25,617 nucleotides of DNA from Candidatus Hermodarchaeota archaeon (GTDB taxonomy: Archaea > Asgardarchaeota > Thorarchaeia > Thorarchaeales > Thorarchaeaceae). The notes under the pieces were generated by a model. It was not told the origin of the DNA. It did no database searches and saw nothing but the letters and a program-made list of their open reading frames with translations. A program made the translations under genes and the position numbers. How positions within the stretch are numbered: position 1 is the first letter of the stretch; every line of letters begins with the position of its first letter. This document shows positions 1 to 25,617 of this stretch, piece after piece. Where the stretch lies: NCBI GenBank assembly GCA_048885865.1, contig JBHLLF010000037.1, forward strand, positions 1-25,617. The letters are read 5' to 3'.

Positions 1-201
1 AAATTCCTGATGTTCCTGGTTGTGGTGGGCGCCACTACAGTGATGTCAATGGAATTCTTGCAGAGCTTCCAGCTCGCCATTATAGTGCTGATGCCAGTTC
101 TCTTCCTTGTAGTAATTCCATTCATTGCTTCAAAGATAATACAGTTCCTGGGCAGAGTCACAGGTGCGGTCACCAAAAGGAGTTCACTACCCACCGAATA
201 G
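1..201 (+). CDS. C-terminal end of a membrane protein, 5'-truncated at the window edge
   Basis: Frame 1 is open from base 1 (KFLMFLVVVGATT...) to TAG at 199-201, with two hydrophobic stretches. It converges on the next gene. Confidence 0.6.
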   Translation, partial: KFLMFLVVVGATTVMSMEFLQSFQLAIIVLMPVLFLVVIPFIASKIIQFLGRVTGAVTKRSSLPTE

Positions 202-241
202 TGCTAGGAGAGATGACAAGGGTGTGATGGCTAAAATGCCA

Positions 242-1801
242 TCACGCCTCATCATCTTCTGAATACTCCTCATCAGTGATATAGATTGACTCCTCATCAG
301 TTTCAGATTCAGAGTATTCTTCGTCAATGTCTGATGCTTCTTCAGCGACATACTCCTCTTCTCGGGGCTCAGCCTCAGCACCCACAGGTTCAACCGCAGG
401 CTCAGATTTGGCTTCCTCCGCCACGGCAATGTCCTGGTCATCAAGGGTGACTTGTAGTTTCTGGATCTGTGACCGCCTTGAGAAGTAAAGTGCCACGATA
501 ACTGCGAGGGATAGAGCACCTCCCACGACCGTAAGAGTCGTTTGGAATGTGCTAGCTGAGCCGCCCAGTAGTGTCTGCCACGTGAGAATGAGAAATGCCA
601 GCCCGCCAATGTTCATCACGAAGCTTCGAACAGGAGTCTCGATCTTCTGTATCTCTGTTACTTCTGAATCAACAAGTGCCGCCCCAAGGACTCCTGCATT
701 GTACTCATTTGACTTGGTCCTCTTTGCAAGCTTCCGAATTGAGAGTGATTTCTTCTTCCCCATCACCTGTAATGCAATGGGCACTTTACTTGCAATTACA
801 TCAGCATATTTCTCCTGAGCTTCTTCGATGTCGATATGACACTTCTTGCATTCGGCGGCATCAGTACGCCACTTCGTCCTGCAATTTGGACACTTGTCCT
901 TAGCCCAGGCTTCTGGAGCAATCTCTCTCACGCGCTGGCGAATTCGATACTCACTGACTCCGCCTTCACCTCTCTCATATGTTCGGATTTCATCCTCTGT
1001 AGCTTTCTTCTTTCGAATCTTCACCTGCATTGAAAGTAGTGAAAAGAGAGCAGGCAAAGCCCCCAACACCGTAAGATTTGGCAGCGATTTTATCTCCCCA
1101 GCCTTCTTCTGGATAGAGCGCACCTTGTGGGCGGTCTGAACACCTTCCAATAATGACTTGAAACTGGCGCCTACACCCAATATTGCACCACCCGTAGCCA
1201 CTGTGGTGGCTATTCCAGCAATCGATGTAATAGCGTCTATCGCTGATGAAGGAGGGAGCGTGAGGAAGAAGACTTGCTCTATTGAATGAGGTGTGTCAAC
1301 GCCATCAACCTCTCCTTCAAGCAGGTAATATAGACTTACTGAAGCCTCGAACATTCCTGTGATGACATCGATTGAGATTCCCGCAAGTTGCGTAGTCACA
1401 ATATCTCCCATGGGTAGGGTCGCTTGCACTGGAGGTATAGTGGCATCCGGCTGCATCAATGCCGATGACTCATTTTGAGCTACCGTGATTTCAAAGACTT
1501 TGATGCTCTGGTACCAAAAGCCAATGGCGCCCCTTAAATGATGTATAGCCTGGGTTCCGATTACATCTATTTCGATGTAGATTGTTGTATCACCTTCGAC
1601 GTCGATTGGAATTGGATTCGCTTGGTCTGTTGCGGTTATGCTGACACCATTCACCAAGATTCTCGCATGTAGATGCTCTTCATCTCCGAACCATCCTGCA
1701 GGCGGTGCTTGAGCTGAAGCAAAAATTGTGCTCGCAAGAATCACAACGCCACATACAGCTAGAAAGCCTATCAGTAGTCTTCTTCGGCGGAAGCGGGGCA
1801 T
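242..1801 (-). CDS. Hypothetical multi-domain membrane protein (signal/TM, ectodomain, TMs, Zn ribbon, possible HTH, 2 TM, acidic tail)
   Basis: Long ORF. ATG at 1801 (MPRFRRRRLLIG) is preferred over 1840 because GAGG lies upstream. N-terminal hydrophobic helix ending ASA|Q; CPNC...CKKC; D/E-rich C-terminus. Confidence 0.8.
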   Translation of the reverse strand: MPRFRRRRLLIGFLAVCGVVILASTIFASAQAPPAGWFGDEEHLHARILVNGVSITATDQANPIPIDVEGDTTIYIEIDVIGTQAIHHLRGAIGFWYQSIKVFEITVAQNESSALMQPDATIPPVQATLPMGDIVTTQLAGISIDVITGMFEASVSLYYLLEGEVDGVDTPHSIEQVFFLTLPPSSAIDAITSIAGIATTVATGGAILGVGASFKSLLEGVQTAHKVRSIQKKAGEIKSLPNLTVLGALPALFSLLSMQVKIRKKKATEDEIRTYERGEGGVSEYRIRQRVREIAPEAWAKDKCPNCRTKWRTDAAECKKCHIDIEEAQEKYADVIASKVPIALQVMGKKKSLSIRKLAKRTKSNEYNAGVLGAALVDSEVTEIQKIETPVRSFVMNIGGLAFLILTWQTLLGGSASTFQTTLTVVGGALSLAVIVALYFSRRSQIQKLQVTLDDQDIAVAEEAKSEPAVEPVGAEAEPREEEYVAEEASDIDEEYSESETDEESIYITDEEYSEDDEA

Positions 1802-1894
1802 ATTGATTTCCTCACATAAACTGTCGCAGTTTGCTTCCACTCAATTTAGAACAGAAAAGGATTGTGGATACTTAATCATCAAAGAAGAAGCTGT

Positions 1895-2296
1895 TTATGT
1901 CGAGGGGCGCATCACTCGAATCATCTCAGCCACTTTCATGGCGATTGTACGGAGGCCTTCGCTTTTCATTAGCAGGCCTTTTGCTCCAGCGGAAACAGCT
2001 TTGCTAATGAGTTCACGATCAACGTAGGCAGTGAGGATGTGCACATTCTCAACGCCTTGTTCTGTCAGTTTCTTGGTGCAGCTTATTCCATCCATGACTG
2101 GCATCTTGAGATCCATCAATGTCATTTGAGGAAGCCTGCCTTCGCCCTTGAGTTCAGAGATCTTCTTTAGAGCTGCTTCTCCATTGAGTGCAGGAATGAC
2201 TTCTAAATCATCTATGTACCTGCTCAGATACTCAGTCATTATATCAACTATGCCTGGCTCATCGTCAACTATGAGAATGGTGGTTGTCACTGACAT
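1895..2296 (-). CDS. Single-domain response regulator (CheY-like receiver)
   Basis: ILIVDDE, phospho-acceptor LMDLKMPVMDG, LTA and GAKGLLMK motifs. Probable start MSVTTT at 2296 (track start 2326). Confidence 0.92.
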   Translation of the reverse strand: MSVTTTILIVDDEPGIVDIMTEYLSRYIDDLEVIPALNGEAALKKISELKGEGRLPQMTLMDLKMPVMDGISCTKKLTEQGVENVHILTAYVDRELISKAVSAGAKGLLMKSEGLRTIAMKVAEMIRVMRPST

Positions 2297-2444
2297 CTCA
2301 TCCTTGCGCACTTCGCATTGAAACATGTAATCTTGGCGAAACTGACTTATGAATGGTTAGGATTTGCGGTTGTGTAGCGACATTCTGGAATCATTTTCCG
2401 TTCCTGTAGTAGTTCTTTAGGAGTATCAACATACAGGAAGGAGA

Positions 2445-2948
2445 ATGAACATGGCATCACTGATAGAATCTTCAGGTGGAGAAGAATCAAGCCTGGAACT
2501 AACCTCGGTTGCTGACTTGACTCCATTCACCAGCTCAGTGGCGATACTTATCAAAGTAGTTTCAACGAGCCAAACTCGACACGTAATCTCAAACAAGACA
2601 GGTAGAAGGCTTCTAGTTCAGGATGTTGTCGCCGGGGATTCAACCGCAAGAATCAACATGACACTTTGGAATGAAGACACAGATTCTCTACAGGAAGGCC
2701 AGACCTATCTTTTATCAAAAGGCTACGTGAGAGAATATGATGAATGCATGTACCTTCTTCGGAGTCGAGATGGTGAGTTTAAGGAGTCTGAAAGACACAT
2801 TGAGGATGTGAACGAATCAGTTGATATGAGTAGGCCTTTTGCAGGACAAAAGTCTCGACGAAAAAGCCCTCGAACGAGGACAGGTAGATCTTTCAGGGGA
2901 ACTCCAGGAAGAGAGGAAAAGGGATACTGCTCATGGAAGGGCTTTTGA
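2445..2948 (+). CDS. Single OB-fold ssDNA-binding protein (archaeal SSB/RPA-like) with a basic C-terminal tail
   Basis: VADL...VAILIKVV...VVAGDSTARINMTLWNE...LQEGQTY matches the SSB/RPA OB-fold pattern (GDxTGxIxxTLW). AGGAG lies upstream. Confidence 0.8.
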   Translation: MNMASLIESSGGEESSLELTSVADLTPFTSSVAILIKVVSTSQTRHVISNKTGRRLLVQDVVAGDSTARINMTLWNEDTDSLQEGQTYLLSKGYVREYDECMYLLRSRDGEFKESERHIEDVNESVDMSRPFAGQKSRRKSPRTRTGRSFRGTPGREEKGYCSWKGF

Positions 2949-2975
2949 GTCGGTTATCTGCTCATAGAAGTCTAC

Positions 2976-3884
2976 ATGAAGATTGACTATCACGGTGATT
3001 CTCTACCGTTTCCATTGGCTCCATTACGTGGGAAGCTCTTGACTGCTGGGCTATCATATGGTGATACAGATGATATTCTACTGAAGCTGGGTAGTAAAAT
3101 TGCGGCATCTGAGTCAGGCATTTCTATGGAAACAGTGGCATCAATTGCACGAGAATATGTACCTGAATCGTATCTAGCGGATTATGACCTCATCACAAAA
3201 TACGAGGCATTAAGGAGAACTACAGGAGATATCCCTCCGCTTGTGTTAGTACTAGAGGGAGCATCAGCTACTGGCAAGTCCATGCTAGCATTGGACTTCA
3301 TAGTCTTTCTCTCAATTACAAGATTCATTAGTACTGATACTGTTAGGCAGGTACTCAGATGCATTTATTCCAAGGACGAACACCCGGAGTTGCACTGTCA
3401 TACCTACCAAGCCCATGAATATCGAAAAGCAGAGCCTGAGGAACTCGATCCAATGATCAGAGGATATTTGGCTCAATGTGAATTGATAGAACCCACTATC
3501 CGTGATGCTGTGGATAGAATGGTGCAGGAGGGGGCTGAGGGATTAGTTGAGGGCGTCCACATTCTTCCCGGCAGTCTTCAAGACATTAGCCCCGGCGTCC
3601 TGGAGATTCTAGTCCATCCTGAAGAACAAGCTCACCGTGCTATGTTCCTTGCCAAGCATAGTACTTCTGGACTCAGGACTGTATCATCCGATGCAGAGGT
3701 AAGGGAAAATGAATTTCTTGCAGCTCGCCAAATTCAAGAATATATGGCTCAGCTTGCCAAAGAACGCGGGATTGTGAAAGTGATACTATCCGACTATGAG
3801 CAAGCTTCAGAGGAGATACGGTTCATTTTGCTTGACAAGATTCGCGAACTAGTAGATGACCAGAGTGGAGGAAAAGCGCCTTGA
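2976..3884 (+). CDS. 2-phosphoglycerate kinase-family P-loop kinase
   Basis: PLVLVLEGASATGKS (Walker A), ISTDTVRQVLR and VEGVHILP motifs typical of the 2-PGK family. N-terminal ATP-cone-like segment. Confidence 0.8.
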   Translation: MKIDYHGDSLPFPLAPLRGKLLTAGLSYGDTDDILLKLGSKIAASESGISMETVASIAREYVPESYLADYDLITKYEALRRTTGDIPPLVLVLEGASATGKSMLALDFIVFLSITRFISTDTVRQVLRCIYSKDEHPELHCHTYQAHEYRKAEPEELDPMIRGYLAQCELIEPTIRDAVDRMVQEGAEGLVEGVHILPGSLQDISPGVLEILVHPEEQAHRAMFLAKHSTSGLRTVSSDAEVRENEFLAARQIQEYMAQLAKERGIVKVILSDYEQASEEIRFILLDKIRELVDDQSGGKAP

Positions 3885-5275
3885 GCTGGAAGGTGGATTC
3901 TCTTAACCGACTCTTCAATCCAGAGTCCATAGCAATTATCGGCGCTTCGAATCAACCTAACAAGCTCGGATCACTAACACTTCGCGCTCTCAAAGAATCA
4001 AATGCAAGAAAGTACCCAGTAAACCCACGTCATTCTGAGATTAATGGGCTCAAGTGTTACTTCAGTTTGACAGATATTGGAGAGGACATTGATTTAGCAG
4101 TTATAGCTCTAGGGCCCTTGAATGTGCTCACAGCACTCAAAGACTGTGCTGAGGCAAATGTTGGAGGGGCAATCATCTTTTCTGCTGGATTCAAGGAATT
4201 GGGTCCACTCGGCGAAGAACAGCAGGTACAAGTAAAAGAGGTTGCAGACTCTTCCCATATTGCAGTCATTGGTCCGAACTGCCTTGGTGCAGGAAATCCG
4301 TGTATGGCACTGAATGCCACTTTCTTTCCACACCCTGTACCAGTTCAGGGGGGCAGTGTCGCCCTTGTTAGTCAAAGCGGAGGCGTGGCAGGCCTTATGC
4401 TCTATGAGGCTGCTGACGCAGCCATTGGGGTGTCCAAATTTGCCAGCATCGGAAATAGAGTCAACATAGACTTCCACGACATGGTGAGATATCTTGGGCA
4501 GGATGATGAAACAGAGGTCATCTGCTTGTTTGTGGAAGGTACTGAGCATGCTAGGTCAATGTACGATGAGATGGCACATGTGACAAAAGACAAGCCTATC
4601 ATCATGTACAAAGTTGGCAAAACCCCAACATCACGAAAAGCAGCTTTGAGTCACACGGGCAGTTTAGCTGGACGGCATGAGCTATATTCCGCGGCTGCTC
4701 GGCAGAGTGGCGCAATTGAAGCGAGCACTGTCACTGAAATGATGGACACAGCAAAAATCCTCTCAATATGCGGGACTCGTCCAACAGGGCAAAATGTGGT
4801 TATTGTAACTCATACGCTCGGTCCCTCGCTCATAGCAGCACAGATACTCGAAAAGGCTGGATCATCACTTCCACCTCCCTCGCAGGAAACCTCATTGATG
4901 ATTCAACAAATGCTAGCAATGCCAGTCGAGATTCCAATCACCAATCCTGTAGACTTACTCGCTCAGGGCTGGGCTAATCCTGAGATTTTCGCGGGAGCCT
5001 TCAATCTGATAATGGACGACTCACAATATGATGCCGTAGTGATAGTTTTCCAACCAAACTATCAGGAAGACATTGGCGGAGGAGTGCCTATTGACTCGAT
5101 TCTAAAGAAAACCTCAACTTCTGAAAAGACAGTCATTGCAATTCTGAATTCACCTGTCTGCACACCGCCTAAAGGCAAGGACAGATTGGAACATGGGCGT
5201 GTGCCTGTCTTCTCGAATCCTGAGAGGGCGGCTCAAGCGCTCTCAAACGTACTCAGTCTATCTCGAATCTCATAG
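3881..5275 (+). CDS. ADP-forming acyl-CoA (acetate-CoA) ligase alpha-subunit-like CoA-binding protein
   Basis: LFNPESIAIIGAS, YPVNP, IGPNCLG, SQSGG, SIGN, phospho-His SHTGSLAG and NPVDL motifs. The TTG start overlaps the upstream TGA. No ATP-grasp (beta) domain in this ORF. Confidence 0.88.
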   Translation: MSWKVDSLNRLFNPESIAIIGASNQPNKLGSLTLRALKESNARKYPVNPRHSEINGLKCYFSLTDIGEDIDLAVIALGPLNVLTALKDCAEANVGGAIIFSAGFKELGPLGEEQQVQVKEVADSSHIAVIGPNCLGAGNPCMALNATFFPHPVPVQGGSVALVSQSGGVAGLMLYEAADAAIGVSKFASIGNRVNIDFHDMVRYLGQDDETEVICLFVEGTEHARSMYDEMAHVTKDKPIIMYKVGKTPTSRKAALSHTGSLAGRHELYSAAARQSGAIEASTVTEMMDTAKILSICGTRPTGQNVVIVTHTLGPSLIAAQILEKAGSSLPPPSQETSLMIQQMLAMPVEIPITNPVDLLAQGWANPEIFAGAFNLIMDDSQYDAVVIVFQPNYQEDIGGGVPIDSILKKTSTSEKTVIAILNSPVCTPPKGKDRLEHGRVPVFSNPERAAQALSNVLSLSRIS

Positions 5276-5280
5276 AGATT

Positions 5281-6735
5281 CTATTCATAGAGGCTCTTAC
5301 GGCCTACAATTATACCGACTATTAATGATACAATGAAGCCTCCCACAGCCCCACCCACGAAGCCGAGCTCACTTTGTCCGGGAGGCGGTGGAGGTGGGTC
5401 GACATAGCGGATAACTGTATGAGTTGTAACCTCTATCTCACCCGCAATCAAGTCATGCACAATGGATTCCGCTTCCAATATTGCAGCTCTTGCTTCCAGT
5501 AATGCACGATGCATTTCATTGATTGAGGCCGACATTTCCCACCAGTCATGCACGCCTCTAGATCTATCTTCATTGAATAGCTCCACAGTGTCACGAGCAG
5601 TAGTGATTGCCAATTGAGCCATAGCTACAATTGTGGCATTCGCACCTAGGGTAGCTTCATACCGCAATGCTTGATTTTCAATATCATCGGCTAGGGACAA
5701 TAGCTCCAGTGTCATGGCTTCATATGTGTCATGTATGACTTGGAGCTGGCCAAGTACATAGGTCTCCATGCCCTTATGACAGAACTCACTTTGCCCACAC
5801 GCCGCTTCAGCATTCACATTGAAAGAGTGGTTCATGAATCCTTGGCCATTTGGCTGGATGCCATAGCCATGACAGTCAACACACATGACTCCAGCAAGTT
5901 GATGGGAGCTGCCAATCCAGATGTCGTACATTGGCTGGTCTGGACCAGAATGACAGATTCTGCAAAGTTCTGTGCTGTTCTCCGCTCTAATCATTGCTGG
6001 ATATGATGACCAGTTTGTGTGAACCGCATGACAGGCAGGACATGTAATCGTATTGTATGAGCCGTCCACAGAGAATGATGTATTCACTGCAGGTGAAAAT
6101 GTCGAGATGAATTCGGGATTCCGATAATAGACAAATGCCTCTGTGCTATGACAATACATGCATCCAGTCGTTGCATGTTCACTTGCCCTAAGGTCGGCTA
6201 ACGAGTTTGCATGAGCCGTGTTTCGCCATACAATATGTTGATGAGGACCCAAAGGTGCGCTGGGACTGTGGCAGGTGCTGCAAAGTGCGCCTGAATAGTC
6301 TGACCACTCAGACCATAAGGCATCATGACAAGCACGGCAGTCCACTCCAATATCATCGTAGGAACCAGTGATATTGTTGTATCCGCTCGTATGGCAAGCT
6401 GCACATTCTGAATCGAAGATTGTATAGCTGATATTCATATCGCCGCCGATCTGCACATGAGTTGCATTGATCTCAATGATGTGAGTAGCATGGCCTGTCT
6501 TTACCCAGGCGTTGTATTCTGCTGGATGGCATGGTGCATTCCCGCAGTTTGTGATATCTCCGCCGCCCATTCCGGGTGAGGACATACAGTTTTGCTTGTC
6601 AGTAGAATATCCAAGTGGAATGGGAATTGCTGGACCTGGTGACCCTAGAAGCAAACTGAATCCTGCTATGCATAGGAATACGTAGTATCCAAATACCCAC
6701 TTCTTTCGCTCGAGATTATTTGCATATCTAACCAT
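5281..6735 (-). CDS. Membrane-anchored extracellular multiheme c-type cytochrome (7 CxxCH + CX4CH + CX5CH)
   Basis: CAACH, CRACH, CSTCH, CMYCH, CPACH, CRICH, CVDCH, plus CGNAPCH and CGQSEFCH. N-terminal signal/TM, C-terminal helical region with DRSRGVH, poly-Pro linker and C-terminal TM. Many N-x-S/T sequons. Confidence 0.93.
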   Translation of the reverse strand: MVRYANNLERKKWVFGYYVFLCIAGFSLLLGSPGPAIPIPLGYSTDKQNCMSSPGMGGGDITNCGNAPCHPAEYNAWVKTGHATHIIEINATHVQIGGDMNISYTIFDSECAACHTSGYNNITGSYDDIGVDCRACHDALWSEWSDYSGALCSTCHSPSAPLGPHQHIVWRNTAHANSLADLRASEHATTGCMYCHSTEAFVYYRNPEFISTFSPAVNTSFSVDGSYNTITCPACHAVHTNWSSYPAMIRAENSTELCRICHSGPDQPMYDIWIGSSHQLAGVMCVDCHGYGIQPNGQGFMNHSFNVNAEAACGQSEFCHKGMETYVLGQLQVIHDTYEAMTLELLSLADDIENQALRYEATLGANATIVAMAQLAITTARDTVELFNEDRSRGVHDWWEMSASINEMHRALLEARAAILEAESIVHDLIAGEIEVTTHTVIRYVDPPPPPPGQSELGFVGGAVGGFIVSLIVGIIVGRKSLYE

Positions 6736-6779
6736 GAAGCTATCACCACGCGAGATGTCACATTCGGCTTCGAATCTGG

Positions 6780-6848
6780 TATAAAAGCTAGAACTTCGAG
6801 GACCCTCGAAGTGGTTTCAAAATGTATGTCTGAAATGCGATTATATAC
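6780..6848. promoter_or_regulatory. Divergent promoter region with TATA-like boxes and a 9-bp-arm palindrome
   Basis: TTTTATA on the minus strand (6780-6786), TTATATA on the plus strand (6841-6847), and ACTTCGAGG-ac-CCTCGAAGT (6793-6812) between them. Confidence 0.45.
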
Positions 6849-6893
6849 GGGACTTTAATCAAATGCGCAGGATATTCCGGGAAGGAGCAAGGC

Positions 6894-7445
6894 TTGTCAA
6901 TAAGAACCCCGCGTTATATGTTCAAGATGGTCAGTTTGGGTGACGCGGCTACAGGTAAGACAAGCTGCATAGTCAGATACACCGAGAATAGCTTTGGGGA
7001 GTCGTATCAGGCAACTATGGGAACAAACATAGCAGTAAAGAATCTTCAAGTTGCCTTGACAGAAGAGAAGACTGTGCCGGTACAGATTGTTCTATGGGAT
7101 CTTGGCGGGCAACCAGATTTCAAGGAGCTTCGGCTGCGATATATGGCTGGAGCCAGTATTGCCTTCATCGTCTATGATGTGACGAATCCCAGATCGTTTC
7201 TTCATGTGTATGATTGGTATTCGAATTTCATGTCAGTGAATCCCGAAGCTACTGTGACTATAGTGGCCAACAAAATTGACTTGGAAGATAGGTGGGTACC
7301 TCCCGAAGCAGGACAAATGCTAAGTGATTGGCTTGACGTCACCCATGTTGAAACCAGCGCAAAAACAGGGGAGAATATTGAGGCCCTATTCACTGACCTC
7401 ATTGGCTCAGCAGTGAGAAAGTATCGTGACAGATCAATTGAGTGA
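6894..7445 (+). CDS. Rab-like Ras-superfamily small GTPase (eukaryotic signature protein)
   Basis: G1 GDAATGKT, G2 ATMG, G3 WDLGGQ, G4 NKID, G5 ETSAK. No C-terminal Cys prenylation motif. TTG start after AAGGAG. Confidence 0.93.
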   Translation: MSIRTPRYMFKMVSLGDAATGKTSCIVRYTENSFGESYQATMGTNIAVKNLQVALTEEKTVPVQIVLWDLGGQPDFKELRLRYMAGASIAFIVYDVTNPRSFLHVYDWYSNFMSVNPEATVTIVANKIDLEDRWVPPEAGQMLSDWLDVTHVETSAKTGENIEALFTDLIGSAVRKYRDRSIE

Positions 7446-7452
7446 GAAATGG

Positions 7453-7527
7453 TGGGCGAAAGAGCAGGCTGGCCCCGGATCTCTCGCCCAGTTAGATCAA
7501 TGGCGACTCGCGCCCAACAATTGATCT
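7453..7527. terminator. Two adjacent stem-loops between convergent genes (possible terminator or 3' structure)
   Basis: 7453-7463 pairs with 7480-7490 at 10/11 positions; the single A.C mismatch becomes G.U on the minus-strand RNA. AGATCAAT (7494-7501) pairs with ATTGATCT (7520-7527). Confidence 0.35.
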
Positions 7528-7651
7528 GAGATGTCAGGGATTAGTAACGAACACTAGGGTGTATGACAAACTCATCCAAGGTACTTAACTCATCAAGTTT
7601 CCATTTGGAAAGTCACTAGCCTTGCGGTAACCGATGTTGATTCTAGCCAAA

Positions 7652-9127
7652 CTATGGGACGAGGACTCCAGCTGCCAACGATGCATAGTCCAGGATTAGA
7701 CCGGGAAAGATGCCAATCATTATTGTAGCCACTACTGCAAGTAGCACAGCCGCAAGAGGAATCGTCGGAATTCGCAATGTTGTACCTTCTGTTGGTTCCA
7801 TGAAGTAGCAATACCTTAGGATTCTCAAGTAATAGCCAAGTGCAAATACTGAGTTTAGCACAGCAATTATCGCCAACCACCAAAGCCCAGCATCGACTGC
7901 AGCTCCAGGCAATAGGAACCACTTGAACCAGAATCCTGCTGTGAATGGTGCACCTGCCAGAGCAAAGACCATTATTGCCATCAATAGAGCAACAATCGGA
8001 GCACGAGTACTGAGTCCTTTCAAATCATCATATGTAACCTCTTTTCCAATGGAAACAGCCAATGCCCAAACCAGGATAAACGCGCCCGTCTTGATGAGTG
8101 CATGGGCAAACGCGGTAAACATCGCAGCTGCTGCTCCAAAGGCCGTTCCTGCTGCAATCCCCACGAAGAGTAGACCCATCATCATGATGGATGAGAAGGC
8201 TAACATTCTCATGATGTTGCGCTGAGCGAGTGCCAGAATATTCCCAATGATCATGGAAAGAATCGAGATAGTGACTACGACAGGCATCCATTCCATCTGT
8301 GCTGCAACAAATGCAACGAGTAGTATCCGAAGGAGGGCACTTACACCTGTCTTCTTGGTTGCACCAGCCAGATATCCTGTGACGCTTCCGTCAGCAGTTG
8401 CATACGCGTCGGGGACCCACATCCATCCTGGGAACACACCGACCTTGAATCCAAAACCGATCAGGAACAGCACCATAGACAGAAGCATTGCGTAGGCAGA
8501 CGGAGAAGCGGCGCTCCAGACGACACTAACAAATGCAGCAACAGCGGCAAAGCTTGTGGCACCTGTTGTACCATAGACAATTGCAATTCCAAATAGGATG
8601 AGAGTTGACGATAAGAGTCCCATGACGAAGTACTTGGTTGCTCCATCAATAGCTCCTCTGTGGGGCCCTAGCGCAACAAGCACATATGTCGGCGTACTCA
8701 TGAGCTCCCATGCCAAAAACAACGCCACAAGATCGGTTGCCATAACGACCCAAATTGCGCCAGCAAATGACATCATGAGGAGAAAGTTGTATGTACCCTT
8801 ATTTCCACCGTATGTCGTCGACGAAAGCAGTATTATGAATGCGACAACCAGAATGATCCAGATGAAGAAATCGCCAAACATGTCTCTTACAAATAGTCCT
8901 CCAAAGGAAGAACCCTGATCAATGAGAATCATCTCAAAGCCTGCAAGGGCAATGCCAATGAAACTGACTGCCAAAGGACTTCTTCTCATTCCTACAATGA
9001 GTGCCAAGATTCCGAAAAGGATGAGCGTCAAAGCTGGTAATGATACTAGCCAATCCGCTGGGACTAGTGCAAAGAAGGGACTCAAGATGTCGCTGATAGC
9101 ATCGATTATTGTGGAAACCTGTAGCAT
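7652..9127 (-). CDS. nuoN: Complex I-like subunit N (antiporter-like)
   Basis: About 14 TM helices; WELMS, GATKYF, FKVGVFP, WVPDAY, RMLAFSSI and TM12 FWFKW (Lys) motifs. Last gene of the cluster. Confidence 0.92.
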   Translation of the reverse strand: MLQVSTIIDAISDILSPFFALVPADWLVSLPALTLILFGILALIVGMRRSPLAVSFIGIALAGFEMILIDQGSSFGGLFVRDMFGDFFIWIILVVAFIILLSSTTYGGNKGTYNFLLMMSFAGAIWVVMATDLVALFLAWELMSTPTYVLVALGPHRGAIDGATKYFVMGLLSSTLILFGIAIVYGTTGATSFAAVAAFVSVVWSAASPSAYAMLLSMVLFLIGFGFKVGVFPGWMWVPDAYATADGSVTGYLAGATKKTGVSALLRILLVAFVAAQMEWMPVVVTISILSMIIGNILALAQRNIMRMLAFSSIMMMGLLFVGIAAGTAFGAAAAMFTAFAHALIKTGAFILVWALAVSIGKEVTYDDLKGLSTRAPIVALLMAIMVFALAGAPFTAGFWFKWFLLPGAAVDAGLWWLAIIAVLNSVFALGYYLRILRYCYFMEPTEGTTLRIPTIPLAAVLLAVVATIMIGIFPGLILDYASLAAGVLVP

Positions 9128-10671
9128 TATGGAATCACCCCTATCATATCGTTGACTATCGGTATCACTAGATTAAGCACAAGATCTGGCCATAGCCCGA
9201 GTATGATGACTGGTATCATCATCAAGATTGGTGCAATGAGATCACTCCATGGTGCTTCAGTGACTTCCTTCTCAGGATCAGGGTCACTGAACACAATTCT
9301 GTTCAGGGTCCAAAGGAGATATCCTACCGTGACAAAGATCCCAAAGGCGATGAAGCCGGACCAGATGTAGATGTTCACTGACCCAAACAGTACAAGGGCC
9401 TCTGCAATGAATCCGCTCATTCCAGGCAAGCCAAAGGCTGCAAAGACCGCGAGGATAAAGACAGCGGACATTCTAGGAGCTTTCGTCATGAGACCCATGA
9501 CATCAGGAATCAGTCTGCTTCCGGCCGAGTACTTCAGCTGGCCGGCAAGAATGAACATGACAGAAGAAATCATCCCATGGGATACCATCATGAATACTGC
9601 GCCCTGAACTGCAAGGCTAGCTGAGAAGAGTTGACCCTCTGTGGCTCCACCTCCAATGGCAAATCCTCCGATGGCAACTCCAAGTAACACCCATGCCATG
9701 TGGTTGATTGATGTATAAGCAACCATTGACTTCACATCTGTCTGGCCCATTGCTACGAATGCGGCGTAGATGCATGTGAAGACGGCGAGGACGGCGAATG
9801 GGATACTGAGTCGCGCAAATCCTTGCGGAACCATCCAGAGACCCAGTCTAATGAACCCGTATCCACCCATCTTCAAGAGTATTCCAGCGAGTATTACTGA
9901 GCCAGGAGTTGGAGCTTTTACATGGGCCCAAGGTAGCCAGTTGTGCAGAGGAAAGACTGGAAGCTTGACACCAGCACCCAGAAAGACTGCCAGTGCAAAG
10001 CCAATCTGAATGTTGATTGCAATTGGTGCAGCCTTGATCGCAATCATGTTGAATGTACCGGGTCCAAGGAAGAACAGCGCCATGAATGAGACCAACATCA
10101 CAGCTGAGCCAAGGTGTGTGTAGATGAAGAACTTGACAGCTGCGTGTTCACACCCCTCTTCGCCCCATCTTCCTATTATGAAGAACATCGGTATCAAGAC
10201 CAATTCCCAGAAGATGAAGAAGCTGATTAGATCAAATGACATGAATACGCCAAGCAGACCTGTCTGGAGCATCAGAAAGAACATGTAGTACAAGTGCTGC
10301 GATTTCTTGATATGGTTTGAACTGAGTGCTGCAATGAAGACCACGAGGTTTGATAGAAACACCATGGCAACGGATATTCCGTCAACACCTAGGTATATCT
10401 GGAGGAGAGCATTCCAGCTCCCAAATTGCACATCACTAAGTGTGAATGCCCATTCAAACCACATAGCTCCTGGATCTGGCAGAATTGCTACAATGAGGAC
10501 AAATGAAAGCAGGAGTTCAACGAATGTGACAATGAGCGTGAGAGCTCTGCCTCCTCTTGCACCGAGTATGTAGGCAAAGAATGCTGCAACCAATGGGGCA
10601 AATAGCATCAGTGGTAGTATGTTGTCCATTGGCAACATTGCGATGAGGTCCTGGATGAATCCGAGCTGCAT
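9127..10671 (-). CDS. nuoM: Complex I-like subunit M (antiporter-like)
   Basis: LGVDGIS, FFIFWELVLIPM, AVKFFIYT, VKLPVFPLHNWLPWAHVKAPT, LAGILLKMGGYG and GLPGMSGFIAE motifs. Confidence 0.95.
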   Translation of the reverse strand: MQLGFIQDLIAMLPMDNILPLMLFAPLVAAFFAYILGARGGRALTLIVTFVELLLSFVLIVAILPDPGAMWFEWAFTLSDVQFGSWNALLQIYLGVDGISVAMVFLSNLVVFIAALSSNHIKKSQHLYYMFFLMLQTGLLGVFMSFDLISFFIFWELVLIPMFFIIGRWGEEGCEHAAVKFFIYTHLGSAVMLVSFMALFFLGPGTFNMIAIKAAPIAINIQIGFALAVFLGAGVKLPVFPLHNWLPWAHVKAPTPGSVILAGILLKMGGYGFIRLGLWMVPQGFARLSIPFAVLAVFTCIYAAFVAMGQTDVKSMVAYTSINHMAWVLLGVAIGGFAIGGGATEGQLFSASLAVQGAVFMMVSHGMISSVMFILAGQLKYSAGSRLIPDVMGLMTKAPRMSAVFILAVFAAFGLPGMSGFIAEALVLFGSVNIYIWSGFIAFGIFVTVGYLLWTLNRIVFSDPDPEKEVTEAPWSDLIAPILMMIPVIILGLWPDLVLNLVIPIVNDMIGVIP

Positions 10672-10672
10672 T

Positions 10673-13000
10673 CTAGAGCACCCCCAGGGATAGTAGAACG
10701 ATTATGACCAGAATCCCAATCCCGAACATTATCACTCCAACGTAGTCATTGACTCGACCAGTCTGTGCAGACTGACTGGACTCTGAAGCGGCAACGCTGT
10801 ATGTAGAGACCCCTTCAGCAAAACCATCAACGACATTATCATCAAACCATTTCAGCTTCGTTGCTAGACCTTTGCCTGCGTCAGCAGACTTGAAGTCGAT
10901 ACCATCAATGATTTTGTTGTCAACATTCACTCGATAGCGTTCGGCCGCACTCAGGAATTTGTTCAGTATCCAATAGTAGAATTCGTTAATGTACCAACGA
11001 TGCTTCAGGAAGTTGTGCACCCTCCTCCTAAAGCCCTTCTCAGGTACCCAAGTGTTGGGAGTATCAGCACCCCTGATGTACATCACATATCCTGGAATTC
11101 CACCCAGAGCGAGCGCGCCTAGCGTGATCATGAAAGGCACGATTCCCGGATAGGTCAGCTTGACCTCTATCATATGCGCCAAGTTCTCAGCCCATGTATG
11201 ACTCTCTTCAAGCACAATGTTCTGAACGAACGGGAAGACAAGGAACGCAATGACAGTAAAGGCTGCTAGAAGATACAATGGCACCATCATTGCCGGACCT
11301 GGATCATGAGGAGTTGAATGATGCTGCTCTTCGAAGTGGTTGTCATGCGGTTCTTCATGCTTCTCTGAGTTACCTTCATGCGACTCTTCATGCTCCTCTA
11401 GGTCTTCATACTGCAACTCTTCATTGTCTTCTGGTTGCTCATCCTCATGTGAATCGTGTGAGTCTTGTGACTCATCATGGCCATGACTCTCCTTGGAAGG
11501 CCCATAGAAGGTGATACCCATGAGTCGAATGCTATAGAATATCGTGCAGGCAGCTGCCAGGACAGCAAAGAAGAATAGCATCCAACCTATCGGATTTGGC
11601 CATTCAACCGCCAGTTCATAGGCATACTCGATGATAGAGTCCTTTGACCAGAACCCTGAGAACGGCGGGATACCTGCGAGCGCAAGCACACCAATCCACA
11701 TCACGATGAAGGTCTTCCGCATGTATTGTTTGAGACCTCCCATCTTGGTGATGAACTTGGTATGAACGGCGTGTATAACGCCTCCTGATGCAAGGAATAG
11801 AAGGGCCTTGAATGCACCATGCGATATCACATGCATCACGCCGCTCAAGTACGCATCAGTGAAGTGAAGTCCCTCAGCCTGAAGGACGCCGCCCACACCT
11901 AGTGAGAGCATCATGTATCCAAGCTGGCTGAGTGTTGAGAATGCCAGTATCTGCTTGAGCTCGTTTGAGACCATTCCCATGGTCGCCGTCATGAGGGCAG
12001 TAATACCGCCGATGATTGCTACAAAGATGAAGAAGGTCAACGCTGCTTCAAACCCAATTGCCTGAAGTCCAGCGATATGTTCACCACCGTTGCCCTCACC
12101 ACCGGCTGCTGACACCATTGTGACCAGGAATCGAGCGGTGATATAGACACCCGCCTTGACCATCGTCGCAGCGTGGATGAGAGCTGAAACGCTTGTGGGA
12201 CCGGCCATAGCCTCCGGTAGCCAGACCTGCAGTGGAGCCTGTCCGGACTTGCCAATTGCACCCATGAAGATGAGTAGGAATGTAGGCACAAGCATCCCGA
12301 TGCCTGCCATGGTGCTCCACCATGATTGGGCATCAGCCGCCATCTCAGTGAAGGAGAATGTGCCAGTGAAGACGAACAGAATCAGGATACCGCCCAACAT
12401 GAATGCATCACCGATTCTCGTGACGACGAATGCCTTGGTCCCGCAGTGGGTGTTGTACTGTCCCTCGGTTTCGAATTGAAGAAGCGGGTTTGTGGAGTGA
12501 ATGTCTGATGGATCGGTCTCGGGAGGGTTCCTCTTGTCATTCCAGAATCCTATCAAACCATAGGAGCTGAATCCCATGATCTCCCATCCGATAAATGCAA
12601 TCAGAAGGTTGTTGCTGAGCACGAGAGTGAGCATTCCGCCACCGAACGCCAACATCAGGAAGAAGAATCGATCCCGGTCGCCCTCATGAGCCATGTACTC
12701 TGTAGAGTAGACATAGATGAGGAAACACAGAGTGCTGGCTAGAACCCCCATAACAACAGAGAGCGGGTCCAGGAGAACCTCGAACTCGAGTCCTAAGACC
12801 TCAATCCACATCCAGTGCGTGGTCTGGGTCGGGTTTCCAATCTCAGGTAGCAGCGACCAGCATAGAACCATAGAGATTCCCATGAGGATTGCAGGTGTCC
12901 AGTCTCGCGCTCGCTCGCTAAACCTTCCAACAAGTGGAACGAGGAGAGAGCCAAGCAGTGGAATCACGAGGATAAGCCAATAGGGTAGTCCAAGCAACAT
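10673..13000 (-). CDS. nuoL: Complex I-like subunit L with a His/acid-rich loop and an extended lateral helix
   Basis: LDPLS, GWEIMG, KAFVVTRIGD, GKSGQAPLQVWLPEAMAGPTSVSALIHAATMV, FSTLSQLGYM, FWSKD and QTG..Y motifs. ATG at 13000 follows GAGGTGA (track start TTG 13006). Confidence 0.95.
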   Translation of the reverse strand: MLLGLPYWLILVIPLLGSLLVPLVGRFSERARDWTPAILMGISMVLCWSLLPEIGNPTQTTHWMWIEVLGLEFEVLLDPLSVVMGVLASTLCFLIYVYSTEYMAHEGDRDRFFFLMLAFGGGMLTLVLSNNLLIAFIGWEIMGFSSYGLIGFWNDKRNPPETDPSDIHSTNPLLQFETEGQYNTHCGTKAFVVTRIGDAFMLGGILILFVFTGTFSFTEMAADAQSWWSTMAGIGMLVPTFLLIFMGAIGKSGQAPLQVWLPEAMAGPTSVSALIHAATMVKAGVYITARFLVTMVSAAGGEGNGGEHIAGLQAIGFEAALTFFIFVAIIGGITALMTATMGMVSNELKQILAFSTLSQLGYMMLSLGVGGVLQAEGLHFTDAYLSGVMHVISHGAFKALLFLASGGVIHAVHTKFITKMGGLKQYMRKTFIVMWIGVLALAGIPPFSGFWSKDSIIEYAYELAVEWPNPIGWMLFFFAVLAAACTIFYSIRLMGITFYGPSKESHGHDESQDSHDSHEDEQPEDNEELQYEDLEEHEESHEGNSEKHEEPHDNHFEEQHHSTPHDPGPAMMVPLYLLAAFTVIAFLVFPFVQNIVLEESHTWAENLAHMIEVKLTYPGIVPFMITLGALALGGIPGYVMYIRGADTPNTWVPEKGFRRRVHNFLKHRWYINEFYYWILNKFLSAAERYRVNVDNKIIDGIDFKSADAGKGLATKLKWFDDNVVDGFAEGVSTYSVAASESSQSAQTGRVNDYVGVIMFGIGILVIIVLLSLGVL

Positions 13001-13011
13001 TTTCAATCACC

Positions 13012-14529
13012 TCATGGAAGCAAGGTAGCTATTCCTTCTACACCAGGTATGATGACATCTAGTGCCAACCCTGGGAATATTCCAAACAACACAATGAGAA
13101 ATCCAAGGATAATCATCGGGGCAGTCATCCAATCAGAGCTCTCCTTGACATCCTCCAGTTCAGTTGGATGAGGTCCAAGGAAAACCTTCCAAAGATAACG
13201 GAGCATATACCCGGCACTCACTATTGAGCTTGAAACAGCCAAAATGGACAGGACAAAGAACTCGGGTCGTGCGAGCCCTCCTGATCCCATCAGAACTGCT
13301 TCAAAGCCCCCTAGAAACATCATCCATTCACTGGCGAATCCAGAAAGGGGAGGACTCCCTGCAATGCTCATTGCACCGATAGCTGCAGCGAATGCAGTGA
13401 TGGGCATTTTGTTTGAGAGACCGCCCATCTTGTCAACATCCCTCAGATGAGTCTGGTGAATCACCGCTCCAGCGGTCATAAACAAGAGTCCCTTGCTGAA
13501 GGCATGATTGATGAGATGAAACAGACCGCCAGCCACACCAAAAGTGGTAATCATGCCCAGGGCAAAGAGGACATATCCCATCTGCGACACTGATGAGTAA
13601 GCCAGCAGTCTCTTGATGTCTTTCTGGACAAGCGCCATAGCTCCTCCATAGAACATTGTGGCAACACCAAGCAGTCCAATCCAGAATGAGAGCGAGGCGG
13701 CTGCGGGTCCAAGCGTTATGATTCCGAAACGGACGAGAGCATATGCGCCGGTCTCAATCATTGCTCCAGATAGTAGAACAGAGATAGGAGTCGGTGCTTC
13801 TGCGTGAACTGGAGGCAGCCACCAATGCAATGGGAAAGCTGCCATCTTGACTAGGAAGCCGGCAGCGAACAGGATGAATATGATCTGCAACAGTCGTAGG
13901 TCTGACCAGATGGCTGGAGCCATTGCTAGAATAGAGTATAGCTCAAACGTACCCGTAAAGAAGTACAATAGACCCAAGGCAATCAATATACAGACTGCGC
14001 CAGCTTGAGTGTAGAGCCAGAACTTAATGGCGGTCCGTTTTCGGGTTTCAGGCAAGCCCCAAAACAGAATCAGGAAGTAAGATGGGACAAGCATGATCTC
14101 CCAAAAGATGAAGAATTCCAGCAAATTTGTTGCCAGCGTTACACCTTGCATTCCCATGATGAAGAATAACGTGTTTGCAAAGAATGTGGGCTTGTTCTCA
14201 GTATGTTCTGTGTAACCTACGGCATAAATCACCGAAAGAAACCCTAATACTACGACGGCAAACGTGATTGGGAAGGCAATCTCATCAAGGTAGAGACCAA
14301 ACTCCCCAAGTACAACTGACCAGGTGACTTTCTCAGCAGCTCTACCACCTTCCACCAGGACCCGGTAGAATGGAGGTACCATTAGCAATGCGCCCACTGC
14401 TGAGAATCCAACTGCCATCTTCCCTGATGTCTTTTCGAGTCGTCCGCGGAGTAGGTAGATCAAGAGACCTCCTATAAAGAGGACAAGCAAGGACAAGGTC
14501 ATGAATGGAAACTCGAACGACAGCTGCAT
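13012..14529 (-). CDS. nuoM: Additional NuoM/MrpD-like antiporter subunit (M')
   Basis: FFIFWEIMLVPSY, AIKFWLYT, VKMAAFPLHWWLPPVHAEAPTP, DIKRLLAYSSVSQMGY and GFASEW motifs. ATG at 14529 overlaps the nuoI stop (TGATG) after GGAGG. Confidence 0.85.
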   Translation of the reverse strand: MQLSFEFPFMTLSLLVLFIGGLLIYLLRGRLEKTSGKMAVGFSAVGALLMVPPFYRVLVEGGRAAEKVTWSVVLGEFGLYLDEIAFPITFAVVVLGFLSVIYAVGYTEHTENKPTFFANTLFFIMGMQGVTLATNLLEFFIFWEIMLVPSYFLILFWGLPETRKRTAIKFWLYTQAGAVCILIALGLLYFFTGTFELYSILAMAPAIWSDLRLLQIIFILFAAGFLVKMAAFPLHWWLPPVHAEAPTPISVLLSGAMIETGAYALVRFGIITLGPAAASLSFWIGLLGVATMFYGGAMALVQKDIKRLLAYSSVSQMGYVLFALGMITTFGVAGGLFHLINHAFSKGLLFMTAGAVIHQTHLRDVDKMGGLSNKMPITAFAAAIGAMSIAGSPPLSGFASEWMMFLGGFEAVLMGSGGLARPEFFVLSILAVSSSIVSAGYMLRYLWKVFLGPHPTELEDVKESSDWMTAPMIILGFLIVLFGIFPGLALDVIIPGVEGIATLLP

Positions 14530-14960
14530 CAACGGAACCTCCTTCCACGCCACTCAAGTGGGTCTCGATCGAGAGTTTCTATCTTGTCAGGACCGTAGAG
14601 TAAGTCCTCCCTCTCTCCTTCGCTAATATCTACAACCTGAGTGTGAAACAGTGCGTCAAACCTGCAAGCTTGAACGCATAGGCCACAGAATATACACCGT
14701 GTGTAATCAAAATAGAGGGCGGCGTCTTTCTCGAAATGCTTGTCACTCTTATCGATGCTAATAGCGACAACAGGACACGCACGTACACATTGCATACATG
14801 CAGTGCATTTCTCACGTACATGGATATGCCTTCCACGAGTCCTCTCGGGATATTCCCTGTCCTCGAAGGGATAGAAGTATGTGAATGGACGGGACATCAC
14901 TTGACGGAATATGTGTCTCAATATCTGGAATATGTCACCTAGATTTCTGAAGAATCCCAT
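14529..14960 (-). CDS. nuoI: Complex I-like subunit I, 2x[4Fe-4S]
   Basis: FTYFYPFE...RGRH, CTACMQCVRACP and CIFCGLCVQAC motifs. Confidence 0.95.
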   Translation of the reverse strand: MGFFRNLGDIFQILRHIFRQVMSRPFTYFYPFEDREYPERTRGRHIHVREKCTACMQCVRACPVVAISIDKSDKHFEKDAALYFDYTRCIFCGLCVQACRFDALFHTQVVDISEGEREDLLYGPDKIETLDRDPLEWRGRRFR

Positions 14961-14966
14961 CTTACT

Positions 14967-16097
14967 TTACCCTCCTATTCCAAGAATTGCTTGTAGCAAG
15001 GGGATGTTGGCTACTCCCAACATCACAAGCATAACGTTCAGTATTGACAATGGTAGCAGGTACTTCCAACAGAAGTAGACAATCTGGTCTTGTCTTAGCC
15101 GATGGAATGATGAAGTCACAACGACGAAGAAGAAGAACACTATCAGGAACTTGATGATGAAGATCACACTTCCTGGCAAGAAGGCTGGTCCATGGAATCC
15201 TCCAAGGAACAACGCAACTATCAGCGCTGAATAGAGCGCCTGCTCGGCAAACTCCGCGAAATAGGTGAGAGTGAAATAGATACCACTGAATTCAGTCCTC
15301 CAACCAAAGATGACCTCCGAGTCAGCAACTGGAGCATCGAATGGGAATGTACCAACGGATGCGATAGCTGCCACTAGGAATGTGGCAACATTGATTGGCA
15401 ACAGGAAAATGAACCAGATATTTGATTGTGCTTGTGTGATTCCCATTACACTGAGAGAGCCAGCTAGCATTGCAGGTCCTACGGTTGAGATGATGAGTGG
15501 AATCTCACTCGCAAATTGATTGTTGGCTGCTCTGAAGCCACCGATGAGTGTATACTTGGACCCACTTATCCAACCAGATAGCAATGCTACTATAGGCACT
15601 GCAGTTAGAAATGCGAAGACTAGCACTAGGCCGACCGATAAGTCAGCAATGTACCAAATTGGATCCCATGGGATGAAAGCAAATGGGATTAGGACAACCA
15701 ACAACAATAGTGATGGAAGGAACCTATACATCCAGCGTTTCGCCTTGTCAGGGATTATTGTTTCCTTTCCTACGAGCTTAATCGCATCAGCGAAGAGTTG
15801 AAGTCCTCCGTATTTGCCCAAGTGAAATGGACCACGCCTGTCTTGAATTCTGCCCCAGAGCTTGCGAGTAAACCAAACAGCAAAGATGATTGTCATGAGA
15901 ATGAAGACAAGACCTGGGAATAGCACTGCTCGAATTAGGAAGAAGAAGTTGGCTACATCGAATAGAGCTGCCCAAATCCATGTGAAGATGCCCCATATCC
16001 AGTAGAAGATTCCACTGACTATGCCGAACAACCACTGAATGACTCCATATAGCCATTGAGGGATTCCTTGAAGCCATGCAAAGAAATCTATCTGCAA
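14967..16097 (-). CDS. nuoH: Complex I-like subunit H
   Basis: RKLWGRIQDRRGP, LQLFADAIKLVGKE, SKYTLIGGFRA, PFD, EFSG, LFLGG and RLRQDQ motifs. Start is uncertain: TTG at 16097 after GGAGGTG, or ATG at 16112. Confidence 0.92.
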   Translation of the reverse strand: MQIDFFAWLQGIPQWLYGVIQWLFGIVSGIFYWIWGIFTWIWAALFDVANFFFLIRAVLFPGLVFILMTIIFAVWFTRKLWGRIQDRRGPFHLGKYGGLQLFADAIKLVGKETIIPDKAKRWMYRFLPSLLLLVVLIPFAFIPWDPIWYIADLSVGLVLVFAFLTAVPIVALLSGWISGSKYTLIGGFRAANNQFASEIPLIISTVGPAMLAGSLSVMGITQAQSNIWFIFLLPINVATFLVAAIASVGTFPFDAPVADSEVIFGWRTEFSGIYFTLTYFAEFAEQALYSALIVALFLGGFHGPAFLPGSVIFIIKFLIVFFFFVVVTSSFHRLRQDQIVYFCWKYLLPLSILNVMLVMLGVANIPLLQAILGIGG

Positions 16098-16111
16098 CGT
16101 GACACCTCCCA

Positions 16112-17248
16112 TCAGCGATCCCACCACCCTGGATACGGATCAAGCGATCCGAAAACGACAATGAAGTCTGCAAACTTCGCACCCGGAACCAGATGCTTCA
16201 GTGAATAGTAAGAGTTGAAACAGGGGCCACGTATCTTGGCCCTGTAAGGAGTCTGCGCCTTCTCAGTAGTCTTAAGCCAGAGGGTTGAAATTCCTCTTGT
16301 CCCTTCAACACGACCGTAGGCCTCACCTTCCGGAAGTCTGTTGGCCTTGGCACGTGCCTTGGGATCAATGATGGGGCCCTCGGGAACTAATGGTAGTAAT
16401 TTCCGGATTATCTCTGCTGAGGTTTCCATCTCCTTGAATCGCTGGACCATTCTGTCGTAGGCATCACTCTCTCCGGGGTGGTCCTCGCTCTCAGTAATTG
16501 GAACTTCCCAATCGATCATATCATAGGCAAGATTCGGGTCAGGGGAATCTTTGCGGAGGTCCATCGGCAGACCACATGCCTTGATTGGCGGACCGCTAAG
16601 ACCAAACTTCAGACCTTGCTTCAGAGTGTATTGACCAATGCCCTCTGTCCTTGCTCGGAAAGTAGGACTGCCCATAAGCATATCCCGCATCACAGGCATC
16701 CGATCTTCAAACCGCTCTAAAGCAATGTCAAGCTTCTTGAGCACCTTGTCTGTGAAGTCGTATTTCACACCACCGGGTGTGCTATAGGAAACGGCATGTC
16801 GGGACCCGCTGAGCTCCTCGAAAGTATCGAGGAAGAACTCACGGTCAACCCATGGCCACAGCAACATAGCGAATAACCCAAGCTCAGCTGAGAACTGACC
16901 CCACCAGAACTGCAACGAATGTATTCGGCTGGCCTCCATCATGATGGTTCGCATAACTTTCGCTCGTTCAGGTACTTCTAGTTCCGCAATCTTCTCAACC
17001 GCCATGATGTAAGGATACTCGGCCAGAAATGCCTCAAGCATGCAGAGCCGTTCCATGATAAGAGACCCTTGCCTGAAGTTCCTGTACTCCAAGCACTTCT
17101 CAGCTGATCGGTGGAAATATCCGGCGTTAGGGTCGCATTCTACTACAAAGTCTCCAACGAGAGTAAGTTTGGCGGCCCATCCGTGCGCAGATACGTGCTG
17201 AGGTCCGAACCAGACCTCGGTTGTTTCGTCTAGAATGTCAGGGCTCAT
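16112..17248 (-). CDS. nuoD: Complex I-like subunit D (no NiFe site)
   Basis: FGPQHVSAHG, GYFHRSAEK, RTEGIG, GLSGP, GEAYGRVEGTRG, PYRAKIRGP and C-terminal SLDPYPGWWDR. Lacks both CxxC hydrogenase motifs. Confidence 0.92.
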   Translation of the reverse strand: MSPDILDETTEVWFGPQHVSAHGWAAKLTLVGDFVVECDPNAGYFHRSAEKCLEYRNFRQGSLIMERLCMLEAFLAEYPYIMAVEKIAELEVPERAKVMRTIMMEASRIHSLQFWWGQFSAELGLFAMLLWPWVDREFFLDTFEELSGSRHAVSYSTPGGVKYDFTDKVLKKLDIALERFEDRMPVMRDMLMGSPTFRARTEGIGQYTLKQGLKFGLSGPPIKACGLPMDLRKDSPDPNLAYDMIDWEVPITESEDHPGESDAYDRMVQRFKEMETSAEIIRKLLPLVPEGPIIDPKARAKANRLPEGEAYGRVEGTRGISTLWLKTTEKAQTPYRAKIRGPCFNSYYSLKHLVPGAKFADFIVVFGSLDPYPGWWDR

Positions 17249-17766
17249 TCAGTCGCACCTCCTTCTGGTGTCTTTGAAGGCGTTCTGTCGGCCTCCTCGA
17301 GCCGGGCCCTATCTGTCACAAAGCTCTTCCTCAGAGGATATTTCCCTTCGAGCTCTTCAGGAAGCAGCAAAAGCCGGAGATCAGGATGTCCTTTGAAAGT
17401 GATTCCAAACATCTCCCAGGTTTCTCTCTCATGCCACTCCATGCCTGGGAAAATATCACAAATTGTATCCACCTCGGGATTGGTACCCTCAAGTGAAACT
17501 CGGAGGTGATATTGAGTTCTATTGGCTCGCGACCAGAATATGTAGATGACCTCATACTTGTCTTCTTGAAGGTCAACTCCAAAAACGCTCTCTGGAAATG
17601 CATCATCAATCTGCTCGTCAATCATCCCAACAACATCTCTGATCTTGTCCGCTGGTACTATGCACTCAAGGATACCATCTTCCTTTGGAGTACATTCAAC
17701 ACCAGGAAACTTGTTGACAATCTGCCTACCAAATGTGGCACCAGACATAGGAGCACCTTCAGACAT
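17245..17766 (-). CDS. nuoC: Complex I-like subunit C
   Basis: WHERETWEMFGITFKGHPDLRLLLLP...YPLRK signature. GGAGGA upstream. Confidence 0.93.
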   Translation of the reverse strand: MSEGAPMSGATFGRQIVNKFPGVECTPKEDGILECIVPADKIRDVVGMIDEQIDDAFPESVFGVDLQEDKYEVIYIFWSRANRTQYHLRVSLEGTNPEVDTICDIFPGMEWHERETWEMFGITFKGHPDLRLLLLPEELEGKYPLRKSFVTDRARLEEADRTPSKTPEGGATE

Positions 17767-18079
17767 CGATCTTATCCTCCTGTGAGATTGGTCTTCCTAG
17801 GTCCACTGTTCCATGCCGCCTATTGTAAGCAAGCATCAAAACTAAGGCTAAAGCAGTGTGAGCTGCGGCAACTGATATCATGAGAATGATGAGAGCCTGT
17901 CCTGTCAGCGTGAAGGTAGGGCTGTAGACTGCAAAAGCAGCTATAGCGATGCTGACTCCGTTCCCCATAATCTCCGCCCCAATTAGGATTCTAATGAGGT
18001 TCCTTTTCACCATCATTCCATAGGCTCCGAGGCCAATCAGGATGAATGCAACAGCAAGGTACCAAGAAAGCGGGACCAT
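17759..18079 (-). CDS. nuoK: Complex I-like subunit K
   Basis: 3 TM helices; GLGAYGMMVKRNLIRILIGAEIMGNG and GQALII..VAAA motifs. Confidence 0.92.
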   Translation of the reverse strand: MVPLSWYLAVAFILIGLGAYGMMVKRNLIRILIGAEIMGNGVSIAIAAFAVYSPTFTLTGQALIILMISVAAAHTALALVLMLAYNRRHGTVDLGRPISQEDKIDV

Positions 18080-18753
18080 TAGTCAGTCACCTCCTCACTG
18101 ACTTCCGCCTCAGGAGTTTCTTCTGGGGTCTCTTCAGGCTCCGGAAGCTCTTCTGGCTCAGGCTCAGGTTCTTCAGGTTCTGGTGCTGCTTCGATGCCAA
18201 ACTCGGCAACTATACCCTTCATCAGTTCTGCCTTATCCATCTTCATGAGCGCGATGACACCCACGAGAGATGTCACAATGATGAGTGCAATGAGTTGAAC
18301 ATAGATTCCGTGATCACCCCACAGCCACTCAGCGAGAAGAGCCACGTTGTTTGAAGCGTCTATTGTGCCTTCTGGAATTGTGTCACTCCATGGGAAGGTC
18401 AGGGCTAGAATTGCAGAGAGAAACACTATGGAGCCAGATACAAGTATACCAACCTTCTTTGCACGGGGCGACTCAATTGACTCGAGTGTGGAATCTTGTG
18501 CTCTTGGCAGCAGGAGAACACCGAATATGATCAACGCACTTATGCCTCCAGTATACACCGCAATCTGCATACCAGCAACAAAAGGTGCTTCCAACAAAAG
18601 GAAGAATCCAGCTACAAATGACGCCATGAACCCAAAGAAGAATGCAGCATAGACAATCTCTCTGTGCTCCAGAGCGAGGTAAGCTAGAACAATTACAATT
18701 CCTGCGATCAACAGAAACTCAACCGACTCGAATGCAGACTCAAATCCTTGCAT
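18079..18753 (-). CDS. nuoJ: Complex I-like subunit J with a Glu/Pro-rich tail
   Basis: IVYAAFF, LEAPFVAGMQIAVYTGGI signature, 5 TM helices, and a PEPEEPEPEPEE tail. Confidence 0.9.
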   Translation of the reverse strand: MQGFESAFESVEFLLIAGIVIVLAYLALEHREIVYAAFFFGFMASFVAGFFLLLEAPFVAGMQIAVYTGGISALIIFGVLLLPRAQDSTLESIESPRAKKVGILVSGSIVFLSAILALTFPWSDTIPEGTIDASNNVALLAEWLWGDHGIYVQLIALIIVTSLVGVIALMKMDKAELMKGIVAEFGIEAAPEPEEPEPEPEELPEPEETPEETPEAEVSEEVTD

Positions 18754-19211
18754 TAGTGATGTTCCCTCCCTGCTGTGTGTGGCTCTTCGAGATGTCTGGC
18801 TTTTGCAGCTCGATATGCCTCGAGAGTTTCCTTACCATCAAGTGAGGTTTGAGGCAGATACCTCATCGCGTATCCAATTGCACCCATGATAATCACAACA
18901 AAGATGAAAGTCTGCCAAGCGACTACTGGGTTCAACCGTAGCGGAGATACAGTAAGCAACCAGAGAAATGCGCCCATCACGTCTATGATGACAAAGAGAA
19001 TTGTATAGATGATGTAACTGTAGGGAAATGACATCCGTGCTGGTCCTATTGGCTCCTCTCCGCATTCATATGTAGATGTCTTCTCAGAGTTTTGAAGTAT
19101 ATGGGGCCGCAGAACCCATGATGCCAATAGCATGATCACAATCAGGACAATTACAAGAATGGCCCACACTAAGACTGGGATGAATTGGAGAAACAGCCTA
19201 TCTGTCTGCAA
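18753..19211 (-). CDS. nuoA: Complex I-like subunit A
   Basis: KTSTYECGEEPIG signature, LFVIID, 3 TM helices. GGAGG upstream of the TTG start. Confidence 0.92.
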   Translation of the reverse strand: MQTDRLFLQFIPVLVWAILVIVLIVIMLLASWVLRPHILQNSEKTSTYECGEEPIGPARMSFPYSYIIYTILFVIIDVMGAFLWLLTVSPLRLNPVVAWQTFIFVVIIMGAIGYAMRYLPQTSLDGKETLEAYRAAKARHLEEPHTAGREHH

Positions 19212-19554
19212 TCTTCAAGACCCTCCTAGGTCCGTTCTAGAATGAAAAACCTTCGAGCCACCTAGAATGGATGGAACCATTCCAAACACATTCTTCCGGA
19301 ATCCTTTGTCCATAGCAGTCAAGCTCCAACCTTTGTTAGGTGACGTATTCCAGGTCCAATCGTGTACACGACAGCCAAGATTATTTCCAAAACCATCAAG
19401 GCTGGTTGCCTTATGGTGTGGACTACCTTGTGCTGCGAAGGTCGGCGTACAAAGTAGCATGATAAAAAGGCTTCGACCAGTTTCCCTCAAAGGGCTTAAA
19501 TAGAGCACATATTCCAGATGGAAACAGTTTACCGACAAGATACAGGTGATACAA

Positions 19555-19905
19555 TTGTCATACAAAGAAGAGGGTACATTCTTCTACTACCTCGCGCTTC
19601 TAATCGGAATGGGATTCATTGGAGCATACTTCTGGATCATCTTGACTGTGGCACCAATAGATCTCAACTTCCAATACTTCATCTTCTTGAGTGGGCTGTT
19701 CTTCGTAGTAGCGACTCTTAGTATTGCATATGCAGCAACACGCAGTGGACGAATAGGTGCCACGATGGCCTCCGGTATCTTCGGTGGCGTACATGCCTAT
19801 TTGGATATAACTCAGTACACGGACCTAGCAGGTATTCTCCTCTTTGCATGGGTTGCCTTCGGTCTGCTGCTAGCCTTTGCTGCGTTTGCTTGGCTTCGTG
19901 AATGA
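19555..19905 (+). CDS. Hypothetical 4-TM membrane protein (paralog of 20005-20550)
   Basis: Four hydrophobic helices. TTG at 19555 follows GGTGA (track start GTG 19546). TTAAATA box at about 19496-19502. Motif-level similarity to the neighbouring gene. Confidence 0.8.
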   Translation: MSYKEEGTFFYYLALLIGMGFIGAYFWIILTVAPIDLNFQYFIFLSGLFFVVATLSIAYAATRSGRIGATMASGIFGGVHAYLDITQYTDLAGILLFAWVAFGLLLAFAAFAWLRE

Positions 19906-20004
19906 GAGCCTATGCTCTCATCGCAAGCCTTCCCATTTTAGAACGAACTAGACATAACTAAGAATAACTCGGCATATGAGAATTGAAGATCCTTAGGTGA
20001 CCAT

Positions 20005-20550
20005 CTATTCAGTAGGAGCTTCCTCGGGTGATTCAGTTGATTCTTCAGCTGCGTCACTAGATTCTAGTTCAGGTGCCGCTTCTGACTCGGCTTCACCCTC
20101 ACTGGCTTCCTCTCCCACTGACTCAGGCTTAGGCTCAGGCTCAGGTACCGGCTTGTATTTGTAGTCGCTGACTTCCATAATTCCTGGAGTCACACTTACC
20201 TCCATTGGATCCAGCATTGAGAAGCCACCAGCCAGAAGGATTGCGCCGCCCATTCCCCAGGATGCATAGATGATGTCACTGCCAAAGTAGACCAAGGCAT
20301 AGATTGTGTAGAGAACTCCAATGACAATTGCCATCGAGAGCATGTTGACCTTTATCCTGCCTCGCTTCGGTCTGAAGTATCCTACGAGAAAGAACACCAT
20401 TACCAGCGGACCGCCAGCCATGAATGGGAAGTGCAGCGCCATTGCGGTATCGGCAATAGAAGCTAGCAGGAGGTCGAAGACATACGCACTTAGAATAATT
20501 GTGCCAATCAGTAGCATGCAGTACTGGTCACTGTCTTCACGCAATTTCAT
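20005..20550 (-). CDS. Hypothetical 4-TM membrane protein with an acidic tail
   Basis: ATGA overlap with the FAD-NuoB stop suggests translational coupling. Four TM helices and an E/P/S-rich C-terminus. Confidence 0.82.
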   Translation of the reverse strand: MKLREDSDQYCMLLIGTIILSAYVFDLLLASIADTAMALHFPFMAGGPLVMVFFLVGYFRPKRGRIKVNMLSMAIVIGVLYTIYALVYFGSDIIYASWGMGGAILLAGGFSMLDPMEVSVTPGIMEVSDYKYKPVPEPEPKPESVGEEASEGEAESEAAPELESSDAAEESTESPEEAPTE

Positions 20551-22487
20551 TGAATCATCCCCATTGCGTCCTGGTTCTCATACTTCAGCTGCCAGTGTGT
20601 AGTACCTGCACGAATCTTGTTCTGAAGTATCAAATGAGCCCTGACGAAGTCAGATGGCTTAGGGGGACAGCCGGGCAAATAGACGTCGACAGGGACTACG
20701 GACTCAGGTGGAACCTGCAGCGAATATCCGTCCCAAAAAACGCCCCCACTGGCTGCACACTGTCCGAAGGCAATCACGAACTTGGGGTCTGGCATCATCT
20801 CGTAGACTCTTCGAAGTCGTGGAGCCATCTTCTTTGTTAGAGACCCAGATATCCATAGCACATCACACTGACGCGGGCCAAATAGTGGGAGCATCCCGAA
20901 TCGTTCAAAGTCCCATCTTGACGCAATTCCAGCTGCACCATCCACCATGCAACATCCTAATCCGTATTGCACTGGCCATGGACTATGCGCTCGGCCCCAT
21001 CGCAGCATCCACTTGAGCGGCGGCAGGTTCTGGAGCCACTTCAGAAGTATTGGAGCAATCCTGCCAAACCCATTCCTGAATAGGTCATAGAATATCCAGA
21101 GGAAGTACTTACCAAACTTGAGAATAAGTGGTAGCCAATAGGCAAACACCTTCCCAGGGTTTGATATCTCCTTCTTGTCGTACTTGAGCTTTGCTGCACG
21201 AATCTTTGCCAATCGCTGTTTTCCAAAGTACTGACTAGCTTGGTTTGCAAACCAGATTCCCGTGGAGTGTGCGTGACCGCCGTGTCTCTGTGCAATCTTG
21301 AAGACGACAAAGCTCTGAGCCCATGATAACATGAAGAACCTGCGGCGCTCATCTTCGAGGAAATAACCCATCATAGTGACGGCATTTGGTGAGTTGACAT
21401 AGCCGTCAATGCCAGCTTGCGCAGATCCTTGCTCAAATTGCCAATCATCCAGTATTGCTGTGAGGTTCTCAAGGGGAGCAAATGCTTGGCCAACGACGAG
21501 GGTGGGACCAGCCTTCTTGACTCGCATTGGATAGAAGCGGTCATGCCATTCGTGAGCAGCGACATGCTCATCGTAGACAGTTCCCTTGTACATCTCCGTG
21601 ACTTCTTCAACAACTCTCAAGCCTTCTGCAATCTCCTCCTCATCTCCATCGTATGCAACCATAATGCTGCCGTGATGAACAGGGAATGGGAACTTCTCTT
21701 CACTGTCCCAAATCTTCTTCTTCAAGTCAGTGTATTTGGACTCTTCAAACTTAATCGTGAATGGAAGAGGGCCATCTTCGAGTATCTTCTCAATGGCATG
21801 GACCATCAGATAATTCTCAGGGAAACTTGACACGATTACCTTGATCGGTGTGAGAGGCTTGATCTTCAGGGTGACCTTTGTAATTATTCCGAGGATTCCT
21901 TCGGTGTCGCAGAATAGGTCACAGTCCTTACTTTTGACAATCTTGCCAGTCGGTAAGACCACCTCAAAAGCTACGACATTCTTGTTAATGTTTCCGTACT
22001 TGAGAGAGCCAATTCCATCGCCGCCCTGTGCAACCCATCCACCAATGGTTGCTGAGAGTCCAGAAGAGGGATAACAACGCAAATCGAAGTTCTTTCGGTT
22101 CAACTCGAATTGCAGGTTCGCCCATGAGAGTCCTGGTTCAACGGTGACGGTCATGTTTTCTTCATCAATTTCAACAACCTTGTCCATAACACGCATGTCA
22201 ACTATGATGCCGCCCTTACGAGGAATAGCACCACCATATCCTGAAGTGCCCGCCCCCCTTGGTACAAGAGGGACCTTGTACTTGTTTGCGAACTTGTAAA
22301 GGAATTTAATCTCTTCAGGGGTTTGAGGCTGAACAATCGCGTCAGGCTTGACGTTCATTAACCAGCCCACTTGTTTGGGCAAAGAACCAACATCCATGCC
22401 ATGGATTACGAGCTCATGCTTCTCTGTGATCACGCGGTCTTCATAGACCTCAGCGAGTTCCGTCACTAGCTTTGGCTTCAGTGTCAT
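20547..22487 (-). CDS. nuoB: Fusion of a GlcD/D-lactate dehydrogenase-type FAD-linked oxidoreductase with complex I subunit B
   Basis: N-terminal part: VPRGAGTSGYGG, VTVEPG, PSS..ATIGGWVA, LKYG, TEGILGIITKVTLK, ISNPGK. C-terminal part: GLGCC, DFERFG, PRQCD, KMAPRLRRVYEMMPDPKFVIAFGQCAASGG, VDVYLPGCPPKP. One uninterrupted frame. ATG at 22487 (track start TTG 22502). Confidence 0.93.
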   Translation of the reverse strand: MTLKPKLVTELAEVYEDRVITEKHELVIHGMDVGSLPKQVGWLMNVKPDAIVQPQTPEEIKFLYKFANKYKVPLVPRGAGTSGYGGAIPRKGGIIVDMRVMDKVVEIDEENMTVTVEPGLSWANLQFELNRKNFDLRCYPSSGLSATIGGWVAQGGDGIGSLKYGNINKNVVAFEVVLPTGKIVKSKDCDLFCDTEGILGIITKVTLKIKPLTPIKVIVSSFPENYLMVHAIEKILEDGPLPFTIKFEESKYTDLKKKIWDSEEKFPFPVHHGSIMVAYDGDEEEIAEGLRVVEEVTEMYKGTVYDEHVAAHEWHDRFYPMRVKKAGPTLVVGQAFAPLENLTAILDDWQFEQGSAQAGIDGYVNSPNAVTMMGYFLEDERRRFFMLSWAQSFVVFKIAQRHGGHAHSTGIWFANQASQYFGKQRLAKIRAAKLKYDKKEISNPGKVFAYWLPLILKFGKYFLWIFYDLFRNGFGRIAPILLKWLQNLPPLKWMLRWGRAHSPWPVQYGLGCCMVDGAAGIASRWDFERFGMLPLFGPRQCDVLWISGSLTKKMAPRLRRVYEMMPDPKFVIAFGQCAASGGVFWDGYSLQVPPESVVPVDVYLPGCPPKPSDFVRAHLILQNKIRAGTTHWQLKYENQDAMGMIQ

Positions 22488-22545
22488 GTGGACTCTCTCC
22501 AAGAGACGAAGCTGCTCTCAGGTCACGGTCGTGGAATCATGCTCC

Positions 22546-22694
22546 ATAAAAACCTAGCGAGAAGGACTAGTTATCAATTCCATGCTTTATCGAGTTGCCA
22601 ATTATCTAGCTCACAGTATCATGAATTCGGTAATTTCACTAAAATAATAAAAGAAACAAAAAGGCGGATATAGATTACCAATTGTAATATAAAT
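22546..22694. promoter_or_regulatory. AT-rich divergent promoter region
   Basis: TTTTTAT on the minus strand (22546-22552), TATAAAT on the plus strand (22688-22694), and an imperfect palindrome at 22668-22694. Confidence 0.4.
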
Positions 22695-22757
22695 GAATCA
22701 TTGGACGGGCAGTGTGCCTAGAAGCTTCGATAAAGAAGACCCCCAGGTGGCATACCA

Positions 22758-25617
22758 TTGAAGTCCATTAAGAAAATAACAATAATCATTGCTTTCTGCT
22801 TTTTGGCAATTGGCCTAGTTGGCGCCTATACGGCATTAGGAAAGCCTGACTATACAGCTGAATGCGGAACCTGCCACACTACTAGTCCCTCCGATGTGAC
22901 TATTTCATCAAATGCGACAGGTACAGTAGACGCAGATTTAGGCTCACAATTCTCGCTTGTGGTATCATCATCAAGCGCTGCTACAAAAGCTGGTGACACA
23001 GCAACTGCTGTTTTGAGCGGATGGGCGGATAACAATCAGTTTTCGTTCACAGATCAGTCAATTCTTGACAACGACCCGGGGGACACAAATTCGAATATTG
23101 GCCAGATGACTGTTACGTTTGCGTTCACCCCAATAGCAGTAGGAACCTGGACATTGAGAATCTGGGCAGCAGCCAAAGGAGGGCATTCTGCGAGTCTTGA
23201 TGTCACAGTGTCGGTAACCTCGTCTGACTCAACACCCCCAACGATTGACAGTCCAGCTGACCAGATAATTGCTGAAGGGAATGGCAGTGCAAGTGTAACT
23301 TGGACCCCCAATGATGCGAATCCCAGCAGTTATGAGATTCTGGATAATGGCGCCACATTCCAGAGTGGTTCATGGGATGGCTCTCCAATCACTGCAACGC
23401 TTGGGTCCCTGAATCTTGGTACTCACACTCTTACTATTACCGTGTTTGATGCAGCAAACAATAATGCCTCAGATGAGGTTGGAGTGACAGTCTATGATGG
23501 CACCGTTCCATTGGTCGACAGCCCCGCTAATGTCACATATGATGAAGGGGCAAGCGGAAGCACAATCGTCTGGGACCCAACTGATCTCCATCCCTCTAGC
23601 TACGTGATTTATAGGGAGGGCACACCAATCAAATCAGGCAATTGGAATAGCTCAGCTGAAACGATTTCAATATTGGTTGAAGGAGAGAGTCTTGGGGAGT
23701 TTAATTATACAATTGAAGTCACTGATGTTGGCTCGAATTCGGTCACGGACACGGTTTGGGTGATTGTTTCCGATGGCACTCCACCAACAATCGATAGTCC
23801 AACGGATGTCAGCTTTAACGAAGGAGAAACTGGCATTGGCATAACTTGGGATCCAACAGACCTTCATCCCTTGAATTACACCATTTATAGAGATGGAGTT
23901 CCAATCAAATCTGGAACTTGGAACTCAAGTGTGGAAACAATCGCGGTTTCAGTAGAAGGGCTTTCACTGGGGGTATATGATTATATGCTGGAGGTTTTCG
24001 ATATAGGAGGGAACCCAGCAAGTGATGTGGTCCGGGTTACAGTAGGCGATGGCACTCCGCCGAATATTGATAGTCCCCCGAATGTGACATACGCTGAAGG
24101 CACTCCTCTTCAGTCAGTCACCTGGGATCCAACAGACAGCTATCCTCTGAACTATATCATCTACAGAAATAGCGTTCAAGTCAAATCAGGGACGTGGAAT
24201 GACACCTCCGAAACAATCTCGATTTCAGTAAGCGGCTTGGGTTTAGGGCTATATAATTTCACAATACTAGTCGCCGATATTGGATTAAACACCGCAAACG
24301 ACACGGTGTGGGTAGAGGTGTATGATGGCACTGCACCTACCATTGACCAGCCAAGCGATGCTCAGATATCCGAAGGCACACCCGGGAATAATGTCACGTG
24401 GAATCCCTTTGATCTGCATCCTTCGCATTATGAAATTTACCTGGAAGAAGTTCTCTTCAAGTCCGGATTATGGAACTCAAGCTCGGAATCCATCACAGTT
24501 TCCATTGATGGTTTAAGCCTTGGCGTTTATAATCTGACAATAGTCGTTTACGATTCAGCTGGATTCACCGCAGTTGATATGCTTGATGTGGTAGTGGTGG
24601 ATGGAACGCTTCCCTCAATCGATGAGCCAGCTGATGCGTTCTACCCTGAAGGAGAAGGAGGCCACAATATCACATGGACTCCATCAGACCTTCATCCAGT
24701 CAGCTATGTTGTCTACAATAATGAGACCCCGATAATGTCAGGAATCTGGAACTCGACTGGGGAAACTATTGTGGTATTCCTTGATGGTCTGGTAATTGGA
24801 CTCCATAACTTCACCCTGGTCGTAGCTGACATTGGAGGAAATACTGTATCTGATGAGGTGTGGGTGACCATCTTTAGCGCCGATGTCCCCACCATCAATG
24901 ATTTGCAGGACACAGATGTCGTGGAGGAGTCAATAGACAATTATCTGATTTGGAACCCCCTCGACCTTAACCCCCAGAGCTATGTTGTCTACAGGAACGG
25001 AACACTCTACAAGTCTGGTGCCTGGAATTCAAGCGCAGAGCTAATTCAAGTGCTGATTGATGGACTTGCCTTAGGTCGACATAATTTCACTATAGTCGTA
25101 ACTGACCAAGACGCAAATACTGCGACTGATATGCTATGGGTCATCGTTTATGATGGCACTCCGCCCAATGTGGATAACCCTGGAGACGTCTATTATGATG
25201 AAGGAAATCTCGGTAGCAGCATTACTTGGGATCCCACCGACACGAATCCAATCAACTATCTAATATACAAGGACGAGGTGCTACTCCAATCCGGAGTTTG
25301 GAATTCAACTTCGGAGACATTGACCATCATTGTTGATAATCTGCCAAGAGGAAGCTACAACTTCACGTTGGTGGTCTTTGATATCGGAGGGAATAGAGGA
25401 AGTGACACTGTGATGGTCTATGTAAGTGATGGCACTCCTCCGACAATAAACACTCCTCTAGATATCAACTACAATGAGGGCGATGCAGGTGGTAGCATTG
25501 TCTGGAATCCTGCAGACTCATACCCATCATCATTTGAGATTTATCTGAACGACGTACTTATCAAATCAGGGTTGTGGAATTCCAGTCTGGAAACTATCAC
25601 CATTTCAGTTACAGGTC
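22758..25617 (+). CDS. Large secreted surface protein: N-terminal monoheme CxxCH domain plus tandem Ig-like repeats; 3'-truncated and absent from the ORF track
   Basis: TTG at 22758 after AGGTGG. Translates MKSIKKITIIIAFCFLAIGLVGAYTALG-KPDYTAECGTCH..., and the repeat phase stays in this frame to the window end (>950 codons). Confidence 0.9.
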   Translation, partial: MKSIKKITIIIAFCFLAIGLVGAYTALGKPDYTAECGTCHTTSPSDVTISSNATGTVDADLGSQFSLVVSSSSAATKAGDTATAVLSGWADNNQFSFTDQSILDNDPGDTNSNIGQMTVTFAFTPIAVGTWTLRIWAAAKGGHSASLDVTVSVTSSDSTPPTIDSPADQIIAEGNGSASVTWTPNDANPSSYEILDNGATFQSGSWDGSPITATLGSLNLGTHTLTITVFDAANNNASDEVGVTVYDGTVPLVDSPANVTYDEGASGSTIVWDPTDLHPSSYVIYREGTPIKSGNWNSSAETISILVEGESLGEFNYTIEVTDVGSNSVTDTVWVIVSDGTPPTIDSPTDVSFNEGETGIGITWDPTDLHPLNYTIYRDGVPIKSGTWNSSVETIAVSVEGLSLGVYDYMLEVFDIGGNPASDVVRVTVGDGTPPNIDSPPNVTYAEGTPLQSVTWDPTDSYPLNYIIYRNSVQVKSGTWNDTSETISISVSGLGLGLYNFTILVADIGLNTANDTVWVEVYDGTAPTIDQPSDAQISEGTPGNNVTWNPFDLHPSHYEIYLEEVLFKSGLWNSSSESITVSIDGLSLGVYNLTIVVYDSAGFTAVDMLDVVVVDGTLPSIDEPADAFYPEGEGGHNITWTPSDLHPVSYVVYNNETPIMSGIWNSTGETIVVFLDGLVIGLHNFTLVVADIGGNTVSDEVWVTIFSADVPTINDLQDTDVVEESIDNYLIWNPLDLNPQSYVVYRNGTLYKSGAWNSSAELIQVLIDGLALGRHNFTIVVTDQDANTATDMLWVIVYDGTPPNVDNPGDVYYDEGNLGSSITWDPTDTNPINYLIYKDEVLLQSGVWNSTSETLTIIVDNLPRGSYNFTLVVFDIGGNRGSDTVMVYVSDGTPPTINTPLDINYNEGDAGGSIVWNPADSYPSSFEIYLNDVLIKSGLWNSSLETITISVTG
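23226..25617 (+). repeat. Intragenic tandem repeat with a 276-bp (92-aa) period: 8 complete units plus 1 partial
   Basis: Units start at 23226, 23496, 23772, 24048, 24324, 24600, 24876, 25152 and 25428 (first unit 270 bp). Consensus is approximately DGTxPxIDxPxDxxYxEG...IxWxPxDxxPxxYxIY...SGxWNSxxExI...GLxLGxYNxTxxVxDxGxN...DxVxVxV. Confidence 0.92.

Follow-up and report, generated by a model that had tools for sequence, protein, structure and literature searches.

A NuoEFG-less complex I-like cluster with a FAD-NuoB fusion and accessory nonaheme cytochromes in a possible Thorarchaeal respiratory island

Results

A complex I-like cluster containing a FAD-NuoB fusion

The window, by which we mean the whole 25,617-nucleotide stretch of DNA that was analyzed, was mapped using its ORF listing together with Pfam and NCBIfam scans (Table 1). 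The map bears out the initial annotation, which had described a FAD-NuoB fusion and a complex I cluster with four antiporter-like subunits. Neither the ORF listing nor the Pfam/NCBIfam scans revealed NuoEFG in the nuo cluster. NuoL consists of 777 aa, carries an acidic, His-rich insert, and matches PF00662. Two small membrane proteins, neither of which matched a Pfam family, are encoded among the nuo genes and are retained in four relatives (G010, G015, G022, and G030). The gene for the 181-aa protein, whose start overlaps the fusion stop by 4 bp, stays beside the nuo genes in all four, and the 119-aa four-TM gene, which divides the nuo cluster into two transcription units, keeps its position with 43-99% identity.

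Table 1 Genes and features of the window
Feature	Position	Strand	Basis or description
Membrane-anchored nonaheme cytochrome c, OcwA/NrfA family	5281..6735	-	484 aa, nine heme motifs
Ras/Roc-family small GTPase	6894..7445	+	Pfam PF00071, E 7e-38; between nuo cluster and cytochrome gene
Four antiporter-like subunits, order NuoM-like, NuoL, NuoM, NuoN	7652..14553	-	four PF00361 (Proton_antipo_M) matches
NuoA, NuoJ, NuoK, NuoC, NuoD, NuoH, NuoI (Q-module and membrane heel)	14529..19211	-	Pfam PF00507, PF00499, PF00420, PF00329, PF00346, PF00146, Fer4
119-aa four-TM protein	19546..19905	+	opposite strand to nuo genes
181-aa membrane protein, acidic tail	20005..20550	-	ORF listing
FAD(GlcD/LctD-like)-NuoB fusion	20547..22502	-	651 aa; Pfam PF01565, PF02913, PF01058
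Ig-repeat surface stalk protein, N-terminal CGTCH domain	22758..25617	+	ORF and motif; cut by contig end

The NuoB part of the fusion scores 168 bits, over the NCBIfam cut-off, retains the four N2-cluster cysteines (CC...C...CP), and is separated from the FAD domain by a hydrophobic linker of ~45 residues. Among solved structures, the FAD part is closest to LctD (7QH2_C, E 1.7e-27). A low-confidence alignment suggests that it has other residues at the metal site of D-2-hydroxyacid dehydrogenases, which makes a lactate-type substrate doubtful. The fusion is full-length in 22 of 37 family genomes (this one included), cut by a contig end in three more, and 74-98% identical among them. The 24 genomes searched outside the family yielded no copy. 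A literature search returned no paper describing a FAD-NuoB fusion.

NuoD has RLCM in place of the complex I RLDY, placing Met at the quinone-ligating Tyr and Cys at the neighboring Asp, and this replacement is conserved in four genera. The NiFe cysteine motifs are absent from NuoD. Its best PDB match is MbsL of the sulfur-reducing MBS (6U8Y_L, E 3e-57), and the NuoD and FpoD models are top-scoring in NCBIfam. Because NuoD lacks the quinone Tyr and best matches MbsL, quinone reduction by the complex is not assured. Apart from this complex, the genome encodes no membrane enzyme of the NuoB family. One other NuoB-like gene, which neighbors an HdrA-like ORF and a NiFe large subunit (RLEGHG), is read from sequence as a putative cytosolic Mvh/Hdr-type hydrogenase. 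None of the 17 genomes of the genus yielded Rnf, which turned up only in two genera that do not carry the fusion; alternatives for ferredoxin oxidation are scarce.

Cytochrome and stalk genes adjoining the cluster

A cytochrome gene past NuoN and an Ig-repeat protein with a CGTCH motif upstream, both noted initially, were recovered from the ORFs and motifs. The cytochrome has a TM helix at each terminus, and its motifs comprise a CX4CH at residue 64, seven CXXCH, and an invariant C313...C319-H320. The family profile matches OcwA, the closest solved relative (6I5B, E 9.7e-19), and NrfA (1OAH, E 3.6e-14), and the family has Pfam c554 and c552 matches. In 23 sequences, the nine motifs are invariant, as are the His residues aligned to the axial heme ligands of OcwA/NrfA. 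The heme core was not modellable (pLDDT 48). The family is restricted to Thorarchaeota, with 21 clusters among 5.8 billion proteins.

Given only two multiheme ORFs in the 3.58-Mb genome, the chance that one would fall 0.9 kb from the 15-kb operon is ~1%. The window cytochrome is, however, a second paralogue that sits in a 1.57-kb single-gene insertion, present in one of 16 other species of the genus searched (G008) and absent from the two closest relatives, G015 and G010, where the GTPase gene directly adjoins an ACD gene. Since G008 has the same layout, the arrangement is not an assembly artefact. The cytochrome gene is its own transcription unit because the plus-strand GTPase gene separates it from NuoN.

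In the stalk protein, a signal anchor and CGTCH at residue 36 are combined with Ig/PKD-like repeats of ~92 aa. Its orthologue in G015 is 95% identical, 1224 aa long, and ends in a C-terminal TM anchor. The gene is lineage-specific, being absent at the corresponding place in G010, G022, and G030. Thus, both the window cytochrome and the stalk gene are recent, separately transcribed insertions beside the pump.

Maturation, quinone, and adaptor genes elsewhere in the genome

No adaptor or heme-maturation genes lie in the window, as the initial annotation had stated, and it had proposed a genome search for these and for quinone synthesis. For cytochrome c maturation, a System I set is present (CcmA, CcmB, CcmC, an archaeal-type CcmE with CPSKY, and CcmF/NrfE). 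Other contigs also hold a paralogous cytochrome-CcmF operon, whose cytochrome has CxHCM/Q where NrfA has its catalytic heme. ALAD was not found in the six genomes searched, nor was HemC in any of the 23 family genomes searched, this one included; heme would have to be scavenged. If cells of the genus cannot make heme, the CxxCH proteins might not be functional cytochromes, and the motifs, whose first spacing is variable (C-x(2-5)-CH), might bind another metal, form disulfides, or be relics. We consider this very improbable, as the full Ccm set is retained and co-inherited with the cytochromes, the nine motifs and ligand-aligned His are invariant, and heme-auxotrophic organisms living on scavenged heme are known.

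The outcome for quinone synthesis was mixed. MenA-like, UbiE/MenG-like, and polyprenyl synthase genes were found, but the DHNA pathway for the naphthoquinone head group was not (no MqnA/D, and no MenB above the cut-off), and the head group, too, would have to be scavenged.

Searches for adaptors found no NrfD, cytochrome b, Ni_hydr_CYTB, or cytochrome bd, but did yield a His-rich four-TM protein encoded off the window (C74:1318-2511). This protein contains a heme-c motif, Ig domains, and four His-bearing TM helices at its end, and belongs to an accessory family whose beta-sandwich domain carries a C-x(2-5)-CH motif. The N-domain of the window stalk protein is homologous to its heme-motif domain (30% identity, E 3.4e-11). 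Residues C39, C44, and H45 and the His in TM1-3 are invariant across 33 homologues, and four of the TM His show the same invariance where the TM domain occurs on its own. The AlphaFold model (pLDDT 78) consists of an N-terminal anchor, two beta-sandwiches, and a four-helix TM bundle. The TM domain matched no Pfam family, its fold matches only generic four-helix bundles, and against cytochrome b families it reached only E 0.035 (b561), with no match in 39 relatives. From the His positions, the TM domain may bind heme b. C74:1318-2511 is our preferred candidate for the quinol-to-cytochrome conduit that the window lacks.

GlcD/HdrD-like dehydrogenase genes were also located on other contigs. A stand-alone copy of the four-TM domain lies within GlcD/CCG clusters, not in the nuo operon, and in relatives the fusion gene is divergently paired with an HdrD-like CCG/Fe-S gene.

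Synteny and phyletic pattern of the island

The draft assembly distributes the island over four contigs (C37, C74, C66, and C46). Despite rearrangement, the maturation, quinone, dehydrogenase, and candidate adaptor genes found off the window lie, together with the paralogous cytochrome gene, 0.3-41 kb from the complex in four genera. The cytochrome-726aa-CcmF operon directly follows NuoN in G022 (1.1 kb away) and FAD-NuoB in G030 (0.27 kb away), and is 31-41 kb from the complex in G010 and G015. In the latter two, the stretch between complex and operon contains CcmE-A, GGR, polyprenyl synthase, MenA, and pairs of GlcD and CCG genes; the island includes four genes for GlcD-like flavoproteins, accompanied by CCG/Fe-S partners. 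In 11 genomes from at least 10 genera, 1.4-4.4 kb separate the fusion gene from a MenA-like gene. The neighborhood conservation that the initial annotation had proposed to check thus holds for the module, which is near the complex wherever contigs allow, but not for the window's own adjacencies, which are lineage-specific.

Across the 61 genomes surveyed (37 of the family, including this one, and 24 outside), the cytochrome occurs in 15, of which 14 have the fusion and the fifteenth (G020) has only a FAD-part match. The adaptor candidate is likewise found in 15 genomes, 14 of them cytochrome-bearing. Every one of the 15 cytochrome genomes has Ccm, and no fusion-bearing genus without the cytochrome does. 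Nine relatives that are 91-98% complete have the complex and MenA without Ccm, cytochrome, or adaptor; therefore, the cytochrome branch is accessory, and the pump does not need cytochromes. The module occurs in the genus of this genome and a few others, so that surface nine-heme cytochromes are joined to the island in some relatives only. Absence of cytochromes from relatives with the same complex, which the initial annotation had counted against a linked system, is therefore what the nine genomes display.

These nine genomes also favor a somewhat unlikely alternative with no dedicated link. The pump would use MenA and another acceptor; alternatively, its MBS-like site or the FAD/HdrD module would pass electrons to a soluble acceptor. 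Independently of this, the cytochromes would form an accessory trait in the same flexible island, for example a NrfA/OcwA-type reductase or detoxifier of nitrite, hydroxylamine, or sulfur compounds, fed by GlcD/HdrD dehydrogenases via a His-rich membrane subunit. The inserted window genes, the MbsL-like NuoD, the stand-alone four-TM copy in GlcD/CCG clusters, and the CxHCM/Q of the operon paralogue all fit this alternative, and OcwA likewise reduces nitrite and hydroxylamine (PMC6703420). However, the linkage survives three different rearrangements, including those that place the operon next to NuoN or FAD-NuoB, 14 of 15 cytochrome genomes carry the fusion, and a common quinone pool would by itself join the parts into one chain.

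Discussion

A tentative electron path

Our best explanation, which is tentative, is that the window covers one piece of a Thorarchaeal respiratory island. The conserved core of the island would be a complex I-like ion pump that is linked to MenA, lacks NuoEFG, has four antiporter-like subunits, and carries a GlcD/LctD-type flavoprotein domain on NuoB. The accessory module would comprise System I Ccm, OcwA-like nonaheme cytochromes anchored at the outer face, and the C-x(2-5)-CH beta-sandwich proteins. Electrons may enter from reduced ferredoxin at NuoI and/or from an organic substrate at the FAD/HdrD-like module and reach cluster N2, from which a prenylated naphthoquinone-like carrier would be reduced with coupled ion pumping. 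The His-rich TM domain of the adaptor would then oxidize the quinol and pass electrons through its outer heme c to the nonaheme cytochrome(s), perhaps also the heme-tipped stalk, and on to an extracellular or soluble acceptor. Textbook midpoint potentials give ~ -72 kJ per electron pair for ferredoxin to menaquinone, which would suffice for approximately five ions at a pmf of ≤150 mV. A lactate-type donor would release ~ -22 kJ to menaquinone and could not drive five pumps.

The opposite direction, in which quinol or a fairly high-potential organic substrate, oxidized by FAD/HdrD-like modules, supplies electrons and the four-pump arm spends ion motive force via N2/NuoI to reduce ferredoxin for anabolism, leaving the cytochromes as a parallel downhill sink, is in our estimation distinctly unlikely. 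The four antiporter-like subunits, the four GlcD-like genes with CCG/Fe-S partners, and the relationship of the FAD domain to LctD of the confurcating Ldh/Etf complex are consistent with it, and Chadwick et al. (2018; cited in 10.1101/2024.07.04.601786) are said to have argued that 2M-type complexes favor reverse flow. On the other hand, an independent generator of ion motive force was not identified, and the apparently replaced metal-site residues of the FAD domain make a lactate-type substrate doubtful. The initial annotation had modeled reverse transport without a lipid carrier, a version for which no coupling site is known and which agrees poorly with the close linkage of MenA. Its second model, from ferredoxin through a lipid carrier to surface cytochromes, fits better, although flow could run either way. 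The overall claim of one electron-transfer system gains from island linkage, Ccm, MenA, and the adaptor candidate, but loses from the recent window adjacencies and the accessory nature of the cytochromes. If the respiratory reading is true, supposedly fermentative Thorarchaeota may respire onto outside acceptors.

Comparison with known systems

OcwA is the surface nonaheme terminal reductase of Thermincola potens JR (PDB 6I5B; PMC6703420). Both it and the archaeal cytochrome have an N-terminal c554-like part, an NrfA-like part with long C-terminal helices, and nine heme sites, and both are outside a cell that has no outer membrane. In contrast to OcwA, the archaeal protein has an anchoring TM helix at either terminus and stretched CXnCH motifs at heme sites 1 and 9, and its operon paralogue has CxHCM/Q at site 5.

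Ferredoxin-dependent 11-subunit complex I/Fpo-like enzymes occur in Methanothrix, Methanomassiliicoccales, and photosynthetic NDH-1, and have been proposed for Sif- and Jordarchaeia (PMC9723677); a menaquinone link with an unknown terminal acceptor has been proposed for other Asgard lineages. The present complex shares NuoABCDHIJKLMN without NuoEFG with these and the '2M' variants, as well as a second NuoM-like subunit and an enlarged NuoL. It differs in the GlcD/LctD-like FAD domain fused to NuoB, the missing quinone Tyr of NuoD, two extra small TM genes, and the tightly linked MenA. NuoD and MbsL of Pyrococcus furiosus MBS (PDB 6U8Y) both have R-x-C and lack NiFe ligands and the quinone Tyr, but the membrane arm here is Nuo-type (NuoA/J/K/H/L/M/N) whereas that of MBS is Mrp-type.

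The HdrDE, GlcDEF, and Dld-HdrD dehydrogenases similarly combine GlcD-like FAD proteins, CCG/Fer4 proteins, and a small His-bearing membrane subunit, and Dld+HdrD pairs have been reported from other Asgard lineages. Lastly, the adaptor candidate resembles eukaryotic DOMON-/Reeler-cytochrome b561 ferric reductases in having an outer beta-sandwich redox domain and a His-bearing helical bundle. Its outer domain has a c-type motif and no heme b pocket, unlike those proteins, and the likeness would be an analogy of architecture only.

The window gene cluster and its flavoprotein module

The window is the whole of contig C37 (25.6 kb) from a Thorarchaeota MAG (G000). Its gene map, based on an ORF listing together with Pfam and NCBIfam scans, agrees with the initial annotation in its main features: the FAD-NuoB fusion, the nuo cluster, a multihaem cytochrome, and an ORF with Ig repeats (the Ig-stalk ORF). 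All eleven core subunits (NuoA-D and NuoH-N) are encoded together, each recognised by its Pfam family and NuoB and NuoD by NCBIfam as well, and the cluster is divided into two transcription units by a conserved TM gene on the opposite strand. NuoEFG, the NADH-oxidising N-module, was absent from the window in these scans.

Features of the window (C37), of other contigs of the studied genome (G000), and of two relatives
Feature	Contig	Position	Strand	Basis
FAD_binding_4/FAD-oxidase_C + NuoB fusion, 651 aa	C37	22502..20547	minus	ORFs, Pfam/NCBIfam
181-aa TM protein	C37	between fusion and NuoA	minus	ORF listing
NuoA, J, K, C, D, H, I	C37	after 181-aa TM gene	minus	Pfam/NCBIfam
Four Proton_antipo_M proteins, order M-like, L (777 aa), M, N	C37	end 7652	minus	Pfam
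NuoL	C37	10673-13006
119-aa TM gene, conserved	C37	19546-19905	plus (opposite to nuo)	ORF listing
Ras/Roc-type small GTPase	C37	6894-7445	plus	past NuoN
Multihaem cytochrome	C37	6735..5281	minus	past Ras/Roc GTPase gene
Ig-stalk ORF	C37	from 22758, off contig end, upstream of fusion	divergent from fusion	ORF listing
532-aa protein	C37	242-1840
Cytochrome paralogue, cytochrome-726aa-CcmF operon	C46	5110-6573		CXXCH scan
726-aa protein	C46	2752-4932
System I set CcmA, B, C, E, F	C66; C46	9676-12602; 662-2734
Run of N in MenA-like gene	C66	about 6389-6500
Adaptor candidate, 397 aa	C74	1318-2511		sequence, homologues, AlphaFold
FAD-only homologue	G017:C3	116444-117931
FAD-only homologue	G032:C64	10881-12362

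NuoD keeps the His of the GPQHxxxHG motif, whereas the quinone-site Tyr of RLDY is replaced by Met (RLCM) in a substitution conserved in four genera; the quinone-site His of the complex I 49-kDa subunit is thus shared and the Tyr is not. The best match of NuoD is MbsL of the sulfur-reducing MBS. Assignment as a group 4 [NiFe] hydrogenase of the Mbh/Ech type was rejected because the RxCGxC and DPCxxC nickel ligands are absent: NuoD reads RLCMLE and DPYPGWWDR, with one Cys in the first nickel motif and none in the second.

Three further features of the window are recorded here. NuoL carries, before its C-terminal part, a very acidic and His-rich insert of ~60 residues (HGHDESQDSHDSHEDEQ...HHSTPHD) that is unusual for NuoL. 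The Ras/Roc-type GTPase, a eukaryote-signature protein, is conserved in three relatives (G008, G010, and G015), where it immediately follows NuoN but is read from the other strand. In the same three genomes, the 532-aa protein is conserved and adjoins a response-regulator gene; it belongs to no Pfam family and has a signal anchor, a beta-rich ectodomain, TM helices, a zinc-ribbon-like CxxC...CxxCH stretch, and a long acidic tail.

The FAD part of the fusion is closest to LctD and LDHD. The FAD_binding_4 fold is present, and an alignment to 8JDB, of low confidence in this region, places GYVNSPN and AHSTG against GHVGDGN and EHGIG of LDHD, the metal-site motifs of D-2-hydroxyacid dehydrogenases. 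An FAD-only homologue of ~500 aa, 56% identical and without NuoB, occurs in G017 and G032; in genus g2 it sits 1.5 kb from MenA and may be an unfused precursor or a split form of the fusion. The one other NuoB-family gene of G000 adjoins a NiFe large subunit (RLEGHG) and an HdrA-like ORF, and its sequence reads as a probable cytosolic Mvh/Hdr-type hydrogenase. In a search across 37 genomes, Rnf (PF03116) was absent from all 17 genomes of the fusion-bearing genus g1 and present only in two genera without the fusion (G017 and G021), which at n = 2 does no more than hint that the fused complex and Rnf may replace each other as pumps.

OcwA-like cytochromes and their maturation

A genome-wide CXXCH scan of G000 revealed only two multihaem ORFs, the window copy, with N- and C-terminal TM helices and nine haem-type motifs, and a paralogue (42% identical), the first gene of an operon whose other members encode an anchored 726-aa protein that fits no known family and a lyase of the CcmF/NrfE type. 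As the AlphaFold model of the cytochrome (23-sequence alignment) reached a pLDDT of 48, too poor for a fold search, a sequence profile of the family was compared with the PDB instead. OcwA (6I5B) was the best match (E 9.7e-19), followed by NrfA (E 3.6e-14) and the octahaem reductases. Pfam c554 and c552 match above cut-offs, and the profile match, together with the haem motifs and C-terminal helical bundle, places the protein in the NrfA/OcwA family. OcwA, a c554-like tetrahaem domain fused to an NrfA-like pentahaem domain, is a surface protein of Thermincola that passes electrons to iron oxides and electrodes and has weak activity on nitrite and hydroxylamine (PMC6703420).

NCBI names homologues of these proteins NrfA, the ammonia-forming nitrite reductase. 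This assignment was rejected: haem site 5, the position of the catalytic CXXCK haem of NrfA and of the open haem 5 of OcwA, is a canonical CMYCH in the window copy and CxHCM or CxHCQ in the operon paralogues (G000, G010, G015, G022, and G030), without CXXCK, so the label is unsafe as a function call. The CcmF of the operon scores best against NrfE-type lyase models. The 726-aa gene always lies between the cytochrome and CcmF genes (seven genomes); its product is secreted and C-terminally anchored, has no Pfam family, and gives weak hints of a GH88/epimerase-like alpha-toroid.

A cytochrome c maturation system, noted by the initial annotation as lacking in the window, is encoded elsewhere in the genome. 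CcmA, CcmB, and CcmC lie on C66 together with a small TM ORF and a CcmE that bears CPSKY, the archaeal form of its motif, and CcmF is on C46; Pfam CcmB and Cytochrom_C_asm score above cut-offs, and NCBIfam CcmA, CcmC, CcmE, and NrfE below them.

Quinone and haem supply

Adjoining the ccm genes are genes for a MenA-like prenyltransferase, a polyprenyl synthase, and a geranylgeranyl reductase, and a full-length UbiE/MenG-like methyltransferase is encoded elsewhere in G000. Quinone biosynthesis is thereby represented in part, by the MenA- and UbiE/MenG-like genes but not by the head-group enzymes sought, in a search that comprised MqnA/D and MenB. MqnA/D of the futalosine route were not found in six genomes (G000 and five better relatives), and MenB searches in G000 returned only enoyl-CoA hydratase-level matches, none above cut-off. 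The MenA-like gene of G000 contains a run of N in its 3' part; the G010 orthologue is intact (354 aa).

Because the G000 assembly (3.58 Mb in 117 contigs) is only 87% complete, searches were repeated in relatives, for ALAD and Mqn in the five better ones and for HemC and Rnf across 37 genomes. ALAD was not found in six cytochrome-bearing genomes, G000 included, nor HemC in any of the 23 family genomes searched, again with G000; two more distant relatives do have HemC. These organisms are very probably unable to make haem. Judged by MqnA/D and MenB, the known naphthoquinone head-group routes are likewise absent, and Ccm, cytochromes, MenA, and MenG are kept; the simplest reading is that both haem and head group are scavenged. 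That the cytochromes are instead non-functional strikes us, beside the retained maturation genes, as very improbable. For haem in particular, the lack of any match to ALAD or HemC in G000 and 22 family relatives despite retained Ccm and cytochromes suggests auxotrophy with scavenging.

A candidate quinol-to-cytochrome adaptor

NrfD, Ni_hydr_CYTB, Cytochrome_B (bc type), and cytochrome bd were absent in family searches of G000. The genome does hold, on C74, a 397-aa candidate for the adaptor that the initial annotation noted as lacking in the window. Its sequence shows a signal anchor, a C-x4-CH motif, a pair of beta-sandwich domains, and four TM helices, and an AlphaFold model (pLDDT 78) reproduces this layout. 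C39, C44, H45, and five TM histidines are invariant in 33 homologues. In the model, TM1 carries one of four invariant histidines at its outer end, TM2 one close to its cytoplasmic end, and TM3 two, about 8-11 residues in from its outer end, positions that would fit at least one haem with bis-His ligation. Within the GlcD/CCG clusters, the TM domain also occurs by itself as a 137-aa copy that keeps four of the histidines.

The TM domain was compared with the dihaem cytochrome b membrane subunits (b561, Ni_hydr_CYTB, and NarI/HdrE type) by family profile and by fold. PF01292 and PF00033 were not found in G000 (genome search), and Pfam b561 matches the TM domain at only E 0.035. An exhaustive profile search with this domain gave 57 representatives, none in any Pfam family, and the ESM Atlas gave no usable match. 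Fold searches with the model returned only generic Ig/FN3 domains and generic four-helix bundles (Z about 12 for the bundles); on such generic matches, a cytochrome b fold can be neither claimed nor excluded.

The Ig-stalk ORF has a signal anchor, a CGTCH motif at residue 36, and Ig repeats of about 92 aa; its orthologue in G015 is 1224 aa long with a C-terminal anchor. Its N-terminal domain is homologous to the haem-motif domain of the adaptor candidate (30% identity, E 3.4e-11), as is a 231-aa anchored protein on C74.

A conserved island with young adjacencies in the window

ORFs of long contigs from four relatives (G010, G015, G022, and G030) were compared with G000. They contain an island of the cytochrome, 726-aa protein, and CcmF genes; CcmE to CcmA; geranylgeranyl reductase, polyprenyl synthase, and MenA; four gene pairs, each for a CCG/Fer4 (HdrD-like) and a GlcD-like FAD protein, with an amine-oxidase-like flavoprotein and PNPOx-like proteins; the adaptor candidate; FAD-NuoB with a divergent CCG/Fer4 gene; the nuo genes; and the Ras GTPase and ACD genes. 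In G000 the island is split over C46, C66, C74, and C37. Gene order varies among genera and linkage is retained: the cytochrome operon directly follows NuoN in G022 and FAD-NuoB in G030, where the remaining nuo genes are 23 kb away, and lies 31-41 kb from the fusion gene in G010 and G015.

The cytochrome operon is linked to the complex in all four relatives; the two adjacencies from which the initial annotation set out are both young. The Ras and ACD genes abut in G015 and G010 (fusion proteins 98% and 96% identical, respectively), and the window cytochrome has been cleanly inserted between them as a segment of about 1.57 kb that recurs only in G008 and two metagenomic clusters. An assembly chimera was rejected, as G008 has the identical gene order. 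The Ig-stalk gene lies beside the fusion in G015 and is absent at that place in G010, G022, and G030, where the divergent neighbour is a CCG/Fer4 gene.

We surveyed 61 genomes, 37 of the family (G000 included) and 24 outside it. The fusion is present in 25 of the 37 (22 full-length, three cut by contig ends), and no genome outside the family has it. Fifteen genomes carry the cytochrome, 14 of them with the fusion; the other, G020, shows a match to the FAD part only. The adaptor candidate is also found in 15, of which 14 are common to the cytochrome set, and Ccm in every one of the 15 cytochrome genomes and in four further congeners that are incomplete. Cytochrome, Ccm, and adaptor form a co-inherited accessory module. 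Nine fusion-bearing genomes of other genera (91-98% complete) show none of the three components, a pattern that the initial annotation had named as speaking against its one-system hypothesis. In 11 genomes of at least 10 genera, these nine among them, MenA and the fusion gene are 1.4-4.4 kb apart; since it stays close even without the cytochrome module, the prenyltransferase is the ancestral and tightest partner of the pump. This pattern favours the alternative that the modules travel together and are functionally separate, with the pump using another acceptor; the linkage retained in the four relatives speaks against that alternative, which we rate as rather unlikely.

A proposed forward electron-transfer chain

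Textbook potentials give ~72 kJ per electron pair from ferredoxin to menaquinone, which would pay for about five ions at a pmf of up to 150 mV, and an insufficient ~22 kJ from D-lactate. For this reason, a forward chain from ferredoxin/FAD input to an outside acceptor is the best supported reading, which we hold tentatively, at slightly under an even chance. The initial annotation also considered reverse electron transport, in which the FAD domain would oxidise a relatively high-potential substrate and ion motive force would push electrons to ferredoxin; we regard it as improbable.

Onto the observed gene content, homology, and linkage we project a forward chain whose cofactors, donor, acceptor, and direction we infer. 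N2 would be fed by reduced ferredoxin at NuoI and/or by a substrate of the FAD/HdrD-like module, and would pass electrons to a prenylquinone-like carrier. From there they could cross the His-rich TM domain to the outer haem c of the adaptor, and continue through the OcwA-like cytochrome and the stalk protein to the outside acceptor.

Implications and comparison with known systems

Thorarchaeota and most Asgard archaea outside Heimdallarchaeia have been modelled as fermenters or acetogens without cytochromes. The conserved island would change this picture by adding a ferredoxin/flavoprotein-dependent energy-conserving pump, a lipid carrier, and surface cytochromes, and with them a way to unload electrons onto partner cells, minerals, or humics. 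The cytochrome branch is an optional part of the island, with a recent adjacency in the window. It is conceivable, if on the unlikely side, that a subset of Thorarchaeota are facultative anaerobic respirers to which neighbours supply haem and the quinone head group. Their lineage-specific chain would have three undescribed parts: a complex I-like five-site pump with a flavoprotein input module joined to its NuoB; transmembrane conduits of a new family that combine a haem c-bearing Ig domain with a His-rich four-helix part; and OcwA-like surface cytochromes on long Ig stalks. If true, this would bring extracellular or interspecies electron transfer with cofactor cross-feeding into Asgard ecology. 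The island bears on syntrophy models of eukaryogenesis and offers haem, a naphthoquinone precursor, and an external acceptor as handles for cultivation.

Our literature search found no account of the adaptor family or, for Thorarchaeota, of the FAD-NuoB fusion and the cytochromes. Published work on Sif- and Jordarchaeia proposes ferredoxin-dependent complexes that lack NuoEFG, together with menaquinone and an 'unidentified terminal acceptor', and reports many Dld+HdrD pairs (PMC9723677). Other complex I-like enzymes have been described in Heimdallarchaeia (10.1101/2024.07.04.601786).

Follow-up and report, generated by a model that had tools for sequence, protein, structure and literature searches.

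The question raised by this locus is whether a Thorarchaeota genome encodes a complex I-like enzyme with four antiporter-like subunits rather than three and, if it does, whether this form arose within the Asgard archaea. Bacterial enzymes of this kind are known as 2M complex I (Chadwick, Hemp, Fischer and Orphan 2018, ISME J 12:2668). Papers citing that work describe a second NuoM-type gene, four antiporter-like subunits and missing NuoE and NuoF, and propose that an extra ion is moved per 2 e− in a ferredoxin-linked or reverse mode (PMC9040806, PMC6606698, PMC7117926, PMC12342949). In two of these papers, a 26-residue insertion in the lateral helix of NuoL is the defining mark of 2M enzymes (PMC9040806, PMC6606698). 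Archaeal 2M complexes have been reported in heterotrophic marine Thaumarchaeota 'clade 2' (PMC7300363) and in Angelarchaeales and Nitrososphaerales (PMC9038741). Based on the analysis of the window, that is, the whole 25,617-nt stretch of DNA, and of related operons, we consider it likely that the locus encodes an eleven-core-subunit, NuoEFG-less, '2M'-type complex I-like enzyme with four antiporter-like subunits, an architecture common to Bathyarchaeia and some Nitrososphaeria.

Gene content and organization of the locus

The profile search identified four PF00361 genes, arranged head to tail on the minus strand and without an internal stop in any of them; no further PF00361 match was found elsewhere in the 3.58-Mb, 87%-complete genome. 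M' (13012–14529) is 505 aa long from ATG 14529, with GTG 14553 as an alternative start, and matches PF00361 at 1.6e-71. NuoL (10673–13006) is 777 aa long, or 775 aa from ATG 13000, which is the likelier start and is preceded by GGTGA; it combines PF00361 with PF00662 and matches the NuoL model NF005141 at 492 bits. It is followed by an E. coli-like M-type NuoM (9127–10671; 514 aa) and by NuoN (7652–9127; 491 aa), whose TIGR01770 score of 283 bits lies below the cut-off of 332.6. Both M' and M exceed the cut-off of 264 for TIGR01972 (NDH_I_M), with 310 and 411 bits, respectively, and both fall within the M-type superclade. The junctions read TGATG for nuoI/M' (with GGAGG upstream), TAGaATG for L/M and TAATG for M/N, and an 11-nt gap separates M' from L. 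The M', L, M and N genes are translationally coupled and form one operon, and the preliminary description of four intact, tightly coupled antiporter-like genes holds.

The same strand carries NuoI with two 4Fe-4S motifs (14529–14960; Fer4 families), NuoH (14967–16127; PF00146, 6e-88), a NuoD-type subunit without [NiFe] cysteine motifs (16112–17248; PF00346), NuoC (17245–17766; PF00329), NuoK (17759–18079; PF00420), NuoJ (18079–18753; PF00499) and NuoA (18753–19211; PF00507). An ORF at 19215–19565 (116 aa) was not taken as a gene because it is antisense to a conserved ORF on the opposite strand. The only NuoB seen at the locus is a 651-aa fusion with an N-terminal GlcD/D-lactate-dehydrogenase-type FAD domain (20547–22502, minus strand; PF01565, PF02913 and PF01058); it belongs to a unit of its own farther upstream, which also contains orf181 (20005–20550), and the fusion is kept in Thor relatives. 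The domain search of the window found no NuoE, NuoF or NuoG domains.

On the electron-transfer side, NuoD has no Ni-binding cysteines; it reads RLCMLE, and its C-terminal end reads PYPGWWDR. When NuoD is aligned with Yarrowia NUCM and P. furiosus MbsL, and relatives are compared, Met (RLCM) occupies the quinone-binding Tyr position. The search for quinone biosynthesis found three UbiA-family genes in the genome; MqnA/D and NrfD were not found in it at 87% completeness.

Compared with the bacterial 2M enzymes, the locus is alike in its second NuoM-type gene, its 26-residue NuoL insertion and its lack of NuoE and NuoF. It differs in gene order, which in Chloroflexi is reported to be L-M1-M2-N (PMC7117926), and here is M'-L-M-N; in addition, the NuoB of this locus is joined to a flavoenzyme, and A-J-K-C-D-H-I is not the usual order. 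Three Chloroflexi matches to M' (L127, L132 and L133), considered as possible bacterial 2M operons, are [NiFe] hydrogenase clusters (RICGICSHVH) and for this reason were not used as 2M references.

Subunit M' and the lateral helix of NuoL

Residues of M' were numbered by alignment against E144, K234, K265 and E407 of E. coli NuoM. E144 (TM5), K228 (TM7) and E401 (TM12) of M' align to E. coli E144, K234 and E407, and the TM8 Lys position (K265) is occupied by Glu259 (codon 13753–13755, minus strand), as the preliminary description had quoted; the canonical M carries E, K, K and E at the same four positions. All motifs quoted in the preliminary description occur in the sequence. The AF2 monomer of M' (pLDDT 91.1) has the fourteen helices of a NuoM-type antiporter fold, with TM7 and TM12 broken (at residues 228–238 and 389–396) and no lateral helix, and its best Foldseek matches are the NuoM chains 8e9h_M (TM 0.92) and 8qby_M (TM 0.90). 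Orthologues of M' named Candidatus Thorarchaeota are 69–96% identical to it.

Across the archaeal 'm' clade, the TM8 position is Gly in TACK and Glu in Asgard, the exceptions being Gln in one Heimdall sequence and Lys in Aigarchaeota, and the sole M-type subunit of ammonia oxidisers is also without the TM8 Lys. The Glu of M' at TM8 is a trait of this clade, not a 2M adaptation. In a more far-reaching reading, the Lys-less, Glu-bearing M' would be a functionally specialised module of a distinct respiratory machine. In such a machine, a four-pump arm would be hard-wired through the NuoB fusion to the GlcD/D-lactate-dehydrogenase-type flavoenzyme, and the ion gradient would drive electrons uphill from a donor at the 2-hydroxyacid level to ferredoxin, or the flow would run in reverse. 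We regard this reading as rather improbable.

In NuoL, alignments of the C-terminus place the 26-residue lateral-helix insertion at residues 714–739 (10790–10867, minus strand), which are extra relative to E. coli NuoL and to the L subunits of three-pump archaeal complexes. A DxxxxDG module occurs here in two copies, DNKIIDG at 696 and DDNVVDG at 722, spaced exactly 26 residues apart, the extra docking module being a duplicate of this unit of NuoL itself. The AF2 model of NuoL (pLDDT 71.6, with low confidence in the lateral-helix part) has a helix at 659–743 followed by TM16 at 752–774. NuoL also has an acidic, His-rich, disordered loop at about residues 505–570 (11297–11494, minus strand; pLDDT <50 at 507–563), located from the translation, and alignment gaps indicate that its length differs among Thor relatives.

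The insertion was found in all four-pump operons examined, namely those of Thor, G025 and G035 and those labelled L097 (Thaumarchaeota), L121 (Nitrososphaerales) and L067, L079 and L092 (Bathyarchaeota). It is missing from E. coli NuoL and from 11 Asgard three-pump hydrogenase-type complexes, some of them in the same genomes. Among NuoD-type operons, it is present in 19/19 with four pump genes and in 0/9 of the three-pump operons (K-M'-L-N) of ammonia oxidisers, in which helix length was scored by alignment. Within this sample, the insertion tracks the four-pump operons, which favours the earlier proposal of a '2M' complex with four antiporter-like subunits. The number of pump genes does not, however, follow strictly from NuoL helix length: in G039 (89% complete), the insertion occurs with only three PF00361 genes, G035 has two extra helix modules with four pump genes, and several hydrogenase-type L subunits of Bathyarchaeota carry insertions too.

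The operon is widely kept in relatives, with the order ...H-I-M'-L-M-N found in 12/16 genomes of the same genus, in 5/8 other genera of the family, and also in two genomes from outside the family, G025 of the same order and G035 of the same phylum. Both M' and M are conserved across the family, at 61–99% identity. Family members without M' (G017, G018 and G021, each at least 94% complete) are without the whole complex and have [NiFe] hydrogenase-type complexes only, so that this synteny comparison also agrees with M' belonging to the complex. In one genome (G002), identity to any sampled genome does not exceed 77% for M' and 74% for L, whereas D, H, I, M and N reach 92–99% with same-genus genomes, so that M' and L were exchanged there as a unit.

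These observations can be set against the possibility that M' and M do not stand together in one arm, but are alternative subunits of two three-pump isoforms, or that one of the two serves as a spacer without pumping; what the extra helix module holds would in either case not be a fourth pump. The mismatches between helix length and pump-gene number and the missing TM8 Lys of M' would fit such an arrangement. We nevertheless consider it unlikely, given the coupling of the genes in one operon, the conservation of both M' and M across the family, the retention of the TM5 Glu, TM7 Lys and TM12 Glu in both, the distribution of the insertion between four-pump and ammonia-oxidiser operons, and the joint exchange of M' and L.

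Relationships and origin of the four-pump form

Trees were built from archaeal operons, E. coli subunits, MrpA, MrpD and HyfB/D/F. NuoM forms a clade with its E. coli counterpart and with the position-3 M of every archaeal M'-L-M-N operon, and NuoN forms one with the NuoN of E. coli and TACK. M' is located in the archaeal 'm' assemblage. A recent duplication giving rise to M' and M is rejected (p-AU 4.6e-60); the two are ancient paralogues, with M' an old archaeal paralogue and not a recent copy of M.

The ammonia-oxidising Thaumarchaeota provide a three-pump comparison. Their eleven-subunit complex I (A-B-C-D-H-I-J-K-M'-L-N) resembles that of Thor in having M' before L, in the paralogue family of this subunit, in the missing TM8 Lys and in the absence of NuoEFG. 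It differs in its number of pump genes, which is three, and in the absence of both a position-3 M and the helix insertion. Given its K-M'-L-N arrangement, M' is the M-type subunit that archaea ordinarily have, and the added one may be the E. coli-like M. The preliminary description, which called M canonical, was right that a second NuoM-type gene is present; the 'extra' subunit may equally be M.

A second comparison is with the archaeal 2M operons (L067, L079, L092, L097 and L121). The K-M'-L-M-N order and the FD..V(V/I)DG insertion recur in Bathyarchaeota, one Thaumarchaeota MAG and Nitrososphaerales, and these operons share with Thor the site of the insertion in NuoL, the position-3 M and N clades, and a non-hydrogenase NuoD. 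They differ at TM8, which is Gly in TACK M' but Glu in Thor, and in the free tree, where the TACK M' clade does not include M' of Thor and G025. Only Thor has the NuoB fusion and the acidic NuoL loop. A third group, the Asgard complex-I-like group 4 [NiFe]-hydrogenases, has been reported to have a full lateral helix (PMC11291895; bioRxiv 10.1101/2024.07.04.601786). Their L is related to that of Thor, and Thor M' has its nearest relative in their position-2 'm'; unlike Thor, they keep the RxCGIC Ni-binding motif in the large subunit and have K-L-m-m order, three pumps and no 26-residue insertion. Hydrogenase-type complexes of this kind share the genome with a 2M operon in G024, G023, G019 and G025.

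An independent Asgard origin had been suggested from the M'-L-M-N order, and would imply that a canonical L-M-N complex recruited M' from Asgard L-m-m complexes of the hydrogenase type. The free trees offer it some support, as M' of Thor and G025 falls outside the TACK M' clade and has as its neighbours the position-2 'm' subunits of hydrogenase-type complexes from Odin, Baldr and Heimdall, with which it has the TM8 Glu in common, and as Thor NuoL groups with Asgard L subunits. A tree constrained to join M' of Thor and G025 with the TACK M' clade is, however, not rejected (p-AU 0.155). Another AU test gave rejection but is uninformative, as its group was badly framed: the sister of TACK M', a position-3 'm' from Bathyarchaeota, had been left out of it. 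The gene order itself argues against a separate origin, because M' before L is general in archaea, ammonia oxidisers included, and because K-M'-L-M-N and the same-site insertion are identical in Bathyarchaeota and Nitrososphaeria. Furthermore, a single clade (SH-aLRT 97) that excludes E. coli NuoM unites the position-3 M of Thor, G025, G035, Bathyarchaeota and Thaumarchaeota, and N clusters with TACK N. There is, in our view, little chance that the four-pump form arose independently in Asgard, and a common origin with that of Bathyarchaeia and some Nitrososphaeria is preferred.

Finally, the idea that M' is part of a separate Mrp antiporter or Hyf/Mbh-type hydrogenase that merely adjoins the nuo genes could appeal to its best PDB sequence matches (MrpA, 7qru_A, and MbhH, 6cfw_H, slightly above NuoM), to best plasmid matches annotated MrpA (from searches that returned Mrp and ordinary Nuo references only) and to a weak PF00662 match, but it is close to refuted by the lack of any other PF00361 gene in the 87%-complete genome that could belong to such a complex, by the absence of mrpB-G and of a [NiFe] large subunit (RxCGxC, DPCxxC) from the window, by a NuoD without Ni-binding cysteines, by the grouping of M' with the M-type superclade and not with MrpA, MrpD or HyfB/D/F, by its TM12 Glu, a NuoM hallmark, and by a fold closest to NuoM chains.

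Proposed enzyme and implications for Asgard bioenergetics

In the proposed enzyme, N, M, M' and L would assemble into a single membrane arm; this assembly, the order of the subunits and the ion stoichiometry are read from the genes. The extra module of the lateral helix would set the C-terminal anchor helix of NuoL farther from the NuoL body by roughly the width of one subunit, so that the fourth subunit would be accommodated inside the arm, somewhere between N and L, rather than past L. M' is the M-type subunit usual in archaea, its gene standing before nuoL in TACK and Asgard operons, and M is an E. coli-like NuoM whose place between nuoL and nuoN is seen in the four-pump form alone. The higher ion/electron ratio, which the preliminary description had tied to a large redox span, would amount to about one more ion per 2 e− (5 versus 4). 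The enzyme would probably link a low-potential donor, that is, ferredoxin via NuoI and/or the NuoB-fused flavin domain, to a membrane carrier, in either direction.

The archaeal 2M design is already known, and the Thor complex shares it. With this locus, Thorarchaeia and at least two other Asgard lineages join the carriers of four-pump complex I, and the archaeal four-pump form can be viewed as one architecture, with K-M'-L-M-N order and a duplicated helix module, across TACK and Asgard. The naming of the subunits would shift as well, since it is the divergent M' that is standard among archaeal M-type subunits, and M, the E. coli-like one, that is confined to the four-pump form. For Asgard bioenergetics, the finding suggests that mostly anaerobic organisms invest in an NADH-independent pump of high stoichiometry, the extra pumping being hypothetical, and it may bear on models of energy metabolism for the archaeal ancestor of eukaryotes.

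The nuo locus and its four pump genes

The nuo cluster lies on the minus strand and is split into two transcription units by a conserved 119-aa membrane ORF (19546-19905, +), which sits antisense in the spacer of about 800 nt between orf181 and nuoA, has no Pfam match and is kept across all Thorarchaeota (hereafter Thor) operons examined (27-98% identity). In the first unit, a 651-aa protein (20547-22502, -) joins a GlcD/D-lactate-dehydrogenase-type FAD domain (PF01565 and PF02913) via a hydrophobic linker to the sole NuoB of the locus (PF01058), and is followed by a conserved 181-aa membrane ORF (20005-20550, -). This three-domain fusion was seen only in Thorarchaeota-type sequences (at least 73% identity); among unfused proteins, its closest relatives are of the glycolate-oxidase-like or the FAD plus Fe-S type, and NuoB is unfused in G025 (a genome of the same order, another family) and G035 (same phylum, another family). 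Beyond the spacer, nuoA, J, K, C, D, H, I, M', L, M and N follow in that order (19211 down to 7652, -), and domain searches found no NuoE, F or G domains in the window.

A gene for a multihaem cytochrome c (5281-6735, -), which has seven CXXCH motifs and weakly resembles NrfA/c552, lies downstream of nuoN; in a second Thor MAG (L056), nuoN is likewise followed by a homologue. The gene that adjoins nuoN on the opposite strand (6894-7445, +) encodes a Ras-family small GTPase; this neighbour recurs in four relatives (L043, L044, L045, L057) and fits an Asgard origin. M' orthologues named Candidatus Thorarchaeota show 69-96% identity. The divergent neighbour of the NuoB-fusion gene encodes a very large protein with PKD/Ig-like repeats (22758-25616, +) and runs past the window end; the same neighbour is present in three comparison genomes (G015, G011, G020).

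M' (13012-14529), NuoL (10673-13006), M (9127-10671) and NuoN (7652-9127), all on the minus strand, had been described as four intact, tightly coupled antiporter-like genes. This is confirmed: all four match PF00361 (E-values 1e-56 to 1e-71), none has an internal stop, and the junctions are TGATG for I/M' (with GGAGG eight bases upstream), an 11-nt gap for M'/L, TAGaATG for L/M and TAATG for M/N. In a search of the whole 3.58-Mb assembly (87% complete), no PF00361 gene other than these four was found.

Affiliation of M'

By sequence alone, the identity of M' is ambiguous. Its best PDB sequence matches are MrpA and MbhH, narrowly above NuoM, and it passes the NuoM model TIGR01972 with 310 bits versus 411 bits for M. 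The AF2 model of M' (pLDDT 91.1) has the full antiporter fold, with TM7 and TM12 broken and no lateral helix, and superposes best on NuoM chains (TM scores 0.90-0.92). Phylogenies were built with FastTree and with IQ-TREE under a site-mixture model; in all three trees M' falls in an M-type superclade separate from L, N, MrpA, MrpD and HyfB/D/F. Within this superclade, the operon M groups with E. coli NuoM, and M' with an archaeal M-type assemblage, here called m. A tree with Thor M' and Thor M as one clade was rejected (log-likelihood difference 160, p-AU 4.6e-60), so M' is not a recent duplicate of M.

The motifs quoted for M' and M in the preliminary description are present. E144, K228, E259 and E401 of M' align to E144, K234, K265 and E407 of E. 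coli NuoM, positions at which the second M reads E, K, K and E; the TM8 Lys position is thus Glu in M' and Lys in M. This Glu is kept in all Thor and G025 M' sequences, and occurs also in the position-2 m of hydrogenase-type complexes of Odin, Baldr and the comparison genomes G029 and G035. The same position is Gly in TACK M', including the sole M-type subunit of ammonia oxidisers, Gln in one Heimdall sequence and Lys in Aigarchaeota. Given this distribution, the missing TM8 Lys characterises the archaeal m family and does not represent a four-pump adaptation.

The NuoL lateral helix and conservation of the fourth pump

Aligned at its C-terminus with E. coli NuoL and three-pump NuoL, the 777-aa NuoL carries one discrete 26-residue insertion (residues 714-739), directly preceding the conserved QTG ahead of TM16. 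Through the insertion, a helix module occurs twice (DNKIIDG at 696, DDNVVDG at 722, spacing exactly 26). Residues 659-743 are helical in the AF2 model, with the low confidence to be expected of a strap helix modelled alone. PMC9040806 gives a 26-residue insertion in this helix as the signature of 2M complex I, in which a second NuoM-type gene brings the antiporter-like subunits from three to four, and PMC6606698 refers to its lengthened NuoL. Between TM14 and the helix that follows, NuoL has a disordered loop, acidic and rich in His (11297-11494, -), which differs in length among Thor genomes and is absent outside them.

Paralogous complexes of the same lineage served as controls for the link between insertion and pump number. 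Several Thor-family and other Asgard genomes encode K-L-m-m complexes (L020, L021, L022, L026, L028-L030, L032-L034, L061, L062, L083), which are group 4 [NiFe]-hydrogenases since their large subunit keeps the RxCGIC Ni-binding motif. In the alignment their L subunits lack the insertion, and Thor M' has its nearest relative in their position-2 m. In G019, G023, G024 and G025, a hydrogenase-type complex is present alongside the 2M complex. Ammonia-oxidising Thaumarchaeota have three pumps (A-B-C-D-H-I-J-K-m-L-N) and no insertion. The insertion was found in every four-pump operon examined, namely those of the Thor genomes, G025, G035, a Thaumarchaeota MAG with a complete A-B-C-D-H-I-J-K-m-L-M-N operon (L097), Nitrososphaerales (L121) and Bathyarchaeota (L067, L079, L092, and L128 with K-m-L-m-m). 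Insertion and pump number do not always agree. In G039, a more distantly related Asgard genome (89% complete), NuoL has one extra module (L038, G039:C47) alongside just three PF00361 genes. NuoL of G035 (L027/L054, G035:C25) has 53 extra helix residues, or two modules, in an operon of four pump genes, and insertions also occur in some hydrogenase-type L subunits of Bathyarchaeota. A long helix is therefore strong, not strict, evidence for a fourth pump, and on this evidence the four-antiporter, 2M-type reading is supported.

A search with M' found orthologues, at 67% identity or above, in 12 of 16 same-genus genomes and five of eight from other genera of the family, and all fetched loci share the order H-I-M'-L-M-N with the NuoB fusion upstream. 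Three family genomes without M' (G017, G018, G021; at least 94% complete) lack the whole complex and hold hydrogenase-type complexes only; a long NuoL kept without M', which would have spoken against the reading, was thus not seen within the family.

In the same-genus genome G002, the M'-L pair (L051, G002:C63, 3192-6933) has only 70% (M') and 65% (L) identity to the window, and at most 77% and 74% to anything sampled. On either side, D, H, I, M and N show 92-98% identity to the window and 92-99% to same-genus genomes. The M'-L pair was thus apparently exchanged by recombination as one cassette, in keeping with two subunits required to match each other. The divergence could conceivably reflect a chimeric assembly or contig, but this would need two switches, both at gene borders.

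Origin and predicted function

An M' profile scan, with one genome per species, returned Asgard, Bathyarchaeota, Aigarchaeota, Culexarchaeia and Thaumarchaeota loci, in which M' before L is the general order. The synteny survey found M'-L-M-N beyond Asgard archaea: Bathyarchaeota and Nitrososphaeria also have K-M'-L-M-N, together with the same FD..V(V/I)DG insertion. The M that follows L in these operons forms one clade with those of Thor, G025 and G035 (SH-aLRT 97), outside which fall G039 M and E. coli NuoM, and the N subunits cluster likewise. The free tree puts Thor/G025 M' outside the TACK M' clade; forced joining was not rejected (p-AU 0.155). The shared order and insertion and the single M clade speak against the independent Asgard origin suggested earlier, and from these sequence comparisons we conclude that the Thor four-pump architecture goes back to the same origin as the TACK forms. 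When gene content is compared with the three-pump operon of ammonia oxidisers, it is the E. coli-like M, not M', that may be the addition. Archaeal 2M complexes have already been published (PMC7300363, PMC9038741), and our literature search found no paper on an Asgard one. The Thor complex is a member of this known kind; the preliminary description was correct, its evolutionary inference not.

NuoD (16112-17248, -) is without Ni-binding cysteines, and MbsL, from the sulfane reductase MBS, is its best PDB match. NuoD retains the GPQH..HG His but has Met at the quinone-binding Tyr position (RLCM, versus RLDY in Yarrowia and RICV in MbsL), a motif kept in all Thor copies; MqnA/D and NrfD were not found in the 87%-complete genome. 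Electrons would probably enter from ferredoxin at NuoI, as likewise proposed for other NuoEFG-less enzymes, and/or through the fused flavin domain. Eleven core subunits are encoded, with four pump genes and a strap helix one module longer. The four pump subunits would line up in a single arm. The extra one is predicted to sit between N and L, since more helix would be required only for a subunit placed between the NuoL body and the TM16 anchor; gene adjacency and the joint exchange in G002 suggest that M' probably adjoins L. Such an arm is predicted to translocate about 5 ions, not 4, per 2 e-.

Follow-up and report, generated by a model that had tools for sequence, protein, structure and literature searches.

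Our results suggest that the repeated motif in the C-terminal part of NuoL probably marks the two-module lateral helix (HL) of a four-pump, 2M-type complex I from a Thorarchaeote, an enzyme whose membrane arm was most likely assembled from two different complex I lineages. In the window (the whole 25,617-nucleotide stretch of DNA that was analysed), the nuo cluster lies on the minus strand and reads, in order, a FAD-oxidase::NuoB fusion, an acidic ORF of 181 aa, nuoA-J-K-C-D-H-I, M', nuoL, nuoM and nuoN (Table 1). The genes for M', L, M and N lie side by side without disruption, and they are all the PF00361 genes that the host genome (3.58 Mb, 87% complete) encodes. Thus, the window carries both hallmarks of 2M complex I: two NuoM-like genes in a single nuo cluster, which makes four antiporter-like subunits, and an HL lengthened by about 26 residues. 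The second nuoM-like gene pointed out in an earlier note on this DNA is present in the operon, and the 2M literature pairs such a gene with an HL insertion, as that note had stated.

The assignment of NuoL is supported by its domains, PF00662 (Proton_antipo_N; 4e-12) and PF00361 (Proton_antipo_M; 1.5e-58), and by its nearest solved sequence relatives, which are L/ND5/NdhF chains. In support of this, the top Foldseek matches of its AF2 model (pTM 0.76) were exclusively L/ND5/NdhF chains, matched over their full length with probability 1.00. The model also contains the C-terminal extension of the NuoL type, composed of TM15, a long amphipathic lateral helix and TM16.

Table 1. Antiporter-like genes of the window and elements of the NuoL lateral helix.
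Feature	Coordinates	Strand	Remarks
nuoL	10673..13006	(-)	777 aa; stop codon 10673-10675; from the ORF and its translation
M' (extra antiporter-like subunit)	13012..14553	(-)	513 aa, PF00361; A-type M; upstream of nuoL
nuoM	9127..10671	(-)	514 aa, PF00361; within the B-type M clade, support 100
nuoN	7652..9127	(-)	491 aa, PF00361; within the B-type N clade, support 100
Helix anchor WYINEFY, residues 671-677	10976..10996	(-)	Start of HL; R670, W671 and N674 invariant (alignment A1)
HL module 1, residues 695-720	10847..10924	(-)	Begins VDNKIIDG; canonical 23 residues past the anchor
HL module 2, residues 721-747	10766..10846	(-)	Begins FDDNVVDG; canonical distance ahead of QTG; B-type tail score
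QTG hinge before TM16, residues 748-750	10757..10765	(-)	G750 invariant, T749 nearly so (A1)
TM16, C-terminal membrane anchor of the strap, residues 751-773	10688..10756	(-)	AF2 helix
Single modelled helix over both modules, 71 residues (671-741)	10784..10996	(-)	AF2, pLDDT 37-73

The motif hDxxhhDG occurs twice in NuoL, as VDNKIIDG at residues 695-702 (10901-10924) and as FDDNVVDG at residues 721-728 (10823-10846), and the two copies are offset by exactly 78 nt, or 26 codons, just as the earlier note had reported. The pattern [VIFLM]Dxx[VIL][VIL]DG has two matches in NuoL, which are these two sites, and none in the M, M' or N of the window. When NuoL was shuffled 200,000 times, at least two matches per shuffled protein were obtained at a rate of 5e-6. 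Outside the motif the resemblance is weaker: the two 26-residue units, aligned in register, are identical at 3/26 positions, and in a comparison of the thorarchaeal helix profile with itself the offset of 26 was the second-best self-match (z 2.7, column shuffles). At the DNA level, 17/24 bases of the two motif copies are identical (hand count). Thus, the repeat is real, and the "exact 26-residue duplication" that had been described is exact in its spacing but not in its sequence.

As had been proposed, a motif that elsewhere occurs once is doubled here, since each of the solved L subunits contains a single hDxxhhDG. With HMMER, the lone VDYNVVDG of T. elongatus NdhF1 (6hum_F) aligned to either copy of the window, offset by 26, and the lone motifs of 6tjv_F, 8e9g_L and 7eu3_F aligned to the second copy. 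The solved three-pump L subunits (6hum_F, 8e9g_L, 3rko_L and 4he8_L) have in common with the window NuoL the fold, the anchor, the hDxxhhDG module, the QTG hinge and TM16; they differ in having one module rather than two. Accordingly, the distance from anchor to QTG is 78 residues in the window NuoL, compared to 52-54 in NdhF1 (about 52, measured to QxG) and the one-M Asgard NuoLs. In alignment A2 the difference appears as a block of 26-27 residues that is present in the window NuoL and missing from E. coli NuoL and the one-M Asgard NuoLs, and the claim that the helix is longer by one 26-residue module is borne out.

The structure models gave a similar picture. The C-terminal AF2 helices of the window NuoL span residues 622-645, 671-741 and 751-773, with a loop containing QTG at 742-750. 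In a one-M relative of the same family (L074), modelled in the same way, 51 helix residues lie between the anchor and TM16, and the anchor W and the beginning of TM16 are 55 residues apart, compared to 80 in the window. Note that the modest pLDDT of the HL (37-73) is expected, because the strap was modelled without its partners.

Next, we analysed 55 related thorarchaeal loci collected from genome records, 46 of which have a complete NuoL C-terminus. The gene order A-J-K-C-D-H-I-M'-L-M-N was consistent in 55/55 loci, as far as their contigs extend, and in 46/46 of the complete C-termini both motifs were present and the stretch separating them was free of indels. This invariant spacing, together with the invariant gene order, indicates that the two-module helix is a fixed and selected feature of the thorarchaeal enzyme. 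Could the motif, being short, have recurred by chance in a compositionally biased helix, with no true repeat behind it? The weak similarity outside the eight motif residues would fit such an origin. However, the rarity of double matches among the shuffled proteins, the spacing kept in every complete thorarchaeal sequence and the alignment of both copies to the single motif of a solved L all speak against it, as does the module count among relatives, which ranges from zero to three with increments of 25 to 27 residues. On these grounds chance recurrence was ruled out.

A lengthening of the HL by 26 residues is a known and already published hallmark of the 2M enzymes, and the window adds the Thorarchaeota to them. 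2M complex I (Chadwick et al. 2018, ISME J 12:2668) is described in papers that cite it as having a second NuoM and a 26-aa HL insertion in NuoL, with which the helix is proposed to reach over four pumps and not three (PMC9040806, PMC6606698). As in the window, the 2M enzymes, according to the citing papers (PMC9040806, PMC6606698, PMC7117926, PMC7300363), combine a second NuoM-like gene with an HL that is 26 residues longer, and the longer helix is thought there to house a fourth pump and to raise the ion-to-electron ratio. The extra M of the Chloroflexi 2M clusters is described as lying between L and N, whereas in the window it lies upstream of nuoL (M'-L-M-N). Compared to the published 2M enzymes, the window differs in its thorarchaeal host, in the fusion of NuoB to a flavoenzyme and in an operon that looks like a hybrid of two Asgard complex I lineages. 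Literature searches that combined Thorarchaeota with nuoM or complex I yielded no relevant results. The C-terminus of NuoL matters for the enzyme in E. coli, where its truncation leaves the complex fragile and inactive; small insertions are mostly tolerated there, while six or seven residues between L and M lower pumping (PMC3274701).

How would the longer helix be used? An alpha-helix rises 1.5 A per residue, so that 26 residues measure about 39 A. The HL of the window, lying between the WYxN anchor that follows TM15 and the QTG hinge, would therefore offer two 26-residue docking modules, compared to one in the solved three-pump enzymes, and the added module would extend the strap by roughly the width of one antiporter-like subunit. 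Such a strap would reach from NuoL over M', M and N, with TM16 still planted at the proximal end, and M' would be placed proximal to NuoL and not beyond it. Both the location of the second module above one of the pumps and the arrangement of the subunits in the arm are predicted here. The presence of four pumps in a single membrane arm, with a raised pumping stoichiometry, as in 2M complex I, is likewise a prediction.

The earlier note had considered the helix as independent structural evidence that M' is built into the arm, and had suggested testing whether the insertion co-occurs strictly with a second nuoM. We compared the number of modules between anchor and QTG (U) with the number of antiporter-like genes per cluster (S) in a sample of 63 Asgard NuoLs (8 thorarchaeal representatives and 55 others), 59 of which could be scored for both traits (Table 2). 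Helix length was measured from the anchor to QTG, and three of the loci were assigned by eye; the end of TM15 as defined by hydrophobicity was too noisy for this purpose.

Table 2. Antiporter-like genes per cluster (S) and HL modules (U) in the 59 scored Asgard clusters.
S	U	Clusters
2	0	8
2	2	1
3	1	25
3	2	8
3	3	2
4	2	10
4	3	4
5	3	1

None of the 59 scored NuoLs had U below S-2. Thus, every sampled cluster with extra pumps has a helix of sufficient length, but a long helix alone is no proof of an extra pump: surplus modules were found in 15/59 clusters, and 10/35 three-pump clusters have two or three modules, so that the co-occurrence is not strict. One of the surplus cases (G067) is a single-contig, 96%-complete genome with three PF00361 genes in total and three modules. 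Note that family f28, with four PF00361 genes per genome, was considered as a four-pump case and rejected, since one of these genes lies in an Ech-like cluster; f28 is a three-pump family with two modules.

A library-wide HMMER search with the window helix produced 194 matches, mostly gap-free across both modules, and the genomic context was checked for seven of them. In three metagenomic NuoLs with an RWYIN-type anchor and two modules, M' was directly upstream of L in 3/3. A fourth match belongs to a bacterial A-to-N nuo cluster with one M, whose NuoL has three modules. The remaining three were uninformative: two were on contigs that end too soon, and one was a NuoL with a single further antiporter-like gene outside a nuo cluster. 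The earlier note had stated that its reading would be refuted if the double motif were common in operons with a single nuoM; this is so in part, given the ten Asgard three-pump clusters and the bacterial cluster just described. These surplus modules make the helix a necessary fit, and not independent proof, for M' in the arm.

These exceptions raised the question of whether the second module has anything to do with M', or whether the HL simply drifts in units of 26 residues, the match with pump number in the window being a coincidence of inheritance. In favour of such drift, the surplus clusters include the single-contig genome and the bacterial one-M cluster, and a parallel is found in Ca. 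Manganitrophaceae, where 26-aa insertions are present in the C-terminal amphipathic helix of the distal pump subunit, namely the NuoL of Complex_I_1 and Complex_I_2 and of the MrpD2 of Complex_I_3 (PMC9040806). As occurs with the one-M Asgard and bacterial clusters with two or three modules, Complex_I_1 and Complex_I_2 carry the insertion in clusters without extra pumps. However, drift alone would not be expected to leave all sampled clusters at or above the number of pumps minus two, with zero modules in 8/9 two-pump clusters, nor to keep the spacing invariant in 46 thorarchaeal sequences. On a NuoL core tree built with the helix left out, six independent helix-length contrasts were identified, in which the pump number went up in 3, down in 0 and was unchanged in 3; by a sign test this is not significant (p 0.25). 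Within the clade of the window NuoL, three separate lengthenings accompany more pumps, and in one family the modules go from one to three alongside an increase from three to five pumps. Taken together, we consider a second module unrelated to M' to be improbable.

Where, then, does the second module come from? In the M and N protein tree there are two M clades and two N clades, here called A and B; note that the A/B groups were named after the trees had been seen. In every four-/five-pump Asgard cluster M' is A-type and groups with the M of one-module three-pump clade-A operons, while M and N are B-type and group with those of multi-module three-pump clusters, with support 100. The NuoL core tree nests the four-/five-pump NuoLs in clade A, with support 99. 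The tail, comprising the last module, QTG and TM16, gave a different result: a B-tail HMM scored better than an A-tail HMM by 8-36 bits in 15/15 four-/five-pump tails, and leave-one-out controls were correct for 25/25 A tails and 8/9 B tails. In a sliding comparison along NuoL, the protein was A-like throughout and B-like in the last window of the comparison alone. In support of this, the tail tree, which is based on only 57 columns, separates the four-/five-pump and B tails from the A tails with support 97, and this split was rejected by the core alignment (AU p 0.0009, log-likelihood difference 127).

The individual modules were also typed. In sister lineages (L058, f14, f30 and the metagenomic P0031 and P0042), module one is A-type and the last module B-type. 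In the Thorarchaeota, module 1 scored 7-9 bits as a DG-type unit and -1 to 3 bits as an A-type unit; its type is ambiguous, since these unit-level HMM scores are small (<11 bits) and do not settle it.

The simplest reading of these results is that nuoL is a mosaic, in which an A-type core and proximal module became linked to a distal module and TM16 of B-type, inherited with B-type M and N. The two modules would then be old members of one module family and not fresh copies of each other; the distal module and TM16 would share their ancestry with M and N, and the NuoL core with M'. Most likely, a crossover within the HL-coding part of nuoL would have joined the two complex I lineages. Alternatively, the tail could have acquired its B-type features by convergence, through contact with M and N of that type. 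That the four-/five-pump operons of the Asgard archaea look like hybrids is new and, judged from the sequences, points to recombination inside nuoL. More generally, there is a fair but less than even chance that these operons are mosaic and that the HL is made of exchangeable 26-residue modules, each inherited with its pump, so that the length of the helix caps the number of pumps but does not fix it.

A different route would be an in-place, intragenic tandem duplication of the 78-nt HL module in the ancestor of the thorarchaeal 2M NuoL, after which the copies diverged and kept the hDxxhhDG contact motif. This route would fit the DG-type motif borne by both thorarchaeal modules and the higher score of module 1 as a DG-type than as an A-type unit. 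It is also a process for which relatives provide clear examples: two 26-residue units are identical at 17/26 positions in L098 (hand count), a 25-residue repeat in L101 has 18 residues in a row identical, f28 has doubled its own A-type unit, and a bacterial NuoL has three near-identical modules. However, the poor identity of the two window units, the A-type first and B-type last modules of the sister lineages, the conflict between the NuoL core and tail trees and the agreement in type between the tail and the M and N of the same cluster are all difficult to reconcile with it. Thus, a tandem duplication in the window lineage is possible but rather unlikely. Given the conflict in ancestry between NuoL core and helix tail, the lengthening in this lineage was probably not a simple duplication, and the repeat is probably not the visible trace of how the helix was lengthened that the earlier note had seen in it.

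The number of pumps matters because extra complex I pumps change the ions moved per electron pair, which sets the low-energy and reverse-electron-flow metabolisms that are possible. The Thorarchaeota uniformly encode what would be a four-pump enzyme with a matching strap, and with them the Asgard archaea join the organisms with 2M enzymes. For annotation, too few NuoL helix modules rules out extra pumps and a long helix proves none, so that the pump genes should decide whether a cluster is called 2M. Should the mosaic reading be true, membrane arms could be rebuilt by swapping pump-plus-helix-module units across enzyme lineages, and this would provide a concrete route to the repeated, convergent emergence of extra-pump enzymes. 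The main points of this analysis are, in our view, that no sampled helix was too short for its pumps, that the four-/five-pump operons of the Asgard archaea look like hybrids and that one Asgard family has a five-pump cluster.

This five-pump cluster, K-M''-M'-L-M-N (f30; L072, L093 and L091), shares with the window the hybrid make-up and the modular helix: its M' copies and NuoL core are A-type, and its tail, M and N are B-type. It differs from the window in the number of extra M genes (two, compared to one) and of helix modules (three, compared to two). One of the M genes of L072 contains an in-frame TAA.

A recent in-place duplication of the helix module, the unit of about 26 residues in the NuoL lateral helix, is present in relatives from two sampled genomes, G284 and G182. 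In G284 the two 26-residue units are identical at 17 of 26 positions, and in G182, where the cluster is two-pump, the repeat covers 25 residues, including 18 consecutive identical ones. Genome G075 carries a tandem pair of NuoL-like genes, one of 724 aa with two helix modules and one of 751 aa with three. Its nuo operon has the order A-B-C-D-H-I-J-K-M-N, M following K without an intervening L.

The window NuoL also carries two insertions. The first, residues 154-188, is conserved and mostly non-helical (...NPLLQFETEGxYNTHCG...). T. elongatus NdhF1 has no counterpart of it, the HMMER alignment skipping query residues 163-189. The second, residues 507-563, is acidic and His-rich, lies between two transmembrane helices and is disordered in the model (pLDDT about 31-34). 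Among Thor relatives, NuoL length ranges from 729 to 798 aa. Note that the NuoL matches of three genomes from the window's family each contain one in-frame TAG, which could stem from a sequencing error, gene disruption or recoding of the stop codon.

In the Asgard family f30, the nuo cluster is K-M''-M'-L-M-N, with five antiporter-like genes and a three-module NuoL helix. The G306 cluster has an in-frame TAA within the first M; in G308 this gene is intact and the cluster is divided between two contig ends. Several Asgard genomes carry separate Ech-like clusters, consisting of C/D, one antiporter-like gene, H, I and B. Since these inflate the PF00361 totals per genome, pumps should be counted cluster by cluster.

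Finally, NuoB is fused in the window to a FAD_binding_4/FAD-oxidase_C flavoenzyme (651 aa). A 531-aa ORF adjoining the G308 five-pump cluster matches at least part of this fusion protein, with 337 bits (phmmer). Close past nuoN, the window encodes a Ras-family small GTPase on the plus strand and a multihaem cytochrome c on the minus strand.

Coordinates of the features in the window, in fetched loci (L) and on genome contigs (G:C)
Feature	Location	Strand
Multihaem cytochrome c	window 5281-6735	-
Ras-family small GTPase	window 6894-7445	+
NuoL residues 507-563	window 11318-11488	-
NuoL residues 154-188	window 12443-12547	-
NuoB-flavoenzyme fusion	window 20547-22502	-
531-aa ORF, G308	L091:1553-3145	
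Five-pump cluster, G306	L072:2858-11139	
Five-pump cluster, G308	L093:1-4000 + L091:5076-8539	
Tandem NuoL-like genes and nuo operon, G075	L079:1741-6598 (G075:C50), L081:5911-14749 (G075:C56)	
NuoL, duplicated module, G284	L098:6050-8119	
NuoL, duplicated module, G182	L101:4447-6531	
NuoL match, in-frame TAG	G365:C5:25379-27634	
NuoL match, in-frame TAG	G351:C222:65822-67417	
NuoL match, in-frame TAG	G342:C165:6123-7679	
Ech-like cluster	L119:1596-7400	
Ech-like cluster	L120:12244-17985	
Ech-like cluster	L121:3476-9588	
Ech-like cluster	L122:2018-8124

Follow-up and report, generated by a model that had tools for sequence, protein, structure and literature searches.

A 25,617-nucleotide stretch of a Thorarchaeia (Thor) contig, referred to below as the window, encodes one polypeptide in which a complete FAD domain of the GlcD/D-LDH fold is followed by a conserved amphipathic tail of ~50 residues and then by a bona fide NuoB. 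The reading that we favour, with slightly better than even confidence, is that this fusion acts as the NuoB of a complex I-like pump lacking NuoEFG, and that it tethers a GlcD/HdrD-type module at the foot of that pump, where exchange would proceed via a carrier or an altered quinone site. The ORF is open across 651 codons (20547..22502, minus strand); a start at the TTG at 22502 is probably not used, since homologues are 646 aa long and begin at the ATG at 22487, in agreement with the initial annotation, which had placed the gene at 20547–22487. Its layout is given below, with residues numbered from the TTG at 22502 (subtract five for the numbering of the 646-aa protein):

20547..22487, minus strand: FAD–NuoB fusion gene, 646 codons plus stop
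21933..22346, minus strand: FAD_binding_4, residues 53–190 (Pfam 1e-39), FAD loop PRGAGTSGYGG intact
21147..21842, minus strand: FAD-oxidase_C cap domain, residues 221–452 (Pfam 5e-7)
21000..21146, minus strand: conserved amphipathic tail/linker, residues 453–501, native to the flavoenzyme subfamily
20550..20999, minus strand: NuoB domain, residues 502–651, beginning WGR..SPWP..GLGCC, with N2 ligands C517, C518, C582 and C612

The Pfam scan that the initial annotation had called for recovered FAD_binding_4, FAD-oxidase_C and Oxidored_q6 (residues 531–622, 6e-24) in a single frame, and the cap domain contains the subfamily motifs RFYPMRxK..GP and DER, with GGHAHSTG in place of the GEHG metal motif. 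Both domains were folded in an AlphaFold model built from a 105-row alignment (pLDDT 87, pTM 0.73; FAD domain pLDDT 90–98), in which the tail reached a pLDDT of only 65–83 and the relative placement of the FAD and NuoB domains is not reliable. A model built from 20 close homologues was dropped (mean pLDDT 51).

The NuoB part exceeds its family cut-offs (PF01058, 84.7 vs 27; NF005012, 168.3 vs 116; TIGR01957, 160.2 vs 142.7), and its alignment to Thermus Nqo6 begins at Nqo6 residue 24. The presence of all four N2 ligands, claimed from the motifs CC, GQC and PGCPP, was confirmed by this alignment, the tandem CC matching C45 and C46, the GQC C111 and the PGCPP C140, and these cysteines were invariant across the 20 fusions aligned. 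The best solved matches of the domain were NdhK (6hum_K) and Nqo6 (2fug_6), both at ~2e-41, with MbsJ at 3e-30. The fusion had been described as the only NuoB of its locus, and it is also the sole NuoB of the 87%-complete genome: the second PF01058 match is the small subunit of an Mvh-type hydrogenase, and neither a stand-alone nuoB nor NuoF turned up elsewhere in this assembly. The nearest stand-alone NuoBs (61–65% identity) are placed after nuoA and have no GlcD neighbour, and frames of ~670 aa with a NuoB-like part in other Asgard families, considered as further FAD fusions, were rejected as NuoI–NuoB–NuoD fusions.

We inspected the linker for a chimeric join or a stop and saw neither: contigs from three runs of three studies span 21000–21150 with no indel and no joint. 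Nor are the two parts always separate in related genomes, as the NuoB of the fusion occurs at an identity of at least 83% in 53 of the 77 genomes of one Thor family, with intact frames of at least 600 aa in ~47, including a one-contig genome. Split genes were rejected as an explanation for the shorter frames, five of which stop at contig ends (G149 and G275 by contig inspection; G179, G221 and G242 judged from coordinates), while that of G155 is frameshifted within the FAD domain, and nuoD of that assembly is frameshifted as well. Against a relative (G230), dN/dS was 0.03 in the FAD domain, 0.00 in the tail and 0.016 in NuoB, indicating that all three parts are under strong purifying selection. 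The search for the same architecture was carried across Asgard genomes and beyond, and an exhaustive search of 1.84 billion representatives returned one cluster only. The protein collection has 46 full-length clusters. No account of an FAD–NuoB fusion was found in full-text searches, whose coverage stops short of subscription journals, nor in a preprint on Asgard complex I (10.1101/2024.07.04.601786).

The reading of GEHG as AHST was upheld by alignment, the D-LDH/GlcD metal site being absent, and the wider flavoenzyme subfamily has GG(R/K)xY. Equivalog cut-offs were far from reached (TIGR00387 glcD, 135.7 vs 567.9; YdiJ, 71.6 vs 1350). The flavoenzyme belongs to a metal-free branch of the GlcD/D-LDH fold, and the AlphaFold model of its FAD domain superposes on mouse LDHD with a TM-score of 0.84 at 24% identity; LctD and AGPS were the other nearest solved folds. 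The tail is amphipathic and not transmembrane (maximum Kyte–Doolittle 1.1; hydrophobic moment 0.4–0.56), and is modelled as helices 456–477, 479–491 and 494–505. It had been described as an amphipathic linker joining the two parts, of which the amphipathic character stands and the role of mere joint does not: the same C-terminal tail is present in unfused Thor paralogues (55% identity), and in other subfamily members its position is taken by a CCG domain or by TM helices. These comparisons indicate that the tail, a membrane-surface element, is ancestral to the flavoenzyme and not a spacer. Fusion partners known elsewhere in the subfamily are CCG domains and, in a single cluster, NrfD, a membrane quinone-interacting subunit. 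The operon of the sister flavoenzyme fused to NrfD also encodes two multihaem cytochromes, an NrfC-like protein and a CCG protein; no NrfD–FAD fusion was detected in 201 Asgard genomes at E ≤ 1e-120, a result of little weight.

The unfused Thor flavoenzyme adjoins a Fer4_8+CCG gene of 408 aa, and the site of this pair is syntenic with positions 2445–5275 of the window. An orthologous CCG gene (65–80% identity) flanks the fusion in four genomes (G239, G284, G152 and G170) and lies 3–4 kb from it in two more (G230 and G134). It is absent from the present assembly; judging from a relative with 94% nucleotide identity, it would be found ~0.9 kb past the contig end. The flag "1 TAG inside" on a CCG paralogue was not an internal stop but the natural one. 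The partner has two [4Fe-4S] motifs and two CCG motifs and resembles HdrD, TfrB and TmcB, with scores against TmcB and HmcF below the family cut-offs. When the FAD domain and tail were modelled with this partner from alignments of our own making, the complex reached an ipSAE of 0.84 over three runs (0.83–0.85) against 0.00 for the best of three controls. Of 80 solved complexes, 58 reach this mark, as do 2 of 110 mismatched pairs. The partner pLDDT was 90 and the contact agreement at least 97%. In the modelled interface, which is richer in conserved residues (0.62 vs 0.51, permutation p = 0.003), the first Cys-cluster motif of the partner sits against the FAD loops and the subfamily motifs. No solved chains matched by sequence pair a GlcD-like protein with such a CCG protein. 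The model supports the flavoenzyme binding a dedicated HdrD-like partner at its FAD face.

The remainder of the locus encodes the pump and two small membrane proteins:

14529..19211, minus strand: nuoA, J, K, C, D, H and I
16112–17248, minus strand: NuoD, with ERLCM where complex I has RLDY
7652..14553, minus strand: four antiporter-like subunits including NuoL (513, 777, 514 and 491 aa)
20005..20550, minus strand: 181-aa protein with an acidic tail, hydropathy indicating TM-like hydrophobic stretches within the first ~95 residues
19546..19905, plus strand: 119-aa hydrophobic membrane protein, a weak paralogue of the 181-aa protein

The start of the 181-aa gene overlaps the stop of the fusion (ATGA), and its homologues were found at two further fusion loci (G230, G239), whereas the two unfused loci compared had none. 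The 119-aa gene, on the opposite strand, lies between the fusion unit and nuoA, and the same two relatives conserve it; because it intervenes, the fusion is linked to nuoA–N by the conservation of the neighbourhood and by its status as the only NuoB. The small protein that follows the NrfD–FAD gene was considered as a relative of the 181-aa and 119-aa proteins and rejected as unrelated. The Pfam scan bore out the initial statement that nuoE, nuoF, nuoG and fpoF are missing from the window, and a search of the genome gave no NuoF (PF01512); a lone FrhB/FdhB-like gene lies on a different contig. The quinone Tyr of NuoD is Met in six of six Thor copies examined and in two copies of a sister genome (G025), and is kept in families f14, f22 and f26. 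NuoD retains the His of GPQHxxxHG, and among solved structures it matches MbsL best, a subunit of the quinone-free MBS complex. Among markers of the futalosine and classical menaquinone pathways, MqnA/D and MqnC gave no match and MenD fell below its cut-off.

In the structures of Thermus and other organisms the N-terminus of NuoB lies at the membrane surface, away from N2, and our placement of the fusion where this N-terminus would meet the membrane agrees with that of the initial annotation. According to the reading that we favour, a whole membrane-surface flavoenzyme with its amphipathic tail would have taken the place of the N-terminal helix of NuoB, so keeping the GlcD/HdrD-type module at the base of the peripheral arm, presumably beside the NuoB–NuoD–NuoH carrier cavity. 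Since the flavoenzyme normally works with an HdrD-like Fe-S partner, the conserved fusion would tie a second redox module to the pump. The FAD may exchange electrons with the ferredoxin-like clusters of this partner; electrons most likely leave it by that route and not straight to N2, because a dedicated partner is encoded alongside in relatives and is predicted at the FAD face. Ferredoxin would still supply electrons to the NuoI–NuoB chain, the candidate substrate is an organic acid or a similar compound, and module and pump would most likely exchange electrons, in either direction, at the cavity by means of a lipid-soluble carrier or an altered quinone site. The step through a shared carrier is left unsupported, because of the missing menaquinone markers and the Tyr-to-Met change in NuoD.

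These same two observations are consistent with a quinone-free arrangement, which we rate well below even, in which electrons would pass directly between N2 and the clusters (CCG and Fe-S) of the HdrD-like partner. The pump would then be a ferredoxin:X oxidoreductase, with the CCG or FAD site reducing X, either a disulfide or an organic acceptor. Thor archaea are not known to be methanogens, so that CoM-S-S-CoB is not expected as their acceptor. The match of NuoD to MbsL and the HdrD/TfrB/TmcB-like character of the partner point in the same direction, and Fpo-like–HdrD and Fpo–HdrD–GlcD complexes have been hypothesised in print for Methanomassiliicoccales, Methanomethylicia, Bathyarchaeia and Korarchaeia (PMC6421429, PMC6783470, 10.1101/2022.08.18.504445). 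However, N2 is buried at the NuoB–NuoD interface of solved complex I, the NuoB domain is nearer to the quinone-reducing NdhK/Nqo6 than to MbsJ, the NuoD His is retained, and the partner came near N2 in no model.

It is improbable, in our judgement, that NuoB serves the flavoenzyme merely as an anchor or assembly aid, with no electrons exchanged with the pump. Such an association has a precedent in the VAO-fold GLDH (7a24_z, among the sequence matches of the FAD domain), which binds intermediates of plant complex I without electron transfer, but a subfamily that already has its own membrane tail, while compatible with mere anchoring, is otherwise fused only to electron-transfer modules, the tail is the most constrained part of the protein, and the fusion is fixed wherever this nuo cluster occurs, with no accompanying stand-alone NuoB. 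We give still less credit to the FAD domain alone being a new input module, passing substrate electrons straight to N2 or to a bound carrier with no further partner. The domain is indeed fused to the N2 subunit, and the polypeptide has no Fe-S domain between the two; against this stand the dedicated Fe-S partner, whose gene is a conserved neighbour and which docks on the FAD face in the model, the ~50 residues of interfacial helices between the domains, and the distance of the NuoB N-terminus from N2. An artefact, whether a chimeric assembly join or a missed stop, has a negligible chance of explaining the fusion, given the independent contigs across the junction and the recurrence of the intact frame in other genomes and in the protein collection.

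How complex I relatives without the NADH module take up or dispose of electrons is an open question in anaerobic archaea generally and in Asgard archaea particularly. Several papers, arguing solely from gene content, have HdrD- and GlcD-like proteins dock on Fpo-like pumps. A fixed covalent GlcD–NuoB fusion provides direct genetic evidence for modules of this kind on the pump, and it offers a defined target for testing the idea, a single polypeptide with a single partner at a single locus. Were electrons to move between the module and either N2 or the carrier site, the supposedly fermentative Thor archaea would gain an energy-conserving route between an organic substrate or disulfide and ferredoxin. 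A bolder possibility, which we rate well below even, is a new class of complex I-type enzyme in which N2 communicates directly with the fused GlcD/HdrD-type module instead of quinone, making it an ion-pumping ferredoxin:organic-acceptor or disulfide oxidoreductase; if true, this would be the first physical proof of the long-hypothesised Fpo–HdrD–GlcD assemblies, in archaeal relatives of eukaryotes.

Compared with known systems, the fusion is like NuoB/Nqo6/NdhK/PSST in the family models that it passes, in its four N2 cysteines and in having nuoA, J, K, C, D, H, I, L, M and N as neighbours. It differs in that the free N-terminal segment of stand-alone NuoB before WGR (the first ~23 residues of Nqo6) is replaced by a 450-aa flavoenzyme and a 50-aa tail, in reading CCMVD for CCxxE, and in having a partner NuoD without the quinone Tyr. 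With mouse D-lactate dehydrogenase LDHD (8jde and related entries) it shares the VAO/PCMH fold and intact FAD-binding loops, whereas the metal site is lost (Tyr replaces the His of GHxGDGN and Ala the Glu of GEHG, only the His of EHG being kept) and RFYPMRxK and DER are conserved instead. The GlcD–CCG fusions (~900–1030 aa), of which we take YdiJ and Dld-II-type enzymes to be named examples, and the unfused Thor pair of GlcD and HdrD-like proteins resemble it in subfamily (33–56% identity), in the tail after NPGK and in the Fer4_8+CCG partner; in these the tail enters an Fe-S domain or ends the protein, whereas here it enters NuoB. Plant L-galactono-1,4-lactone dehydrogenase on the complex I assembly intermediate (7a24) is likewise a FAD_binding_4-fold enzyme on complex I, but it is unfused, sits on the membrane arm, acts in assembly and matches the FAD domain of the fusion at only 2.8e-10. 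The Hmc and Tmc transmembrane redox complexes offer a parallel in their HdrD-like subunits HmcF and TmcB, against which the partner scores, and in the NrfD-fused sister flavoenzyme with its multihaem cytochromes, a class of protein that the Thor locus has too, while their membrane module is NrfCD or cytochrome b and that of the present system a complex I-type pump. The proposed Fpo–HdrD–GlcD complexes bring together the same parts, the headless pump of complex I type with a CCG protein resembling HdrD and a flavoprotein resembling GlcD, but are known from gene content only and include no fusion; in the Thor locus the GlcD part is covalently joined to NuoB, which provides Rosetta-stone evidence of physical association.

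The fusion is encoded by a single open frame of 651 codons (20547-22502, minus strand), and since its homologues share a length of 646 aa and start at the ATG at 22487, we place the gene at 20547-22487, as in the initial annotation. Public records label the protein simply NuoB. All three domain models expected from that annotation were matched in Pfam, with residues counted here and below from the TTG at 22502 (subtracting five gives the numbering of the 646-aa protein):

residues 53-190, minus strand, FAD_binding_4
residues 221-452, minus strand, FAD-oxidase_C
residues 531-622, minus strand, Oxidored_q6

The C-terminal part clears the cut-offs of the curated NCBIfam NuoB models, and its alignment to Thermus Nqo6, which begins at Nqo6 residue 24, bears out the earlier claim that all four cysteines of N2 (the NuoB [4Fe-4S] cluster) are present. 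Its top solved relatives are the quinone-reducing NdhK and Nqo6 (2e-41), far above MbsJ or MbhJ. An AlphaFold model of the fusion (105-row alignment) reached a mean pLDDT of 87, with 90-98 in the FAD domain, whose closest match among solved folds is mouse D-lactate dehydrogenase (TM-score 0.84, 24% identity), ahead of LctD and alkyl-DHAP synthase.

The fusion is real. Independent contigs from three runs in three studies cross the junction at 21000-21150 with no indel and no joint. Within a sample of 301 Asgard genomes, this NuoB was found at ≥83% identity in 53 of the 77 genomes of one family (named Thorarchaeota by the sources), and about 47 of those 53, a one-contig genome included, carry open frames of at least 600 aa. 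Trivial explanations account for the six shorter frames: two stop at contig ends (contigs fetched), three abut contig ends by coordinates, and the sixth belongs to an assembly with a frameshift in nuoD as well. The dN/dS against a same-genus genome was 0.03 for the FAD domain, 0.00 for the tail that follows it and 0.016 for NuoB. Neither a second NuoB nor a NuoF was found in the genome (87% complete), where the other PF01058 gene has an MvhD-like gene and a NiFe large-subunit gene as its neighbours, and one FrhB/FdhB-like gene stands elsewhere, alone among unrelated genes. Given the junction contigs, the intact frames of relatives and the sole NuoB, none of the three objections anticipated in the initial annotation (a chimeric join, parts always separate in relatives, a stand-alone nuoB plus nuoEFG elsewhere) refutes the fusion.

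When 1.84 billion cluster representatives were searched exhaustively with HMMER, one cluster matched end to end; a search for longer proteins containing this NuoB gave only fusions to NuoD, NuoA or NuoC, or an intein. The closest stand-alone NuoBs (61-65% identity) lie downstream of nuoA, with no GlcD gene next to them. Where Thor genera do not have the fusion, this NuoD type is missing too, so the fusion and this nuo cluster are present or absent together. No description of this fusion was found in the literature.

The stretch between the flavoenzyme and NuoB (residues 453-501) is amphipathic, not transmembrane, and matches the domains in conservation. The same tail, through PPLKW, ends the unfused Thor paralogues (498 aa, 55% identity), and it is shorter in stand-alone subfamily members of ~480 aa; true transmembrane helices occupy this position in two members, and in subfamily proteins of 900-1030 aa the tail runs into a Fer4_8+CCG domain. 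These comparisons identify the segment as the C-terminal tail native to this flavoenzyme subfamily, not a spacer. The join to NuoB falls at LKW/MLRWGR, where Nqo6 reads LEKLVAWGR, and the flavoenzyme tail has therefore replaced the N-terminal helix of NuoB itself. In solved complex I, this helix lies at the membrane surface, close to the quinone entry.

The FAD-binding loops of the flavoenzyme are intact, while the metal site of D-LDH, D2HGDH and GlcD is absent, with the His of GHxGDGN replaced by Tyr and the Glu of GEHG by Ala. The latter position reads GG(R/K)xY(S/G)xG across the whole subfamily and GGHAHSTG in the Thor fusions, consistent with the AHST noticed previously. Cut-offs of the GlcD and YdiJ equivalog models were missed by a wide margin.

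The unfused Thor paralogues lie directly downstream of a 408-aa Fer4_8+CCG (HdrD/GlcF-like) gene, and this pair is convergent to Acd, a 297-aa gene and an Ssb-like OB gene, a flank matching that found in the window:

2445-5275, plus strand, Ssb-like OB gene, 302-aa gene and ADP-forming acyl-CoA synthetase-like gene

Here the flavoenzyme gene is separated from this flank by the entire nuo cluster, a Ras-like GTPase gene and the cytochrome gene. Orthologues of the CCG gene (65-80% identity) occur in most genomes with the fusion: divergent from it in the complete genome G239, adjoining it in G284, G152 and G170, and 3-4 kb off in G134 and G230. This assembly contains only 37%-identical paralogues of the partner; ~13 GlcD-like and 14 CCG-protein paralogues are present in the genome, many as adjacent pairs (contigs C66, C74, C2, C3, C18 and C25 of G000). 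The window ends within the following gene:

22758-25617, plus strand, surface protein truncated at the contig end, with Ig-like repeats and a single CxxCH close to the N-terminus

Its counterpart in G230, a genome of the same genus (94% nucleotide identity), encodes 1236 aa with a hydrophobic C-terminal end. Because the order there is CCG gene, this haem-stalk gene, fusion, and the window stops inside the stalk gene, 812 nt short of its end, the partner gene most likely lies just beyond the contig end. The partner has two CxxCxxC...C and two CCG motifs, and its top scores (TfrB, LdhH, GlpC, TmcB, HmcF) are every one below cut-off.

Modelling of the FAD domain and tail with the partner, using alignments built within the analysis, gave an ipSAE of 0.84 (0.83-0.85 across three runs), and the best of three controls scored 0.00; in calibration, 58 of 80 solved complexes and 2 of 110 mismatched pairs reach this mark. 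With a partner pLDDT of 90 and contact agreement of ≥97%, the model supports binding of the two proteins. The predicted interface comprises the partner's first cluster motif (residues 13-28) and, on the flavoenzyme, FAD loops 84-86 and 147-150, FYPMRxK..GP (323-335) and DER (384-386), and is enriched for subfamily-conserved residues (0.62 vs 0.51, p=0.003). A search by sequence found no solved entry in which a GlcD-like chain occurs together with a CCG chain of this kind, making it less likely that the model reproduced a known complex.

Downstream of the fusion follow genes for a 181-aa and a 119-aa protein, nuoA, J, K, C, D, H and I, and four antiporter-like genes:

20005-20550, minus strand, 181-aa membrane protein, translationally coupled to the fusion
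19546-19905, plus strand (opposite to the fusion), 119-aa membrane protein
16112-17248, minus strand, nuoD, with ERLCM instead of RLDY
7652-14553, minus strand, four antiporter-like subunits

The two small multi-TM proteins resemble each other weakly (30% over 63 residues, E 0.001) and gave no family match; both of the other fusion loci compared, G230 and G239, have homologues, and none was found in any unfused or sister locus compared. NuoD retains the His of GPQHxxxHG and ends in DPYPGWWDR, and ERLCM at the RLDY of complex I places Met at the quinone Tyr. This change is shared by all five other Thor copies examined and both copies of the nearest sister genome (G025); other Asgard copies have Phe or Leu in several families and Tyr in three. 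The top solved match of NuoD is MbsL (6u8y_L) of the quinone-free MBS complex (3e-57; Yarrowia NUCM, 7e-51). MqnA/D and MqnC were not found in the genome and MenD fell below cut-off, while three UbiA genes are present. Four antiporter-like subunits, not three, suggest a '2M'-type membrane arm. In other Asgard families, a different mode of Q-module fusion is seen, a NuoI-NuoB-NuoD protein of ~670 aa (Fer4, Oxidored_q6, Complex1_49kDa) with nuoC just before it:

L020:3440-5452, plus strand
L021:3271-5277, minus strand
L022:3610-5622, plus strand

The best-supported reading is that NuoB tethers a redox module of the GlcD/HdrD type to a ferredoxin-type, NuoEFG-less pump, at its foot. FAD would trade electrons with the clusters of the partner, and module and pump would exchange them at or near the carrier cavity, whether through a lipid carrier or by a direct wire to N2, in one direction or the other.

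A member of the flavoenzyme subfamily from another lineage of archaea (39% identity) has NrfD as its fusion partner (P0265, 867 aa; locus L092:4758-11657). Its operon also encodes two multihaem cytochromes and an NrfC-like Fe-S protein, and a CCG gene lies beside these; the NrfD fusion was not found among 201 Asgard genomes (E ≤ 1e-120). The CCG-domain, NrfD and NuoB fusions imply that the subfamily has repeatedly been joined to membrane electron-transfer modules. The layout of the NrfD-flavoenzyme operon resembles Hmc, and the closest published idea to the fusion with its partner is the hypothesised Fpo-like-HdrD(-GlcD) assembly.
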